From Nitrosopumilaceae archaeon (GTDB taxonomy: Archaea > Thermoproteota > Nitrososphaeria > Nitrososphaerales > Nitrosopumilaceae): a stretch of 64,000 nucleotides of DNA. Shown here piece after piece: positions 1 to 64,000 of this stretch (position 1 is the first letter of the stretch; every line of letters begins with the position of its first letter). The translations under genes were made by a program, and so were the position numbers. The notes under the pieces are model-generated. The model saw only the letters and a list, made by a program, of their open reading frames with translations. It did not search any database and was not told where the DNA came from. The stretch is from contig CBDATR010000010.1 in assembly GCA_965200155.1 (NCBI GenBank), positions 256,001 to 320,000 on the forward strand, written 5' to 3'.

Positions 1-1320
1 ATAATCGTGGATGGCTATCGCAAGGCTGCCAAGCAGGCCAGTGCATTTTTGGCAGAGATAGCAGAGACCACATTTGCAGACGACCGGGAAATTCTCAAGA
101 AGGTAGCGCGTACAGCTATGCAAACCAAGCTGGTCCGTAATGATTCGGATCATCTATCCGAAATAGTGGTGGACGCCGTACTTGCTGTAGCAGAAAAGGA
201 CGGCGAAAGTTATGATGTTGACATAGATGACATAAAAGTTGACAAGAAAGCAGGCGGTTCCATAAAGGATTCCGAGATTGTACGGGGCATGATTTTGGAC
301 AAAGAGATAGTTCACGGAGGCATGCCGCGTGAAATATCAGATGCAAAGATAGCTCTCATAAATTCGGCACTGGAAATAAACAAGACCGAAACAGATGCAA
401 AGATAAACATCTCCAACCCCCAACAACTGAAGGTATTCTTAGATGAAGAGAACCGTATGCTCAAATCCATGGTCGACAAGATAATTGCCAGTGGAGTCAA
501 TGTTGTACTATGCCAGAAAGGAATAGACGATATGGCGCAGCACTACTTGGCAAAAGCCGGAATTATGGCTGTACGTCGTATTAAGGAGAGTGATTTGTCA
601 AAATTGGCCAGAGCTACAGGAACAAAGATTGTGACAAATCTAGACGATCTTGCAGACATGCAGCTTGGCTCGGCAGAGGTAGTCGAAGAGCAAAAGATAG
701 AAGAAGACAAGTGGGTGTTTATACGCGGGTGTAAGAATCCCAAATCTGTCAGTGTTCTGGTGCGTGGAGGTTCTCAGCGAGTTGTGGACGAGGTAGAGCG
801 TTCCATTCATGACTCTTTGATGGTTGTACGAGACGTAATGCTCAAGCCATCAATTGTTGCCGGCGGTGGCGCTCCAGAGACATATGCTGCCACAGGTCTA
901 CGAAACTGGGCCAATTCCCTAGATGGCAGGGAGCAGTTGGCCGCAGAAAAGTTTGCCGACAGTATGGAATCAATACCACTAGCCTTGGCTGAAAATGCAG
1001 GTATGGATCCCATTGATACTTTAGCAACACTTCGAGCTCGACAATTAAGAGGCGAGCGATGGACCGGAATTGATGTTATGCCGGGTAATGTTGCAGATAT
1101 GAAGAATAGTGAGATTATTGAACCACTTTCGGTAAAGCTCCAAGTAGTGATGGCCGCATCCGAAGCGGCATGTATGTTGCTACGTATAGATGATGTCATC
1201 ACCACCGCAAAGTCTGCCGGACCTCCCCCAGGTGGCGAGGGCGGAATGGACGAGATGGGTGGCATGCCCGGCATGGGTGGTATGGGCGGAATGGGTGGCA
1301 TGCCCGGCATGGGAATGTAA
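1..1320 (+). CDS. Thermosome (group II chaperonin) subunit, 5'-truncated by window edge
   Basis: ORF 7..1320 with CQKGIDD, VRRIKESD, AGGGAPE, LAENAG, LRIDDVI motifs and a GGM-rich C-terminal tail. Confidence 0.97.
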   Translation: MIVDGYRKAAKQASAFLAEIAETTFADDREILKKVARTAMQTKLVRNDSDHLSEIVVDAVLAVAEKDGESYDVDIDDIKVDKKAGGSIKDSEIVRGMILDKEIVHGGMPREISDAKIALINSALEINKTETDAKINISNPQQLKVFLDEENRMLKSMVDKIIASGVNVVLCQKGIDDMAQHYLAKAGIMAVRRIKESDLSKLARATGTKIVTNLDDLADMQLGSAEVVEEQKIEEDKWVFIRGCKNPKSVSVLVRGGSQRVVDEVERSIHDSLMVVRDVMLKPSIVAGGGAPETYAATGLRNWANSLDGREQLAAEKFADSMESIPLALAENAGMDPIDTLATLRARQLRGERWTGIDVMPGNVADMKNSEIIEPLSVKLQVVMAASEAACMLLRIDDVITTAKSAGPPPGGEGGMDEMGGMPGMGGMGGMGGMPGMGM

Positions 1321-1524
1321 TCTTTAATCTAATAGTAGTACACTAGTTCATATTTACGCGTATATAGATGGCAAGTTAATTATGCACACTTTATATACAT
1401 AGTTACCAATCTCGTATTCAAATTGTACCATTGTCACGCCGTGACAGAAAGGGTTCACAAAATACAGGTGGATTGCCAGTAGTTGAATGAATCATATTGC
1501 CAACTCTACATGAGGAGATCTAAT

Positions 1525-1616
1525 GTATAAGTTCACCTGTGTCTAAATTTACGCACAACTGATCGCGACAGTTAATGTGATTTGTGCACAAGATTCCGGA
1601 AGACGTGAACTCATAC
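1525..1616 (+). mobile_element. 92-bp IS66-derived MITE (MITE-1)
   Basis: TIR GTATRAGTTCAC...GTGAACTCATAC; 8-bp TSD GATCTAAT. Confidence 0.95.
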
Positions 1617-1630
1617 GATCTAATTACTGC

Positions 1631-1763
1631 GCAACCGTTTAGGTCACGTAAAGATCAAACATCTAGACGATAAATCCATGGACATATGATGATAGAAAAG
1701 GCGAGTATGAACATACTCACGGTGTATTTTAAGCGGTTGTTCAAGGATGATCTAAACAGTTAC
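1631..1763. mobile_element. ~133-bp MITE-2 (GTAACCGTTTAGGTC termini), decayed copy
   Basis: gcaaccgtttaggtca...tgatctaaacagttac; homologous to 13873-14114 and 18820-19061. Confidence 0.8.
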
Positions 1764-1769
1764 AATTAT

Positions 1770-1870
1770 GTATGAGTTCACGTCTTCCGGAATCTTATGC
1801 ACAAATCACATTAACTAGAACAACCTGTTCCATCAGTTATGCGTAAATTTAGACACAGGTGAACTCACAC
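1770..1870 (-). mobile_element. MITE-1, 101-bp variant
   Basis: TIRs plus TSD ACAATTAT; central loop replaced by a longer sequence. Confidence 0.93.
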
Positions 1871-1918
1871 ACAATTATTGGACCACCAAGGAATATATAA
1901 AAAGACACCAAGAAGGGC

Positions 1919-2809
1919 GTGATGATGATAAGCCCCGCATACGATGCGCCGTTATATCGCCCCCCATCTGAGGGCAAATCATTAATATTTCAAGTCACGT
2001 TGGGCTGCTCCTTTAACGAGTGCTCATTTTGTGACATGTATCGTTCCAAAGAATACTCGGAAAGGCCATGGAATCAGATAAAGTCGGAGATAGATCTTAT
2101 GGGGAAGCACCTGCCAAATACGCGCAGAATATTCCTAGCCGATGGGGATGCGATGAATCTAGATACTCAGTATATCATCAAAATAATTACTCATTTAAAA
2201 GAGAAATTTCCCCATCTAGACAGAATATCCTGCTACGCCATGCCCATGAACCTGCTTAAAAAAACACCACAGGAGTTGTCCGATATGCACAAGGCAGGAT
2301 TAGATATGCTATATCTAGGCATAGAAAGTGGATCAGATACCGTTCTCAAAAAGGTCACAAAAGGCGCGCTGGGATCAACCATAATCAAAGCAGTCAACAA
2401 GGCCAAAGCTGCGGGTTACAAAATGTCGTGCATGGTAATAATAGGACTAGGCGGTAAGAAATACTCACAAGAACACATATCAGACACTGCCAAGGTGATT
2501 AATTCCTGCTCACCCAATTATCTAGGTGCTTTAACACTATACCTGGAAAATGGTATAAAACAGGAATTTATCGATAAGTATGAGGGTAACTTTAAGCGAC
2601 TTAATGATGCAGAAACCCTAGAAGAATTAGGCCGGTTAATATCTCAGATCGAGGTTCAGGACGACATGGTTTTTCGCGCAAATCATGGTTCTAATGCATA
2701 TACCATAAAGGGAACATTCCCTCATGACAAGGAAGAGATGTTGCAACAGATAGAATGGTTTAAAGATCATCCGGAGACAGCTAGGCCACAGGGATTGCGC
2801 GGATTTTAG
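1919..2809 (+). CDS. Radical SAM protein
   Basis: CSFNECSFC (CxxxCxxC), FLADGDA, LGIESG motifs. Confidence 0.9.
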   Translation: MMMISPAYDAPLYRPPSEGKSLIFQVTLGCSFNECSFCDMYRSKEYSERPWNQIKSEIDLMGKHLPNTRRIFLADGDAMNLDTQYIIKIITHLKEKFPHLDRISCYAMPMNLLKKTPQELSDMHKAGLDMLYLGIESGSDTVLKKVTKGALGSTIIKAVNKAKAAGYKMSCMVIIGLGGKKYSQEHISDTAKVINSCSPNYLGALTLYLENGIKQEFIDKYEGNFKRLNDAETLEELGRLISQIEVQDDMVFRANHGSNAYTIKGTFPHDKEEMLQQIEWFKDHPETARPQGLRGF

Positions 2810-2813
2810 TCAT

Positions 2814-3245
2814 TTATACGCACTCATTAGATATGTCTTGGCAATCGCCACCCAAGTTATAGACAACCTTGTATATGACCACTTGATAGATGCCGTCGAA
2901 TATACGGGTCACCACACCGTCACTTACATCCAAAGCTCTAAACCGGTACTCATATTCGCCGCCGTCCAGAACATTCACCTGGGCAAAATGAACTGGATGC
3001 TCATGTTGAAAAATTTGTATTATTACGGGATAACCGCTTGCTGGATTTTCTACTGTTCCACGTATGTAACCCCAAGGGAAGGGGTTATCAGATGGAACAT
3101 CTAAGGTGATTGTGGTTTTTTGTAACATAATGGTATCACTTATTGGAATATATTGATTCATGGTTTCTCCAGCGGCCAAGGGCACGAATGCAAAGACCAC
3201 CATTACTACTGAAAGGGCTGCAACAGAGAAGTGGCGTAGTTTCAT
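2814..3245 (-). CDS. Hypothetical exported protein
   Basis: 143-aa ORF with an N-terminal signal peptide-like hydrophobic stretch. Confidence 0.7.
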   Translation of the reverse strand: MKLRHFSVAALSVVMVVFAFVPLAAGETMNQYIPISDTIMLQKTTITLDVPSDNPFPWGYIRGTVENPASGYPVIIQIFQHEHPVHFAQVNVLDGGEYEYRFRALDVSDGVVTRIFDGIYQVVIYKVVYNLGGDCQDISNECV

Positions 3246-3437
3246 AATACAAAATATATGTACAAACTAATAGACCTTATGCGCATGATTGACAGTAACA
3301 TCCCATATTGCTTCAAACTGGGGTGTATTTTATGGCACACAATCAGGCAAGCATGAACAAACCAATGTTAATGGCACCTACCAGCACTAACGTATGCCGT
3401 GTAGTGAGGGGACCGGATCTTGATGACGTATATCATG

Positions 3438-4398
3438 GTATGAGTCACGTGTTTTGATCACATAATAAGATAGAATGCATCCCAGTTTTTTAATTATAAT
3501 TGCATTCTGGCAGCAACCTCGTTCATTACAGAAATGCCCTGAGCCCTCCATGTCTGAACACATATGGACATTCTGCGCATGACCCTTTCACCACCCTTTA
3601 TCTGGCCACTAATTTTGCGGAATACCACTGCGTATCAGAACCGGTTCCACTGCTCCGCTGGATTGTTGGTGGGCTCCACACCGTCATATTCTAAGAATAC
3701 GAACATGCCTGGTATGGCCTTATTCAATCCTTTTACCTTCTTTTGCAGTTCAGTATCAACATCACAGTACTGATGCATCTGCTCCTGTCTCAAATGAGTG
3801 TCGTAATTGCGCGGACGGCCCGCAGCGATTCACGTGCGCTCCGGAACAATTCTTTCAAATCGTTGTCAAGTTTGATCCGGGCGTCCTGATCACCGGGATC
3901 GATATAGAATCCTGCATGTAATATACTGGTATCGCGCAATAAATGCGCCCAACACAACTGGTGCTTCCCACCGTCATCAAACCGGCGATACACAACGTAC
4001 CTGTCTGTAACTATCGCGCCCTGGTAACCGTTCAGGTATTTGTCCACTACATATGAACTCCTACTTTTGTATATCATCCACTCTTCGGCCCGCATCCCCC
4101 ATATCCAACCACGCTTACCCGCCAGTGATATACCAGTTTCGTCCACATGAATGCTGGGTGATTTTATTATATTCTCATAAATTGTTTCCATAAATGATTC
4201 GCATGCATCGGCGGCCCTGGCAATTATGTTGTTTACCGCACCCACCGATATATTCAGGCCGAAGAGATCCCTCGAAATTACAGGTACGCGTTTTATTGGA
4301 ATCTTTTCCGTACGTAACGCAGTGATGGCACCACATCTCAAAACCACCACTCTCTGGGACGTCCGCTGCTGGGGCCAGTTGTTTTTTGCCGCACATGC
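3438..4398 (-). pseudogene. Truncated, frameshifted IS66 transposase (3' half and right end)
   Basis: Closely similar to the 3' half of the element at 10122-11815, with indels; HVDETG, TDRY, QLCWAHLLR motifs; TIR at 3438. Confidence 0.92.
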
Positions 4399-4490
4399 GT
4401 ATGAGTTCACCTGTGTCTAAATTTACGCATAACTGATCGCGACAGTTAATGTGATTTGTGCATAAGATTCCAGAAGACGTGAACTCATAC
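4399..4490 (+). mobile_element. MITE-1 without TSD (deletion junction)
   Basis: Full 92-bp copy; flanks GCACATGC / TAACTTTT do not match. Confidence 0.93.
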
Positions 4491-4642
4491 TAACTTTTCT
4501 GTTTCACACGAGTCTGTGTGGGAAAACCCATGATACTAGGTCAATTGTTCGTATCTAACAACTTGGTTTAGACGTGCAGGGCGGGAGAAGTGATTCTGCG
4601 CTTATGATCTAGTAATAGAGTGTTCAACAAGACTTGCCAAGT

Positions 4643-5197
4643 TTATGCTACATCAAGGGAGCGACGGTGTAGCATTTCCCGTACACTAGCCTTTGCCTCC
4701 TGACTTGTGAATGAGCCCCTATATGCCACGGAATCCATCTTGGCATGATTACGAACGCCGCGCATCTTCATACATAAATGCTCGGCATCAATAAAGACAG
4801 CCACCCCTTTGATTCCTCTAGAATATAGCTCATCAGCAATATTCTTTGTTAATCGCTCCTGTATTTGAAGGCGTTTAGAATACTTTTCTACAACCCGCAC
4901 TAGTTTCGATACACCAAAGACCCTACCATTGGGGGAATACGCAATCTGAATCTTACCAAAGAACGGAAGCATGTGATGTTCACACATGGAATAGAACGAA
5001 ATATCACGCACCATGACCACATCAGAGTCCTCACTAAATTGTACATCCAGCTCCGAGGAGGAGTCATATCCAGAGAAGATCTCCTTATACATATTGGCCA
5101 TACGCCGCGGAGTATCACGCAATCCTTCTCTAGTGGGATCTTCGCCTAGCTCTATTATTAACTCTCGAATAAGTTTTTGTACTCTTTGATCGTCCAT
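4643..5197 (-). CDS. folE: GTP cyclohydrolase I
   Basis: GEDPTREGL, SMCEHHMLPF, LQIQERLT, AEHLCMKMRG motifs. Confidence 0.97.
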   Translation of the reverse strand: MDDQRVQKLIRELIIELGEDPTREGLRDTPRRMANMYKEIFSGYDSSSELDVQFSEDSDVVMVRDISFYSMCEHHMLPFFGKIQIAYSPNGRVFGVSKLVRVVEKYSKRLQIQERLTKNIADELYSRGIKGVAVFIDAEHLCMKMRGVRNHAKMDSVAYRGSFTSQEAKASVREMLHRRSLDVA

Positions 5198-5590
5198 ATT
5201 ATCAAGAGATAGATTGGCTTATTTGAATTGTGCGCATGTTATGCAAATTGAGCATACATTCTTGGTACACATATAAATTTTATTATTTGTGTTTAGTGCA
5301 ACAATGTTGGTTAAAAATATTGGTCCTGTGTAAATTATTAAACAATTACACATGAGGTAGTTTGTTGCATAACTCCAAACAAGTTAGATCAAAAATGTAT
5401 GTAAAAACGGTTTGAGTATTTTCGTTTATTCTGTCAGTGATTACTAACTTGGATCCAAGCATTAACATCTGAGATTTTTTAAACAAACTTTATGGTATTC
5501 ACCGACAATGCCAAGTACGTCCAGCGGAAGGCTATTTAGCTTTGATCATGCGTGGAATTGAAAAGGCCAACCATAACAAGGAGGGTGCTC

Positions 5591-5682
5591 GTATGAGTTC
5601 ACCTGTGTCTAAATTTACGCATAACTGATCGCGACAGTTAATGTGATTTGTGCATAAGATTCCGGAAGACGTGAACTCATAC
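5591..5682 (+). mobile_element. MITE-1
   Basis: TIRs; TSD GGGTGCTC. Confidence 0.96.
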
Positions 5683-6124
5683 GGGTGCTCCCTACCGGTA
5701 TGCTGTGGGCATGTTACATGACACTGAGAACGACATTAGGTATGAGATACAGGCAGGTATCCGTTCCTTGCAGGACTACTGGAAGGGCACCAAACCCCGT
5801 ACCACTCCACAATATACAGACGCGGAAAAGATCTTGACAACGACAAGGAGAATGGCACGATTGTCGGCACAGACAAAAAGCTGACGAGTGCCAATGATTG
5901 TTGACTCGACCGGCCTTGAAAAGTGCAGTCGCGGTGAGTGGATTAGGGCCAAATGGAAAAAGAGACGCGGATTCATCAGTGCTCGCGGACTAGGAGAGCA
6001 TATGCATTTACGGTTACCGGCGAGTGGGTTGGGAATACGCGCATGTTAATCAATGCAGTACTGGGCTCGTATGCAGAAGAGCCACAACTGGACAGGAAGC
6101 ACACCGGGAATTGGAAAGTTCCGG

Positions 6125-6216
6125 GTATGAGTTCACGTCTTCCGGAATCTTATACACAAATCACATTAACTGTCGCGATCAGTTATGCGTAAATTTAGAC
6201 ACAGGTGAACTCATAC
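6125..6216 (-). mobile_element. MITE-1
   Basis: TIRs; TSD AGTTCCGG. Confidence 0.96.
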
Positions 6217-6392
6217 AGTTCCGGACCCATTGCAACAGTTGCCATCTCTGGCAGGACCAACAGATAAGCCACCACCCGGAAACGCGCTGACTAACGGTGT
6301 GTCCCCCTTTACCGAATAATGATGACAAGCGCGCATTTAATCTGGAATTACTTGCTGATGGCGCATACACGTCCAGGGATAACATGAAATTG

Positions 6393-6484
6393 GTATGAGT
6401 TCACCTGTGTCTAAATTTACGCATAACTGATCGCGACAGTTAATGTGATTTGTGCACAAGATTCCGGAAGACGTGAACTCATAC
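6393..6484 (+). mobile_element. MITE-1
   Basis: TIRs; TSD TGAAATTG. Confidence 0.96.
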
Positions 6485-7280
6485 TGAAATTGTGCAGTGA
6501 TAATCGAATCCGGACAACCATTCCACTTCAGCTAAATTCCACCAAAGGAAAGGCGACTCATGTGGACTTGCAGTCTTGGAGGAAGCCCGGAATCTCCCAT
6601 TTTCCGCTTTTCTGATGAGGAAAAGATCGAAAACAAGCAGTACTGGAAGGCGGCAAAAGGGTATAACAGGCGATGGATAATCGAGATAATCATAGAGCCG
6701 GTTCCCGTTCAAACGATTATTCGGGCACGGATTAATGGCGCGGAAATGGGATAACATACGAGTACAACGAGTGGGTGGACGCGGCAGCGACGTAGATCAC
6801 GACATGGGAAACCTGTATTCTGTCAAAGTCAGTTATGCAACAAACTCGCATGAGGGAAAAGACTAACACATTCTGCGTCGTGTGTATTCTACATAAGAGC
6901 AGAGAATAATATTAGACAGATTAAAGAGTAGATGTGTTAATCAGCACATACCAGACAGCACCATTTCTGCCCCATAATAGACTTTGAGATAGATCCGGAA
7001 GCTCACGAAAATGTTGAATTTTGTGTGATTTAGTTGAATATTCTTTATAGTTCAGGAAATCCACGATTGAAGTAGATTTTATATTTGGATGTTTTGTTGG
7101 ACTGTTTGTATATGCGCATAAATTATATAATCTTATGTATATGTTGTATGAAAGCTTCATAAACTGGATACAGCCGTGACTGCGACAAAGACTACAGCAA
7201 AGTGAGCTTAAGATAGCCATAGATGCTTATTCATGTAGACATAAACTCATACTGGGAAATCTTACAGAATGAGAAGCGAA

Positions 7281-8000
7281 TTAACTGTCAGGATTCTCTA
7301 CTTGTGTATTGGACTGTGACTCGTCATTGTCCGATGTAGTCTTGGCAGAGTTTTTGTATGTCTCAATAAATCTAACCGCGCTCAGTGTAGGTATGAATCC
7401 AAATAGCGACATCTGAAGTAGGTGCTTCTTGTTCTGTAACTTTGGATCTTGAGAAGATGAGGAAAGTATTTTCACCTCCAAGACATCATCCTTAAGCACA
7501 TATTCCTTATCGGCTATACCTGCCTCACCAAGTATTGCATCTATCTTTTCAGCAGTATCTTCTAGACTCTTTATTACAGTATAATCATATTGGATTGTCT
7601 TGCCTGCATATCTGTGGTTAAAGTCGACCTGCACCCTGCCGGAGCTCATAAATCGGACCTCACCCTTCTTTCCATCCACAGTTATTATATCACCCACCGT
7701 TACTTTATCGGCATCATCGCCTAATTTCCTATAGTTTAGCATCTTAATTAGATGCCTGCTGCGTACACCAAAGGCTTGTTCGGGCGAGACATCCACAGTA
7801 TTGCTTTGGCCAACATCCGAAGATTCTAGCGCCACATCAAACCCACTTAGTACCGGATATGTAACATTACCAATGGAGACCAATTTAGGAGCGGACACCT
7901 GCTCCTCATCCTCAGAATAAGTACTCTCTACTATGTCATCAGTATCTTTTATTTTAGCAGTGTAATCTACCAATACAAGACTGTTTTTAGGAAAAGTCAT
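7281..8000 (-). CDS. FKBP-type peptidyl-prolyl isomerase (archaeal long type, SlyD-like)
   Basis: LVDYTAKI, SPEQAFG, GRVQVDFNHRYAGKT motifs. Confidence 0.92.
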   Translation of the reverse strand: MTFPKNSLVLVDYTAKIKDTDDIVESTYSEDEEQVSAPKLVSIGNVTYPVLSGFDVALESSDVGQSNTVDVSPEQAFGVRSRHLIKMLNYRKLGDDADKVTVGDIITVDGKKGEVRFMSSGRVQVDFNHRYAGKTIQYDYTVIKSLEDTAEKIDAILGEAGIADKEYVLKDDVLEVKILSSSSQDPKLQNKKHLLQMSLFGFIPTLSAVRFIETYKNSAKTTSDNDESQSNTQVENPDS

Positions 8001-8226
8001 CAGGTTAAGTCTTTTATGCTCCCAATATTAAGTTAAAGTGTATACCTAAAGTAACCTCCAAGTCTCACAGATTGAGTTACACATTCACGTCATAAAATAT
8101 ACACTAGGCTCTGTAACATTAAGCATTGAGTCTGTTCCCAAGACATGTCGAATGGTCCCCTCACATGTGGTACCGCCTAGCCGTACAAGTAGCCTGCTGA
8201 CTGGGGGGAACAAGACCAAAGAAAAC

Positions 8227-8318
8227 GTATGAGTTCACCTGTGTCTAAATTTACGCATAACTGATCGCGACAGTTAATGTGATTTGTACATAAGATTACA
8301 GAAGACGTGAACTCATAC
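8227..8318 (+). mobile_element. MITE-1
   Basis: TIRs; TSD AAGAAAAC. Confidence 0.95.
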
Positions 8319-8381
8319 AAGAAAACATTATTGTGACTTTGGGCACCTAAACGACTACATGGTACGAATTCTCAGGTTACT

Positions 8382-9906
8382 AGACCGTATGCGCAGAATC
8401 ACTTCTCCCACCCTGCACGTCTAAACCAAGTTGTTAGATACGAACAATTGACCTAGTATCATGGGTTTTCCCACAGACTCGTGTGAAACAGAAAAGTTAA
8501 GACCTAATTTTGTAATACCAGGTATGCTAAAAGCAGAAGAACTCACCAGGGAGCAGTTAGTCACAGAGTACTACCGGCTACGCACCGAGTCTGAGGCCGA
8601 AGTAACAAACCTGCGTGGCAAAAATGACAGTCTGCACGCCAAACTTGAAGCTCAAACAAAGAATGCCCTCGTTTCAAATCTTGATGACATCATAGAACGC
8701 AAGGATCAGCTTCATTCCCTGACCGGATGCACCCCGGAAGAGTTCAAATGGATACTAACCAGATTCACAGAATACGTAGAGTCCCTGGAAGGCGATGATG
8801 CACGGCGATTCTTAGAACTTACAAATGATCGCGGGCACGTGAACAAATTTCCGGTCAGGCATGTACTCTTAGTTACACTGATACGCCTGCGCTGCAACAC
8901 AAAGCAGGAGCTGCTGGCAGCAATACTCAAGATAAACCAGTCAAACATATGCCGTTACATCCAGTTTACAAAGCAGGGACTGATCAAGATACTCCCAACG
9001 GCCGATACCGTTGCAAAAGCAATATCACAAATCAAGTCAGCATCGGACTTTAAGGAAATTGTTCCCGGTCGAGCCGGAGGGGAGATAAAGACTGACGGGA
9101 CACATGTACGCGTACAACGTCCTGAAAAAAATCAGGAGGCAATGTACTCTGGTAAACAAAAAACCCACACGTATAACGTACAGATAACATCAAACAAGAA
9201 AAGACTGATAATTCACGTAAGTGGAGTATATGAGGGAAAAAGACACGATTATGGTATATTCAAGAATGATATTCCCCTCGGTGGTAAATGGGGCAAGTCC
9301 CTAAAAGAATCAACCACGCTGCCATCTGAGAATATAACAGTAATAGCAGATGCAGGATACCAGGGTATGAAAGACTTCCTACCCGGCGCAAAGGTCATAA
9401 TTCCATACAGGGGTAGGGAATCACTCACTAAAACTGAAAGGAAATACAACCAATATGTATCAAAAAGGCGCATATTAATCGAGAATGTAATTCGAATGCT
9501 AAAGGTATATCGTAGATTAAGTCAGGTATATGATGGTAGTCGTGAGGAATTCCGGGAAGATCTACTCGTAGTATCCGGGTTGCATAATTTACACATTATG
9601 CACAAGCATACCAGGTACAAGAAATTCTTGAAAAATATCTGTCCATAATTTCCGTGATATTATAATTCGAATATTACTCATCAGAAAATCCACTAAATTA
9701 ATGGGTTTTGTGGTAACCATTTAGCTCACTCATGATATACGTCATCAAGATCCGGTCACCCCACTACACGACATTTGTAATCACGGCATACGTTAGTGCT
9801 GGCAGGTGCCATTAACATTGTTCATGCTTGACTGATTGTGTGCCATAAAATACACCCCAGTTTGAAGCAACATGGGCTATTCCTGTCAATCATGCGCATA
9901 AGGTCT
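8382..9906 (+). mobile_element. IS5-family (ISL2/Harbinger-like) insertion sequence, apparently intact
   Basis: TIR AGACCGTATGCGCA...TGCGCATAAGGTCT; 3-bp TSD ACT. Confidence 0.9.
8461..9648 (+). CDS. DDE transposase (HTH plus DDE_Tnp_4-like); start may be 8524
   Basis: DGTHVRVQRP, YSGKQKTHT, ADAGYQG, RILIENVI motifs. Confidence 0.92.
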   Translation: MGFPTDSCETEKLRPNFVIPGMLKAEELTREQLVTEYYRLRTESEAEVTNLRGKNDSLHAKLEAQTKNALVSNLDDIIERKDQLHSLTGCTPEEFKWILTRFTEYVESLEGDDARRFLELTNDRGHVNKFPVRHVLLVTLIRLRCNTKQELLAAILKINQSNICRYIQFTKQGLIKILPTADTVAKAISQIKSASDFKEIVPGRAGGEIKTDGTHVRVQRPEKNQEAMYSGKQKTHTYNVQITSNKKRLIIHVSGVYEGKRHDYGIFKNDIPLGGKWGKSLKESTTLPSENITVIADAGYQGMKDFLPGAKVIIPYRGRESLTKTERKYNQYVSKRRILIENVIRMLKVYRRLSQVYDGSREEFREDLLVVSGLHNLHIMHKHTRYKKFLKNICP

Positions 9907-10121
9907 ACTGATTGCAATCAAAATATGATAAAATATGCAAAATCCATGCTGTTAATTCTGAGATGAGTGATATACAACCCCTCACAGGCGCTATTAGTAA
10001 CATGATCAGCCAGATAGCTCCAAAATGGCACATTCATAACTAATCTTATAAACAAAATATGTATAAATTCACGTATTTGCTAATCCCGCGTTACTATCTG
10101 CCCGTGCGTAAATGTGGGTTC

Positions 10122-11815
10122 GTATGAGTTCACGTGTTTTGATCACATAATAAGATAGAATGCATCCCAGTTTTTTAATTATAACTGCATTCTGGCAGCA
10201 ACCTCGTTCATTACAGAAAGGCCCTGAGCCCTCCATGTCTGAACACATGATACAAATGTAGACATGCGGCGCATTGCCCTTTCGCCACCCTTTATCTGAC
10301 CACTGATCTTGCGGAATACCACTGCGTATCGCAAAGCCTGCTCCGCTGGATTGTTGGTGGGCTCCACACTGTCATATTCTAAGAATACGAACATGCATGG
10401 TATGGCCTTATTCAATCCTTTTACCTTCTTTTGTAGTTCAGTATCATCAACATCACAGTACTGATGCAGAATGGATTCTGCTCCTGTCTCAAATGAGTGT
10501 CGTAATTGCGCGGACGGCCCGCAGTGATTCAGGGATTCCCGTGCGCTCCGGAACAATCCTTTCAGGTCATTGTCAAGTTTGATCCGGGCGTCCTGAGCAC
10601 CGGGATCAATATAGAATCCTGCATGTAATGCCTGGGTATCGCGCAATAAATGCGCCCAACACAACTGGTGCTTCCCACCGTCATCAAACCGGCGGTACAC
10701 AACGTACCTGTCCGTTACTATCGCTCCCTGGTAACCGTTCAGGTATTTGTTCACTACATTTGAACTCCTACTTTTGTCATATATGGACATCATCCACTCT
10801 TCGGCTCGCATCCCCCATACCCAGCCACGCCTACCCGCCAGTGATATACCAGTTTCGTCCACATGAATGCTGGGTGATTTTATTATATTTTCATGAATTG
10901 TTTCCATAAATGATTCACATGCATCGGCGGCCCTGGCAATTATGTTGTTTACTGCACCCACAGATATATTCAGGCCGAAGAGATCCTTCGAAATTACAGG
11001 TATGCGTTTTATTGGAATCTTTTCCGCACGCAATGCAGTGATGGCACCGCATAATTGAACCCCAAAACTACCACTCTTTGGGACGCCCGCTGCTGGGGCC
11101 AGTTGTTTTTTGCCGCACTTGCATGCAGCCATTTCTATCATATGGTGGGCCTCCTCTATTCTGGCTGGTATTAATTCCGTTATGTGTCGTTGTTTCCAAC
11201 CAATTTTTGTCATTATATTGCCGCACTCACATAGTGGAGTATGCTCAAAGGTGTGATGCACTACTCTGCCGGGGTTGTGGTAACGGGAAACCCCCTTGTG
11301 TCCCTTTTGAGCGCCAGCCTTTTTGGCTGATTTCGTACTGGCTTCTGTCTGTTGCTTATTATCTCCCTGTTTTCGCTTCTGCTCCTCCTGTTTTCGCTTC
11401 TTGTACTGGAGGGATTGAAGGGATGGTGGCGAGTGAGCATTCTCATAATATTTAAGTCGCGTTGTGAGTACCGCAATTTTCCTGTCTTTTTCTACTAATT
11501 CCTCTTTTAATTCACTTACATAATTTCTAATAATTTGGAAATCTTGTATATGATTTCGTATTTCTTTTATGGTGTGTGACATATATGCTTCCAATACTCT
11601 CACACGTTCCTTGTAATGTGCAAGATCTTTCTTGTAATCCTCAATATCTTTCTTGATAGACGCAAGGGTATCCTGAAGAAGTTTATTTTCCAGTTCCAAT
11701 TCCTTATAGGACCGGCGTCTTCTCATTAGATTCTTATTGCAAATTTGGTATTTAAGTAAAATATTGCCATACCAATCTATATCTTAGTGAATGATCAAAA
11801 CACGTGAACTCATAC
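10122..11815 (-). mobile_element. IS66-family element, single ORF, intact
   Basis: 23-bp TIR GTATGAGTTCACGTGTTTTGATC; 8-bp TSD GTGGGTTC. Confidence 0.95.
10179..11726 (-). CDS. IS66 transposase TnpC (515 aa)
   Basis: Coiled coil, SPPS, GAQKGHKG, Zn ribbon, HVDETG, TDRY, QLCWAHLLR, PTNNPAEQALR motifs. Confidence 0.95.
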   Translation of the reverse strand: MRRRRSYKELELENKLLQDTLASIKKDIEDYKKDLAHYKERVRVLEAYMSHTIKEIRNHIQDFQIIRNYVSELKEELVEKDRKIAVLTTRLKYYENAHSPPSLQSLQYKKRKQEEQKRKQGDNKQQTEASTKSAKKAGAQKGHKGVSRYHNPGRVVHHTFEHTPLCECGNIMTKIGWKQRHITELIPARIEEAHHMIEMAACKCGKKQLAPAAGVPKSGSFGVQLCGAITALRAEKIPIKRIPVISKDLFGLNISVGAVNNIIARAADACESFMETIHENIIKSPSIHVDETGISLAGRRGWVWGMRAEEWMMSIYDKSRSSNVVNKYLNGYQGAIVTDRYVVYRRFDDGGKHQLCWAHLLRDTQALHAGFYIDPGAQDARIKLDNDLKGLFRSARESLNHCGPSAQLRHSFETGAESILHQYCDVDDTELQKKVKGLNKAIPCMFVFLEYDSVEPTNNPAEQALRYAVVFRKISGQIKGGERAMRRMSTFVSCVQTWRAQGLSVMNEVAARMQL

Positions 11816-11850
11816 GTGGGTTCAGGTGAATTTGTGCCAAAAAAAAAAAC

Positions 11851-11942
11851 GTATGAGTTCACCTGTGTCTAAATTTACGCATAACTGATCGCGACAGTTA
11901 ATGTGATTTGTGCATAAGATTCCAGAAGACGTGAACTCATAC
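11851..11942 (+). mobile_element. MITE-1
   Basis: TIRs; TSD AAAAAAAC. Confidence 0.95.
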
Positions 11943-11998
11943 AAAAAAACATCCATCATACGAGCATTTTTTAGTGGAACATGCGTTGTGCATTATAG

Positions 11999-12700
11999 TT
12001 GCTTCATACAGGTTTTAACTTGCAACAGAGAACTATGTTTTATGGCATAGTATGTACATTGGCGTGCACCGCTATTCTGGGTGAGGCTCATGCGCACACG
12101 CTGGACTCAATGGAGGGGTATCGTCTAGAGATAGGATGGATGAATAGTCCACCTTATTCCGGAGAGGTAAATGCCATAGTCTTACACATAAGCCCAATGA
12201 TGCCAGGGCTGGAACTGGAAGAGCAGCCATTTAGAGACGGCGTAGCAGGTCTACGAGACACCCTAAAGATGCAGCTGGTCTCTGCAACTTCCAGTCTCAC
12301 ATTGAGACTGGATCCTGACCCCGACATACCCGGCAAATATTATGTGTTTACCAAAATAAACAGGCCAGGCTTCTATCAAGCCAATCTTATAGGCACCATA
12401 AATGACGCCAACATTAACATCAGTATGCACCCGCCTCAAGTACGCAACGCCGAGCATATCACGTTTCCTCAGGAATATGGTATGATATACGATGTAGTTG
12501 CAACACAGGATATGCTACAGGAGAGATTGGACAACATTACACTTTCACACCAAGCGGAGTTTGAAGAGATTCGCCAAGAAATAGACATACAGGAACAACC
12601 TGTAGAACCAACGCTGCCATACGTAATTGCAGGTATTGGGGTAGTTATGGGAGCAGTGGCCATGGGCATGGCTGCCAAGACATACAGAAGGCTAGGATAG
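11999..12700 (+). CDS. Hypothetical exported, membrane-anchored protein (start may be ~12035)
   Basis: Signal peptide ending AHAH, EIGW..PP motif, C-terminal TM helix. Confidence 0.75.
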   Translation: MLHTGFNLQQRTMFYGIVCTLACTAILGEAHAHTLDSMEGYRLEIGWMNSPPYSGEVNAIVLHISPMMPGLELEEQPFRDGVAGLRDTLKMQLVSATSSLTLRLDPDPDIPGKYYVFTKINRPGFYQANLIGTINDANINISMHPPQVRNAEHITFPQEYGMIYDVVATQDMLQERLDNITLSHQAEFEEIRQEIDIQEQPVEPTLPYVIAGIGVVMGAVAMGMAAKTYRRLG

Positions 12701-12789
12701 ATCTAGCATCATCATAAGAGTGAGCGCGCGACCAAATGTAATACCGGCAGTGCCATACAGAAGGCTAGGATAGATCTAGCACCATCATA
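12681..12789. repeat. 36-bp direct duplication flanking a 37-bp foreign insert
   Basis: CATACAGAAGGCTAGGATAGATCTAGCA(T/C)CATCATA at 12681-12716 and 12754-12789. Confidence 0.92.
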
Positions 12790-13664
12790 TCTCTAGCCGC
12801 GCTGACCGATCCGTGTATGCGGCGGGCTTCCTCCAGTTGTACCGATTCATCTACATACCTGGCAGAGAAGTGTGTCAGTACTAGATTGACAACGCATGCA
12901 TTCTTGGCCAGAGTTGCAGCTTCATGTGCCGTAGTGTGTCGCGTTTCTTCAGCGCGCCTGGCCATATTTTGAGCAAAAGTTGAGTCAAATATCAAGTAGT
13001 TACAACATGTGAAAAAGTTCTCTAGCTGTTTGGTAGGTCTTGTGTCTCCCGAATATCCAATTTTAATACCCGGTCTGCGCTTTCCCAATACCTGAGCAGG
13101 AGTAATAGTGCGTCCGGATACATCCACACTTTTTCCTCGTTGGAGTTGTGACCATAACCGTCCTTTAGGCACACCCAAGGCTTTTGCCTGATCTGGATAG
13201 AACTGTCCGGGCTTCTCCTTCTCCTCAAGTACATACGAGTATGCAATTATGCCATGATCCGCACTACAGGCCCTTACCGTATACTGATCAGTCTGGCAAA
13301 CAACGCCGTCAGCAATATCACACACACTAAGATCAAAGGACGGCCTAAAGTCCAGCATCTCCATATTGAGCTCAATGAACCTCTTGGTTCCCCGGGGACC
13401 GTAAATTGAGAGCGGCCTCTGGCGCTTCTGCAACGACATTGTTTGAAGCAGGCCCAGAGCCCCGAGACAGTGATCACCATGCAAGTGTGTTATGTATATG
13501 CTCATCTTCTTGTTCCAACCCAGACCTGCCTTGCCATATGCCATCTGCGCTCCCTCACCGGCATCAAACATCAGTATCTCGCCTCCTCTATTCACGCATA
13601 TGCACGGATTATTCCTCTTTTTTGTAGGAAGTGATGCGGAAGTGCCCAAAAATATTATCTGCAT
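12765..13664 (-). CDS. rnz: Ribonuclease Z
   Basis: FLGTS, FDAGEG, THLHGDH, SGDTRP, THFSARY motifs. Confidence 0.96.
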   Translation of the reverse strand: MQIIFLGTSASLPTKKRNNPCICVNRGGEILMFDAGEGAQMAYGKAGLGWNKKMSIYITHLHGDHCLGALGLLQTMSLQKRQRPLSIYGPRGTKRFIELNMEMLDFRPSFDLSVCDIADGVVCQTDQYTVRACSADHGIIAYSYVLEEKEKPGQFYPDQAKALGVPKGRLWSQLQRGKSVDVSGRTITPAQVLGKRRPGIKIGYSGDTRPTKQLENFFTCCNYLIFDSTFAQNMARRAEETRHTTAHEAATLAKNACVVNLVLTHFSARYVDESVQLEEARRIHGSVSAARDMMVLDLS

Positions 13665-13872
13665 TTAGACACACTATTCACGCGCGCCTTTAAACTCACC
13701 GTCACTAGGCTGGAAAAGCATCATGAATACATGTAGAGTCATCCACATCTATTCACGTAAAGACAGAACTGTTGCCGCTTCATGGCAGAATTAATGATTG
13801 TGCATAAATTTGAATATAGGCGAACTCATGCTAAATAACCCCCGTAATTTATCGTACGCGAATGCCCCAGAT

Positions 13873-14114
13873 GTAACCGTTTAGGTCAAGTTAAGTATGA
13901 GTTCACGTCTTCCGGAATCTTATGCACAAATCACATTAACTGTCGCGATCAGTTATGCGTAAATTTAGACACAGGTGAACTCATACCAAGTTAAAGATCA
14001 ACACCTAGACGGTAAATTAGTGGGCATGTGGGAGGCGCCATAATAGAAAAAGCAAGAACATACATGTTCGCCGTGTATTTTGGACAGTTGTCCGGAGGTG
14101 ACCTAAACGGTTAC
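13873..14114. mobile_element. MITE-2 with nested MITE-1
   Basis: GTAACCGTTTAGGTCA...TGACCTAAACGGTTAC; flanks GCCCCAGAT/GCTCCAGAT. Confidence 0.9.
13895..13986 (-). mobile_element. MITE-1
   Basis: TIRs; TSD CAAGTTAA. Confidence 0.96.
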
Positions 14115-14143
14115 GCTCCAGATTACCGGTACAGAATATCGTA

Positions 14144-14980
14144 CTATTTTCTTGGCATGGTAAAAGATACACCCAGTACGCGCCGACGTACCAATCCGGT
14201 TACAGCCCACACAATGTCAAGTATACCGTGGACGGAATTTCCCAGCATTCTTACCAGTATGCCGGAATTATCATGCATAATACTGGAGCCCCACGCAATG
14301 TCATTGGACACCAAGTCGCGTGTGTCCAAGTACAGGGGGGACACGTGTGTCATGGGGGTCAGTATGTACACAGACCCGACAACGCAATACTCGCCCATCA
14401 TCCCGTAAGTGTTGGCATCGCGTTTCTTGGGTTCTAATAGGGCCACATCCCTGAATCGATGGTGCCCGTTCTGGCTTGTTGCAGTTGTTTGAAGCATACA
14501 CTTCTCGTACAGGAAAGACTCGTTCATGGCAAGACGGCCTGATGACAGGATCTCCGCATACACCAAGGTGGCGGTGTCATGTACCTTTAGATCGGTCTTT
14601 TGTACATATCTAGAATGTTCGTAGGGGATTATTTGATCCGGAATAAACTCCAAGTATGAATTACTATCTAGTTCAACCTGTGCGGATTGACATGCATCCC
14701 TGTCAGGGGATCCGTATATTCGGGTGGCTCCCTGGGTAGTGAGATGGACCATTGTACCTCTGCCTAATTTGACATTAATGCTATGAGAGTCCCCGCCCAG
14801 TATACCCCCGGAGCTGCTCATCATGTACACAAATGCCATATCAGGCACCGCCTCCTCGTAGTACAGTGCCCGCTGTACATGAAAGGGGGCGCGGGCATAT
14901 TGCCGTGTTATTGTTGTTCTGGTATTGGTTTTGTCAAAGGCCAAGCACATACGGCCCCTGAGTCCAGTAGTATCTGCCAT
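14144..14980 (-). CDS. ureD: Urease accessory protein UreD
   Basis: PFHVQRALY, SSGGILGGD, LTTQGATRIY, LEFIPDQIIP, GRLAMNE motifs. Confidence 0.93.
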   Translation of the reverse strand: MADTTGLRGRMCLAFDKTNTRTTITRQYARAPFHVQRALYYEEAVPDMAFVYMMSSSGGILGGDSHSINVKLGRGTMVHLTTQGATRIYGSPDRDACQSAQVELDSNSYLEFIPDQIIPYEHSRYVQKTDLKVHDTATLVYAEILSSGRLAMNESFLYEKCMLQTTATSQNGHHRFRDVALLEPKKRDANTYGMMGEYCVVGSVYILTPMTHVSPLYLDTRDLVSNDIAWGSSIMHDNSGILVRMLGNSVHGILDIVWAVTGLVRRRVLGVSFTMPRK

Positions 14981-15052
14981 TTCCCATACTTCCTGTTCAC
15001 TTTATTAAACTTCTATAACGGCTACTACAAGTCTCTGCATATACATTTGTTA

Positions 15053-16583
15053 TAGCGGTCACCATAAGTCTTTGAGAACATGGCACCTCGTTCCTGGATG
15101 GTACATGGCTTTGGCTTGTCACCATTATTCCCGCCCTGACGCCTCCGGTTGGGCGGGTAGCGGTTCCCTGCCCCCCGGACGACACGCTCTGCCGCCCCAT
15201 ACAGAGAAACCGGTTACTAAACGCCGCGTTGATATCGGCGTGAAATTCCTGGTTACATATTGAATGTGTCCCTAGTTGATCGTGATTTGTCGTCAACGTG
15301 TCCACACACGTCATAGGTCTGGCTCGTTGGGCGGGTAAACCGCTCCCTCGTGTATTTCGCTGGCACAGCCACCAATTCAATCCCCAGCGCCTCGCACTTT
15401 TGCTCCACTCTCCGGCGGAACACGCCTACCCGGTTCTCGCGCATGGAGCGGTTCATCATTCTTTTGTGGTTCCCACCATGACTGGTCATTGATTTCGGTG
15501 ATAAATCCTCTAGTACCACCTTGTCCACACCTGATGTCACAGCATTTATCCATGCGAATATTATCCAAATATTGCCTGACCGCTAGTACTACCTTGTCCA
15601 CACCTGATGTCACAGCATTGACTATTCTATTCATGGTGTCATTCGTGATATTATTCGCCTGCTGCCTCAACTGGTTGATTTTCTTTTCGATCTTTCGCTT
15701 TCTGCGCTTACCCTTTCTGGATTTAATACTCTGTAGGTAACGGATCTCCCGCAATATGGAACGATGCCTCATGTCGTGAATCATTGTTCCACCATTCGTG
15801 TCGGCTGTTACAACCAGGTGTTTCCTGCCGACATCCACGCCACGAATGACACCGGTTGTCACATGCCTTTCGGGAACGATTCCAACATTGATATGAATCT
15901 CGAATTTGCGTTCTCCTGGAAGTCCTCTTGTCTGTTCTCTCGACTAGTTTGAATGAGCGCATGTTCCAGGAATGAACGATTGGCTTTGTCGTTCTCGCGA
16001 CACCAAAACCCGACAAGTATAGTTTGCGAGAACCGCGCCTTATCGGCGGACTCACACATGAAAGTATGATTCTTTTATTGTCACGCCGGTGTGGTATGTA
16101 ATCAGAATGATCCTCGTACGCGCGCCTACACGCGATAGGCGCCTGTAATATGGCGCCCCGGCCATAGTTAACTGGTAACTTGTGCACCAATTCAATATCA
16201 CGACGCCACTTTGTTAATTCCAAGAATAGACCATTTGTATAACCGTTCTAGAACGTGGTAGCTGATTCATGTAGAGTGGATCGCCCTTCTTAAGATTGTA
16301 TGGTGACTTGGCGGACTCGTTCCTATTCTTGACCTTGGCCGGATCATGCTTCAATTCTAGAGTGGTTCCGGGCATATCATAACCGCCAAGACTGATCTCG
16401 TATACGGCTCTCTATTATAGACACAATCGGATGTATGACCAAATATCTTGGTACGCCGGGAGGATTCCCTATCCGTTTTCAACGGTATTCCGGGTTATGT
16501 CATCCATTATCTGGTGATTCTACTCTAGTAGTGGTTCTATAAAGTACGGTTCTATACCCGGCAGAGACTTATGATGGGCGTTA
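15053..16583 (-). mobile_element. tnpB: TIR-bounded element carrying a frameshifted TnpB gene (subfamily A, copy 1)
   Basis: RuvC motifs GVDVG, VLEDL, HADINAA across frames; ends TAGCGGTCACCATAAGTCTTTG / CAGAGACTTATGATGGGCGTTA; TA on both flanks. Confidence 0.88.
15510..15619. repeat. 37-bp direct duplication flanking a 36-bp foreign insert, inside tnpB
   Basis: CTAGTAC(C/T)ACCTTGTCCACACCTGATGTCACAGCATT at 15510-15546 and 15583-15619; absent from the paralog near 27514. Confidence 0.92.
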
Positions 16584-16732
16584 TACGCACAACCCCCGTC
16601 TTGTATACCACAAACTTATGAAGCACTCCATAAAAGTAACATCTTATCAACAAGTTTCCGTTTTTCTTGCGACTAAACAAATCCTGTAGAAATGTAGTGT
16701 GTTCATATAAAACAAAAACTTTAGTGAACTGG

Positions 16733-18034
16733 CTACGGAAGTATGTTAGAAAGCCCTTCTGCCAAACGGGAATCATCAATCAGACCATCTTTGAGCAGTT
16801 CGTTCAGCTGGATTGTTTGATATATCACCTGTAGGTATGTAGCTTGATCAATTGAGGCGTTATCGTACATGTCACTTAGGTTAGAAAGATGCGCATCAAT
16901 TATTTCGGAGTATGAATCACTTGCCCAAACGGTAGTGGGACCAGTGTACACCTGCTCACCATTATACGTTATCCGTGCCAGACCATCAAGGCCAATGTTA
17001 CTTACAAGATCAGCTATGGGCACATATTGTAATTGTGAACTGTATTGCTGACCATCGGTGATCATCCATGCGATCAAGTCTACCATAGCCTGTGCATGCT
17101 CTAGACTATCCGCGGACTCATTGAGTTCCGGATGGATGATAAGATACGAGAAGCTCGTTATTGGATATGAGTCAAAGCCAGGTGCTGCAAGCAAGTCCAC
17201 ATCTCTCCAGCTCGCCTCTGCAGAGGGCAACCAGAATGCTGCCGTGGCAGATGCTGCGCTGGCAGTCTCAATACTTGGGGATACATAGTTTGTCTTGTCG
17301 GCATTCTGTATGTCTGCGGTAGTCATGTCATTCTGGAAGGCATATGCCAATGTGACATACCCTACAGAGTACTCCGTTGTCCTGATGGTTCCTGCTACCC
17401 CCTCGTTGCCGGGTGAGCCTACTCCGGCGGGCCACTGAACGCTCTTTGCCGCACCAACCCGCTCATCCCATTCAGGACAAGTCTTTGTAAGGTAACTGGT
17501 GAGTGCATATGTAGTTCCGGAACCGTCGGATCTGCGAACTATGACAATACCCTCGTCCGGTAATTCTACATCGGGGTTCGCTTCCGCGATCAACGGATCA
17601 TTCCATGATTTCACGGTGCCTAGATACATTCCGCAAAGAGCCTCTTCGCTGATGTTCAGGCCACTCTGTAATCCCGGTATATTGTATACGATGGATACAG
17701 ATCCTATCATTGCAGGTATTGTAATGGTTCCCGGGGCTGCTGCATACTCGGGATCAATTAGTGGCGCATCGGTAGCGGCGAAGTTACCCAATTTACTAAT
17801 GTGGTTTTTTACACCGCCACCACTTCCTATGGATTGATAATCAAATCTTACGTCAGGATTTACTTCCTGGTATTGGACTCTCCACAAATCCAGTAGAGGA
17901 AATGCAAACGTTGCTCCTGATGCCTGTATCAGGACTTGTGCGTATGCTGACTGCGGCCCAATTGTATCATACAAGGCTGGAGCCATGGAGCTCAGCATGA
18001 CTAGTGCTACTGCAAGCACGATTACTTTCTTCAT
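16733..18034 (-). CDS. pstS: Phosphate ABC transporter substrate-binding protein
   Basis: SGATFAFPL, YQSIGSGGG, RRSDGSGTT, GNEGVAG motifs. Confidence 0.95.
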   Translation of the reverse strand: MKKVIVLAVALVMLSSMAPALYDTIGPQSAYAQVLIQASGATFAFPLLDLWRVQYQEVNPDVRFDYQSIGSGGGVKNHISKLGNFAATDAPLIDPEYAAAPGTITIPAMIGSVSIVYNIPGLQSGLNISEEALCGMYLGTVKSWNDPLIAEANPDVELPDEGIVIVRRSDGSGTTYALTSYLTKTCPEWDERVGAAKSVQWPAGVGSPGNEGVAGTIRTTEYSVGYVTLAYAFQNDMTTADIQNADKTNYVSPSIETASAASATAAFWLPSAEASWRDVDLLAAPGFDSYPITSFSYLIIHPELNESADSLEHAQAMVDLIAWMITDGQQYSSQLQYVPIADLVSNIGLDGLARITYNGEQVYTGPTTVWASDSYSEIIDAHLSNLSDMYDNASIDQATYLQVIYQTIQLNELLKDGLIDDSRLAEGLSNILP

Positions 18035-18133
18035 TGTGAAAGATATTGACGTATCATATAATGGTGATACGGCATTACATTACTGACATACATAGCACCC
18101 ATACCCAGTATATGCACACTTTATTCTATATAG

Positions 18134-18730
18134 TCAGAATGTGTTTGTACGCAAGGAATGCGCCGGTGCTGCCGTAGAAGGAAACTTGGACTTGGTAGAT
18201 TCCATGGCCACGGCTGCGGCTTCCTCCATGATCTTTTCCGCACCCACTGCATCTTCCGTGCCAAAGCTCATATCGGACATGCCATACATGGAACCACTTA
18301 GGTCCTGTGCCATTTGACTGAGTTCTTGACCTGCATTTGGGATAAATTTGCTCAACATTGCACCCACGCCACGCATTGTTTGGGCCACAGGCGCAATAAC
18401 GGATGCTACATCACCAAGATTATCACACATGGTCATACGCATCTCCAGCCGTTCCAATTGCAGGCGTGCCGCATACAATGTTCTCTTAACCTTCCTTAAC
18501 TCTGCCAATTCACCGGCCAATACCCTGGCGCGCCTTCGATCCTTGGCACCTGCAATGGTAAAAAGGAGACTCTTGTCACGCGCCTCTACCTTGGATATAA
18601 TAGGAGCCAGTCGCCGCTTTTGATTCTGTGCAATTCCAATACAAGACTGGATTTGTGGTTTTAGAGGACCATCATATTCCGTATCATTGGTAGAATCTGG
18701 TTGCGTCCACTTATCCTGTAATTCGGCCAT
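18134..18730 (-). CDS. ESCRT-III/CdvB-like (Snf7) protein
   Basis: Helical protein with PLKPQI, ARVLAGELAELRK, LGDVASVIAP, KIMEEAAAVA, KFP motifs; start placed at MAELQDKW. Confidence 0.8.
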   Translation of the reverse strand: MAELQDKWTQPDSTNDTEYDGPLKPQIQSCIGIAQNQKRRLAPIISKVEARDKSLLFTIAGAKDRRRARVLAGELAELRKVKRTLYAARLQLERLEMRMTMCDNLGDVASVIAPVAQTMRGVGAMLSKFIPNAGQELSQMAQDLSGSMYGMSDMSFGTEDAVGAEKIMEEAAAVAMESTKSKFPSTAAPAHSLRTNTF

Positions 18731-18819
18731 GCCACCTATGTCAATATTAGAATTTAACCTTAGGGTCTGGCATTGCCATTTAGGTCGCACTAGGAGTCAC
18801 GCGTTCCCCCATCATAATG

Positions 18820-19061
18820 GTAACCGTTTAGGTCGCGTAAAAATTAGGTATGAGTTCACGTCTTCCGGAATCTCATGCACAAATCACATTAACTGTCGCG
18901 ATCAGTTATGCGTAAATTTAGACACAGGTGAACTCATACAAAATCAGACATCTAGAGGATAAATCAGTGGGCATGCGTGAGACATCATGATAGAAAAAGC
19001 AAGAATGGGTATGTTCGCGGTGTATTTTGAGCGGTTGTCTAGGAGTGACCTAAATGGTTAC
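18820..19061. mobile_element. MITE-2 with nested MITE-1
   Basis: GTAACCGTTTAGGTC...GACCTAAATGGTTAC; TSD TCATAATG. Confidence 0.9.
18848..18939 (-). mobile_element. MITE-1
   Basis: TIRs; TSD AAAATTAG/AAAATCAG. Confidence 0.94.
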
Positions 19062-19317
19062 TCATAATGCTGGCTGCAAAGTCAGGAACCGAAGCTGTGC
19101 CCAGCCACTATAGGATATTTGTACTGCCGGGCGACATGGCACGTGTTAAGATTGAAAGTTATTCCGGAATGGCAAATTAGGCGCAGCACAGGCCTGCGGC
19201 CGAACCTGGCACATGCAATGGCAGGCACGTATCTCAAATGTGTTTAAAACTGCAATAAACGGTCACCAGTGGACCGGTCACAATTTCATCCATCTGTATC
19301 ACACTACTGCCATCCTC

Positions 19318-20709
19318 TCAGGTAGCAGCTGCCATACCAAACTCATCATGCAGTGCCTGCACAACCACCCGGACATCTGAGTCCCTAACCACGAATGCCA
19401 AATTCATCTCCGAGGAACCCTGTGTTATCATTATTACATTCACGTTTTTGTCACTAACGGCCGTAAAGGCCCTAGACGCCGCACCCACAGTACCCCGCAG
19501 CCCCATCCCAATCAGGGCCACGATTGCTACATTGGCGGTAACATCAAGCTGTTTTATTATGCGACCCAAGTGTTCTATCTCCAGCGCATGCACCGCCCGA
19601 TGCAGATCCTTATTTTTTAGAACAATGGTAATGCTGGACTCAGAGGGATTCTGGGATATCATCATTACGCTTATCTCCGGGCCTGCCAGTGTATCGAATA
19701 TTCTTGCCGCTGTACCTGGCGAGCCCACCATACCAAATCCCCGTATATCGATAAGACCATTACCCCGCAGGGCACTGACACATTTAGTAGTATTAGAATG
19801 AGAAGGGGCCACCAAGGTGCCCCGGTGCACAGTGTTCGTGGCGCTACGAATTCGCAGCGGTATCTCATTGTCCATGACTGGATCAAATGTGCGTGGGTGT
19901 ATCTGTTTTGCGCCGAACATGGTCATTTCTATGGCTTCCGCATAGGATATCTCATCCAGTACCCGGGCATTCTCCACCAGGGAGGGGTCCGCGGTCATCA
20001 TGCCATCCATGTTTCCCATCAGCCATATCTGATCTGCATCCATACAGGAGCCTATTATTGTGGCAGTATAGTCTGATCCTCCACGTCCAAAAGTGGTAAT
20101 CTTGTTGTGTTGGTCGGCACCTGTATAACCGCCCAGTACAGGGATTATGTCCTCATCCAGCATACCGCCTATTGTCTTGGATACGCGCAGCCGGGTAGTA
20201 TCCATAAGGGGCTGAGCTTTCCCGAATTGGGAGTCTGTCATTATACCCGCATCCTTGCCACTCAGTGGCATGGCTCGTGCACCCCGGGCCTCCAAGGCAG
20301 CGGAGACCAGCAATATGGAGAGTCGCTCCCCAAAGGAGAGCAGGTAATCCAGTGAATGAGGAGTCTCCTCGCCCAATAGTAACAGGCCGTCAACCAACGC
20401 GCGTAATTCCGTCAGGGGAGTGTTCAGGTTTGCCAGCAGCTGATCTCGCGCCGATTGTTCGCCAGCCAATTTCAGGGCAATCTCATTATGGTACTCAGTG
20501 ATATCATGGATTAGTCTGGCAGTTCCCTGACGGTTGCCAGTACGTATGAGTTCAGAGATTTCCATAAGGGCATCGGTGGTGTCACCCGCGGCAGAGCAGA
20601 CCAGTATTATCTGATGGCGCCCGGACAAACCCACAATATACTCTGCAATCTTTTGTATTTGTAGGGCGGAAGATAGGGTACTTCCACCGTATTTGACAAC
20701 CAGTCTCAA
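19318..20709 (-). CDS. lysC: Aspartate kinase
   Basis: VVKYGGS, SFGERLS, TFGRGGSDYTA motifs and two ACT domains; TTG start inferred. Confidence 0.95.
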   Translation of the reverse strand: MRLVVKYGGSTLSSALQIQKIAEYIVGLSGRHQIILVCSAAGDTTDALMEISELIRTGNRQGTARLIHDITEYHNEIALKLAGEQSARDQLLANLNTPLTELRALVDGLLLLGEETPHSLDYLLSFGERLSILLVSAALEARGARAMPLSGKDAGIMTDSQFGKAQPLMDTTRLRVSKTIGGMLDEDIIPVLGGYTGADQHNKITTFGRGGSDYTATIIGSCMDADQIWLMGNMDGMMTADPSLVENARVLDEISYAEAIEMTMFGAKQIHPRTFDPVMDNEIPLRIRSATNTVHRGTLVAPSHSNTTKCVSALRGNGLIDIRGFGMVGSPGTAARIFDTLAGPEISVMMISQNPSESSITIVLKNKDLHRAVHALEIEHLGRIIKQLDVTANVAIVALIGMGLRGTVGAASRAFTAVSDKNVNVIMITQGSSEMNLAFVVRDSDVRVVVQALHDEFGMAAAT

Positions 20710-20723
20710 GAAAAGACCATCCG

Positions 20724-21470
20724 TTAGATTTCCACGCGAGGAGCCAGGTAGAAGTGTATATAACCCATATTTGCTATGGTGAATCCCACACGGAGTGGTT
20801 TGGCACTGGAGAATTCGCATGTTATATTCTCTGATGTACCGCCCACTGCACGGACCACCGGTAGCAGGTACTCAAGACTATAAGATCCGGTGCTGTTCTC
20901 ATCGGAGGCAACCTCCGCACTTGACGCGACTACTGCGCCCTCTCCGGAGTCACCCTTGCCGGAGAACTCTGCCCGGTCCCCCTCCACGGCTATGGTTAGG
21001 TATTCGGATATTACCTGAATGTCACCCAGTATCTTGTCCAGTGACGAGGTAGACATTGTAATTTTTGTATCAAATTTTATCTTTGGTAGGGGCGCGTCCA
21101 CCGCAGAGCCCTCGATGAGTTTGATTTTGTACTGCTTGTTCTCACCTATTCCAAGATGTAGTTGTTCATCCTGGGTAATACCAAGCTCCACATCATCACT
21201 CTTGGATGCGCGTTTCACCAGTTTTATTACTTCATCTACCCTTACTCCGAATTTTATCTCAGAATCACACGTATACGTAGAAAAGGCCGCGTTTGGCCAG
21301 GACACATCTATCAATGCCACGTGAGATGGATCCATGCCCCTAAAGGAGATACCCTCGCCGGATGCCTCAAAGGTGGCTTCTTCTACCAGTGTGGATATGG
21401 CGCTTAGCACGGCTTTGATATCATCTGAGCCGGTAGTCTTTGCCTGAAATGTCATGCTAAATTCGCCCAT
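20724..21470 (-). CDS. pcn: PCNA sliding clamp
   Basis: GMDPSHVALI, YSLEYL, FYLAPR motifs. Confidence 0.97.
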   Translation of the reverse strand: MGEFSMTFQAKTTGSDDIKAVLSAISTLVEEATFEASGEGISFRGMDPSHVALIDVSWPNAAFSTYTCDSEIKFGVRVDEVIKLVKRASKSDDVELGITQDEQLHLGIGENKQYKIKLIEGSAVDAPLPKIKFDTKITMSTSSLDKILGDIQVISEYLTIAVEGDRAEFSGKGDSGEGAVVASSAEVASDENSTGSYSLEYLLPVVRAVGGTSENITCEFSSAKPLRVGFTIANMGYIHFYLAPRVEI

Positions 21471-21840
21471 ATACGGTGTTATTAACCATGCTCATTGCAT
21501 GTTTCCCCGTGCAATCATGCAAATAGATTAGCCACTTAGTCATTATATTCTAATTACAAATTTTGTATATAAACAAAATATGGTCTGTGCTTGGCCAAAA
21601 CGCATGAATTTGTACAGATAATTCTGTCTTTTTGCATTGACCTATGTATAAACTCCAATGCATAACTAACCCGGTCTGTGTCCGGACATATTGGAACCCA
21701 TGGCATGGAATGCCATCATTATGCCATAGTGCCGCCCATCATCAAGGCATCCATAATATTTCACGTCCTGCTACTACAGTATACCATTTCCACACTACAC
21801 ACAATCGTGTTATTGGCGCGCAGGTTACACCCTAAAGCCG

Positions 21841-22868
21841 TCAATAGTACGAAAAGTAAGTCCGCTTAGGATCCGGCGTACAGTAGTTCAGATTGCACAA
21901 GCCAGATGGTAAAGAGGATAACAGAGGAATCAAGACAAAAGAGGCGTTGCCGCCACCAAAATAGCTCAAGACCTGAAACAAGACACGTACGAAGATTGTG
22001 AACCAGAGAACGGGGACGACTCAAGATGGGCAGGCCCAAGATACCAATCACCGCCACCCAGATACGAATGGTAACTGAAACATACGGCAAGGATCCCGCC
22101 GGAGTAGTACGTATTGCAAATAGACTTAGACAGAATTACAATATATCGCGCAGTATATCGCATAATGAAAAAGAACGGTACGGCAGGATCATCACCTGCA
22201 AAGTCAGAGTGGGTACACTATGAGCGTAAATATTCCAATGCAATGTGGCACTGGCATGTCATGAAAAGATGAGCGCTTCAGGGGACTGAATCTCATAGAT
22301 GATGCATCCAGGTGCATAGTCGGAGCGGCACTATTTGAGCATACAACCTCAGAGAACGCCACTCTATTACTGAGACTGGCAATGAAACGATTCGGCGCCC
22401 CTGCATCTCGGATAACGGCCGTGTTTCGTAGGACAATAAAAGGGCAAGAAAAGCTGGAAACCCACTATTCTAGGAAGAACTGCTGAATCAAGACATCATA
22501 CTAATCAATTCCAGACCATACCACCCGCAGACAAATGGCAAACTGGAGCGCTTCCATGGAATGATTGAGGACGAGATTTGGCATTATGACAGTCTCCGGG
22601 ATTATGTGGACTACTACAATGAGAGAAGATTGCACGTATGAGTTCACCTGTGTCTAAATTTACGCACAACTGATCGCGACAGTTAATGTGATTTGTGCAT
22701 AAGATTCCGGAAGACGTGAACTCATACGATTGCACTTCTCACTGGATATAGATAACGGCGAAACACCGCTTCAGGAATAAAAAGGCGACCCAGACAATTA
22801 GGGCAAATGATGCAAAATGGATGGAGCGGGATGCCAATGACTAGCGGACCGACTTTTCATACATTACA
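21841..22868 (+). pseudogene. IS481-family element relic (copy A) with nested MITE-1
   Basis: Integrase-core fragments WVRYERKYSN-like, DDASRCIV, PYHPQTNGKLERFH; ends TCAATAGTACGAAAAG / CTTTTCATACATTACA; flanking repeat (TTACA)CCCTAAAGCCG. Confidence 0.87.
22636..22727 (+). mobile_element. MITE-1
   Basis: TIRs; TSD GATTGCAC. Confidence 0.96.
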
Positions 22869-22917
22869 CCCTAAAGCCGCATAACATTAAAATCCATTCT
22901 GTAAGGAAATGTGCATA

Positions 22918-23958
22918 ATGGGGCGTAACAAGAGTGTTTATGCGTCGGTAAAGTCGTATAGCCAGAGAGGCAAGCTGCTGAAACGGGAAGACTACCAGAT
23001 GCTGGCAGAGTCCAGAAACTTGGACGAGTTGGTAACCCGTATGCGTAACACAGTGTACGAAAGCGTCATGGCCGATGTTCCAAAACCCTACACAGCTCAT
23101 GGCATAGAGTCGGCCATTCGAGGCAACTTGGCTCAGGTCCACCACAAGATCTCACAGACCATGAGACGTTCTGCCATACTGGACGCATACTACATGAAGT
23201 TCATAATATTCAACCTAAAGATCATCCTGAAAGGAAAAGTCTTGGGAAAGAGCCAGGAGGACATAGAGGTTCACGTAAATTTGCGCGCAGAAGAGCTGCT
23301 CAAACAGCGAGAAATAGTAATGAAGGCGCTAGTGGCAAAGGATTTGGAGGAGGCAGTAGCCAATCTTAGCGGAACACGGTTCGGCGAGGAGATAATGCAG
23401 GCGGCAACCGCCTACAACGACAAGAAGAGTATTCAGGTATTTGACACATATTTTGATAAGATACTATATAGGCATCTCAGTCGTGCCCTCAGGGATAATC
23501 AGGATCACGACGTAAAGAGAATAGTAGGTCTGGACATAGATTCGTATAATCTCTTGTGTGTCATACGGGGCAAGTTCTGGAATCTGGATGAGGGGGCCAT
23601 AACAGACATGCTAGTCCAACCCACGGCTTCGGCGCCTCAGGAGTTATTGAGCAGAATGATAGCCGCGGGATCAGTGCGGGATACGCTAAATGAGCTGAAT
23701 AGTACCAAATACAAGAATCTGATTCCACAGGCCGACGATGAGATGGATGCGCTAGCCGAGTTTGAGAAGAGAGTTGAGAGACAGATATACGCCGCATCGG
23801 CACGCTCATTCACCAAGATGTTCGGCTTTGCAACAATAATCGGAATAACAAAACTGACCGGATACGAGGCACAGAATCTATCCGCGATTGCTTTTGCCGT
23901 AGGGCAGGGCATATCACCCAAGGTTACCGTGACCAAACTGGTGTTCGGCGGGGAGTAA
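22918..23958 (+). CDS. A/V-type ATP synthase subunit C
   Basis: RGKLLKREDY, NLKIILKGK, IDSYNLL, YEAQNL motifs of the vATP-synt_AC39 family. Confidence 0.88.
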   Translation: MGRNKSVYASVKSYSQRGKLLKREDYQMLAESRNLDELVTRMRNTVYESVMADVPKPYTAHGIESAIRGNLAQVHHKISQTMRRSAILDAYYMKFIIFNLKIILKGKVLGKSQEDIEVHVNLRAEELLKQREIVMKALVAKDLEEAVANLSGTRFGEEIMQAATAYNDKKSIQVFDTYFDKILYRHLSRALRDNQDHDVKRIVGLDIDSYNLLCVIRGKFWNLDEGAITDMLVQPTASAPQELLSRMIAAGSVRDTLNELNSTKYKNLIPQADDEMDALAEFEKRVERQIYAASARSFTKMFGFATIIGITKLTGYEAQNLSAIAFAVGQGISPKVTVTKLVFGGE

Positions 23959-24020
23959 ACTGTGCGCCTTAACCAAGGCCCGCATTAACATATATCACAC
24001 TCGTTATACATGATAAAATT

Positions 24021-24671
24021 ATGATGGGCGATCGTGATTACCGTTCTGTCATAAACAATACCCTAGAGTCACTGGGCAAAGAACTACAGCCAAGGATTGA
24101 CGCTAAGGACGCCAACGTAATACATCTCAGCGAGGTAGTCAGGTGTCTGCGCCGTGCATACTATGACAGAACCAGTCCCATAAACCAGGAATACCGCGGA
24201 TTCAGCGAGTTGATAGCGGGACTGTTACACAAGCTGCAGTATGGCGCCAAACCTGCAACATACGAAATGGGCGACATATCACTCCGGGGCGAGGCAGATA
24301 TGGTAATAGACGATTTGGTCATAATTTTCAGGCCTGCGGATCAGCTTATGGAGAATCCCCGGGCGGGAGATATGCTATACCTGAATGCGTGTATGTGGAT
24401 GTACAACAAGTATGACGGCATCATCGTATACGTGACAGGAGATAGACACGAATCGTCCTTTTCCCTTACTCGTAGCAAGCACATGTTTGAGGAGACGGTA
24501 CGCCGGGTTCGGGTTCTAAGCGAGATGTTACCAAAAAACAAGACACCAATCCTTGAGCCATCAGTGGACTGTGAAGATTGCCAGTACTACCAGAGATGCT
24601 TCACCCGCAGGAAAGAGAGTAAAACAGTCACCTTGGCCAGCATGCTAGGACTAAGTAAGAATCCCGAATAA
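24021..24671 (+). CDS. Solo Cas4-like PD-(D/E)XK protein
   Basis: HLSEVVRCLRRAYY, LRGEAD, C-terminal CEDCQYYQRC (1+3 Cys Fe-S pattern). Confidence 0.75.
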   Translation: MMGDRDYRSVINNTLESLGKELQPRIDAKDANVIHLSEVVRCLRRAYYDRTSPINQEYRGFSELIAGLLHKLQYGAKPATYEMGDISLRGEADMVIDDLVIIFRPADQLMENPRAGDMLYLNACMWMYNKYDGIIVYVTGDRHESSFSLTRSKHMFEETVRRVRVLSEMLPKNKTPILEPSVDCEDCQYYQRCFTRRKESKTVTLASMLGLSKNPE

Positions 24672-24693
24672 AATGAAAAAGATTGAAGCGTAT

Positions 24694-24813
24694 CTACTCT
24701 ATAGGCGTGTGGTGTCCCTTGCCGCGTAGGGCAAAGCACACTACTGCCATTGCTATAGCAACTCCAACTGTCGCGCCGTAAGCTGCCATTCCCGCTTCTG
24801 CCATGCTAACCAT
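24694..24813 (-). CDS. Small membrane protein (39 aa, below ORF-track cutoff)
   Basis: MVSMAEAGMAAYGATVGVAIAMAVVCFALRGKGHHTPIE*; AT-rich TTTAAA upstream. Confidence 0.6.
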   Translation of the reverse strand: MVSMAEAGMAAYGATVGVAIAMAVVCFALRGKGHHTPIE

Positions 24814-24892
24814 GACTTTTTTAATACATTTAAAACTTTGTTAGTTTTATTTTTATTTTTTTATAGTATAATTTGAATATTATTATATTATA

Positions 24893-25432
24893 TTAATTCA
24901 GCAACTGATCAAACGTAACCTCATTCTCCTGGCCAGCAGTCATGGAACTGAGATTAAAGAATGCCTCACCGGTTACTCGCCAGGATGTAGTGCCTGACTC
25001 CAGCGCCGTCCAGAACCGTCCGGCCTCACCGGGGTTTTCCAGAACTATCCTGTCCCGCAGGGTGACAGAACCGCCACCCAGTATGGTATAGTATTCAGAG
25101 GAATCAACCATGCCGCCGGAACGGGTGCCCACTTGTCCCGCGATCACCCTCTCACCACTCTCAAATATTTGATACTTCACCAGCGACAGAAGGGTCGGTT
25201 TCGAGTTTGGATTGGTAATGGTCAGCACAAGCTCCAAGGTGGCGCCATCAGAATTTAGATTCACAACCTGCACATCATCAACGTTGATTGTAACAGGCGC
25301 TACTTGTGGTATAGTGCCGGGCTCAGTGGCAACATCACCATCCAACAGGGAGTTACCCAGCACCATCATGAACACAATGCCACCCCCGATGGCAGCAATG
25401 GCCACCCCCACGAGGATTTTAGGGTTCAGCAT
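24893..25432 (-). CDS. Membrane-anchored LEA_2/WHy-like protein
   Basis: N-terminal TM helix; L-x-ITNPN motif. Confidence 0.7.
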   Translation of the reverse strand: MLNPKILVGVAIAAIGGGIVFMMVLGNSLLDGDVATEPGTIPQVAPVTINVDDVQVVNLNSDGATLELVLTITNPNSKPTLLSLVKYQIFESGERVIAGQVGTRSGGMVDSSEYYTILGGGSVTLRDRIVLENPGEAGRFWTALESGTTSWRVTGEAFFNLSSMTAGQENEVTFDQLLN

Positions 25433-25530
25433 ACAGATTCATTATTGCTTGTGTGATAAATATTGAACGCTGCCAGCGGTGAACAGTCCTATGTGTATTG
25501 GATTAAATTTTGGTGATTCTGCTACATACC

Positions 25531-25887
25531 ATGAAACAATCTCCTGATCATACTACCGTGTATGTGGACGGATCCGGGGGCGAGAATAGTGGGTACGGAT
25601 ATGTGGTGCCGGAAACCGGAGAGTCCCACTATATCTACGAGCCCGGCCTTACAAACAACCAAGCAGAGTACAAGGCCATTCTAGCTGCTCTGGAGAAATA
25701 TGACTCACCAGCTACGATATACAGCGACTCCAAGGTTGTAGTCTCCCAGATAAATCACGAGTATGCAATCAATAACGGGGTTCTCCGGGACATGGCTCGC
25801 AAGGTGTGGGCCATCAAGGATAAAGGCACCCACATACGGTGGATATCACGCAAGGATAATGCGGCAGGCAAGATGTTGGGCAGTTAA
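25531..25887 (+). CDS. rnhA: Ribonuclease HI family protein
   Basis: YVDGS, TNNQAEYKA, SDSKVVVSQ, WISRKDNAA motifs. Confidence 0.88.
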   Translation: MKQSPDHTTVYVDGSGGENSGYGYVVPETGESHYIYEPGLTNNQAEYKAILAALEKYDSPATIYSDSKVVVSQINHEYAINNGVLRDMARKVWAIKDKGTHIRWISRKDNAAGKMLGS

Positions 25888-25912
25888 ACACGATAATAAT
25901 TCAGCACGCATT

Positions 25913-26338
25913 ATGCCGCTACCTGTTAGCCTCAAAGAACTGCGCAAGGAGACGGTTGCCATAAATACCGGCAAGGATACCCCTGCCTTATTGCAGTACT
26001 TTGAGGCAGTTCGGAAGGGAAAACAGCGGGCCTCCCAATCCCAGATGAAGTTGTTCGATGTGGTAGGTTTTGCTATGCTTACGCTAACCACCAAAAAGGT
26101 GTCAGGGCAGTTCCTGCCCGTGGGTGAGGAAGAGTACGGGGCCATAATTTGTAATGATGAGGGGCATGTTGTATTAGTGGTAGACGAGGACGGCTTTACA
26201 AAGAGCCAATCAAAAGCAATGAGCAAGGAAGATGCGTTTACAATTTTTGCCAAATTACCACAAGATATCAGACCATACCCGGGCACCAGCATAACATTGT
26301 GGGCCAGGACATGTCCTACAGTACACGCGGGTAACTAG
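25913..26338 (+). CDS. Hypothetical protein
   Basis: ORF fills the gap between rnhA and pyrH; start inferred at MPLPV. Confidence 0.6.
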
Positions 26339-27018
26339 TGAAGAATTTCCGTACCTACGACGCCGTTACCGGAGATAATTTTTATCAGGTTTTCTGGACT
26401 GGCACGAATTATTCTGGTGGGTATTGCAGAGCGCTCAATTACTTTGAGGGCTATTATGTCCATGAGATCGTATCCACCGGCGATAGATTCCTCCCGCACC
26501 AGCATATTCCGCAGGGACTCAATGTTAATGGTCTGCAAGAGTCGCGCCTCCCGGTTGGTATTGGGATCCGAATCGTATACACCTTCCACATCGGTGGCAT
26601 TTAGAAACATCTCGGCGCCCACCCTCTCTGCAATAAGTGCGGCAGTGCCATTTGTACTCTGACCGGGGTAAAGGCCGCCGGACACTACTATTAATCCACT
26701 GTCCGCGGCCGTATTGACCTCACGCAAAGTCGTGGGCGTATGGGGATATGCACCGGTACTCAGGGCGCATGCCAGGAGCTTGGCGTTTAATCTGGATACA
26801 TCTATCCCCAACTCATCCAAAGTAGACTCATCAGCACCCACAAGCCTGGCTCGACTTATGTAATAGCGGGCAATCTCCCCGCCCCCGGCTATGACAATTG
26901 GTTGTACATCATAGTTGTCTCGCATCATGCCCAATACCGATGCATACTCCCCCATGACTTTGGAATTATCCCTGGCAAAGACCCTACCGGACAATTTCAT
27001 TACAATACGCCGTTTCAC
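26335..27018 (-). CDS. pyrH: UMP kinase
   Basis: [33 protein letters not shown] motifs. Confidence 0.95.
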
Positions 27019-27058
27019 GCACGCATGCCATTGCGTGCTAATTTAAGTCTGGAGATTA

Positions 27059-28505
27059 TAGCGGTCACCGTAAGTCTTTGAGAACATGGCACCTCATTCC
27101 TGGACAGTGCATGGGTTTGGCTTGTCACCATTATTCTCGCCCTGACGCCTCCGGTTGGGCGGGGAACGGTTCCCCGCCCCCCGGACGACACGCTCTGCCG
27201 CCCCATACAGGGAAACCGGTTACTAAACGCCGCGTTGATATCGGCGTGAAATTCCTGGTTACATATTGAGTGTCCCTAGTTGATCGTGATTTGTCGTCAA
27301 CGTGTCCACACACGTGATAGGTCTGGCTCGTTGGGCGGGTAAACCGCTCCCTCGTGTATTTCGCTGGCACAGCCACCAATTCAATCCCCAGTGCCTCGCA
27401 CTTTTGCTCCACTCTCCGGCGGAACTCACCTACCCAGTTCTCGCGCATAGAGCGGTTCATTGTTCTTTTGTGGTTCCCACCATGACTGGTCATTGATTTC
27501 GGTGATAAATCCTCTAGTACCACCTTGTCCACACTTTTGGTGATCGCGTGAACGATTCTATTCATGGAGTCGTTTCGCTATGTTGTTGGCTTTCTGTCGT
27601 AACTGAATGATTGTATGAGTTCACGTCTTCCGGAGTCTTACGCACAAATCACATTAACTGTCGCGATCAGTTATGCGTAAATTTAGACACAAGTGAACTC
27701 ATACTAATCGTGTTCCCGTTCGTGTCCGCCAAATGTTTACCGCCAACGTCCACGCAGCGAACAACGCCGGTTGACACGTGCCTTTCAGACACCATTCCAA
27801 CATTGATGTGAATCTCGAATTGACGCTCCCTGCTCTTGTTAACTCGTTCCACTAGAATGAGCGCATCTCCCCGGGAACGATCGATTGGTTGTTCTCACCA
27901 CGCCAAAACCGCACAGGCCCAACTCGAACTCACCACGACGGATTGGTGACCCCACACATGATAGTATGATTCTGTCATTGTCACGCCGGTGTGGCATGTC
28001 ATTGGAATAATCCCGTATGCGCGCCTGCACGCGACAGACGCCTGTAGTATGGCACTCCGGCCATAGTTAGCTGGTAACTCGCGCATCCACTCCAGATCAG
28101 GGCGCCACTTTGTCTATTTCAGGAACAACCCATTCTTGTTGGACGGGTAAACCGTCCCCCGATAACCGTTCTAGAACGTGGTAGCTGATTCAAGTATAAT
28201 GAATCACCCTTCTTTAGGCCGTATGGTGACTTGGCGTACTCGTTCTTATTCTTGATCTTGGCCGGATCATGCTTCAATTCAAGAGTGGTTCCGGGTATGT
28301 AGTAACCGCCAAGACTGATCTCGGATACGGCTCTATTATAGACATAATCGGATGTGTGACCAAATATCTTGGCGCGCCGGAAGAATTCCCTATCCGTTTT
28401 CAACTGCATTCCGGGTTATGTCATCCATCATCTGGTGATTCTACTCTGGTAGTGTTTCTATAAAAGTACGGTCCTATACCCGGCAAAGACTTATGGTGGG
28501 CGCTA
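27059..28505 (-). mobile_element. tnpB: TIR-bounded TnpB element (subfamily A, copy 2), pseudogenised
   Basis: Homologous to 15053-16583; ends TAGCGGTCACCGTAAGTCTTTG / CAAAGACTTATGGTGGGCGCTA; TA on both flanks. Confidence 0.88.
27613..27704 (-). mobile_element. MITE-1 without TSD (adjacent deletion in tnpB)
   Basis: Flanks GAATGATT / TAATCGTG; sequence present in copy 1 is missing here. Confidence 0.92.
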
Positions 28506-28674
28506 TACATCGCCGGTAACAGCATTACACAGCTTTTGGTTGTCCAGCTGGTGGGATATCATAAACTCGCTCTCAGATTGAACCCCGAAGGCCCGTCACG
28601 CGTATGAGTGCAAGGATAGGTAAACTTATGCTATAACGTAGTTCGCTGATTTGTAATTCGCAAGCGATCACGTG

Positions 28675-29985
28675 TTACCGGCGGCGAGCCACGATTATAG
28701 CTATCAGTACGGCAAGAACAATGACCGCCACAATAATTAGTAGCATGGTATCAAGACCGGTGCCGGAGTCTCCTGCATCCAGCCCGGACAGTCCCGGTAT
28801 GGGCGAGGTCGACCTGTCTTGTACAACAGGCTCATCCACCATAATGGTAGTCTGGTGCGTCAGAAAGTGCTCCTCCCGTACATCATCTTTGTAACGGAGA
28901 GTTATCTCTACGTCATGCTCTCCGTATGTGGGAGAACCATCAAACTCCAGTGGGAGATTGAAGGGTACCGGCGAATCTGTCTCTATCTCGTCTATGAACT
29001 GTGTCTGGGAACGTATATTGGAATCACCTGTAGGGTCCAGGGAGACAAAACCGAATCGAGCATCCTCGTTGCCCTCGTTTATGATCTCGCCTATGACCAT
29101 AAGGTTGTCAGATATAGTGATAGTCTCTACTCCGTATATCACCGCATCTACGAGTCCTCGCACGTAAAAGTCGACGGTCTTGTTCTGTGTAACCTTGTTC
29201 CCGTGCGCGTCAAAATGCGTAATCTCCAGCGGCAACCGCAAAATGTCCCCCCGCATAGTCTCCGGTATGTATATTGTGACATCCAGGAGTGCCACTGAGT
29301 GGGGCTCTATATTTCCCAAGTCCCAGCTGGACTCGTATATCACCACATTACTCGTGCTGGTTTGTGTGTTGTCCATGGCACGCACATCAAGTCCCAATGT
29401 CCTTACATCCACACTGGACATGGGGGCGGTGCCGTTGTTCACAAGTTGTATTGTGGCGGTATTGGCCTGAAGTGACACAAGGAAGGGATCCATCGCGGTC
29501 ACATGTAAAGTACTGCTTCCGGGAACCCGGAAGTAGAAATCAAAGTAGGCATTACGCAATCCCGACTCGCGAAGTCTGGAATATTCCACCTTGGCGGCGC
29601 CAGGATACTGCTGTATTGATATGTTGGGCTCCAAATTTAGAAAGAAGGTGAGATAAAATACCTCCCCGGCCTCGGAGTTGGTATTGCTGTCCGATTGGGC
29701 CACGTATCCGATACTGTCCGACGGAGTAAATCCGTATGGTAGTGAGAGCTCACCACGAATTCCGGTTATATCATGAGTTCCCACATTGGCCAGCACTATC
29801 GTAAAGGGCACATTCTTGTCACCGGGCGAGACCTCTGACTGGTTCTCAAATGTGCCAAAGTATGAATCCAGGAATTTTATGTCTCCAAAATCCCTCTCAA
29901 AGGGAGAATCGCCAAAGCCCTGGGCAAAAGCCAGACCAAACAGTGAGGTAGCCAAAACTACACCCAGAAACAAAGCCACAATCAT
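28675..29985 (-). CDS. COG1361-like S-layer-domain protein
   Basis: Signal peptide, repeated N-x-G beta-sandwich motifs, C-terminal TM plus RRR; in an ABC operon. Confidence 0.75.
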   Translation of the reverse strand: MIVALFLGVVLATSLFGLAFAQGFGDSPFERDFGDIKFLDSYFGTFENQSEVSPGDKNVPFTIVLANVGTHDITGIRGELSLPYGFTPSDSIGYVAQSDSNTNSEAGEVFYLTFFLNLEPNISIQQYPGAAKVEYSRLRESGLRNAYFDFYFRVPGSSTLHVTAMDPFLVSLQANTATIQLVNNGTAPMSSVDVRTLGLDVRAMDNTQTSTSNVVIYESSWDLGNIEPHSVALLDVTIYIPETMRGDILRLPLEITHFDAHGNKVTQNKTVDFYVRGLVDAVIYGVETITISDNLMVIGEIINEGNEDARFGFVSLDPTGDSNIRSQTQFIDEIETDSPVPFNLPLEFDGSPTYGEHDVEITLRYKDDVREEHFLTHQTTIMVDEPVVQDRSTSPIPGLSGLDAGDSGTGLDTMLLIIVAVIVLAVLIAIIVARRR

Positions 29986-30674
29986 ATTGGAACACCCATT
30001 CTATACTGCGGAGTAATGGCACCGTCTCTCATATTTATTATACGATCCACATCGCCAAAATCGTTCGGATCATGGGTCACCACCACAAATGTCTGGTTGA
30101 GTTTATGACACATGGACTTGAGTAGCTGTACAATGTTCTCCGAGTTAGTTGAGTCCAGGTTTCCAGTGGGCTCATCGGCCAACACTAACGCGGGTCGGTT
30201 GGCCAATCCTCGGGCAATGGCGGCACGCTGCGCCTGGCCACCAGAGATGCGATCCGCCCTTTTGTACATATGATCTTCCAGTCCCACTGTACGAAGGAGT
30301 TCCTTGGCGTACTCTTTGGCGTTACTCCCGCCAGCAACCTGTACCGGCAACATCACGTTCTCTAGTACGGTTAGATCCACCAGCAGGTTGGAGAACTGGA
30401 ATACAAAACCAAGTTTCTTACTGCGGAAAGTGGATGTCTTGGACTCGTTAAGTGAGGTGGTGTCGATGCCGTCTATTCTTATGGTACCGTCATCAGGCTT
30501 GTCCAGTAAGCCAATCTGGTTAAGCAGGGTAGTCTTGCCGGAACCGGAACTCCCAGATATCAGTACAAACTGGCCTCTTTTTATGGTGAAGGACACCTCA
30601 TTCAATGCCAAGAAGCGGTTCTCGCCCTGTCCATACTCCTTGGTCAGGCCGGTGACTTCCAGTATATCATCCAT
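29982..30674 (-). CDS. ABC transporter ATP-binding protein (LolD/MacB-like)
   Basis: [25 protein letters not shown] motifs. Confidence 0.95.
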
Positions 30675-31875
30675 ATCTCATTGCCTCCACCGGCAATAGC
30701 CTGGTAGCCCTGTAGGACGGATACAGTGACGCAATCATGGCAAGAGCAAAAGACGTAGCTGCGGTCTGTCCTATTTTGAACCAGTCATAAGATACCTCCA
30801 GGGGCAGGCTGTTGTTGAAGGAGAGCTTGGTCTCCTTGGCATAGAATGTGTACGCAAGACCCGCGGACGTTCCCACGCCAGCTCCAATGGCACCAATCAG
30901 CATACCCTGTATGAGAAATATTATCAGAACATCCCTTCGTCGTGCCCCAATCGACCTCATAATGCCTATCTCCTTGGTCTTGCCATTGACCAGCATCATC
31001 TGAATTGTCACTATGGCAAAGGCCGAAGACATCATGCCAAAGTATCCAATTAGGTTTATCATTGCTATGCCAGAACGGAAGCCAGCCAATTGTTGCTCGG
31101 CAGACTCCTCCAGAGTCTCTGCCACAAAGTCCTGGTATGGGAAGGACACCAAAAAGAGATCCCGAACCTCCTCTGCCCTGTCCGGATCCACGCGAACCAT
31201 TATAGAACCGGTAACACCATCTCGGCCAAGCATATCCCGCAATGTATCTATATGTAAGACTGCCCGAAAGTCCAGACCCTGCCCTCCAGGAGAGTTGGAT
31301 ATGCCAGATACCACCAACCGTCTCACCTGATCTTGCCCCCAGCGATCGGTGACACCCAGTTGTACGGCGTCACCAACCTGCACATCACCCAAATCCCTGG
31401 CCACTGTTGCTCCCAGAACTATGGAGTTGCGTGCATAGACATAGGTACCGTCATTTACGGTAGTGTGCGCAGTGGATGCGCGCACATCCTGAATAGGATC
31501 CACACCCAGAAGAGAAACCCTGCTGTTCTGTATTAGCTGGCCATTCTTTGTCATATTTATCTCACCGCTACCGGATAATCGGGGGGCCGCGGCATCCACA
31601 TAAGGTATACGCTCAAACCAGTTTATTAGGGTCCTATCTGACATCTCGATAAGGCCACGCTCATGAGTGACTAGTAACTCCCCGTTATGGTATTCGGTGA
31701 TATCCCGAACTATGGCGTCGTACAATCCCTGAAATACTACAAAATTCACGTGTAGTACCAGGATGCCCACGGTGACTGCCATGATGGCGCCTATCAGACT
31801 TCCCTTCTTGTTAAATAGCATTTTCCTAGAAAGGTTTAGTCTGTAATCCATCCTGTCTTTAGAAGCACTTTTCAC
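30667..31875 (-). CDS. ABC transporter permease (FtsX/LolC-like)
   Basis: KEIGIMRSIGA, YPSYRATRL motifs; 4-TM topology. Confidence 0.92.
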   Translation of the reverse strand: MKSASKDRMDYRLNLSRKMLFNKKGSLIGAIMAVTVGILVLHVNFVVFQGLYDAIVRDITEYHNGELLVTHERGLIEMSDRTLINWFERIPYVDAAAPRLSGSGEINMTKNGQLIQNSRVSLLGVDPIQDVRASTAHTTVNDGTYVYARNSIVLGATVARDLGDVQVGDAVQLGVTDRWGQDQVRRLVVSGISNSPGGQGLDFRAVLHIDTLRDMLGRDGVTGSIMVRVDPDRAEEVRDLFLVSFPYQDFVAETLEESAEQQLAGFRSGIAMINLIGYFGMMSSAFAIVTIQMMLVNGKTKEIGIMRSIGARRRDVLIIFLIQGMLIGAIGAGVGTSAGLAYTFYAKETKLSFNNSLPLEVSYDWFKIGQTAATSFALAMIASLYPSYRATRLLPVEAMRYG

Positions 31876-32030
31876 TATTTAGTTATACGGTTATCCTAGT
31901 GCTAACTGTCCAAGTGGCAGTCACACTTCCCCCCACCATGGTACCGGTATGCTCCCGGCGGACATGTATGCACTGCACACGTCAGAATGGCGCGCCGAGG
32001 ATTGTGGAATTTGGCACCATTGCGCCCCAG

Positions 32031-32140
32031 AATGCCGAACGCTGGAACAGTTACTCCCAGTGAATCCTTATGCCATGATTGACAGTAACAGCCCATGTTG
32101 CTTCAATGCCGAACGCTGGAACAGTTACTCCCAGTGAATC
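32031..32140. repeat. 36-bp direct duplication flanking a 38-bp insert copied from the IS5-element end
   Basis: AATGCCGAACGCTGGAACAGTTACTCCCAGTGAATC at 32031-32066 and 32105-32140. Confidence 0.93.
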
Positions 32141-32208
32141 TATGGAGTATAAATCACGATTGCGCTCCGACAGGTGTTTTAAAATTAGGGAGTGGTAGGA
32201 TTAGTCCT

Positions 32209-33528
32209 ATGGAGGTATCGGCTAGGGAAAAATACGAAGAGGTATTCTCCCGTATTCAGGATCACCACAAATGGTTTGCCCAGTCCATACCCCTCATAGC
32301 TAGCGAGAACGTACCCAGTCCGGCCGTGCGGGAGGCCATAATCTCGGATTTTGGTAACAGGTATGCAGAGGGTTGGCCCGGGGAGAGGGTGTATGCGGGA
32401 TGCACGTATATCGATGAGGTGGAGATAGAGTGTATGAAGCTGGCGCAGAGGCTGTATGATGCAGAGTTTGTGGATGTGAGGCCCATATCAGGAGTGGTTG
32501 CAAACTTGGTGGTCTATTCGGCGTTTACCAAGGCAGGGAACACATTACTGGCACCATCCATACCCGCGGGAGGGCACATATCCCACGGAAAACGCGAGCA
32601 TTCCGGAACCGCAGGGTTGGTACACGGGCTGGATGTGAAATTCTATCCGTTTGATCCTAAAGAGATGAACATTGATGTGGATAAGACAAAGAGTATGATA
32701 GAAAAGACGGTCGCATCCGGCGACACCCCAAAAATGGCAATGTTTGGCGGATCACTATTCTTGTTCCCCCACCCCCTGCGGGAACTGGCAGATTTTCTAA
32801 AATCACACGGCATGCATATCAATTATGATGCCGCCCATGTAGCGGGGTTAATCGCGGGAGGGGAGTTTCAGGATCCACTAAGAGAGGGAACGGACACCAT
32901 GACTATGAGTACCCACAAGACCCTTTTTGGTCCCCAGGGTGGCATAGTAATAGGCAACCATGACAACCAGGAGGCCATAAAAAAGGCCACCTTCCCGGGC
33001 ATGACCAGCAGCCACCACATACACCACATGGCCGCCAAGGCCATAGCATTCGCTGAAGCCTTGGAGTTTGGCAGGTCCTACGCAAAGCAGACCATAACAA
33101 ACGCCCAGGCACTGGCAGAGGCGCTGGTGGAGAGAGGCTTCAAGGTACTGGGCGAGAACCACAACTACACCAAGTCACACCAGGTAGCGGTGGATGTTCT
33201 GGAGTACTCTGACGGCGGCCAGGTAGAGGCCCAGTTGGAGAAGGCCAACATAATAGTGAACAGGCAGCTCATACCGGGCGACATAAAGATGGGTCGAAAC
33301 TATTTCCATCCCGGCGGCATACGGCTGGGAGTCTCCGAGGTCACAAGATTGGGAATGCGTAAAGACCAGATGCTGCAGATAGCCGATCTCATCAAAGAGG
33401 TAATAATAGAACACAAAGATCCAGTCCGGACAAAAGAGAAGGTCTCAGAGCTCCGCAGAGACTTTCAGAAGGTGCATTACTGCTTTGATGCCAAGACAGG
33501 GGCTTACGAGTACATCAAGCTCCGGTAA
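32209..33528 (+). CDS. glyA: Serine hydroxymethyltransferase
   Basis: LIASEN, RYAEG, GGHISHG, YDAAHVAG, STHKT motifs. Confidence 0.97.
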   Translation: MEVSAREKYEEVFSRIQDHHKWFAQSIPLIASENVPSPAVREAIISDFGNRYAEGWPGERVYAGCTYIDEVEIECMKLAQRLYDAEFVDVRPISGVVANLVVYSAFTKAGNTLLAPSIPAGGHISHGKREHSGTAGLVHGLDVKFYPFDPKEMNIDVDKTKSMIEKTVASGDTPKMAMFGGSLFLFPHPLRELADFLKSHGMHINYDAAHVAGLIAGGEFQDPLREGTDTMTMSTHKTLFGPQGGIVIGNHDNQEAIKKATFPGMTSSHHIHHMAAKAIAFAEALEFGRSYAKQTITNAQALAEALVERGFKVLGENHNYTKSHQVAVDVLEYSDGGQVEAQLEKANIIVNRQLIPGDIKMGRNYFHPGGIRLGVSEVTRLGMRKDQMLQIADLIKEVIIEHKDPVRTKEKVSELRRDFQKVHYCFDAKTGAYEYIKLR

Positions 33529-33590
33529 AAGCTGGCGCGACCCACTGCAAGCCATTCATCTAATATAGAGAAGGCTCCGTTGTTGTTCTG

Positions 33591-34103
33591 ATGCGAGTCT
33601 TTGTGGCAGTAGAGATAAACCGGCAGGACCTGTTGGAGCGGATAAATTCACTTCAGACAGGATGGGACGGCAAGGCGGTAGAACCCCATAACATGCACTT
33701 TACGCTGCGATTTCTGGGAGAGACTCCCACCCCAAGGGTACAGGAAATTGTTAATGCCCTGAAAACTGTACGGTTTGAATCCTTTGCTGTGACCATACGC
33801 GGGATAGGCGCCTTCAAGAACCGGCAGCAGACAGTAGTATGGGCGGGAACGGATGCCAAAAGCGGGCGCCTTCTGGAAGGCCTTGCTCGCAAGGTGGACG
33901 AGTCACTGGGATTGGTCCGGGACAGGCCATTCAAGCCCCACCTTACCCTGAAAAGGATACGGAGGGGCACGATACCGGATCTGGAAGGACTCACAGACAC
34001 AGTATGGGGAACACAGAATGTGAATGTGATTAAACTCAAGAAGAGTGTACTGACAAGGACAGGGCCCATCTACACCGATGTGGTAGAGGTAGGGGCATGT
34101 TGA
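33591..34103 (+). CDS. thpR: RNA 2',3'-cyclic phosphodiesterase (2H family)
   Basis: Two HxT motifs: HFTLRFLG, PHLTL. Confidence 0.93.
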   Translation: MRVFVAVEINRQDLLERINSLQTGWDGKAVEPHNMHFTLRFLGETPTPRVQEIVNALKTVRFESFAVTIRGIGAFKNRQQTVVWAGTDAKSGRLLEGLARKVDESLGLVRDRPFKPHLTLKRIRRGTIPDLEGLTDTVWGTQNVNVIKLKKSVLTRTGPIYTDVVEVGAC

Positions 34104-35398
34104 TACAGGATGAGCTGATGCACATAGTCCCGTCTGTCGAGGAGAAAAGCCGGAAGCGGGACACTGCACTCAAGATATTGCGCCTGGTCAGGGAGGAAAT
34201 TGCAATGCGACCAACCATTATTGACGCGGAGCTGGGGGGCTCCTATGCCAAGGGGACCTGGCTTAGCGGGGCAGACATTGACGTGTTTGTGCGTTTTGAT
34301 CGAAGTGTTCCGGATAATATATTCAGGGAGACATCCATAGAGGTAGGCTTTGCCGCAATGAGGGAGTATGGACCATACCGGCGATATGCGGACCATCCCT
34401 ATGTGGAGGCTGCGGTGGACGGAACTGTTGTGAACGTGGTACCATTCTATGATGTAGAGTTGGGAAACTGGATAAGCGCCGCGGATCGCTCACCATATCA
34501 CACTACATACATGCAAAAGCACCTCACCGAGGCCATGAGAAACGAGGTACGCCTGCTCAAGAAGTTTCTCAAGGTACATGACATATACGGCGCCCAGACA
34601 GAGAAGGGCGGGTTCAGCGGGTATGCCGCGGAATCGTTGGTATTGTATTGTGGCGGATTTACAGCGGTGATGGAAACCATCGCTAGGGCGGAGAACGGCT
34701 CCGTACTGGGCCAGGGTGCCAGGAAATTCCAGACCCCCATAACTATACTGGATCCCATAGATAACAACCGTAACCTGGCTGCAGCCATATCCAACAGGAA
34801 TATGGGCATATTCATGATGGCTTGTAAGGCGTTTCAGGAAAGGCTCTCAGGATCGGCGCTCAGTCCCCGGGAGTACCATCCCAAAGTCGACTGGGACTGT
34901 GTGGTAGCGGCGGCATTTCCATACACGGCAAGGAGTCCGGAGATAATATGGGGGCAGGCCAAGAGCGCCACAGTGGCCATGGCACGCCAGTTGAACAAGA
35001 GTGGATTTCATATTACAAGATACCACACGGTGGTCGATGACCATACCGTTTACTCGCTATTCCTGCCTGAGTCAATGAATATACCGCCAAGATACACAAG
35101 GAGCGGACCTAGTGTGTTCCGGCACAGTAGCGCCGCCAAGTTTGTGGAGGCAAACCGGGACAGTCTGGTGTGGGTGACAGATAACATGGACTTGGCGTCC
35201 CTAAAGGACAGGACACACACGGACATATACTCACTGCTACGATGGCTACTCTCCAACCCGAAAAAAACAGGCATACCGGCAGGCATACACAGAGACATAG
35301 AAGATTACAGGGTCATCACCGGCCCTTGTCTGAGCGGAGAGGTAAAGGACAAAGCCCTGAGTATTTTATCGACGGATCACATAGATCCGGCCGCCTAG
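34097..35398 (+). CDS. cca: CCA-adding enzyme (class I)
   Basis: GGSYAKGTWL, DIDVF, ADRSPYH, GGFSGY motifs. Confidence 0.96.
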   Translation: MLIQDELMHIVPSVEEKSRKRDTALKILRLVREEIAMRPTIIDAELGGSYAKGTWLSGADIDVFVRFDRSVPDNIFRETSIEVGFAAMREYGPYRRYADHPYVEAAVDGTVVNVVPFYDVELGNWISAADRSPYHTTYMQKHLTEAMRNEVRLLKKFLKVHDIYGAQTEKGGFSGYAAESLVLYCGGFTAVMETIARAENGSVLGQGARKFQTPITILDPIDNNRNLAAAISNRNMGIFMMACKAFQERLSGSALSPREYHPKVDWDCVVAAAFPYTARSPEIIWGQAKSATVAMARQLNKSGFHITRYHTVVDDHTVYSLFLPESMNIPPRYTRSGPSVFRHSSAAKFVEANRDSLVWVTDNMDLASLKDRTHTDIYSLLRWLLSNPKKTGIPAGIHRDIEDYRVITGPCLSGEVKDKALSILSTDHIDPAA

Positions 35399-35428
35399 AA
35401 ATAAATCCGCTTCAAACTGACAGATTCG

Positions 35429-36178
35429 GTGGAAGGCATACCGGTAAACGAACTGGTTGTAGAACCATACCTGACGGTATTGGGGTATCCCCATGCCACA
35501 CCTGACTGCATCGAGTCCATACTTGAAGACATGACAGGACTGGGAGTAAGAGCAGTATCGTTTGTGGGAGAGACGAGACTGAACGGCGTCAATGTACTGG
35601 GCAAGGGAGTTGCGGGCGTTGTGGTGCTGGTGCATACCCCACATGGTCAGGCAGCGCTCAAGATAAGGAGGAGTGATTCGCCTCGGGACAGTATGTATGA
35701 GGAGGGAAGTCATTTGGGTTACGCCAACCGGTTCGGGATAGGGCCCAGATTAATGGGACAGACAAGGGAGTGTATTGTAATGGAGTATTTGAGGGGGACA
35801 GACATAGGACTGTGGTTGCGCGGACTGGGCACAGACGATGAGGATACGCTCAAGGATGTAATGCGAACCATATTGTATGACTGTCATACGCTGGATCGCG
35901 CAAACCTAGACCACGGAGAGGTGGGCCACATTTCAAGACACGTAATTGTGGGAGAGAGGGCAACCATTGTAGATTTTGAGAGTGCTAGTAGACACCGACG
36001 CGCCACCAATGTACTGGCTGCCACGCAGGGCCTATATCTAGGAGGACTTTCCAGGTATGTTGATCGGGTATACAAAATACCGCCCCGGAACAAGACCATC
36101 CAGGTACTGCAGGAGCACAAAAAAAGACACACAAACGAATCCTTTGAGGAAATACTGCGCGTGTTACATTTGATATAA
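35429..36178 (+). CDS. Ser/Thr kinase-like protein (COG2112/RIO-like)
   Basis: LGKG, ALKIRR, MEYL, DHGE, VDFESAS motifs; start uncertain. Confidence 0.85.
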   Translation: MEGIPVNELVVEPYLTVLGYPHATPDCIESILEDMTGLGVRAVSFVGETRLNGVNVLGKGVAGVVVLVHTPHGQAALKIRRSDSPRDSMYEEGSHLGYANRFGIGPRLMGQTRECIVMEYLRGTDIGLWLRGLGTDDEDTLKDVMRTILYDCHTLDRANLDHGEVGHISRHVIVGERATIVDFESASRHRRATNVLAATQGLYLGGLSRYVDRVYKIPPRNKTIQVLQEHKKRHTNESFEEILRVLHLI

Positions 36179-36252
36179 TGGGACCGGTGAGATTCGAACT
36201 CACGACCTCTAACACCCCAGGTTAGCATCATGCCAAGCTAGACGACGGTCCC
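36179..36252 (-). tRNA. tRNA-Pro(GGG)
   Basis: GGGACCG acceptor stem, anticodon arm CTAAC-CTGGGGT-GTTAG, GTTCGAATC T-loop; no intron, CCA not encoded. Confidence 0.96.
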
Positions 36253-36311
36253 GCGGTGTGTTCTTTTATCCTGAAATTATTAAATTATCGCCTGTCATAT
36301 GTTATCGTGTA

Positions 36312-36509
36312 ATGAAATGTTCCCTGTGTGGCCGCATATCGGGAAATGGGGATCACATAGACTGTATAGAGAAACGCCGTATAGAACTGGAGGACGAGAA
36401 TATCAAGAAAGAGGAGATGGGTCTTGGAAGCACGGAGCTGGCACCGGAGATACGTACCCTAATGGAACACATATCCACAGAGAAGGGACTAGCCAAGCCA
36501 GCCGATTAG
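36312..36509 (+). CDS. Small hypothetical protein with a Cys/His motif
   Basis: MKCSLCG..HIDC. Confidence 0.6.
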   Translation: MKCSLCGRISGNGDHIDCIEKRRIELEDENIKKEEMGLGSTELAPEIRTLMEHISTEKGLAKPAD

Positions 36510-37622
36510 CCGTTCCCGCTCGAATTGTATCTTTGCGTCCATGTTCTCTATGGTATAATCACTTAGGGTTGTCCTGGACTGGAAAGCGGCAACCCGTACT
36601 ATTGATGCGGTCCCCCGGCCAGACTCCATAAAGCACTCACCCACACCATCAAAGGGTTCTGGCTGATCGCCGTTGTTTATATCCTGCATGATACAGACGG
36701 CTACGGTAGCACCCTCACCCTCGGCAAAGACGCCTGCCTTGGGAACCGCGCCCGTGTCAGTAGGAAGTACTGTGATATCGCCTACGGCATATACGTTGGT
36801 CACACCCGTCCGCCCAAAGTGGTCTATCCGGATGAACGGGTTCCCGCCAGCCAGTGGTACCGCGACATGGGGCAAGGTGTGGGGGGGAACAGCCAACAAC
36901 AAATCAAAGTTCGCATCACCCCCCTCAAAGATGAGTCTACCGGGATCCACCCCCGTTACCTTACAGGAGCCATGGAATGATATGTGGTCTGCCTGTAGCA
37001 TATCCAGCACGCGCGCACTTATCTGGGGACCCGCGGCAGGCATTGTGAGAGGAGCCGGACTGTAAACATTCACACTTACATTATCCCGGGCACCGGACTC
37101 CCGCAACATTGAGGACACTATAAGAGCGGCCTCAAAGGGCGCCGGTGGACACTTGTACGGCATGCCGGTTATGGCTATGGCTACTGAGCCGGACTTTGTG
37201 TTTAGCAATCTCTCCCGTATGGAGCCGGACTGCAGTGGATCATACAGGTTCATGCCATTCTCCACCAGTCCGGGAATACTCTCTGGTGCAAGCCGGGCAC
37301 CCAATGCCACTACCAGATAGTCGTATTCCAGTGTGCCATTACTGATCTCCACAGCCCTGCGGTTGATGTCAATCTTTTTTATGTCAGCCTTAAGAAATGC
37401 TATATTCCGTTTGGTAAGGTTCCCCAGTGAGGCCACCGACTCTTCGAATGTGCGCGACCCCCGTATCATCCACAGTTTGGCAAAACCTACCATGAACCAG
37501 TCTTTTTTGTCCACTACGGTAATGCGCACCTGCGAGGAGGCAAGACTGTCTCTTATTGTAGTAGCAACAGAGAGACCGCCAAAACCGCCGCCCAGTATCA
37601 CTACGTGGGGCGTCCCGGCCAT
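36489..37622 (-). CDS. FAD-dependent oxidoreductase (sulfide:quinone oxidoreductase-like)
   Basis: GGGFGG, YKCPPAPFE, YAVGD, PKAGVFA motifs. Confidence 0.88.
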   Translation of the reverse strand: MAGTPHVVILGGGFGGLSVATTIRDSLASSQVRITVVDKKDWFMVGFAKLWMIRGSRTFEESVASLGNLTKRNIAFLKADIKKIDINRRAVEISNGTLEYDYLVVALGARLAPESIPGLVENGMNLYDPLQSGSIRERLLNTKSGSVAIAITGMPYKCPPAPFEAALIVSSMLRESGARDNVSVNVYSPAPLTMPAAGPQISARVLDMLQADHISFHGSCKVTGVDPGRLIFEGGDANFDLLLAVPPHTLPHVAVPLAGGNPFIRIDHFGRTGVTNVYAVGDITVLPTDTGAVPKAGVFAEGEGATVAVCIMQDINNGDQPEPFDGVGECFMESGRGTASIVRVAAFQSRTTLSDYTIENMDAKIQFERERLIGWLG

Positions 37623-37626
37623 GTAA

Positions 37627-38367
37627 CTATCTTTCCTGTATGGTGGGCCGTATCAGTATCTCGTTGACATTCACGTGTGGAGGAGAGTTCACCGCGTACA
37701 GTATGGCCTGGGCAATATCCTCAGACCGGAGGGACTCCATCTTTTTTGCATTCTCCACGAATCCCTGAAGCGACTCATCGGTGATTGTGTTGGTGAGCTC
37801 GGTAGCTACCACGCCGGGCTCTATACAGGAGACCCGTATGTTCTTGCGGACGCTGAGCTCCTGCCGCAGCCCCTCGCTGAATGCGGTGATCGCATGTTTG
37901 GTGGCGCAGTATACACTGCCACCAGGAAACACCAACCGACCTGCCACAGAAGACACATTAACTATGTGGCCGGACTTTGCCTCCAACATGTGAGGCAGTG
38001 CAGCAGCAGTACAATACAGAACACCCTTTATGTTTACATCAACCATGCGATCCCACTCGTCAACCTTGGTATTTTTTACAAGACTCAGTGGCATGAGACC
38101 CGCATTGTTAACCAGAATGTCAATACGGCCCCACTCCGTTATGGCCCTCTGTATGAGAGCCTCGCATTCCTGCCGTTTCGTCACATCCACCTCCTGTGTC
38201 AGTGCCACTCCTCCTTCCTGTGCTATCCTGGACTGCAGTTCCTCAAGTCGGTTGCGCCTGCGGGCACCCAAGACTACCCTTGATCCTGACCGTGCTAGCT
38301 CCAGTGCGGTGGAATAACCTATTCCACTACTGGCACCGGTTACCACGGCTACTGTATCATCGGACAT
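37627..38367 (-). CDS. Short-chain dehydrogenase/reductase
   Basis: TGASSGIG, NNAG, YCATK motifs; start at MSDD. Confidence 0.93.
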   Translation of the reverse strand: MSDDTVAVVTGASSGIGYSTALELARSGSRVVLGARRRNRLEELQSRIAQEGGVALTQEVDVTKRQECEALIQRAITEWGRIDILVNNAGLMPLSLVKNTKVDEWDRMVDVNIKGVLYCTAAALPHMLEAKSGHIVNVSSVAGRLVFPGGSVYCATKHAITAFSEGLRQELSVRKNIRVSCIEPGVVATELTNTITDESLQGFVENAKKMESLRSEDIAQAILYAVNSPPHVNVNEILIRPTIQER

Positions 38368-38410
38368 GAGGTTCCGACACTCAGATGCATGTAAAAATGT
38401 TCGCCTGCCA

Positions 38411-39075
38411 AATCGCGGTGTCGATGGCAAACACTTGGCAGCCACAGCCGAATCAGCGGGAATGATAGCCTCCCATTCTACGGAGCACCGCAAGATGCTG
38501 GAAAAATCAACCGGTTAAAGGATCGACTCTCATACTTGAAGGGTCGAAGTCGGCAACTATTAGAGAAGCAGATTCGCCGGTTGTGTAAGAAAGGTGGCAA
38601 CGTTGCAACGAACCGGATGAACCACATCATCAAACAAGTCGCGGACGGTGTAGACTCGGTCGGTGTCGAGAACTTCTCAGTAAAACCCATGACCAGTCAC
38701 GGCGGCAACCGGAAACACGATATTAATGGAATGATGTGACACAATCGTGTTGGTGGGTTCCTGAGAAAGTTGGAACAAAAGTGCAAGGAGAAAGGAATCC
38801 ATCTAATCGCGACTCACAGTCACCACACGAGTCAGAAATGCTTTGTATGTGGGAATATTGACAAGAAAATATGAATATTATGGGCAAATTCATGTGCCCA
38901 GTGTCCGCAAGATACTCACGCGGGCGTAAATGCCGCGCGAAATATCATGCAACGGGAGGCGGAGCAAGTCATCCTGTGTTGATGGGGCGGAAATCCGACA
39001 TAACATGAACATGATGACGATCGTGTGAGGTTTCGGCGCCACGAAAAACCATAGGTGAAGGTTATGGTGATGCCA
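38411..39075 (+). pseudogene. tnpB: TnpB relic (subfamily B, 3' half) with a degenerate right TIR
   Basis: RGVD, VGVEN, HTSQKC, HAGVNAARNI fragments; ends AAGGTTATGGTGATGCCA followed by TA. Confidence 0.82.
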
Positions 39076-39111
39076 TATTGGGTTTTATTGTAGAATGTAG
39101 GTAATCACTTA

Positions 39112-40536
39112 TTGAAACGAGATATCACGAGGGCCCTAGACTATGCTTTCAAGAAGGGATTCCAGATACACCCAAGCGTAGTGGACTTGTTACAGGAGAT
39201 AGAAGTTGGACGGTTGGATCTTGTCGTCAAGGACATAATACGGGAGAAGATGGTAGACAGAAACTATCACATAAGCAGAGCTGATCTGGTCCAGTATCTT
39301 GGGTTGGATGAGAGCGCCGATATTGAAGACTACCACAACATACTATTCGATTGTACATCATCCATAACCACACCCGGAGGAATAGAGGGGTATGGGGAGC
39401 TTTTTCGGGATAGATTTGAGAAGGGTAAAAGGATGATTCTGGGCCGCGGTATATCAGACAAGATGCAGACCATAACCCAGCTAAAGAACCAGTTAGCCGC
39501 AGGTGAGGGGAAGAAATCGTATGTGTGTGGTTTGGTTACGGCAAAACAGTTCGAAGATACCATGTCCAGACTGACGGTGGAGGACACCACCGGTCAGTTA
39601 GAGGGTGTGTTATCCGAGGATGTAGCAGATGTTATACAAAAGTTATTTTTAGATCAGTTTGTAGCAGTGGAGGTAGAAGGGGGATTTAGAGGGGCCGTTT
39701 TCACCGATGTTTTGTATCCAGACATACCGGTTAGGAAGGCAAATAGATCCGAATCTGAAGTTTTTGCTGTGTTTTTATCGGATTTACATGTGGGAAGTAA
39801 GTATTTTTTAGAAGAGGATTTTCGTGTTTTTCTGCAATGGCTCTCAAGCTCAGATCCTATTGCAAGGAAAGTGCGTTTTGTGCTTATAGCAGGAGATGTT
39901 GTGGATGGTGTGGGTATATTTCGAGATCAGGATAGGGAATTATTTCAGCACACCGCGTATGAACAATTTCAGAAAGTGGATGAGTTGTTGGCTATCATAC
40001 CCGAACACATCAAGATATTTGTTATACCAGGTAACCACGATCCAGGAAGGCGGGCTTTACCCCAGCCAGCTATACCAAGAGATGTTGGTGCATCGTTGTG
40101 GAGTAGAAAGAATGTGTTTATGTTGGGAAATCCATCCATGGTTAGTCTTAATGGTGTTAGTGTTATGATGTTTCATGGACAGAGTATAGATGATATAGTA
40201 AAGTCCACTATGGGCATGGATTATTCCCATCCTGCTAATGTTATGAAGTATATGTTAAAGAGTAGGCATTTGGGTTCCATATACGGAAACCAGACACCCA
40301 TAGCTCCAGAATTGAAAGATTTGTTGGTTATAGATGAGGTACCGGACATATTTCATGCTGGTCATGTTCATGTAATGGAAGTTGATAGTTATAAGGGAAC
40401 CATGGTAATAAATTCTGGTACGTGGCAGAGCCAAACACCATTTCAGTCAAGTGTTGGCCAAATCCCAACACCAGGTATAGTCGTCTTATTGAATTTAAAG
40501 ACTTTTGGTGTTTATATTAAAAAATTTTCATCATAA
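39112..40536 (+). CDS. DNA polymerase D small subunit DP1
   Basis: SDLHVGS, GDVVDG, PGNHD, FHG, HAGHVH, NSGTWQ motifs. Confidence 0.96.
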   Translation: MKRDITRALDYAFKKGFQIHPSVVDLLQEIEVGRLDLVVKDIIREKMVDRNYHISRADLVQYLGLDESADIEDYHNILFDCTSSITTPGGIEGYGELFRDRFEKGKRMILGRGISDKMQTITQLKNQLAAGEGKKSYVCGLVTAKQFEDTMSRLTVEDTTGQLEGVLSEDVADVIQKLFLDQFVAVEVEGGFRGAVFTDVLYPDIPVRKANRSESEVFAVFLSDLHVGSKYFLEEDFRVFLQWLSSSDPIARKVRFVLIAGDVVDGVGIFRDQDRELFQHTAYEQFQKVDELLAIIPEHIKIFVIPGNHDPGRRALPQPAIPRDVGASLWSRKNVFMLGNPSMVSLNGVSVMMFHGQSIDDIVKSTMGMDYSHPANVMKYMLKSRHLGSIYGNQTPIAPELKDLLVIDEVPDIFHAGHVHVMEVDSYKGTMVINSGTWQSQTPFQSSVGQIPTPGIVVLLNLKTFGVYIKKFSS

Positions 40537-40647
40537 CCATTCCCACATAAGGAGTATTCTGATAGGTTTGTGTTGCACAAATCTCAAATAACCAATTTCC
40601 TCACTGGGTGAATCTTATAATCAGAATGGCTGTTTTCCACATTAATT

Positions 40648-42434
40648 GTATGAGTTCACGTCTTCCGGAATATTGTACACAAATCACATTAACTGTCGCG
40701 ATCAGTTATGCGTAAATTTAGACACAGGTGAACTCATGTATGAGTTCACGTGTTTTGATCATTCACTAAGATATAGATTGGTATGGCAATATTTTACTTA
40801 AATACCAAATTTGCAATAAGAATCTAATGAGAAGACGCCGGTCCTATAAGGAATTGGAACTGGAAAATAAACTTCTTCAGGATACCCTTGCGTCTATCAA
40901 GAAAGATATTGAGGATTACAAGAAAGATCTTGCACATTACAAGGAACGTGTGAGAGTATTGGAAGCATATATGTCACACACCATAAAAGAAATACGAAAT
41001 CATATACAAGATTTCCAAATTATTAGAAATTATGTAAGTGAATTAAAAGAGGAATTAGTAGAAAAAGACAGGAAAATTGCGGTACTCACAACGCGACTTA
41101 AATATTATGAGAATGCTCACTCGCCACCATCCCTTCAATCCCTCCAGTACAAGAAGCGAAAACAGGAGGAGCAGAAGCGAAAACAGGGAGATAATAAGCA
41201 ACAGACAGAAGCCAGTACTAAATCAGCCAAAAAGGCTGGCGCTCAAAAGGGACACAAGGGGGTTTCCCGTTCCCACAACCCCGGCAGAGTAGTGCATCAC
41301 ACCTTTGAGCATACTCCACTATGTGAGTGCGGCAATATGATGACAAAAATTGGTTGGAAACAACGACACATAACGGAATTAATACCCGCCAAAATAGAGG
41401 AGACCCTTCATGTGATAGAAATGGCTGCATGCAAGTGCGGCAAAAAACAACTGGCCCCAGCAGCTGGCGTCCCAAAGAGTGGTAGTTTTGGGGTTCAATT
41501 ATGCGGTGCCATCACTGCATTGCGTGCGGAAAAGATTCCAATAAAACGCATACCTGTAATTTCGAAGGATCTCTTCGGCCTGAATATATCTGTGGGTGCA
41601 GTAAACAACATAATTGCCAGGGCCGCCGATGCATGTGAATCATTTATGGAAACAATTCATGAGAATATAATAAAATCACCCAGCATACATGTGGACGAAA
41701 CTGGTATATCACTGGCGGGTAGGCGTGGCTGGGTATGGGGGATGCGGGCCGAAGAGTGGATGATGTCCATATATGACAAAAGTAGGAGTTCAAATGTAGT
41801 GAACAAATACCTGAACGGTTACCAGGGAGCGATAGTAACGGACAGGTACGTTGTGTACCGCCGGTTTGATGACGGTGGGAAGCACCAGTTGTGTTGGGCG
41901 CATTTATTGCGCGATACCCAGGCATTACATGCAGGATTCTATATCGATCCCGGTGCTCAGGACGCCCGGATCAAACTTGACAACGACCTGAAAGGATTGT
42001 TCCGGAGCGCACGTGAATCCCTGAATCACTGCGGGCCGTCCGCGCAATTACGACACTCATTTGAGACAGGAGCAGATGCATCAGTACTGTGATGTTGATG
42101 ATACTGAACTACAAAAGAAGGTAAAAGGATTGAATAAGGCCATACCAGGCATGTTCGTATTCTTAGAATATGACAGTGTAGAGCCCACCAACAATCCAGC
42201 GGAGCAGGCTTTGCGATACGCAGTGGTATTCCGCAAGATTAGTGGCCAGATAAAGGGTGGCGAAAGGGCAATGCGCCGCATGTCTACATTCGTATCATGC
42301 GTTCAGACATGGAGGGCTCAAGGCCTTTCTGTAATGAACGAGGTTGCTGCCAGAATGCAGTTATAATTAAAAAAACTGGGATGTATTCTATATTATTATG
42401 TGATCAAAACACGTGAACTCATACGAACTCATAC
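40648..42434 (-). mobile_element. MITE-1 split by IS66 insertion in its TIR
   Basis: Outer TSD CATTAATT (40640-47, 42435-42); inner TSD GAACTCAT. Confidence 0.93.
40738..42424 (+). mobile_element. IS66-family element, full length, transposase frameshifted
   Basis: Same TIRs as 10122-11815; ORFs 40827-42092 and 42061-42366 split by an 8-bp deletion. Confidence 0.94.
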
Positions 42435-42517
42435 CATTAATTTTCCCTTGGTTCTTTTTTTGGGTACCGTCCTGTTTTTGGGAAACCTTGTATGTCCGGA
42501 TTTATACTTAATGAATC

Positions 42518-42609
42518 GTATGAGTTCACCTGTGTCTAAATTTACGCACAACTGATCGCTACAGTTAATGTGATTTGTGCACAAGATTCCGGAAGACGTG
42601 AACTCATAC
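42518..42609 (+). mobile_element. MITE-1
   Basis: TIRs; TSD AATGAATC. Confidence 0.95.
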
Positions 42610-42658
42610 AATGAATCTCGGTAATTGTAAAATTATGTGTGGTTTTGTAAGGGTTTAG

Positions 42659-43927
42659 TTATAACAACTCATCAAGATTGTTATCCTCACGTAGTGTTCT
42701 CATAATAAGTTCGGAGGAGATGTTTAGACTGAACTTTTTTGTCCTCCCATGTGATCCCTGATTAACTATACGCCCATTTATTATACCAGACATTTCCAAT
42801 TCACTTAGTATTTGTGTGACTCTCCTTGGTGTAAGTTCACGTTGTCCTATGCGTCTGCACATGCCTTTGTAGGTTGTATAGATTTTCCCAGTTATAAGAC
42901 CGTTGGAGCGTACCACTGACAGAATTAGTACTTTTTCGTGTAGTGGATAGGATCTTATGGCCGTAACCTCCTTGTCCTCCTCTATCTTCAGATGAGCCGT
43001 CCGTACGTGCTCAGACGTCACACCGCCTGCCTGATCCCTCTCTGCAACCTCACCGGCAACTCTAATCAAATCTATTGCGCGCCGGGCATCACCATGTTCC
43101 CCACCAGCCAGTGCTGCGCATAAACTCAGTGCAGATTCATTCACAACGCCGGGTTGGAATGCTATCTGTACACGTTCTTTTATTATGGAATGTAGTTGTT
43201 CTATGGAATAGTTTGGAAATACTATTTCTTCCTCGCCAAGACTACTAATCACACGAGGATCCAGTCTCTCCTTGAATGTCAAATCATTTGATATTCCAAC
43301 TAGTGTTAGTGATCCGAAAGAGAGTCTCTCGTTGGCCCTAGTTATGTTATATAAGACATCTTTCTGCCCCGCAGAAACCAGTTTGGCCAGAAAATCAATC
43401 TCGTCTATTATCAGGACTACGTTTGCACGACTTTTTTCTATATTGTGCAGCATTCTTTTAAAGACCTCACTTATGGCTATACCAGTCCATGGGAGTTCTT
43501 TCTCATCCATACCAAACTGTCTGCCCAAACTTACCAAAAGTCCATACAATGTAGACTCTTCTTTCGAGTTGGCATAGACCAGTTGTATAGGAAATGTTGA
43601 TCGTTTTACCCTTTCCTGTATTTTTCGTATAACGCGTTTCACGATTAATGTTTTACCAGTACCGGGCTTACCATAAACCAGCATGTTAGAGGGCCTGGAT
43701 CTCCTCAATATTGGAGCTAGTGATTGTGTAACTTGTCTTTGTTCTGCATCTCTGTGTAGCACTGTATCTGGCATATGTGTATAATGTAACACATCCCTAT
43801 TCTGTATCAAAGCGACGCCTGCCTCCATCTCATCTAACATATCATCTATCGGATCAGTTACACTCACACCACCATTTCCACTGCATAAGGATTTAAGCAC
43901 ATGTTGGTATACTTCACTCATTCTCAT
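42659..43927 (-). CDS. cdc6: Orc1/Cdc6 replication initiator (true start probably near 43863)
   Basis: YGKPGTGKT, IIDEID, GDARRAIDL motifs and a C-terminal wH domain. Confidence 0.96.
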   Translation of the reverse strand: MRMSEVYQHVLKSLCSGNGGVSVTDPIDDMLDEMEAGVALIQNRDVLHYTHMPDTVLHRDAEQRQVTQSLAPILRRSRPSNMLVYGKPGTGKTLIVKRVIRKIQERVKRSTFPIQLVYANSKEESTLYGLLVSLGRQFGMDEKELPWTGIAISEVFKRMLHNIEKSRANVVLIIDEIDFLAKLVSAGQKDVLYNITRANERLSFGSLTLVGISNDLTFKERLDPRVISSLGEEEIVFPNYSIEQLHSIIKERVQIAFQPGVVNESALSLCAALAGGEHGDARRAIDLIRVAGEVAERDQAGGVTSEHVRTAHLKIEEDKEVTAIRSYPLHEKVLILSVVRSNGLITGKIYTTYKGMCRRIGQRELTPRRVTQILSELEMSGIINGRIVNQGSHGRTKKFSLNISSELIMRTLREDNNLDELL

Positions 43928-44118
43928 TCACTCATTCTCATTTTCATACATCAATGGAGTAGAAATGGTGGGGGGTGTCTATGTTAATCTGGGGTTAACA
44001 TGGATGCTTGGATTGAGAACAGAATGTATCGAATTGACCCCCTCATTTCCACTGCAAGTGTGAAAACACTCCTTAACAACACAAAGAGTTCATATTGACC
44101 CCCTCATTTCCACTGCAA
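43868..44118. promoter_or_regulatory. Probable replication origin with ORB elements
   Basis: ATTGACCCCCTCATTTCCACTGCAA at 44033-57 and 44094-118; related boxes near 43870 and inverted near 43960; immediately upstream of cdc6. Confidence 0.82.
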
Positions 44119-44287
44119 ACCTAACACCGATATTGGTCTATGAGAAGATTAACAGATTGTATCACAACTCAGCATGATGGAACGTCATGTTAACAAAACA
44201 CCACACATACAAACACATAGAACAGACAAATTAACAGTTAACAGTAACCGACTATGGTTAAATACTCACATTGTTAACAACTGCGAC

Positions 44288-44653
44288 TTGGTCAGGCGTA
44301 TACGCATAGACATGGATGATGGTGATGGTCTTAAACTGGACATCAAACTGGAGGGCGAGGTAACAAAAGAGAAACTTTTGAAAGTGTATGAAATGATGGA
44401 AATGATGGAAAGTAAACAAACCACAACCCCTGATTCTGTTGGTACCAAAATATGGCATGTGGTGGAGAAATACTTCCCATTGGGTAATTTTACATCATCC
44501 CTTGTACTGGAAAAGTATGAGGACGAGTATAACCAACCTATAAAACTAAGCGTAATCTCCACATATCTATCTCGTTTCACATCCAAGTCGAAACTAAAGA
44601 GAAAGAAGACCGGTAAAGAATGGATGTATGTTCTACCCACAATCACCGCATAA
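44288..44653 (+). CDS. Hypothetical wHTH-like protein
   Basis: YEDEYNQPIKLSVISTYLSRF; start inferred. Confidence 0.7.
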   Translation: MVRRIRIDMDDGDGLKLDIKLEGEVTKEKLLKVYEMMEMMESKQTTTPDSVGTKIWHVVEKYFPLGNFTSSLVLEKYEDEYNQPIKLSVISTYLSRFTSKSKLKRKKTGKEWMYVLPTITA

Positions 44654-44673
44654 ATGTATTAGTGCCAAATATA

Positions 44674-47600
44674 TCAATAGTCTGAGAGTAATGTCTGCTC
44701 TCCTGAACCCTTACCGAACAACAAATCAATCTCTGCCGCAAGTGAGCGAATACGGTCTTTATGATAGGGTCCTACATCATACTTATTCACAAGACTTCTT
44801 GCCATCCTAAGATATTTTTCAACTGACCCCCTGGTTATTGTTAGTATGAGTTTTTGACCACAAACACATTTTCCGGTTAATGGAAAACGCCTGTATACCA
44901 AACCACATTTTGTGCAGTGTAGTTTTTGTCGTGCATAAGAACGTAGATTGCCCATAATATCTGGTACCAAATGTGTGGATACCACATAAGTTACAGTCTC
45001 TGTAAGATCTACAGCATCTATAATGTTTGCATTTTTTATCTGTAAATCCAGCTTATCCAACATAGATTCCAGTGTGGAGTATGCGCTGCGGGATTTTGTA
45101 GTCACCAACAAACTTGTGTCATGTGTGAACCTATAGTCCGTAAACTGTTCTATCATACCCAACCTATCCTTCACAATTTCCACTGATCGTACAGAGGTTG
45201 CCTTGGGTTCTTGCAATGTTTGCTCAAAAAACTCCAAAGGAAAAGCGTCACAAATCTCCATGTTATGTGCCTGGGGTTGGGATTCATACGGCACCACTAT
45301 TGGCTGTACTAGGAGGGGTGCGTCCATCAGCCCCCCAATCTTGTCCGACAAAAGATGCTTGGAAAAATTCAAAAACACATCAAGTAATAACATCATGGAG
45401 TCTGCATCACCATCGGCATCCCTCCGCTTGGCTGAGTGCCAGTTCGGCGTAGCATAACACACATGAGTTTTTACAAAACCTATCACACGACCCACTATAC
45501 CCACAGATGTGTGTGGCGCAAGCCCTACCACTAAATGTCCTACAAACTGGCGCGGTTCACTAACACGATAAAATCTCTCCTTACCATACAACTTTGTAAG
45601 CAGGTCATCAATATACAAAGCGGAATCAACAAAGAAGCGACCGCTCTCTTCTGGCAATATTATATCCTGCATCATTAATTCAACCATCTGGTTCTCATCG
45701 GTGAGGGGTTTGCCGTACATATCTGTCTCATACCCCAAACCCCTCAAAACCTCAACTGCAGTCCCTATCCAAGACGGTCTGAAGTGTGTGAGTGTTGAAT
45801 TGGTTGCATCATAGCGCACCGTCCCATCCTTAAACACGGTTATGTTGTGTGCCTGTCGCAACAACCCCTTCTCTAAAGGCTCTGCCATCCTGTCCTGCCC
45901 TATGAGACTCTTAACTCCCTTGAGTGGCTCTTTGGCTCTATATCCCACCTTCTCCTGCGCCCGTTTCAACTCATCCTTTAGGGGAAATGTGTGGAAGGTG
46001 TGTGCCGGGGCCTTCTTCTGACACCTGTCACAAAAAGGTTCCTTCAACAAATCCCGACAATATTTACACCTGTACATCATAACCACATCACCACCACACC
46101 GTTGGCATACCACACCAAAGGCTGGCATCTCACACACAACACACGTCCTAAGAGAAATCTCCGTGTAGAAATCACCACCCTCTTTTAACATCTTCAACAG
46201 GTCCCGTTTTGGTCCCCCCCTATCACCTACAGGAAAGAGTGTGTGGATAGCTGGTCTCATTGATCTGGGGGCAGCCTTCTCCGGGCGACCCACACGCACT
46301 CCCACCGATGTAGAAAATTTTGGAAGAATTTGTATTCCCGATGATTGACTCAATGCAGAGGGCACGGGAATATCTGATGGCGGATCATTACATAGTACAA
46401 TATTGTGAAAAACTTCAGCCTCATCATCACTCAAAACAACCAATCCATCGCGTAACATGTGAGGAACCCCTAACATCTCCAGAACACTCTTCACTTTTAC
46501 ACTATACACAACAATACCAGGACCAGTTCTCTCTGGTTTTAGAATCATACTGAGCTGTTCCGGTGTTATAAGATCCCAAAAGTACAGGTATTTTGGGTGT
46601 AGCGGAATATTCCACCTCTTCGCAAGCGCCAGGGCCTCGGATAGTGTTGGGGTGTGTCCGGCATACGACTCCCCGCTTCCCCCAGCCTGTACTAGTTGAG
46701 CGTGCCAATATTCTTCCACATATCCTGTGCGTACCATGGGCGCATTGTTCTCCAAAAAATCACCAAAAGACACTAGCATATCACCCAGATGCAAAATCCT
46801 CTCCATATCCCGCCTGATCTTGATGGCATGAGCTGTATCCCTAACCCTAACTACATCACCACTCTTTAGCAGAATGGTTGGCGGGTCTATGGAGTCAACA
46901 AAGGCAATTGTAGCTCCCTTGCCAGGCATGTTCATCTTTACCTGCGTCCCTGCCACAACAGTATGATCTAACAACTCCGCCACGGCAGGATGTATGCCCA
47001 CCGATGCAAAGCCGGTATTACACGCCCGGCCATATCTTAGCCGAAAACCGCCCGGCTTACCCGCGGTGGATAGAACAGAACGGCCCACTATCACCTCCTG
47101 CATACGCTTAGACGCAGCATCCTCCTCTCCCTCGGTAATAACAGCGCCTTTGAGATCCGCCAGCCACTCCCATCCCTTCAACTCATACATCTCTATTCTG
47201 CGTAACAACTTCTTTGCCCTACCGATAAGGCCATCATTGAGAACCCTCAAAGCCCCGCCTCGCACACGATCTGTCTTTATACGGCGCATGTTACGATGGT
47301 TAACCACCTCAGAAGAATCAGTATCAACACCAGCTAATTCTACCGGAAGATGGGTTATCACATGTATGATATCCTCATCTACCACACGATATTGGAAATT
47401 TCCAGCATCCCTCTCATAGACCCTCAACTCTTCCACAAAACGTCCCGGCTCGTCGTCCCGGCCTGTGTCGGCTACATAAGAATCCAGTCCTACTATGGTT
47501 CTGACATGATCAGCTATTAGCATAGTGACCGCGGATTCCGTTCCTCCGGCAGAGCGCATGGGACCTGCTATGGATACTGATAGGTGGCGCGACCCGTCGT

Positions 47601-48015
47601 TATTTTCACCAATACTTACACTGTTTATTCCCTGCAGGGGAGCTATGGTGACCCCCTCAGTTACCACTGCCAATCCTACACGTACTGCAGTATCCAGGTG
47701 CTGCTCCAAGGTGGAATCCGCGGGCATGTATTTGCCCTGGGCTATGCTTTCTGCCAACTTGAGAGCTGCCAGTTCCTTGCCAACTGTACCCAAAAGCTCC
47801 CGTAGGGGCTCGGCTATATCAATACCGTGCATCTTGGCCACCCTGTCAGATAGATCGTATGCTATCTTTGATTCTACAACCCGGGTCAGGTCCATACCGG
47901 TAGCCCTGGCTTCACTGGCGATACCATCCATGATGGCTGTCTGGGACACCAACGAGTCATAATATGACCGGTAATGTTCCGGCATGGGAACCCCGCTTAT
48001 TGGAGCCTGAGACAT
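44674..48015 (-). CDS. DNA polymerase D large subunit DP2 (no intein visible)
   Basis: AGPMRSAGGT, GGFRLRYGR, RVGRPEKA, LAPHTS, AKRRDADGDAD motifs. Confidence 0.97.
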   Translation of the reverse strand: MSQAPISGVPMPEHYRSYYDSLVSQTAIMDGIASEARATGMDLTRVVESKIAYDLSDRVAKMHGIDIAEPLRELLGTVGKELAALKLAESIAQGKYMPADSTLEQHLDTAVRVGLAVVTEGVTIAPLQGINSVSIGENNDGSRHLSVSIAGPMRSAGGTESAVTMLIADHVRTIVGLDSYVADTGRDDEPGRFVEELRVYERDAGNFQYRVVDEDIIHVITHLPVELAGVDTDSSEVVNHRNMRRIKTDRVRGGALRVLNDGLIGRAKKLLRRIEMYELKGWEWLADLKGAVITEGEEDAASKRMQEVIVGRSVLSTAGKPGGFRLRYGRACNTGFASVGIHPAVAELLDHTVVAGTQVKMNMPGKGATIAFVDSIDPPTILLKSGDVVRVRDTAHAIKIRRDMERILHLGDMLVSFGDFLENNAPMVRTGYVEEYWHAQLVQAGGSGESYAGHTPTLSEALALAKRWNIPLHPKYLYFWDLITPEQLSMILKPERTGPGIVVYSVKVKSVLEMLGVPHMLRDGLVVLSDDEAEVFHNIVLCNDPPSDIPVPSALSQSSGIQILPKFSTSVGVRVGRPEKAAPRSMRPAIHTLFPVGDRGGPKRDLLKMLKEGGDFYTEISLRTCVVCEMPAFGVVCQRCGGDVVMMYRCKYCRDLLKEPFCDRCQKKAPAHTFHTFPLKDELKRAQEKVGYRAKEPLKGVKSLIGQDRMAEPLEKGLLRQAHNITVFKDGTVRYDATNSTLTHFRPSWIGTAVEVLRGLGYETDMYGKPLTDENQMVELMMQDIILPEESGRFFVDSALYIDDLLTKLYGKERFYRVSEPRQFVGHLVVGLAPHTSVGIVGRVIGFVKTHVCYATPNWHSAKRRDADGDADSMMLLLDVFLNFSKHLLSDKIGGLMDAPLLVQPIVVPYESQPQAHNMEICDAFPLEFFEQTLQEPKATSVRSVEIVKDRLGMIEQFTDYRFTHDTSLLVTTKSRSAYSTLESMLDKLDLQIKNANIIDAVDLTETVTYVVSTHLVPDIMGNLRSYARQKLHCTKCGLVYRRFPLTGKCVCGQKLILTITRGSVEKYLRMARSLVNKYDVGPYHKDRIRSLAAEIDLLFGKGSGEQTLLSDY

Positions 48016-48752
48016 TAGCGTATGGCTCTAGCTATCTTCCCAAACTCGTCTATACCGCCACCTTTCTCTAGTAGTGTACCAATCACTATGGCGTTGGCTC
48101 CTGCCTCGGCTATGGCCAGCGCAGTCTCTTTGTCCCTAATACCACCACCCACAATAAGAAAACCGTCGAAAGCCTTCCGTACTGCTCCAACCATTTTGGG
48201 TGTTATTGAGCACTCGGCACCGGATCCTGCCTCCAAATATACAAACCTCATTCCCAAAAAACCTGCAGCCATGGAATATGCTGCAGCTATCTGCGGCTTG
48301 TCAAACGGTATGGCTCTGGCGGATCCGACAAACCATGCGGACGTGTCCCTGCCAACTACAAGATATGCTGTGGGGAGTGGCTCTAGCTTGAACTTGCGTA
48401 TGTTGGGGGCGCCCAATGCCTGGGCCTGAGATATGTAATACGGATTCTCCGAGTTCATGAGAGAGCTGAATAAAATGGCATCCGCTCCGGGTACCATTCC
48501 AGTTATGTTACCGGGGAAAAGTATGAGTGGTATTTTAATCTCCTGCTTTATCCTCTTCACCACCCCTGCTAACTCAAACTGGTTTGTAGCCGAGGAGCCG
48601 CCAACCAGTATGGAAGATGCGCCCATCTCCTGAACTGCCAGAGATCGACGTGCTGCCTCTTCCGCTTGTGACTCCTCAGAGTCTATTAGAACAAACAAGA
48701 GCGTCCGCTTCCGGTTCAGCTCGGCCTTCAGGAACTCTTCGGTCTTGCCCAT
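48015..48752 (-). CDS. Geranylgeranylglyceryl phosphate synthase
   Basis: LVGGS, LFPGN, YLEAGSGA, VGGGIR motifs. Confidence 0.93.
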   Translation of the reverse strand: MGKTEEFLKAELNRKRTLLFVLIDSEESQAEEAARRSLAVQEMGASSILVGGSSATNQFELAGVVKRIKQEIKIPLILFPGNITGMVPGADAILFSSLMNSENPYYISQAQALGAPNIRKFKLEPLPTAYLVVGRDTSAWFVGSARAIPFDKPQIAAAYSMAAGFLGMRFVYLEAGSGAECSITPKMVGAVRKAFDGFLIVGGGIRDKETALAIAEAGANAIVIGTLLEKGGGIDEFGKIARAIR

Positions 48753-48814
48753 GAGCTGCTGTTATGCGTATCACTTTAAAATCTTTAAGTGTGTGCATAC
48801 AATTTTGTATAGCT

Positions 48815-49198
48815 ATGGGGATTGAGAAAAAGTATAATTTTAACAAGATAGTACAAAAAATAATAGAAAAATCACTGTTTACTGAGAGACAAATTGAAAT
48901 TATTCTACAATCTGGTACTGGCAACCAGATTCCTAGAACCATAAGCCGTGGTGCATACTACAGACAGCGAAGGCAGACTAATGATAAACTAACAGCGTTA
49001 CTTTACTCTGTGATACTCATGTATGGTTTGGGTGTGTTGCCGCGTGATACACTTGATGTGCTGGGACAAATATCACAACAAGTTACTGTGATTTTTGATA
49101 GTGATGTTGATGACACACACAGCGAGATGGTTATGCGCTTGTTGGATGATACGGTGCAGGCCGCCATTACAAATCTTGACGGATCTGGTCATAAATGA
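48815..49198 (+). CDS. Hypothetical HTH-like protein
   Basis: SLFTERQIEI..ISRGAYYR. Confidence 0.7.
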   Translation: MGIEKKYNFNKIVQKIIEKSLFTERQIEIILQSGTGNQIPRTISRGAYYRQRRQTNDKLTALLYSVILMYGLGVLPRDTLDVLGQISQQVTVIFDSDVDDTHSEMVMRLLDDTVQAAITNLDGSGHK

Positions 49199-49400
49199 TT
49201 CAGTGTTGTGATAAAAATATACTAAATCACAATAAAAAGTGATAGTAATGAAACTGTGATTTAATGCGTGATTCTCTTTGCTCTGCACATAGCAGTAACC
49301 GGACTGTGTTTTTAGGTTGGTGTTACTGTCTTTTTGAATCATCGTATTCTGTGATATGTGAGTGATAAGCCTTAAATGATAATCACACAATTGGGAGTAT

Positions 49401-49805
49401 ATGCTGATAGATGATCCTGTATGGTTTGTCATAGTATGCGTTGTGACATTTGCAATCACAACATGCGCATCATACATACTAAATCACAACCAACATCACA
49501 ACCTAAAACATCTTGAGAATGAGATTATTAGACTACGGTTGGAGTTGGACAGGATGCGGCTAGGTGAGCCAAAGCAGGCCACTATTACATCCCGTACAAA
49601 GGCGGAGACAAGGGTGGAAGAGATACTTCAGATTGTGGGCGAGGATCCTAAAACTGCCCGCCAAATACGATCTACTTTGGGTCAGAGTCGTGAGCATGTG
49701 GCTAGATTGGTCAAGAAGATGACCGATGCCGGTTATCTGGAGCGCCTGGAAACTAGACCATTCACGTATGTCATCACCGACAGGGGCAAGACATTACTGA
49801 AATAG
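49401..49805 (+). CDS. Membrane-anchored winged-helix protein
   Basis: N-terminal hydrophobic helix; ARQIRSTLGQSREHVARLVKKM..GYLER..Y.IT..G. Confidence 0.75.
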   Translation: MLIDDPVWFVIVCVVTFAITTCASYILNHNQHHNLKHLENEIIRLRLELDRMRLGEPKQATITSRTKAETRVEEILQIVGEDPKTARQIRSTLGQSREHVARLVKKMTDAGYLERLETRPFTYVITDRGKTLLK

Positions 49806-49819
49806 CAGCCTGAATCTAG

Positions 49820-49911
49820 GTATGAATTCACGTCTTCCGGAATCTTGTGCACAAATCACATTAACTGTCGCGATCAGTTGTGCGTAAATTTAGACACAGG
49901 TGAACTCATAT
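49820..49911 (-). mobile_element. MITE-1
   Basis: TIRs; TSD GAATCTAG. Confidence 0.94.
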
Positions 49912-49973
49912 GAATCTAGCACCCGATAGTGGGGCATCACGTGACTCTGGTACCTTGGTTACCGGGGCTGTGC

Positions 49974-50932
49974 TGTAATGTATGAAAAGTCGGTCCGCTA
50001 GTCATTGGCATCCCACTCCATCCATTTTGCATCATTTGCCCTAATTGTCTGGGTCGCCTTTTTATTCCTGAAGCGGTGTTTCGCCGTTATCTATCCAGTG
50101 AGAAGTGCAATCTTCTCCCATTGTACTAGTCTACATAATCCCGGAGACTGTCATAATGCCATATCTCATTGGACTCTTAAATAAGAGTCCCCTCGTCCTC
50201 AATCATTCCATGGAAGCGCTCCAGTTTGCCATTTGTCGGCGGGTGGTATGGTCTGGAATTGATTAGTATGATGTCTTGATTCAGCAGTTCTTCCTAGAAT
50301 AGTGGGCTTCCAGTTCTTTTTGCCCTTTTATTGTCCTACGAAACACGCGTCGTTATCCGAGATGCAGGGGCGCCGAATCGTTCTATCACCAATCTCAGTA
50401 ATAGAACGGCGTTCTCTGAGGTTGCATGCTCAAATAGTGCCGCTCCGACTATACACCTGGATGCATCATCTATGAGATTCAGTCCCTTGAAGCGCTCATC
50501 TTTTCATGACATGCTAGTGCCACATTGCATTGGAATATTTACGCTCATAGCGTACCCACTCTGACTTTGCAGGTGATGATCCTGCCGTACCGTTCTTTTT
50601 CATTATGCGACATACTGCGCGATATATTGTCATTCTGTCTAAGCCTCTTTGCAATACGTACTACTCCGGCGGGATCCTTCCTGTATGCTTCAGTTACCAT
50701 TCGTATCTGGGTGTCGGTGGTTGGCATCATGGGCCTGCACATCTTTACTCGAGTCGTTCCCGTTCTCTGGTTCACAATCTTCGTACGTGTCTTGTTTCAG
50801 GTCTTGAGCTATGTTGGTTGTGGCAACGCCTCTTTTGTCTTGATTCCTCTGTTATTCTCTTTACCATCTGGCTTGTGCAATCTGAACTACTGTACGCCGG
50901 ATCCTAAGCGGACTTACTTTTCGTACTATTGA
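49974..50932 (-). pseudogene. IS481-family relic (copy B)
   Basis: TGTAATGTATGAAAAG...CTTTTCGTACTATTGA; 16-bp TSD GTTACCGG(G/T)GCTGTGC. Confidence 0.88.
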
Positions 50933-50984
50933 GTTACCGGTGCTGTGCCATAAAGCGTATTAGTTACTATATGTAATCTAACAT

Positions 50985-51200
50985 GTGAATCTTGAGAAGT
51001 GTTGCTATTGTGGAGAGATGACAGATATGCCTTTCCAATGCAACTACTGCCACGACTTTTTCTGCGCGGAGCACCGGCTGCCGGAGGAGCATCGTTGCGT
51101 CAAACTAACACTTATTCGTGCAAAAAAATTTGGGGAGAAGCGAGTGATTAGAGACGCCGGTACCTCCAAGAGTCTGTTCCGACGAATATTCAGGCTCTAG
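50985..51200 (+). CDS. AN1-type zinc finger protein
   Basis: CCYC..PFQCNYCHDFFCAEHRLPEEHRC. Confidence 0.9.
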   Translation: MNLEKCCYCGEMTDMPFQCNYCHDFFCAEHRLPEEHRCVKLTLIRAKKFGEKRVIRDAGTSKSLFRRIFRL

Positions 51201-51484
51201 TAGGGACTCATATCCGGTGATATGCGAGCCCGCTTACCCTGGTATATCAGGGCCGCGGCCAGAGCGAATAGTACTAGTCCGGTTAATGGAAAATTTTGGG
51301 GAGCCGGTAGCAGGAACCAGTAATACGTGCCAAACCCCACAGAGACGCCCGCTTGAGCCCAGAGCTTGGCCCATTTGGGAGCTCGCACTATTCGGCTTAC
51401 ACCCTCCACAGCCAAAATTCCCAAAACGGGGTAAATAGTATAGTATAGAAAATCAATAACATCTACTCCGGTATGGGACACCAT
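51197..51484 (-). CDS. Small membrane protein
   Basis: Three hydrophobic segments. Confidence 0.7.
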   Translation of the reverse strand: MVSHTGVDVIDFLYYTIYPVLGILAVEGVSRIVRAPKWAKLWAQAGVSVGFGTYYWFLLPAPQNFPLTGLVLFALAAALIYQGKRARISPDMSPY

Positions 51485-51542
51485 TATTCACTAGCATCGT
51501 GTATTATAAAATCGAATGCGAGCTGATGGTTAACTTGAGCCA

Positions 51543-52085
51543 TCAAGCCCAGTTTACCCGGACGGCACTACCTTGTTCTATCAGGGCTCTCGCATTGTCA
51601 TAGGTAATCGAGGCTATGTCTTCTGCCTCGAAGGGTCCATAGGAGTTGTAGTCTGATCCGGTTAGTGTATCGACATCCTTTGTGAATCTCACCGTTATGC
51701 GTCGACTCTTGTGTTTCTGCGAGACATACTCCAAAAACCTAGTCCGTCCGTGGGATGTGGAGTTTATCAACAAGTCTATCCTTCTTCGCTTCTCCTCATC
51801 TGCATCCAGTACGTATTTCTCCTCGTCAAGAAGATTGGCCTGTCCCGAGCCTGATCCCTTCTCCAGTCGTATGCGTAGTAGCAACTCTACCAGTCGTGAG
51901 ACCGTGGCAATGAGGGAGTCACGCACCTCGTTTTCCACACCATCGAACTCCTGTCTGTTCAGGCTTCCAATGTACCTTGATATGGTGCGGTACGTGTCAT
52001 CGTCCATCTCCAGAACAGATTCATTCTCGGCCTCCCGGAGTACCATGCCGTACAGCTTATCAATGACTAGATTTTCTCCACTCAT
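51543..52085 (-). CDS. GINS complex subunit (Gins51-type)
   Basis: RIRLEK, NLLDEEK, GSD..YGPF..EDIASI..NA..LI..G motifs. Confidence 0.85.
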   Translation of the reverse strand: MSGENLVIDKLYGMVLREAENESVLEMDDDTYRTISRYIGSLNRQEFDGVENEVRDSLIATVSRLVELLLRIRLEKGSGSGQANLLDEEKYVLDADEEKRRRIDLLINSTSHGRTRFLEYVSQKHKSRRITVRFTKDVDTLTGSDYNSYGPFEAEDIASITYDNARALIEQGSAVRVNWA

Positions 52086-52121
52086 TTCCTAACCCTTAAA
52101 TCATGGCATATTTATCTGACT

Positions 52122-53585
52122 TTGTTATTGCCTTATAGAAACAATGGTGGTAAGCCGCAACGACTGAGCTACACTGAAGATGATGTATTTGAGATGCTGG
52201 AACGGGATGAAATTAGGTTCATCGACATGCAGTTCAGCAGCTTGCCCGGACGGTTTCATCATACAACTATCTCCGCTACTACATTCACCAAAGAGCAGAT
52301 GCGAGACGGTCTTCCCAAACTTGATGGCTCATCTATCATTGGATTTGCAAGCATAGAAGACTCGGATCTCATAATCAAACCGGATCCAAGCACATACGCC
52401 ATAATACCATGGCTCACGGACAACAAGACCTGCAGACTAATCTGTGACGTATATTGGGGTCAGGGAAGGGGTAGGCTATCCAGGGATCCTCGGGGAATTG
52501 CGCAAAAGGCCGAGAGTTACATAAAGGAATTCGGATTTCACAGCTTCTGGGGTCCTGAGGTAGAATTCTTTGTATTTGACAAGGTACACTGGGATGTACT
52601 TACTCCCTATAAGGGTCAGTCATACTCCATTGAGTCGCAGGAGGCTCCTTGGAACCAGGAGGGATCAGGCTACCCCATGGGTCTCAAACGTGGGTATTAT
52701 CCCAGTACGCCGTCCGATACTCTTTCCCCCTTCCGTAATGATTGCGTAAACATACTTAACACAAACTTTGGCATCTTGTGTGATAATCATCATCACGAGG
52801 TAGCTACCGCGGGTCAGTGCGAGATAGACATAATGTATGACACTCTTACTAATGCCGCCGATTCGGCGCAGTCATACAAGTTTATCGTACGTAATGTAGC
52901 ACAAAAACATAACAAGGTTGCAACAATGATGCCAAAACCCATAGCCATGGATGCCGGTTCCGGCATGCATACCAACGTGAGTTTGTGGCGCAATGGAGAG
53001 AACGCTTTCTATGATGAGAACAGTCCTGATGAATTGAGCCAGGTTGCCAGATACTTTTGTGGCGGCGTGATGGGCCATGCCAAGGCACTCTCCGCAATCT
53101 GCAACCCTACCACAAACTCGTATCATAGACTGGTCCCCGGATACGAGGCACCGGCATACATCGCATGGAGCTCCAGTAACCGCTCTGCCATAGTGCGGGT
53201 TCCAAAGCATTTCAAGGGCAAGACTCACTCAACACTGAAAAGGCTGGAGTTTCGCGCCCCGGATCCCTCGGCTAACCCATATCTTGTCTTTGCAGCTGTA
53301 ACCGCTGCAGGGCTGGATGGTGTAAAGAAGAAGACGGACCCCGGCGATCCAGTACAGGAGGACATATTCAAGATGACTAAAGAGGAGCGTATACAGAGAG
53401 ATATTGGTATTCTCCCCTCAACCTTGGGTGAGGCGCTGGACTGTTTGGAGTCAGACAGTAAATTCCTAAAGCCCATCTTTACATCAGATGTAATAGAAAA
53501 ACTGATCTCGCTTGGCAAACAGGATCAACGAGAGATATCCATAAGGCCGCACCCCCACGAGTTCTATCTATATTTTGATGTATAG
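52122..53585 (+). CDS. glnA: Glutamine synthetase type I
   Basis: DGSSI, GPEVEFF, HHEVA, GSGMH, RLVPGYEAP, RLEFRAPD motifs. Confidence 0.97.
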   Translation: MLLPYRNNGGKPQRLSYTEDDVFEMLERDEIRFIDMQFSSLPGRFHHTTISATTFTKEQMRDGLPKLDGSSIIGFASIEDSDLIIKPDPSTYAIIPWLTDNKTCRLICDVYWGQGRGRLSRDPRGIAQKAESYIKEFGFHSFWGPEVEFFVFDKVHWDVLTPYKGQSYSIESQEAPWNQEGSGYPMGLKRGYYPSTPSDTLSPFRNDCVNILNTNFGILCDNHHHEVATAGQCEIDIMYDTLTNAADSAQSYKFIVRNVAQKHNKVATMMPKPIAMDAGSGMHTNVSLWRNGENAFYDENSPDELSQVARYFCGGVMGHAKALSAICNPTTNSYHRLVPGYEAPAYIAWSSSNRSAIVRVPKHFKGKTHSTLKRLEFRAPDPSANPYLVFAAVTAAGLDGVKKKTDPGDPVQEDIFKMTKEERIQRDIGILPSTLGEALDCLESDSKFLKPIFTSDVIEKLISLGKQDQREISIRPHPHEFYLYFDV

Positions 53586-53641
53586 TCGTTGTTGAGTAGT
53601 CGCTACCATACTTGTACGTAGACAGGCGGACTAATCTCGCC

Positions 53642-53944
53642 CTAGTTGCTTGCCATAAGAAATATCAGATACAGCGATGCGCCAATTAAACCGAAACCCA
53701 ATGCCATGGCCGGAATGCGGTTACTATCATGGTGAGCTGATCGCCAGAGCATGACCCCGCCGGACAGCCCCAAAAGAAGTATGAAAAAACCGGCAACCAG
53801 TTTGTCACCCTCATTTCCAAATATTAGTGGCTGGAAGAGACCAGAGAGTAATAGAAAGAATATCGCCAAGTAGACATACCTGACAGAAGAAAGCGCCCTG
53901 TACGCGGCGGTGCTACTCATGCAATACATCTTACACTTGTACAA
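53642..53944 (-). CDS. Small membrane protein (start uncertain)
   Basis: Three TM segments. Confidence 0.65.
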   Translation of the reverse strand: MYKCKMYCMSSTAAYRALSSVRYVYLAIFFLLLSGLFQPLIFGNEGDKLVAGFFILLLGLSGGVMLWRSAHHDSNRIPAMALGFGLIGASLYLIFLMASN

Positions 53945-54044
53945 TAAATTAGTACTTGTCGGGCGATGAATTCCGGACTAGAACCGGCAAAAATTTTTGA
54001 CGTATCAACACAAGCTTCATTTGCTCCCCTAACAAACATAATTC

Positions 54045-54584
54045 ATGGAGTCATTCGTCCAAGAGAATGTGTTCCGCGGCAAGATAATCGGGCTTAGTAT
54101 GTATGAGGGTGAGATAGAGGGACGCCGCGTGCGTCGGGAGATAATCGAGCATCCCGGGGCCGCCGCCATATTGGCCATAGATCATAATAACATGCTGGTG
54201 ATGGTGAATCAGCACCGGTTCCCTCTTGGTCGTACACTGGAGATACCTGCGGGAACCTTGGAGGCAAACGAGCTCCCCCTGCATTGCGCCCTGCGGGAGC
54301 TGGAGGAGGAGACCGGGTACGTTGCAGGAAGCATAAAGCCCCTTCTGTCATACTATCCGTCCGTAGGTTACAACAAGGAGATCATACACTGCTTTGTGGC
54401 CACAGATCTCAGAAAAACCGCGACCAACCCGGATGAGGACGAGATACTGTCTGTAGAGACGCACAGCATGGATGCGGTAATGGGCATGATAGCGTCTGGG
54501 CGCATACGCGACTCCAAGACTATATGCTCCCTTTTTGCATATCTGAATAACACGGGACGGTACAACCTTTCCGAGACTGTATAA
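54045..54584 (+). CDS. NUDIX hydrolase (ADP-ribose pyrophosphatase-like)
   Basis: HPGAA, EIPAG..ALRELEEETG, DSKT motifs. Confidence 0.93.
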   Translation: MESFVQENVFRGKIIGLSMYEGEIEGRRVRREIIEHPGAAAILAIDHNNMLVMVNQHRFPLGRTLEIPAGTLEANELPLHCALRELEEETGYVAGSIKPLLSYYPSVGYNKEIIHCFVATDLRKTATNPDEDEILSVETHSMDAVMGMIASGRIRDSKTICSLFAYLNNTGRYNLSETV

Positions 54585-54608
54585 GGGCGGAACTCTGTAT
54601 AGGAAATA

Positions 54609-55451
54609 CTACGCCTGCAAAGCCTGGGGTGCGGTCCAAGCCTCGTTTATCTCCTGAAATACGCTCAGGTTATGCATAGCCGCGGTTCCTATTTGGACTG
54701 CTGTAGCGCCCACCTGCAGAAATTGAAATACGTCTTTTGCATTGCATATGCCACCACACCCCATAATGGGTATGGTATTGCCATGTCTCACTCTTATGTC
54801 ATGTATGGTTCTCAGGGCTATGGGTTTTATGGGCTTGCCTGAGAGTCCGCCGGTACCGTGACTGAGCAGTGGCCGCCCTGCATCATCCAGTGCTAGGGCA
54901 GGTACAGTGTTTATCGCCGTTATTCCGTCTATGCCAGCCTTTATTGCTACGTCGACGCCGGGCATCATGCTTGGTCCAACCTTGGCAAAGACGGGCGTGG
55001 TGTGGGCAACTTTTTTTGCCGTAGACACTATATCCTGTACTAACTTCGGATTGTCTCCTACCTCCCGACCCAGATGCTCTGCATGGGGACATGACAAGTT
55101 CAGCTCAAATCCCGCAACACCATCAAACAGGGGTATCATTTCGGCAAAATCGTCGGGGGAGGATCCCGCCATGCTCACTATTACGGGAAAACTTGGTCTT
55201 CCCAGGGCGCGGGCAAACTGGTGGGCTCCGCCATTATTCAGGCCTATGGCGTTAACATAACCGCCTCCATCCACCGGTACAAAGTTGGGCTCTGGATTGC
55301 CCTCACGCGGATTCACGGTAAGTGACTTTGTAACCGTTGCACCCGCGCCACTCTTGTATACCTCTTCTAGACTCTGTGGTGTATTTCCCCGCAGACCCGA
55401 TGCCAGGATTGCGGGCCCCTCTAGCGTCAGCGGACCTAAGTGTATGGACAT
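54609..55451 (-). CDS. pyrD: Dihydroorotate dehydrogenase (family 1)
   Basis: TKSLT..REGNPEP, NAIGL, ELNLSCPH, GGLSG, GCGGI motifs. Confidence 0.92.
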   Translation of the reverse strand: MSIHLGPLTLEGPAILASGLRGNTPQSLEEVYKSGAGATVTKSLTVNPREGNPEPNFVPVDGGGYVNAIGLNNGGAHQFARALGRPSFPVIVSMAGSSPDDFAEMIPLFDGVAGFELNLSCPHAEHLGREVGDNPKLVQDIVSTAKKVAHTTPVFAKVGPSMMPGVDVAIKAGIDGITAINTVPALALDDAGRPLLSHGTGGLSGKPIKPIALRTIHDIRVRHGNTIPIMGCGGICNAKDVFQFLQVGATAVQIGTAAMHNLSVFQEINEAWTAPQALQA

Positions 55452-55531
55452 TGCCGTTAATACCACGCTTATTTACCAAATAAATCTCAAATGACTAGCG
55501 TCAGCGGACCTAAGTGTATGGACATTGCCGT
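55421..55531. repeat. 37-bp perfect direct duplication flanking a 37-bp insert, at the pyrD 5' end
   Basis: CTAGCGTCAGCGGACCTAAGTGTATGGACATTGCCGT at 55421-57 and 55495-531. Confidence 0.93.
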
Positions 55532-55538
55532 GACTTGC

Positions 55539-56503
55539 TGTAATGTATGAAAAGTCGGTCCGCTAGTCATTGGCATCCTGCTCCATCCATTTTGCATCAT
55601 TTGCCCTAATTGTCTGGGTCGCCTTTTTATTTCTAAAGACCATGAGCGGTGTTTCGCCGTTATCTATCCAGTGAGAAGTGCAATCTTCTCCCATTGTACT
55701 AGTCTACATAATCCCGGAGACTGTCATAATGCCATATCTCATTGGACTCTTAAATAAGAGTCCCCTCGTCCTCAATCATTCCATGGAAGCGCTCCAGTTT
55801 GCCATTTGTCTGCGGGTGGTATGGTCTGGAATTGATTAGTATGATGTCTTGATTCAGCAGTTCTTCCTAGAATAGTGTGTTTCCAGTTCTTTTTGCCCTT
55901 TTATTGTCCTACGAAACACGCGCCGTTATCCGAGATGCAGGGGCGCCGAATCGTTTCATTGCCAGTCTCAGTAATAGAACGGCGTTCTCTGAGGTTGCAT
56001 GCTCAAATAGTGCCTCTCCTACTATACACCTGGATGCATCATCTATGAGATTCAGTCCCCTGAAGCGCTCATCTTTCATGACATGGCAGTGCCACATTGC
56101 ATTGGAATATTTACGCTCATAGCGTACCCACTCTGACTTTGCAGGTGATGATCCTGCCGTACCGTTCTTTTTCATTATGCGACATACTGCGCGATATATT
56201 GTAATTCTGTCTAAGCCTCTTTGCAATACGTACTACTCCGGCGGGGTCCTTGCTGTATGCTTCAGTTACCATTCGTATCCGGGTGTCGGTGATTGGTATC
56301 ATGGGCCTGCCCATCTTTACTTGAGTCGTCCCCGTTCTCTGGTTCACAATCTTCGTACGTGTCTTGTTTCAGGTCTTGAGCTATTTTGTGGAGGCAACGC
56401 CTCTTTTGTCTTGATTCCTCTGTTATTCTCTTTACCATATGGCTTGTGCAATCTGAACTACTGTACGCCGGATCCTAAGCGGACTTACTTTTCGTACTAT
56501 TGA
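55539..56503 (-). pseudogene. IS481-family relic (copy C)
   Basis: Same ends as copy B; 15-bp TSD ATTGCCGTGACTTGC. Confidence 0.88.
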
Positions 56504-56697
56504 AATTGCCGTGACTTGCAACACCATCACGTATATACCTTGGAGAGTGAGTTGCCATCTGTCGTCATAGGCTACAGCCTTGCGCAGCACTTAGACTGGA
56601 ATGGCATCATCAAGCCATTCTTGGATTATCAGTACTGATGATGATATGCACCCGGCTCCATGAAAAGATATATGCGTCAGATAACCGCTGCCCTCCC

Positions 56698-57759
56698 ATG
56701 GAAGAGCGTAGGCGCACCCTTTTGGAAAAGACGCGATCGGACGGATATGACTCACTGGTGGCATTCACTCCTGAAAACCTGTACTACATGACCGGGTTCT
56801 GGGGGGAAGCGGTTGGAATACTGGACGAAGACGGGGTCACCATAGTATCCTCCGCACTGGAGGCACAGAGGGCCGCGGACGACTCATACCGGTGTAATAT
56901 TGTAACCTCGGAGCGGGGAAAAGGGATGATCCCATCTGTATCCGGGCTATTACAGGACAAGAACCCCTGTACCGACTGCTGTGACTACTCTACAATGCGG
57001 TCACTAAAAATACACTCGCCGCGCATGGAACACAATCCCCGTCCCTTCCTGACTGCCCGTACAATAAAAGACAACGATGAGATATCCACACTAAGGGCGG
57101 CCTCCAGAATAATTGACTCACTGTTCGACATATGTGCGGCGGAGATGGTTGTCGGTCAGTCCGAAATTCAGCTTCAGGCACTCCTCATGAAATACGCCAT
57201 TGATCGCGACATGTTTGATACAGGATACGTATACGGACTCCATCCGTTAATAGTGGCCGGGGGCCCTAACAGCGCGTTCCCCCACGCACAACCAACCGAC
57301 AGGAAATTCCAGAGTGGTGATTTGGTGGTCGTGGACATAACTCTGCGCCATAAAGGATACATCTCTGATGCCACCCGGACTTTCGCCATGGGTGATGTAT
57401 CTCAGGAGGCCCTGGACGTATACGAAATAGTCCGTGAGTCCCAGAGTCGCGGACTGCAGGCTGTTGCTATTGGTGCATCATGCGGTGATGTCGATGCAGC
57501 CTGCCGAAATTATATTGAGGAGCGCGGTTACGGCAAATTCTTTATTCACTCGACGGGGCATGGTGTGGGTCTGGAGGTACACGAGGATCCATTCCTGGGC
57601 AAGGGTTCTGATACGACACTGCAAAACAACATGGCCATAACCGTGGAGCCAGGAATATATCTGCCGGGCAAACTGGGCGTTCGCATTGAGGACTCTTTAA
57701 TCGTGGGACAGAAACCTGACATATTACATCATTTCCCCAAGGATATGATACGCGTATAG
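56698..57759 (+). CDS. Xaa-Pro aminopeptidase (M24 family)
   Basis: NLYYMTGF, YISDATRT, HSTGHGVGLEVHE, TVEPGIY, GVRIED motifs. Confidence 0.94.
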   Translation: MEERRRTLLEKTRSDGYDSLVAFTPENLYYMTGFWGEAVGILDEDGVTIVSSALEAQRAADDSYRCNIVTSERGKGMIPSVSGLLQDKNPCTDCCDYSTMRSLKIHSPRMEHNPRPFLTARTIKDNDEISTLRAASRIIDSLFDICAAEMVVGQSEIQLQALLMKYAIDRDMFDTGYVYGLHPLIVAGGPNSAFPHAQPTDRKFQSGDLVVVDITLRHKGYISDATRTFAMGDVSQEALDVYEIVRESQSRGLQAVAIGASCGDVDAACRNYIEERGYGKFFIHSTGHGVGLEVHEDPFLGKGSDTTLQNNMAITVEPGIYLPGKLGVRIEDSLIVGQKPDILHHFPKDMIRV

Positions 57760-57773
57760 AACACTCCCAAGCA

Positions 57774-58232
57774 CTAATCGTAAAAGTTTACCACATCCAT
57801 TACATCCTTGGTTAAATCGTTGTTGCCCTGTACCATTCCCTCAGCATCCATACTCCAGTCAAAGGACAGTCCGTCACCGCGTGACTCAAAATCCAGCATG
57901 ACACGATACTCGTCTATGCTGGTACTCATTACCTCTACGCGTACTGCTGTGGAGCGATGATCAAATACATTGCCGTCGGGAAATGCTGTTACAATCCTGT
58001 CCGATATTGCCTCCTCCACATTTATGCCGGAACCGTCCATTCCGTCATACCGCAATACCCGTTCCAGTATATCCATATCCCCGGCATTCAGCGTGTCTGG
58101 TATCGTATCGCGCAGATCCTTCTCCAGCAGGCCTGGTACCACGAACACAGCCAGCAGTGTTATACCCGCCAGATAGAACGGGGCCCGTTTTGTTAGAAAG
58201 TCGCGCATACCAGATTTTTTGGGATCCTTCAC
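57774..58232 (-). CDS. Hypothetical membrane-anchored protein
   Basis: KRAPFYL followed by a TM helix. Confidence 0.7.
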   Translation of the reverse strand: MKDPKKSGMRDFLTKRAPFYLAGITLLAVFVVPGLLEKDLRDTIPDTLNAGDMDILERVLRYDGMDGSGINVEEAISDRIVTAFPDGNVFDHRSTAVRVEVMSTSIDEYRVMLDFESRGDGLSFDWSMDAEGMVQGNNDLTKDVMDVVNFYD

Positions 58233-58261
58233 ATCATGTCATCACACCTGGGAGAATTAAA

Positions 58262-58353
58262 GTATGAGTTCACGTCTTCCGGAATCTTGTGCACAAATCA
58301 CATTAACTGTCGCGATCAGTTGTGCGTAAATTTAGACACAGGTGAACTCATAC
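58262..58353 (-). mobile_element. MITE-1
   Basis: TIRs; TSD GAATTAAA. Confidence 0.96.
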
Positions 58354-58381
58354 GAATTAAAATCTGTGGTGTCAACTATTG

Positions 58382-58473
58382 GTATGAGTTCACGTCTTCC
58401 GGAATCTTATGCACAAATCACATTAACTGTAGCGATCAGTTATGCGTAAATTTAGACACAGGTGAACTCATAC
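58382..58473 (-). mobile_element. MITE-1 immediately after the coaBC stop codon
   Basis: TIRs; TSD AACTATTG includes the stop codon. Confidence 0.96.
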
Positions 58474-58475
58474 AA

Positions 58476-59711
58476 CTATTGTTTTATGCTGGCATACTTA
58501 TTCTCTATTGCGTCCTTGATAAATCGGACTATCTCCTCTTTTACTTTGCGCCCCGAGCTGGTATGTTCGTCCCTGTCTACAACAATGACTAGGTTACTGT
58601 CTGAGTCATTCTGGTATCCGTCCCCCACATCGTTTGCCACTATCATATCTGCCTCCGTCTCTAGGAGCTTGTCCCGGGCGGACTTTACGAGATCGTCCTG
58701 GGATACGTTAACCTCTGCCTTGAAGCCCACAAGCATGGATTGAGGGGCAGCCTTTCTTAGGCGATTTATTATCCTAGGCGCCCTGTTCATAGCTATATTC
58801 AATCCATCCTGCTCACTGTCTATCTTGTCTCGATTGTACTCTGCCGGAATATAGTCCGCGGCCGCGGCCGCCATTACTATAATATCGTGGTTATTCTGGG
58901 CCTCCCTGAGTGTGGCCGCCATCATCTCTGCCACGCTGATAACGTTTATGACCTTGGCGCCCTCAGGAGCCCTCTCCCTTCCGGGACCGTACACCATGGT
59001 GACATCACACCCGTCCAAGATTAGCTCACTGGCCAGCAAGACTCCCGTACGTCCGGAACTGGTGTTGGTAATGGCCCTCACCGGATCTATCAACTCCATG
59101 GTTGGTCCGGCCACCACCAGAACCCGCTTGCTCCTAAGTCTGGACGGTTTGGTTATAATATCCATTATGGCGTCCGATACCTCCTGCGGTTCTGCCACCT
59201 TGGCCTTGCCTTCTGTTATGCTGGGTGGCATAAACCGAGCCCATTGAGACAATGACTTTATGTTTCGCTGTATCACACTGTTCTCGTACATGGCCTCGTG
59301 CATGGCCGGGCAGATAATGATGGGTGTCTTGGAGCCCAGCGCCACGGTTAGCACTGACGTGGGTGCCGTATCGTCTATGCCACATGCCATCTTGCTTATG
59401 GTGTTGGCCGTGGCCGGATACGCCACTACCATATCAGCCCTGCCAAAGTCTGCCAGCTCCACATGTTTCATATCCCCATCCAGTACCGATACGGCACGAT
59501 TGCCCGTAGCCCATGTCATGTAATCGGTAGTGATGAGCCTGGTGGCGGATTCGCTCATGACGCATTGGACTGATGCTCCATGCCGCATAAGCATCCTGGC
59601 CAAGTCTATGGCCTTATACGCGGCCACACTCCCGGAGATGCAGAGTACTATACTCTTTCCTGATAGCTGTGCGCTGTCGGTTCCGGTAATGTCAAGCGAT
59701 GGATGTGTCAT
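58476..59711 (-). CDS. coaBC: Phosphopantothenoylcysteine decarboxylase/ligase
   Basis: SGSVAAYK, PATANT, PAMH, DPVRAITNTSSG, GFKAE, VANDV motifs. Confidence 0.96.
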   Translation of the reverse strand: MTHPSLDITGTDSAQLSGKSIVLCISGSVAAYKAIDLARMLMRHGASVQCVMSESATRLITTDYMTWATGNRAVSVLDGDMKHVELADFGRADMVVAYPATANTISKMACGIDDTAPTSVLTVALGSKTPIIICPAMHEAMYENSVIQRNIKSLSQWARFMPPSITEGKAKVAEPQEVSDAIMDIITKPSRLRSKRVLVVAGPTMELIDPVRAITNTSSGRTGVLLASELILDGCDVTMVYGPGRERAPEGAKVINVISVAEMMAATLREAQNNHDIIVMAAAAADYIPAEYNRDKIDSEQDGLNIAMNRAPRIINRLRKAAPQSMLVGFKAEVNVSQDDLVKSARDKLLETEADMIVANDVGDGYQNDSDSNLVIVVDRDEHTSSGRKVKEEIVRFIKDAIENKYASIKQ

Positions 59712-60493
59712 CTCTCCCTCACCGAGAACGTATGTTCATTGGCCGGAAATATGCCATTTTCAACTTCATACCTGTACGTAGATATGGCCCGTCTTATATC
59801 CTCCGATAGCGTGGCATACTTTTTCACAAACTTGAACTTGTTCGGGTACATGCCTAGCATGTCCTGGATAACCAGCACCTGCCCGTCACAGTCAGGACCG
59901 GATCCTATGCCTATGGTGGGAATCTCCAGGCTCCGGGTAACGAACTTGGCTGTCTGATGTGCCACTTTCTCCAATACAATACAGAATGCGCCCACATTTT
60001 GGAGTTCTGTGGCTTCCTCTAAAAGCCTCTCGGCTCCCTGGCTATCTTCCCCTCTTACGCCAAAGTCTGAGTGTATGGCCGCGTACTGAGGCTGCAACCC
60101 CAAATGTCCCATTACCGGTATCTGCGCCTCGGTCAGGGCCTGTACCATCATGGGATTACCTTCCACCTTTACCGCGTCGGCGCCTTCCCTGACCAGCCTT
60201 CCCGCATTCTTTATGGCGATATCATCTGAGTAACATGACAGAAAAGGCATGTCTGCCACTATTAGTGCCTCCTTGCGGGCCCTGTTTACGGCGCCGGTAA
60301 ACATACACATATGATCCATGGTTACATGCAATGTAGTCTGATGGCCAAGCATGACCATGCCTGCACTATCTCCCACCAACAGTATGTCCACACCATCATC
60401 GCACAACGCGGTCATGGTATAGTCATATGCGGTCACCGCCACTATCTTCTTTTTCCCCTTCATGGCTGCTATTTGGGATACCCTCTTACGCAT
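59708..60493 (-). CDS. panB: Ketopantoate hydroxymethyltransferase
   Basis: TAYDY, LVGDS, ADMPF, GHLGL, IGIGSG..CDGQVLV motifs. Confidence 0.97.
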   Translation of the reverse strand: MRKRVSQIAAMKGKKKIVAVTAYDYTMTALCDDGVDILLVGDSAGMVMLGHQTTLHVTMDHMCMFTGAVNRARKEALIVADMPFLSCYSDDIAIKNAGRLVREGADAVKVEGNPMMVQALTEAQIPVMGHLGLQPQYAAIHSDFGVRGEDSQGAERLLEEATELQNVGAFCIVLEKVAHQTAKFVTRSLEIPTIGIGSGPDCDGQVLVIQDMLGMYPNKFKFVKKYATLSEDIRRAISTYRYEVENGIFPANEHTFSVRER

Positions 60494-61241
60494 ATTCTAC
60501 CTCTTCTAGGCGTTTTTTTATATGTTGTATACAGTCCCTCAGGTTGGCCGCATTGTCAAACTGCTTCACTATGCTCTTTAACGTAACTTGGTCGTACTCT
60601 TTCATTCTGCTACAGTAGTAGGCAAGCAGCGGAATTGCACGTATAAGATTGTCCACTATGGTTATGTGCGCCGTTCGTGCCGTTCGTGACAGCGGGTTTA
60701 GGTCTATGGTAATTACGCGCTTTTCCAGATTGCGCAGTGCCATGGTGCGGTCACCGTCTTCTAGGGGCACAAGCACAACATCTGCTGCAGCTATGCCATC
60801 CGGGCTAACCAGCCTGCGTGCAGACTCAAGTCCCGTTATGGCGACACGGTCTTCATCGGCGCCCAGAACCGATTTGGCACCGTGTCGAAGCAGAATACCC
60901 GCGATTACCCTGCGGCGCTCCGGACTGTCATAGAACAGGTTGACCTCCAAAAGGGCGGAGGTGGACGCGGCAAGCTTCACTATGCCCTCGGGACACAGCG
61001 CCGCCACGTTCCCGTTAACCGATATTACCGGGCTCTTGGCCAGTAATAGTGCCGCTGCGGCAGCATGGGCAGCTTTCTGGGCATGGGGCGCACTTGTCTC
61101 ACCAATGATATAGTCAAAGGCCTCTCCCCTTCCGTGGGCAATAATACCCTCTGTTGTAACTGCGCCCGCGTTGAAACCGCCTACCAATAACTCCCGTGTT
61201 CGCAGTGACTGATATCGTGGATGGGATTGGGGTGTGCGCAT
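60486..61241 (-). CDS. Archaeal phosphopantothenate synthetase
   Basis: SHPRYQSL, AHGRGEAFDY, SVNGN, PLEDGDR, IDLNPLSRT motifs. Confidence 0.94.
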   Translation of the reverse strand: MRTPQSHPRYQSLRTRELLVGGFNAGAVTTEGIIAHGRGEAFDYIIGETSAPHAQKAAHAAAAALLLAKSPVISVNGNVAALCPEGIVKLAASTSALLEVNLFYDSPERRRVIAGILLRHGAKSVLGADEDRVAITGLESARRLVSPDGIAAADVVLVPLEDGDRTMALRNLEKRVITIDLNPLSRTARTAHITIVDNLIRAIPLLAYYCSRMKEYDQVTLKSIVKQFDNAANLRDCIQHIKKRLEEVEYA

Positions 61242-61279
61242 GTATTACTCACCTGCGCGCGGGAACCCATACAATGCCA

Positions 61280-62134
61280 TCACAACACACGAGCTCCAAC
61301 GCTGTCTATTCTTGTCCTAATGGTATTTTTGTACCTGCCCAGTATTGTTGATATCCTCTCCACATCCTGATGTGGTACTATCGTGAATAGGGTCTGCCCA
61401 AACAGTGCCATCCCGCAAGCGACCCCTGCCCCGTCTAGCTCCTGAACAATACCCTCCACCATGGGGGTTACTATATCACATCTGCGGGCAAACTCCAGGG
61501 ACATATTCTGGAAACTTCTCATATCATGGTATTTGAGCATATCTGTAACCATCCTTTCTCCTAGGTCTCCTACCGTGTCCATACGGTCCAGATGATCCTT
61601 TGTAGACAGAGGGGAGATGCACACCACAAATACCCAAACATCTTTGGGATATAGATTCGTTATACTGCCGTATCCCGGAGCTCCTGCCTTGGTCCTGATC
61701 TCAAAGCCGCCATGGTATGCTGCCAATACGTCCCCCAGTCCGCTTTTGTAAAACATGTCCGCACGGTGGGCCATCTGTCCCAGCCGCTCCTTCCTTAACC
61801 CTGTACCGAATGCCCTGTCCAGTGCATATGCTGTCGACAGGGCTAGGGCCCCGCTGGTACCAAGGCCATAACCGGAAGGCACTCCCATGGCATGGCTTAT
61901 CTCCACACCCCGGGAATTGTTTCCGGTCTCACTTAGAAACAGCTCTGCCACATGCCTGGGAATCGGTTGTCCCCGCAGGACATGGCGTTCCAGTACGCGT
62001 ACCTTGGTGGTTACGCCCGCGGCAATGGAGAATCCTGCCCCAATAGAACCGGTGACCATCCAGGAGTCTCCCTTCATGGCCTGGAAGAAGCCAGTTATAT
62101 GAGCTGGACAGAATGCGACACCATCCATGCACAT
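61280..62134 (-). CDS. Pantoate kinase (GHMP family)
   Basis: FCPAHITGFF, GYGLGTSGA, SGLGDV motifs; in the CoA operon. Confidence 0.93.
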   Translation of the reverse strand: MCMDGVAFCPAHITGFFQAMKGDSWMVTGSIGAGFSIAAGVTTKVRVLERHVLRGQPIPRHVAELFLSETGNNSRGVEISHAMGVPSGYGLGTSGALALSTAYALDRAFGTGLRKERLGQMAHRADMFYKSGLGDVLAAYHGGFEIRTKAGAPGYGSITNLYPKDVWVFVVCISPLSTKDHLDRMDTVGDLGERMVTDMLKYHDMRSFQNMSLEFARRCDIVTPMVEGIVQELDGAGVACGMALFGQTLFTIVPHQDVERISTILGRYKNTIRTRIDSVGARVL

Positions 62135-62185
62135 GATGCAATTCCCAACAAAATAAACGCGCCGATTGCCATTACAGCTGTCAGA

Positions 62186-63205
62186 TCAGCACCCGATTCT
62201 GAACTTCTCGTAACTGCCCTTGGCGGCGGGCACTGCCTGAATGTCCCGGCAATTACCGTCCTGCGTCACGGTCACGTATCCGGAACTATCTGGCGCATCA
62301 GAGTATGTCAGTGTTACACCCGCGGCAAATTCTACATATTCTCCGGCCCTTCTGCCCCGGAGTATGGTGGTGGGACCCACATGATCCCGTGCCTCCAGCA
62401 GTATGTCACCTGGCAGTGTCAGCATTTGTATGGTCCCGTTCTCTGCCTGGTTTCTGCCCACTACCATCTTTGTCTCATTATCCAGTCGATGCTGGCGGCC
62501 AACCTTCAGCAAGTCTATGTCATTGATTGTGGGGTTCTCTGTGTGATCAAATAGATCCTTGACCCGGAGACCAAAGATAGGATCCGTTAGCAGGCAGCCT
62601 CCTCCCGCATTGGGCGGATCCTTTATTCCCATCTCTTGGGCCATGGCTAACTGCGGTTTCCTACTTCGGCCCCTTATTATTCCTAGATCCTCCCGCTTGA
62701 TTAACCCGCTCTTTTCGGGTTCAGTAGCCGGAAGAAGGCCTCCTGAGAGCGGCCGGAGTATCTTCCCCTCCAATTGGGATTCTGCCTCTATGGTCTTTAG
62801 GGCCTTCCGGTGCTGGCTCATGGGTCGCTGGCCCAGCACTTCCCCGGATATTATAAACTCGGCCCCTATCTTTTCCATTTGATCCTTGGCCGCATCAAAC
62901 ATCATCGCCCTGCAGTCGACACACGGATTGAAGCCGGCGCCCCTGCCATATTTTGGAGACTTTAGCATCTTGATATACTCGTCTCCCAGGTATACTGTCT
63001 TCAAGTCAACATTCAGATCATCTGCGCGCTCCCTAATCTCAAAACCACAGCCCCGTCCACAATCAAAGTCACAAAAGGGGGTCTTTATTGCAACCGCAGA
63101 TACCTCAAATCCCTGCTTCTGCATCATGCGCACGGCCAGCTGGCTGTCCAGGCCACCGGATAGCAATGCTACCACCTTCTTCTTTTCCATGTGATACGCT
63201 GGCAT
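62186..63205 (-). CDS. ThiI/MnmA-like PP-loop tRNA thiolation protein with a DUF814-like C-terminus
   Basis: LLSGGLDS, NPCVDCR, GEVLGQRPMSQ, AGGGCLLTD, VGRN motifs. Confidence 0.85.
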   Translation of the reverse strand: MPAYHMEKKKVVALLSGGLDSQLAVRMMQKQGFEVSAVAIKTPFCDFDCGRGCGFEIRERADDLNVDLKTVYLGDEYIKMLKSPKYGRGAGFNPCVDCRAMMFDAAKDQMEKIGAEFIISGEVLGQRPMSQHRKALKTIEAESQLEGKILRPLSGGLLPATEPEKSGLIKREDLGIIRGRSRKPQLAMAQEMGIKDPPNAGGGCLLTDPIFGLRVKDLFDHTENPTINDIDLLKVGRQHRLDNETKMVVGRNQAENGTIQMLTLPGDILLEARDHVGPTTILRGRRAGEYVEFAAGVTLTYSDAPDSSGYVTVTQDGNCRDIQAVPAAKGSYEKFRIGC

Positions 63206-63215
63206 ACTGTGTATA

Positions 63216-64000
63216 TAGCACTAACCATAAGTCCTTGCCCATGGTTTTTCGTGGCGCCGAAACCTCACACGATCGTCATCATGTTCATGTTATGTCGGAT
63301 TTCCGCCCCATGAACACAGGATGACTTGCTCCGCCTCCCGTTGCAGGATATTTCGCGCGGCATTTACGCCCGCGTGAGTATCCTGCGGACACTGGGTACA
63401 AATGAATTTGCCCCATAATGTTCGTGTTTTCTTGTCAATATTCCCATACACAAAGCATTTCTGGCTCGTGTGGTGACTGTGAGTCGAGATTAGATGGATT
63501 CCTTTCTCCTTGCACTTTTGTTCCAACTTTCTCAGGAACCCACCAACACGATTGTGTCGCATCATTCCATTAATATCGTGTTTCCGGTTGCCGCCGTGAC
63601 TGGTCATGGGTTTTAGAGAGGTTCTCGACACCGACCGAGTCCACACCGTCTGCGACTTGTTTGATGATGTGGTTCATCCGGTTCGTTGCAACGTTGCCAC
63701 CTTTCTTCCACAACCGGCGAATCTGCTTCTCTAATAGTTGCCGACTTCGACATCCAGTACCGTGATTCCCAGTGAAGATGAGGCTCTGGGCGAATCTGCT
63801 TCTCTAATAGTTGCCGACTTCGACATCCAGTACCGTGATTCCCAGTGAAGATGAGGCTCTGGGCGAATCTGCTTCTCTAATAGTTGCCGACTTCGACCCT
63901 TCAAGTGTGTGAGTCGACCCTTTAACCGGTTGATTTTTCCAGTATCTTGCGGTGCTCCATAGAATGGGAGGCTATCATTCCCGCTGAGTCGGCTGTGACT
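63216..64000 (-). pseudogene. tnpB: TnpB relic (subfamily B), runs off the window end
   Basis: Reverse complement of ~38441-39075; TIR TAGCACTAACCATAAGTCCTTG preceded by TA. Confidence 0.85.
63716..63897. repeat. Three 36-bp repeats separated by two identical 37-bp inserts, inside the tnpB relic
   Basis: GGCGAATCTGCTTCTCTAATAGTTGCCGACTTCGAC at 63716-51, 63789-824, 63862-97; single copy in the paralog near 38543-38578. Confidence 0.93.

Follow-up and report, generated by a model that had tools for sequence, protein, structure and literature searches.

Five repeat-insert-repeat units in the 64,000-nucleotide stretch of Nitrosopumilaceae DNA analysed here (the window) are very probably off-target products of the archaeon's own CRISPR adaptation module, a Cas4/Cas1 fusion plus Cas2, and are part of a genome-wide collection of ~64 such events. 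The geometry of the units, the donors of their inserts, the cas genes, the support from independently obtained sequence and the replication of the pattern in a second genome are observed directly and are documented below. The initial annotation had proposed that a Cas1-Cas2 of relaxed specificity was scattering spacers over the chromosome, and the length peak, the machinery and the donor-derived inserts all support this; the alternative it offered, an integrase of unknown type with two rulers, need not be invoked.

Geometry of the units in the window and genome-wide

At all five loci, found at the positions first annotated, 36-37 nt of local sequence is duplicated (D1, D2) around an insert (S) of 36-38 nt (Table 1). 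Unit A is located where two convergent ORFs meet. The stop codon of the plus-strand ORF (11999-12700) falls within D1 and that of the minus-strand ORF (12765-13664, metallo-beta-lactamase fold) within D2, and the duplication therefore leaves both ORFs whole. A donor for the unit A insert was sought in the organism's own assembly and none was found. Unit B is within a TnpB-like (OrfB_IS605) gene on the minus strand that is already fragmented. Unit C is intergenic, upstream of a serine hydroxymethyltransferase gene; the Pfam SHMT match starts at residue 47 of ORF 32095-33528, the first ATG of which is within the unit C insert. The sequence of this insert is that of a multi-copy element, C10:156134-156171 being the best donor (38/38). 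The 37 nt duplicated in unit D contain the start of the dihydroorotate dehydrogenase gene (pyrD; minus strand, ORF 54609-55466), with its initiation codon and the first codons after it. Thanks to the gene-proximal copy, this coding sequence stays intact, with the upstream region displaced by 74 bp. The unit D insert has no donor in the organism's own assembly, and a search of viral contigs for an exact match found none. Unit E (D-S-D-S-D) is located in a TnpB-like gene fragment, has an insert donor at C24:59620-59656 (37/37) and is read as a single integration event, after which the 73-bp unit was duplicated in tandem. That its two inserts are identical was not remarked upon in the initial annotation.

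Table 1. Positions in the window of the five units and of related features
Feature	Position	Strand	Description
Unit A	D1 12681-12716; insert 12717-12753 (37 nt); D2 12754-12789		Duplication 36 nt, 1 mismatch; period 73
Unit B	D1 15510-15546; insert 15547-15582 (36 nt); D2 15583-15619		Duplication 37 nt, 1 mismatch; period 73
Unit C	D1 32031-32066; insert 32067-32104 (38 nt); D2 32105-32140		Duplication 36 nt, identical; period 74
Unit D	D1 55421-55457; insert 55458-55494 (37 nt); D2 55495-55531		Duplication 37 nt, identical; period 74
Unit E, D copies	63716-63751; 63789-63824; 63862-63897		73-bp unit, 2.5 copies
Unit E, S copies	63752-63788; 63825-63861		Mutually identical
Empty-site paralog of unit E	38463-38658	-	Single 36-nt target, ungapped against the restored site, 95.9% identity
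Donor (protospacer) of the first spacer of the cas4/1-cas2 junction neo-array (C9:70400)	35117-35150	-	34/34, TTG upstream
Donor (protospacer) of the insert of unit C5:96434	52550-52586	-	37/37
IS66-family transposase gene, window copy of the hot-spot element	40827-42092	+	Degenerate single target near 40887

The assembly is a metagenome-assembled bin of 2.38 Mb in 51 contigs, 87.6% complete. With the canonical array excluded, it has 69 isolated D-S-D pairs, representing 64 distinct inserts, a frequency of one unit per 37 kb; the earlier estimate of one per ~13 kb is accurate locally and an overstatement for the genome. The sharp genome-wide peak predicted at duplications of 36-37 and inserts of 36-38 is present (L 36-37, period 72-75) and goes far beyond chance expectation. 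For 200 filtered direct-repeat pairs located outside the canonical array, repeat lengths peak at 36 (24 pairs) and 37 (38 pairs), and the most frequent periods are 72 (34), 73 (19), 74 (9), 75 (7) and 71 (7); among the remaining periods up to 140, 66 reaches 7 and all others are at 3 or fewer. The isolated pairs have the same preferences, with periods of 72 (30), 73 (18), 74 (8), 75 (6) and 71 (4), so that 66/69 fall within 71-75. Duplications of 37 nt (32 pairs) exceed those of 36 nt (20 pairs), an excess that is not predicted from a 36-nt duplication with chance extension and that counts against our reading. Where a donor sets the boundaries, 36 is the commonest duplicated length and the spacers are mostly 36-38 nt, matching those of the canonical array; genome-wide, insert lengths range from 27 to 40 nt. 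In keeping with filtering of the insertions by selection, the period is a multiple of 3 in 34/64 events versus 101/287 array periods (Fisher p = 0.010). Most duplicated sequences are present in only two copies, with 3-4 repeats at a few loci.

Ungapped empty-site paralogs, with 81-100% identity, exist for 21 units. Two of the five loci were originally said to have such paralogs within the window, and this is so for unit E; those of unit B (at least six, 82-86% identity) are all elsewhere in the genome. Tandemly repeated 71-74-bp units with identical inserts are present at about 8 clean loci; among the canonical spacers, a single pair of neighbours is identical from end to end. Such duplication is more frequent at off-target units than expected, and we count this against our reading. 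A rival origin, by slippage during replication or by local tandem duplication with later divergence of the part between the copies, finds its support in unit E and about 8 further loci, which are true tandem repeats of a 71-74-bp unit. The inserts, however, are unrelated to the local sequence, 31 of them, including that of unit E, have exact donors elsewhere that end at the insert boundaries, and both flanking copies are identical in 49/64 events, so the middle part cannot have diverged; slippage has a negligible probability.

The resident CRISPR-Cas locus and the origin of the inserts

As first reported, neither cas1 nor a canonical array is present in the window; both are on contig C9, in the genome's single type I-G-like CRISPR-Cas locus. 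The features that define type I-G (I-U) are found there, namely a Cas4-Cas1 fusion, Cas2, Cas3 with a C-terminal HD domain and GSU0053/GSU0054 proteins, with Cas3 and the GSU0053/GSU0054-family genes (Pfam matches) located beyond the array. A large-subunit gene was not identified at this locus, where no Pfam match was obtained for a 319-aa ORF adjoining cas3. Cas1 is matched once in the genome, within a 549-aa Cas4+Cas1 protein that is followed by Cas2, and this fusion aligns end to end (residues 9-548) with the solved structure 7MI4 (E = 1e-147). Intact Cas1 and Cas2, as off-target integration requires, are therefore encoded in the genome. The comparison of array lengths that the initial annotation had recommended agrees with the dimensions of the isolated units. 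The canonical array, adjacent to cas4/1 and cas2, has 288 repeats of an invariant 36 nt, spacers that are mostly 36-38 nt, and periods (n = 287) of 73 (101), 72 (84), 74 (63), 71 (16) and 75 (15), with 279/287 within 71-75. A casposon was considered and rejected, with the cas4/1 gene at the CRISPR locus as the sole Cas1 match, neither a second Cas1 nor a casposase found, and inserts of 27-40 nt where an element encoding a casposase between terminal inverted repeats would be expected.

Matches in the genome outside their own unit were obtained for 38/69 inserts in the mapping to self that had been proposed, and true donors for 31/69, with identity ending no more than 5 nt from the insert ends. 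The other 38/69 lack a true donor in the assembly (87.6% complete), with 31 matchless and 7 matching only paralogous copies of the whole unit, a point against our reading. Exact matches in viral contigs were absent for the two inserts searched. Among the canonical spacers, 1/287 matches outside the array, and this spacer overlaps the insert of unit C25:4760 by 26-28 nt. Only three insert sequences recur, each within paralogous copies of one element. The inserts are most likely captured prespacers, an assignment that these matches support.

The evidence for a PAM is modest. TTN is present beside 9-10/31 donors, versus 12.8% expected (p = 0.013 to 0.004), and 21-22/31 donors are without TTN. Orientation has no consistent direction: the PAM side and the orientation derived from the target motif agree in 6/13 cases and disagree in 7/13, and in the cas4/1-cas2 junction neo-array the PAM lies on opposite sides of the two spacers. 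Both the PAM and the orientation results count against our reading.

Transposons, MITEs and casposons resemble the units in that a staggered cut plus repair results in a direct target duplication, and differ in that the inserts here have no common sequence or terminal repeats. A transposon or MITE was rejected, since the same element with defined termini would be expected and there are 64 distinct inserts among the 69 pairs. A 36-bp duplication also far exceeds the usual lengths of target-site duplications.

Site choice and independent sequence

Sites are not chosen at random. The distinct targets (n = 47) contain 7.41 bits of motif information versus 4.67-5.31 in 15 random controls. The initial impression that they share no clear consensus is correct by eye, with a weak motif statistically detectable. 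Their mean best identity to the canonical repeat is 14.6/36 (range 11-17/36) versus 13.9 for random sites, and this near-absence of likeness is a further point against our reading. One strong hot spot is a 36-nt site in the 5′-coding region of an IS66 transposase. It is present at 66 loci, 50 with a single copy and 16 with 2-4 copies, and at least six different spacers have been integrated at it in identical register. The DNA within 9 kb upstream of the leader has 5/64 events versus 0.24 expected (P = 5.7e-6), two of them located exactly at the cas4/1 stop and the cas2 start; the corresponding junction is uninterrupted in a relative, G061.

Elsewhere, the units are hosted by ordinary genes (the pyrD start, ORF ends, transposases) and by intergenic DNA. 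Such hosts are difficult to reconcile with the possibility that the units are small functional arrays of unrecognised CRISPR systems, each with its own repeat. The repeat and spacer lengths are indeed CRISPR-like, and some loci have 3-4 repeats. A canonical array, however, has one conserved repeat next to a leader, and here there are 47 unrelated repeat sequences, mostly in two copies, that are pieces of those ordinary genes and for which single-copy empty-site paralogs exist. Only one Cas1 is encoded in the genome to serve them, and 31/69 of the spacers would target the organism's own chromosome. We consider this explanation highly improbable.

With a 51-contig bin that is 87.6% complete, an assembly or chimera artefact must also be weighed. 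The DNA contigs covering unit C do end at 32066, the end of its exact 36-nt repeat, a point in favour of an artefact; a contig from an RNA library (X6) spans 28475-32103, through D1 and the insert. Unit A is, however, bridged with zero differences by contigs from runs X1, X3 and X4, and a contig from X4 covers 15427-16057, including unit B, also with zero differences; X3 and X4 come from a second study, with contigs built separately. In addition, G061, a complete single-contig genome of 1.86 Mb from another genus, has this same class of units, and neither the bias towards in-frame periods nor the location of units at gene ends is easily produced by an artefact. This check, named at the outset as one that could overturn the pattern, leaves an artefact with almost no probability.

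The Cas4/1 of G061 is 58% identical to that described here, its repeat is also 36 nt, and its genome has 25 isolated units (L 34-42). Self donors were identified for 10/25 of the unit inserts in G061, versus 2/134 canonical spacers matching self. A second relative, G016, has no Cas1 candidates, and zero direct-repeat pairs with a period of 64-101 were found in 800,000 of its 1,455,463 bases (55%, one genome). These two genomes bear on the remaining alternative, an integrase or transposase unrelated to Cas1 that cuts with a 36-bp stagger and inserts ~37-bp pieces. That the targets scarcely resemble the CRISPR repeat, and that insert orientation is seemingly random relative to TTN, would both be accommodated. 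Such an enzyme would, however, have to mimic both rulers of Cas4/1-Cas2 in two genomes, sample DNA also sampled by a canonical spacer, and be missing from the Cas1-free G016 over the 800,000 bases covered; as a transposase, it would have moved 64 distinct inserts without common termini or sequence, unlike any transposon. We regard it as very unlikely.

Proposed mechanism, related systems and implications

We infer catalysis by Cas4/1-Cas2 from the geometry and from the co-occurrence of units and module, and the following order of events is proposed on the same basis. The integrase, loaded with a prespacer of ~36-38 bp, would attack two phosphodiesters on opposite strands, 36 bp apart, in ordinary DNA rather than in the leader-proximal repeat. 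Gap repair would then double the 36-bp target around the insert, generating D-S-D, with the 36-bp stagger and the insert length being the two rulers also used in building the canonical array. The organism's own chromosome would be the source of many prespacers. In the canonical array, which is expressed, self spacers are presumably lethal or eliminated, and they would therefore persist only off-target, between flanking repeats that are not CRISPR repeats. Target choice has a weak sequence direction, one strong hot spot and a bias to DNA beside the cas locus. Renewed hits on a D-S-D unit could generate neo-arrays with 3-4 repeats, and a unit can also undergo tandem duplication, as in unit E. 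The survivors are presumably the low-harm events: at gene ends with both ORFs kept, in intergenic DNA, in frame, or within transposase and TnpB genes.

This kind of event is already known, as neo-CRISPR; we found no literature report of a comparable natural scale. In E. coli with overproduced Cas1-Cas2, off-target integration has been described, and two further species gave circumstantial evidence of it (Nivala, Shipman and Church 2018, per PMC7054753, PMC6698737, bioRxiv 10.1101/148544). As there, a spacer-sized insert is located between two copies of a repeat-length piece of non-CRISPR DNA, and new arrays can be seeded by further hits. In contrast to that work, the genomes here are natural, with no engineered overexpression, and the module is a type I-G-like Cas4/1 fusion from an archaeon. 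Fixed events number ~64 in one genome and 25 in a relative, self DNA accounts for nearly half of the inserts, and there is a hot spot in an IS66 transposase, an element that then spread copies bearing the mini-array. The Cas4/1 of Geobacter sulfurreducens (type I-G, formerly I-U) is described as acquiring spacers predominantly of 36 bp, with an upstream TTN PAM for 50% of unique new spacers (PMC6547450), and the module described here resembles it in the full-length Cas4/1 alignment (7MI4), spacers of 36-38 nt and enrichment of TTN at donors. Canonical I-G integration is reported to occur at the leader-repeat junction and to be directional, with orientation under Cas4 control (PMC10504553), whereas the events here are outside the array and have no consistent orientation. 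Off-target events of Pyrococcus furiosus Cas1-Cas2 in vitro have been used to reveal integrase recognition, with points along the repeat contributing (PMC6698737). Such distributed recognition can be compared with the weak motif spread along the targets described here, although the P. furiosus events were obtained in vitro on minimal substrates and those described here occurred in vivo, are fixed and have been filtered by selection.

More tentatively, off-target integration may be an intrinsic, lineage-wide property of the type I-G Cas4/1-Cas2 in this archaeal family, at a frequency that would make it a real force in evolution, with ~40-45% of raw acquisitions from self and preferentially from the origin-bearing part of the chromosome; we think this possible, with the balance somewhat against it. 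If true, proteins would gain in-frame inserts of 24-25 residues, gene starts and ends would be remodelled, new arrays would be seeded, some of them carried on IS66 elements, and the units would constitute a selection-free archive of raw acquisitions. On the main reading, the scattered units stand as a rare natural record of the error-proneness of CRISPR memory formation.

Repeat-insert-repeat units in the window and across the assembly

The initial annotation described five dispersed loci in the window at which a duplicated target flanks a spacer-sized insert, and their positions and geometry are exactly as it described. The insertions that survive in the window avoid damage. Disruption of ORFs by the units was overstated by a stop-to-stop ORF test, for units 32031 and 55421 because the long 'restored' frames take in non-coding upstream DNA, and no claim of broken essential genes is made.

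The region is present in nine public sequencing runs, from three studies. Unit 12681 is bridged, across positions 12600-13920 and without differences, by contigs built separately from a second study (runs X3 and X4) and from X1, a run of what is probably the source study; unit 15510 is bridged by an X4 contig (15427-16057). DNA contigs end at the exact 36-nt repeat of unit 32031, where one contig from an RNA library (X6) includes both the first copy and the insert. Among the joints listed, none skips 73-74 bp.

Locations of the units and of other features (w, position in the window, which is C10:256001-320000; C, contig of the assembly; G061, complete genome of a relative)
Feature	Location	Repeat (nt)	Insert (nt)	Remarks
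Unit 12681	w 12681	36	37	1 mismatch between copies; at convergent ends of two ORFs, one stop codon kept per copy
Unit 15510	w 15510	37	36	1 mismatch between copies; inside a fragmented TnpB-like gene
Unit 32031	w 32031	36	38	copies identical; upstream of serine hydroxymethyltransferase gene
Unit 55421	w 55421	37	37	copies identical; start-codon region of dihydroorotate dehydrogenase duplicated, coding sequence left whole
Unit 63716	w 63716			73-bp unit, 2.5 copies; both inserts identical to each other; inside a fragmented TnpB-like gene
Donors in window	w 35117-35150; 52550-52586
Empty-site paralog of unit 63716	w 38463-38658
DNA polymerase small-subunit gene	w 39112-40536
Cdc6/Orc1 gene	w 42659-43927 (- strand)
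25-nt motif, three copies	w 43862; 44033; 44094			beside Cdc6/Orc1
Several short tandem repeats	w 43826-44411			beside Cdc6/Orc1
Repeated element, ~560 bp	w 55540-56100			upstream of dihydroorotate dehydrogenase gene
92-nt element, two tandem copies	w 58262-58473
Canonical array	C9, from about 71010	36
DUF1156/DNA methylase protein	C9:100754-103429 (- strand)			891 aa
In-frame 72-nt units	C22:16729-16838; C43:106025-106132			in open frames of 599 and 268 aa
Lone repeat	C43:128227 (- strand)
Protein-repeat family, examples	G061 110877-111885; 1602009-1628064			75-nt period (25 residues)

A genome-wide scan for direct repeats, proposed in the same annotation, was run on the assembly (2,380,067 bp in 51 contigs, 87.6% complete) and revealed sharp peaks of repeat length and period outside the canonical array. 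For direct repeats of at least 24 nt, periods of 72 (125), 73 (123) and 74 (75) stand out, with harmonics near 146, 219, 292 and 364, and the bulk of these pairs belong to the single canonical array on contig C9. When pairs were counted outside this array, with those within shorter-period arrays removed (n=200), repeat lengths peaked at 36 (24 pairs) and 37 nt (38 pairs) and periods at 72 (34), 73 (19), 74 (9), 75 (7) and 71 (7); among the remaining periods, up to 140, the highest count is 7, for period 66, and no other exceeds 3. Repeats of 33-42 nt with periods of 69-78 comprise 69 pairs, equal to 64 distinct inserts or one per 37 kb. Outliers kept among the 69 are C12:2392 and its copy C22:46844 (repeat 42 nt, period 69), C29:837 (repeat 42 nt, with mismatches) and C34:37402 (period 78), and some of these may not be integration events. 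Besides the 69, there are ~8 clean loci with tandem copies of a 71-74-bp unit, window unit 63716 among them.

The tandem 92-nt element in the window has ends that are the inverted 12-mers GTATGAGTTCAC and GTGAACTCATAC and looks like a MITE; related 20-mers, ending in GTGAACTCATAC, are present at eight places in the window and the 12-nt ends span 6197-58473. Small contigs of the assembly (C2-C4, C6, C14-C18, C26-C29 and others) have 35-42% G+C, versus 45-52% for the large ones, and some carry GT/CA microsatellites. Another organism in the bin may be the source of these low-G+C contigs.

The cas locus and the origin of the inserts

The geometry had been likened to Cas1-Cas2 integration, and cas1, cas2 and an array are indeed present, on C9, with repeat and spacer lengths that match the units. 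In the array the repeat occurs 288 times without variation, at periods (n=287) of 73 (101), 72 (84), 74 (63), 71 (16), 75 (15) and others (8). The single Cas1 match in the whole genome is within a 549-aa ORF with Cas4 and Cas1 domains, residues 9-548 of which align with 7MI4, a Cas4/Cas1 fusion of solved structure (E 1e-147), with the C-terminus intact. This cas4/1 gene is followed by that for a 91-aa Cas2, a leader of ~165 bp and the array, past which are encoded a Cas3 whose HD domain is C-terminal and GSU0054- and GSU0053-family proteins. By gene content, the locus is type I-G (formerly I-U). For a Geobacter system of this type, the predominant spacer length is given as 36 bp, with a TTN upstream PAM in 50% of unique new spacers (PMC6547450). 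Within the C9 array, adjacent spacers 160 and 161 are identical (36/36), and 'spacer' 61 is 57 nt long, has its first 20 nt in common with spacer 62 and gives a local period of 93. The lone repeat on C43 has 33 of its 36 positions in common with the canonical repeat and is preceded by sequence similar to that in which the main leader ends; the locus has the appearance of a second leader followed by a single repeat, with no spacers. The DUF1156/DNA methylase protein encoded near the cas genes may be part of another defence system.

A match elsewhere in the genome was found for 38 of the 69 inserts. In 31 of these the boundaries of the match lie no more than 5 nt from those of the insert, which identifies the matches as donor protospacers; the remaining 7 are paralogs of entire units. 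With boundaries set by the donors, 36 nt is the commonest length of the target duplication, and most spacers measure 36-38 nt. For the insert of unit 63716, the donor is on C24 (37/37). Self-derived sequences account for 31/69 of the off-target inserts, whereas 1/287 of the canonical spacers has a match outside the array. That single spacer and the insert of unit C25:4760 have an overlap of 26-28 nt, and so the array and an off-target site have sampled overlapping pieces of the same DNA. TTN is present beside 9-10 of the 31 donors, versus 12.8% of random 36-mers (p 0.013 to 0.004), most donors being without it. Inserts without a true donor number 38/69 in this 87.6%-complete assembly, and an exact-match scan of viral contigs with two of them found no match.

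Of 25 single-copy donors, 14 are from C10, the contig that includes the window and constitutes 22.7% of the assembly (binomial p 3e-4). The C10 donors are spread over 28-479 kb around a putative origin, and prespacer capture may favour the origin-proximal chromosome. The Cdc6/Orc1 gene adjoins a repeat-rich intergenic stretch, and positions 42659-44411 are probably a replication origin.

Choice and fate of target sites

Resemblance of the targets to the canonical repeat was considered and given up, as the mean best identity of 14.57/36 is only marginally in excess of the 13.95/36 for random sites. An orientation- and offset-free motif search, with the targets collapsed to 47 families, gave 7.41 bits, versus 4.67-5.31 for 15 random sets treated identically; this run replaced a first value of 9.86 bits that was dominated by the IS66 hot-spot family. 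The hot spot is a 36-nt stretch in the 5′ part of the coding sequence for an IS66-family transposase, present at 66 loci, with one copy at 50 and two to four copies at 16. There are at least six different spacers at the multi-copy loci, all in one common register (a 6-nt 'spacer' at C24:175463, an overlap artefact, was left out). Two hot-spot spacers recur at many loci, so IS66 copies with a mini-array have gone on spreading. Events are also concentrated within 9 kb upstream of the leader (5/64 versus 0.24 expected; P 5.7e-6). Two of these five make up a neo-array of three repeats, placed precisely where cas4/1 stops and cas2 starts, with the stop kept by the first copy and the start by the third. 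The side on which TTN occurs agreed with the motif-derived orientation in 6/13 cases, leaving directional off-target integration unsupported.

Ungapped empty-site paralogs, 81-100% identical, were found for 21 units, and in 49/64 events both target copies are identical. Empty alleles were sought through such in-genome paralogs and at the cas4/1-cas2 junction of G061, a complete genome from another genus, because species representatives are too divergent at the nucleotide level. With 1.2 kb around unit 55421, 13 of 31 genomes matched; matches of this region outside the assembly are mostly to a repeated element upstream of pyrD (62-88% identity), and none of these spanned the insertion site. The ~560-bp element in the window has 12 other copies in the genome, at 93-95% identity. 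Periods divisible by 3 occur in 34/64 events versus 101/287 in the array (odds ratio 2.1, p 0.010). The in-frame units on C22 and C43 are kept within long open frames, with a 24-residue insertion and a duplicated 12-residue flank as the outcome in proteins that are otherwise ordinary.

A second genus and the proposed integrase

Cas1 is present in 19/61 genomes sampled from the family, several with fusion-sized frames. In G061 (1,858,698 bp), the Cas4/1 is 58% identical to the protein described here and the 36-nt repeat has 27/36 positions in common with the C9 repeat, in an array of 135 repeats with periods of 71-75. G061 has 25 isolated units (repeats of 34-42 nt, periods of 69-74), counted after 38 of 63 pairs had been removed as members of a protein-repeat family. 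This large family, with copies at many loci, generates a false period-75 peak in the repeat scan. Donors within G061 itself were found for 10/25 inserts, versus 2/134 canonical spacers that match self. The G061 cas4/1-cas2 junction is uninterrupted, the orthologous empty site of the neo-array, and insertion at this junction is therefore not the cause of the off-target activity. As a control, a relative in which no Cas1 candidates were found (G016) had no direct-repeat pair with a period of 64-101 in 800,000 of its 1,455,463 bases.

Off-target integration by the resident Cas4/1-Cas2, which we infer to be the catalyst, is the simplest account. Two rulers of the integrase would impose a stagger of 36 bp and an insert of 36-38 bp at any site where it is active. 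Autoimmunity would purge self-derived spacers from the expressed array; at off-target sites self spacers would be harmless, and because of this those sites would constitute an unfiltered sample of the captured DNA. This account does not explain why tandem duplication of units is commoner at off-target loci than in the canonical array, nor why measured repeats of 37 nt exceed those of 36 nt in number. Also at odds with it, or left over by it, are the majority of donors with no TTN, the poor agreement between PAM side and motif orientation (6/13), and the 38 inserts that lack a true donor. As presented in papers citing Nivala et al. 2018 (PMC7054753, PMC6698737, bioRxiv 10.1101/148544), off-target integration occurred in E. 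coli overproducing Cas1-Cas2, with new arrays spawned, and for two other species the evidence is circumstantial only. The events here appear to be of the same kind but, relative to the E. coli case as presented there, are natural, archaeal and attributed to a I-G Cas4/1 fusion, with dozens of events fixed in both genera, a strong self-spacer contrast between off-target sites and array, and a hot spot that resides on a mobile element. In the full-text literature searched (main texts, with few subscription journals), no earlier report of such a genome-wide pattern was found for archaea or sponge symbionts.

The accuracy of CRISPR adaptation in nature is thus measurable from sequence alone, as are its cost to the host as an insertional mutagen and, by comparing off-target inserts with the array, the sampling of self-DNA before selection. 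The hot spot and the weak motif can be used to read out what the integrase recognizes, and whether or not new arrays arise from ordinary DNA becomes a question accessible by sequence. A natural I-G integrase of apparently low site specificity may also interest builders of DNA recorders.

Follow-up and report, generated by a model that had tools for sequence, protein, structure and literature searches.

The stretch of DNA analysed here, referred to as the window (64,000 nucleotides of a Nitrosopumilaceae archaeon), carries a small repeat-insert-repeat unit, U26, upstream of glyA. With a probability of about 0.85, U26 is a recent, probably non-functional scar of off-target spacer integration by the type I-G Cas4/1-Cas2 adaptation machinery. 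The unit is real and appears recent: its two repeats agree at 36 of 36 positions, its insert agrees with a donor about 132 kb away at 38 of 38 positions, and the repeat-insert junction is present in public sequencing runs at the depth of the flanks. We infer the enzyme responsible and the order of the steps at U26 from sequence.

Structure of the unit upstream of glyA

U26 occupies positions 32031-32140 of the window and consists of a 36-nt repeat, a 38-nt insert and an identical second copy of the repeat. It lies in the intergenic space between a permease gene and glyA, with the following features in order along the window:

30667..31875, minus strand: gene for an FtsX/LolCE-like ABC permease, divergent, upstream
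32031-32066: neo-repeat R1 (first target copy), exact duplicate of 32105-32140
32067-32104: U26 insert, the ectopic spacer, 38 nt of IS5-family subterminal sequence
32105-32140: neo-repeat R2 (second target copy), exact duplicate of 32031-32066
32209..33528, plus strand: glyA, serine hydroxymethyltransferase (NF000586, 1.4e-133)

The first-pass annotation had described a 38-bp insert at 32067-32104 in one unit, and the description holds, with exact 36-nt repeats flanking the 38 nt. The duplication measures exactly 36 nt, because the bases just outside the two copies differ (G versus C on the left, C versus T on the right). The window holds exactly two copies of the repeat, AATGCC...GAATC, against none in 100 shuffles, and no further copy is found in the 2.38-Mb genome when up to three mismatches are allowed. 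The likely start of glyA is the in-frame ATG at 32209, and U26 ends 68 nt upstream of it; the NF000586 profile begins at residue 48 of the open reading frame that opens at 32095. Rfam returns no credible match in 31700-32400. A scan for bacterial-type promoters and terminators finds nothing, its models being unsuited to archaea.

The genome encodes an archaeal AmoA, so the host is an ammonia-oxidising archaeon. The intergenic part of the locus is unmatched in 40 related genomes, where matches are confined to glyA (about 77% identity) and the permease gene, overall at about 70-80% identity, and the U26 repeat is unmatched in metagenome contigs. Neither source shows an empty allele of U26.

The assembly (G000, 2.38 Mb) is metagenome-derived, comprises 51 contigs, is 87.6% complete and is rich in repeats, all of which would favour an assembly artefact. 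Public runs speak against this. Seven runs from two studies contain the U26 stretch, none of them an RNA run; four are labelled as sponge metagenome, and the three of the second study bear just a coded organism name. In four runs from two studies, a 59-nt unitig (32037-32095) spans the junction between R1 and the insert at 0.92-1.07 of the depth of the flanking contigs. The junction unitigs show no differing letters in these four runs; being built from 31-mers, they are blind to a minority empty allele of U26, and one sample may be the assembly's own source, which makes the runs not fully independent. The junction unitigs rule out a one-off assembly error, and the probability that U26 is an artefact is very low.

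Origin of the insert

Whole-genome BLAST places the exact donor of the insert at C10:156134-156171 on the minus strand (38/38), outside the window and 131.9 kb upstream. The match extends to 41/41 by including 1 nt (C) of the left flank and 2 nt (AA) of the right flank. The first-pass annotation had proposed capture from a distant locus, had noted C and AA as microhomology at the junctions and had advised a BLAST search for the exact donor copy; the search recovers that copy, and the donor alignment confirms both the distant source and the shared junction bases. Junction homology of 1 + 2 nt is estimated to arise by chance in about 5% of cases.

The donor is a 128-nt IS-end fragment between two MITE copies and is flanked by TTT, read on the minus strand of the window. 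Among the 60 IS-end copies listed, a 1-nt deletion and all other variant positions are common to the insert and this donor only. Two further copies of the same end lie within the window:

3271..3437, plus strand: 167-nt fragment of the IS5-family end, 84.6% identical to 9907-9731 and including 3276-3314
8381..9907, plus strand: full IS5-family copy with ends TAGACCGTATGCGCAG and TAGACCTTATGCGCAT (reverse complement)

In an alignment of 42 columns with a single gap, the insert is 92.9% identical to window positions 3275-3316. A second alignment pairs it with the right end of the full copy (9864-9902, reverse complement). Both alignments, reported earlier as matches to IS5-family subterminal sequence at 3276-3314 and 9864-9902, hold up; compared with the insert, each of the two copies has one additional base and two substitutions. 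The insert had been said to start 4 bp inside the terminal inverted repeat; because the conserved IS end begins TAGACC and its TA may be a target duplication, the start lies either 3 or 5 nt inside.

The full copy encodes the IS5-family transposase as a 395-aa open reading frame (8461-9648) with DDE_Tnp_4, DDE_Tnp_1 and HTH_Tnp_4 domains, and this IS5-family end has about 60 copies in the genome. The end fragment is interrupted at 3438 by an IS66-family element that matches 10122-11122 and 42424-41431. IS66-family copies in the window lie at 10179-11726 (minus strand), 40729-42424 and 3438-4398. A MITE-like element of about 112 nt is present roughly 600 times in the genome; at least 16 of these copies lie in the window, for example at 13888-13999, 8218-8328 and 58255-58486.

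A genome-wide family of similar units

When every contig is searched for near-exact direct repeats at each period between 50 and 110 nt, many units of the same form appear. Periods 71-75 account for 61 repeats of 34-39 nt outside the array (4, 27, 17, 7 and 6, respectively), and the other 56 periods of the range yield 20 combined. Wider limits give 68 pairs, from which U30 and U31 were dropped as a coding tandem repeat. Five of the remaining 66 pairs are paralogous to other units, leaving about 61 distinct events. The 66 pairs are spread over 13 of the 51 contigs and combine 36-37-nt duplications with 34-40-nt inserts at periods 71-75. Their neo-repeats are arbitrary and mostly unique sequences, identical within the pair in 48 of 66 units, and their inserts are mutually unrelated. 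Duplications of 37 nt (31 cases) outnumber those of 36 nt (20 cases), an excess that chance extension from 36 nt does not predict. Three of these units accompany U26 in the window:

12681..12789: U24, 36-nt repeats with one mismatch, 37-nt insert
15510..15619: U25, 37-nt repeats with one mismatch, 36-nt insert; inside a duplicated element
55421..55531: U27, exact 37-nt repeats, 37-nt insert

Uninterrupted copies of the targets are preserved in several cases. The element that carries U25 has a paralog without the insertion; the offset between the two falls from 12004 ahead of the unit to 11931 behind it, so that exactly the 73 nt of the U25 period are missing from the paralog. Five recurrent neo-repeats have multicopy targets, which are single in 53/66, 77/82, 73/74, 4/6 and 71/73 loci and duplicated with an insert in the remaining ones.

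Some units have grown to three or four repeats. A hot spot is formed by a 36-nt piece of a multicopy element found at 66 loci, 13 of which hold two to four copies (for example C24:500845-501098, C10:83012-83120 and C24:460667-460774). Two to four of these loci have spacings of 71-73 only (C24:500845, C31:2830, perhaps C10:210131 and C13:47756), and in five the spacing is either always 66 or a mixture of 66 and 72; some of the expanded copies seem to have spread along with the element.

Other features of the set concern sequence and frame. Two adjacent units at C24:352098-352298 have staggered, overlapping targets, the end of the first repeat, AATGCATCAGGCATTA, forming the beginning of the second. 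AATGC as a 5' start is seen again in U26, U43 and U49. Periods that keep the reading frame (72 or 75) are found in 35 of 66 ectopic units versus 100 of 284 in the canonical array (Fisher 0.011), an excess that hints at selection where units fall in genes.

A complete genome of the same genus (G005, 2.21 Mb) served as a control; it has a type I-G system with a Cas4/1 that is 59% identical. Its array supplies 62 repeat pairs of 36 nt at periods 70-76, the majority of those found. Outside that array the same scan gives eight matches at periods 71-75, of which at most three resemble ectopic units; six of the eight, all of period 75, are apparently protein-coding repeats, judged by eye from their recurring sequence.

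The resident type I-G CRISPR system

Contig C9 encodes an intact adaptation module, in which a Cas4g/Cas1g fusion (710 bits, cut-off 560; 549 aa, without stops) is followed by Cas2; past the array come Cas3g, a Cas3-extension protein, Csb2 and Csb1. This fusion is the only Cas1 found in the assembly. Its closest match in the wider genome contigs is 51% identical, too distant to stand in as an empty site for the neo-array between cas1 and cas2; same-genus relatives, which reach 58-59%, were used for that comparison. The array itself (C9:71011-92087) has 289 repeats, all exactly 36 nt long and 287 of them identical. Of its 288 spacers, 284 measure 35-40 nt, most often 37:

Canonical spacer length (nt), count: 35, 16; 36, 85; 37, 101; 38, 63; 39, 15; 40, 4; other, 4

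Because a 36-nt duplication and a 38-nt insert fit the repeats and spacers of this array, U26 has the dimensions of one spacer acquisition round. The earlier idea that the insert was a prespacer gains from this match and from the place of U26 as one of 66 such pairs.

Searched against the rest of the genome, all 288 canonical spacers lack a full-length match. Two have weak or partial genomic matches: spacer 58 (26-28 nt, with the U53 insert) and one other (17 nt, E 0.003). The U53 insert (C25:4797-4831) overlaps spacer 58 (C9 ~75210) by 26 nt with an 11-nt offset; the overlap speaks for a shared protospacer, a common source of the two is absent from the assembly, and their shared core is unmatched in viral contigs in one scan. 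Matches of the canonical spacers yielded no PAM for this particular system. Elsewhere, close to a contig end, a solitary near-canonical repeat (33/36) at C43:128228-128263 on the minus strand follows a leader-like sequence (...GTTAACCTGCGCGGT); it may be what is left of a second leader-repeat.

Sources of the inserts and choice of targets

At least 27 of the 61 distinct inserts copy the genome's own DNA, counted as near-perfect matches outside paralogous units, versus 0 of 288 canonical spacers (Fisher 1e-23). This difference fits self-targeting selection that acts in the working array only. In our reading, the working array has been purged of self-targeting spacers and the ectopic units have not. 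This reading implies that the units give no working guides. U26 likewise probably makes no working guide RNA and would be a neutral, recent by-product.

The donors come from varied places. For 24 inserts other than U26 the genome contains one other match, and 20 of the self-derived inserts could be aligned without differences to a unique donor. The DNA surrounding the donors of U07, U12, U15, U37 and U66 is single-copy, and the inserts of U14, U39 and U55 come from the interior of elements with 6-13 copies, a 12-copy element in the case of U39 and U55. U26 is the only insert found at the end of a mobile element; by a rough estimate that counts the roughly 600 MITE copies and the IS ends, about 30 self-derived inserts would include one such case by chance with a probability of about 0.1. 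The first-pass annotation had derived the insert from a free transposon end. Such a source is not needed, given that at least 26 other inserts also copy the genome's own DNA. Neither this source nor the enrichment of other inserts for IS ends, which the annotation had suggested looking for, draws support from the set, in which U26 is the only case.

The units also cluster near the adaptation genes. Five lie within 10 kb upstream of the array versus 0.28 expected (P 1e-5). Two of these five form a neo-array of three repeats and two spacers at the cas4/1-cas2 junction (C9:70400-70613; L003 ~18900-19113); its first repeat contains the stop codon of cas4/1, its last the ATG of cas2, and both of its inserts have donors in the genome (exact for U11, 36/37 for U12). 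In three relatives, the cas4/1-cas2 gap is 2-6 nt long and free of repeats.

Target ends carry a weak motif, nnT(G/T)C, across the set. Read inward, 90 ends of 50 non-redundant targets 35-38 nt long show T at position 3 in 44 cases, G at position 4 in 36 (C in only 8) and C at position 5 in 38; the triplet TGC or TTC spans positions 3-5 in 19 of them, where 2.8 are expected. The canonical repeat has TTC at these positions at both ends (ATTTCC... on one strand, CCTTCA... on the other), and both U26 ends, AATGCC on the plus strand and GATTCA on the minus strand, fit the motif. In type I-G systems TTN serves as the PAM. Flanks of the TTN type are present at 8 of the 20 unique donors, including that of U26 (TTT), versus about 2.7 expected (P 0.003), with ambiguous boundaries allowed for in two of the eight; the other 12 donors are without one.

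Overall similarity to the canonical repeat is a weak discriminator, with a mean identity of 14.3/36 for all neo-repeats versus 13.6 for controls. On the plus strand and in register, U26 agrees with the canonical repeat at 15/36 positions, mostly at both ends; 1.9% of genomic 36-mers do at least as well. Shifted by 1 nt on the minus strand, it agrees at 17/36, chiefly near a common TAAC bordered by a short palindrome, and 4% of control sites do at least as well. The cues to orientation conflict, the putative PAM pointing to the minus strand and the end similarity being better on the plus strand.

Alternative explanations

Templated repair, which the first-pass annotation had raised as an alternative, would fill a break or stalled fork with a microhomology-primed copy of the IS end and add a local 36-nt duplication, without any Cas protein. 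The donor match does continue for 1 nt (C) into the left repeat and for 2 nt (AA) into the right one, as this model predicts, and a few sister units have extra junction homology (5 nt at U35, 2 nt at U47), but U08, U40, U41 and U65 have none. The model predicts neither the concentration of 61 of 81 repeat pairs at periods 71-75, with duplications of 36-37 nt, nor the fit to the dimensions of the resident array, the clustering beside cas1-cas2 or the near absence of units in a relative. It leaves the strict 71-75-nt periodicity of the whole set unexplained and is improbable. Off-target integration by Cas4/1-Cas2 remains the preferred reading.

A functional role for U26 is harder still to credit. 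Transcribed as a working mini-CRISPR, it would supply a guide against the IS5-family element, curbing transposition or regulating glyA, and its repeat-spacer-repeat form, a spacer that matches an IS end adjoining a TTT flank and a neo-repeat able to form a 6-bp central hairpin all suit such a role. However, the neo-repeat is only 15-17/36 identical to the canonical repeat and folds no better than shuffled sequences (z -1.5 and -0.7 versus -3.5 for the canonical repeat), and no known RNA family matches the region. Moreover, the guide would aim Cas3 at the chromosome itself, where 11 sites (the donor and ten others) match the 31 PAM-proximal nucleotides exactly. Less probable again is a decayed IS remnant or solo terminal repeat, left after insertion and excision of an IS5-family element. 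The insert is indeed IS-end sequence with about 60 end copies in the genome, and the first-pass annotation had reasoned that a match continuing into the flanks would make the locus such a remnant. The donor match enters the flanks by 1 and 2 nt only, so U26 is not an IS remnant. Furthermore, homology ends at 38-41 nt without including the last 3-5 nt of the IS, the 36-nt duplication on either side greatly exceeds the 2-nt TA found next to this IS, and the inserts of the other units are unrelated.

Proposed mechanism and implications

Off-target spacer integration could produce U26 as follows. A 38-nt prespacer would arise from an IS5-family end fragment like that at C10:156134-156171. The integrase would then attack both strands of the DNA between the permease gene and glyA at sites 36 nt apart, its usual repeat-length measure, and the prespacer ends would be joined at the two attacked sites. 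Gap repair would finally duplicate the 36-nt target, yielding the repeat-insert-repeat structure.

A broader reading, which we hold tentatively and at slightly below even odds, is that the genome keeps a natural and largely unselected record of type I-G captures and their target sites. It would comprise about 61 off-target events, nearly half of them drawn from self DNA and biased toward the cas locus, with several neo-repeats that have gained a second or third spacer as arrays at birth. If this reading is true, the insert in U26 would show that excised transposon ends feed the adaptation machinery. About 60 dated, donor-resolved events make it possible to count the rate at which self DNA is sampled, the minimal target that is accepted, the effect of proximity to the cas locus and the growth of a one-spacer unit into an array. 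They also call for caution in annotation, as such units resemble tiny CRISPR arrays or odd repeats and are probably inert.

Comparison with known systems

Casposons are kilobase-sized, have terminal inverted repeats and leave duplications of about 14-15 bp. Like casposon integration by the casposase, the units described here point to Cas1-family integration with target-site duplication. Unlike casposons, their inserts measure 35-39 nt and are mutually unrelated, and the only Cas1 found is that of the CRISPR system.

Mini-arrays and standalone repeat-like elements in cas loci (10.1101/2023.03.03.530964) share with the present set the occurrence of one-spacer units outside the main arrays, and one neo-array here likewise lies inside the cas operon. 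The repeats of those mini-arrays are CRISPR-related and a regulatory role is implicated, whereas the neo-repeats here are arbitrary, local and distributed chromosome-wide.

Canonical type I-G adaptation by Cas4/1-Cas2 (PMC10274657) matches the units in enzyme family, 36-nt ruler, 35-40-nt spacers and, in part, the TTN flank. Unlike the canonical process, the events here use targets that have neither a leader nor a canonical repeat, many of the donors are without a PAM, and the inserts are mostly self-derived.

The nearest precedent is off-target integration that founds neo-CRISPR loci in the E. coli type I-E system (Nivala, Shipman & Church 2018, as cited in passages of 10.1101/148544, PMC6698737 and PMC7054753). 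For two other species, a passage citing that work speaks only of "circumstantial evidence" for neo-CRISPR. As far as these passages describe the E. coli loci, they share with the present units a spacer-sized insert, a repeat-length duplication and a non-array chromosomal site that is weakly repeat-like. Neo-CRISPR is a proposed route to new arrays, and some units here reach three or four repeats. The E. coli work, as the same passages present it, relied on over-expressed Cas1-Cas2, unlike the natural archaeal type I-G system with its Cas4/Cas1 fusion considered here; a further difference is that about 61 events are fixed in one genome here, with donors for at least 27. Within the literature located, no description of dozens of natural off-target units in one genome was found. 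Off-target spacer integration is a proposed origin of new CRISPR arrays that, in the passages cited, has so far been documented in engineered E. coli and in circumstantial natural cases. U26 and its sister units are thus of a kind already known as neo-CRISPR, and it is their load in one natural archaeal genome that is unusual.
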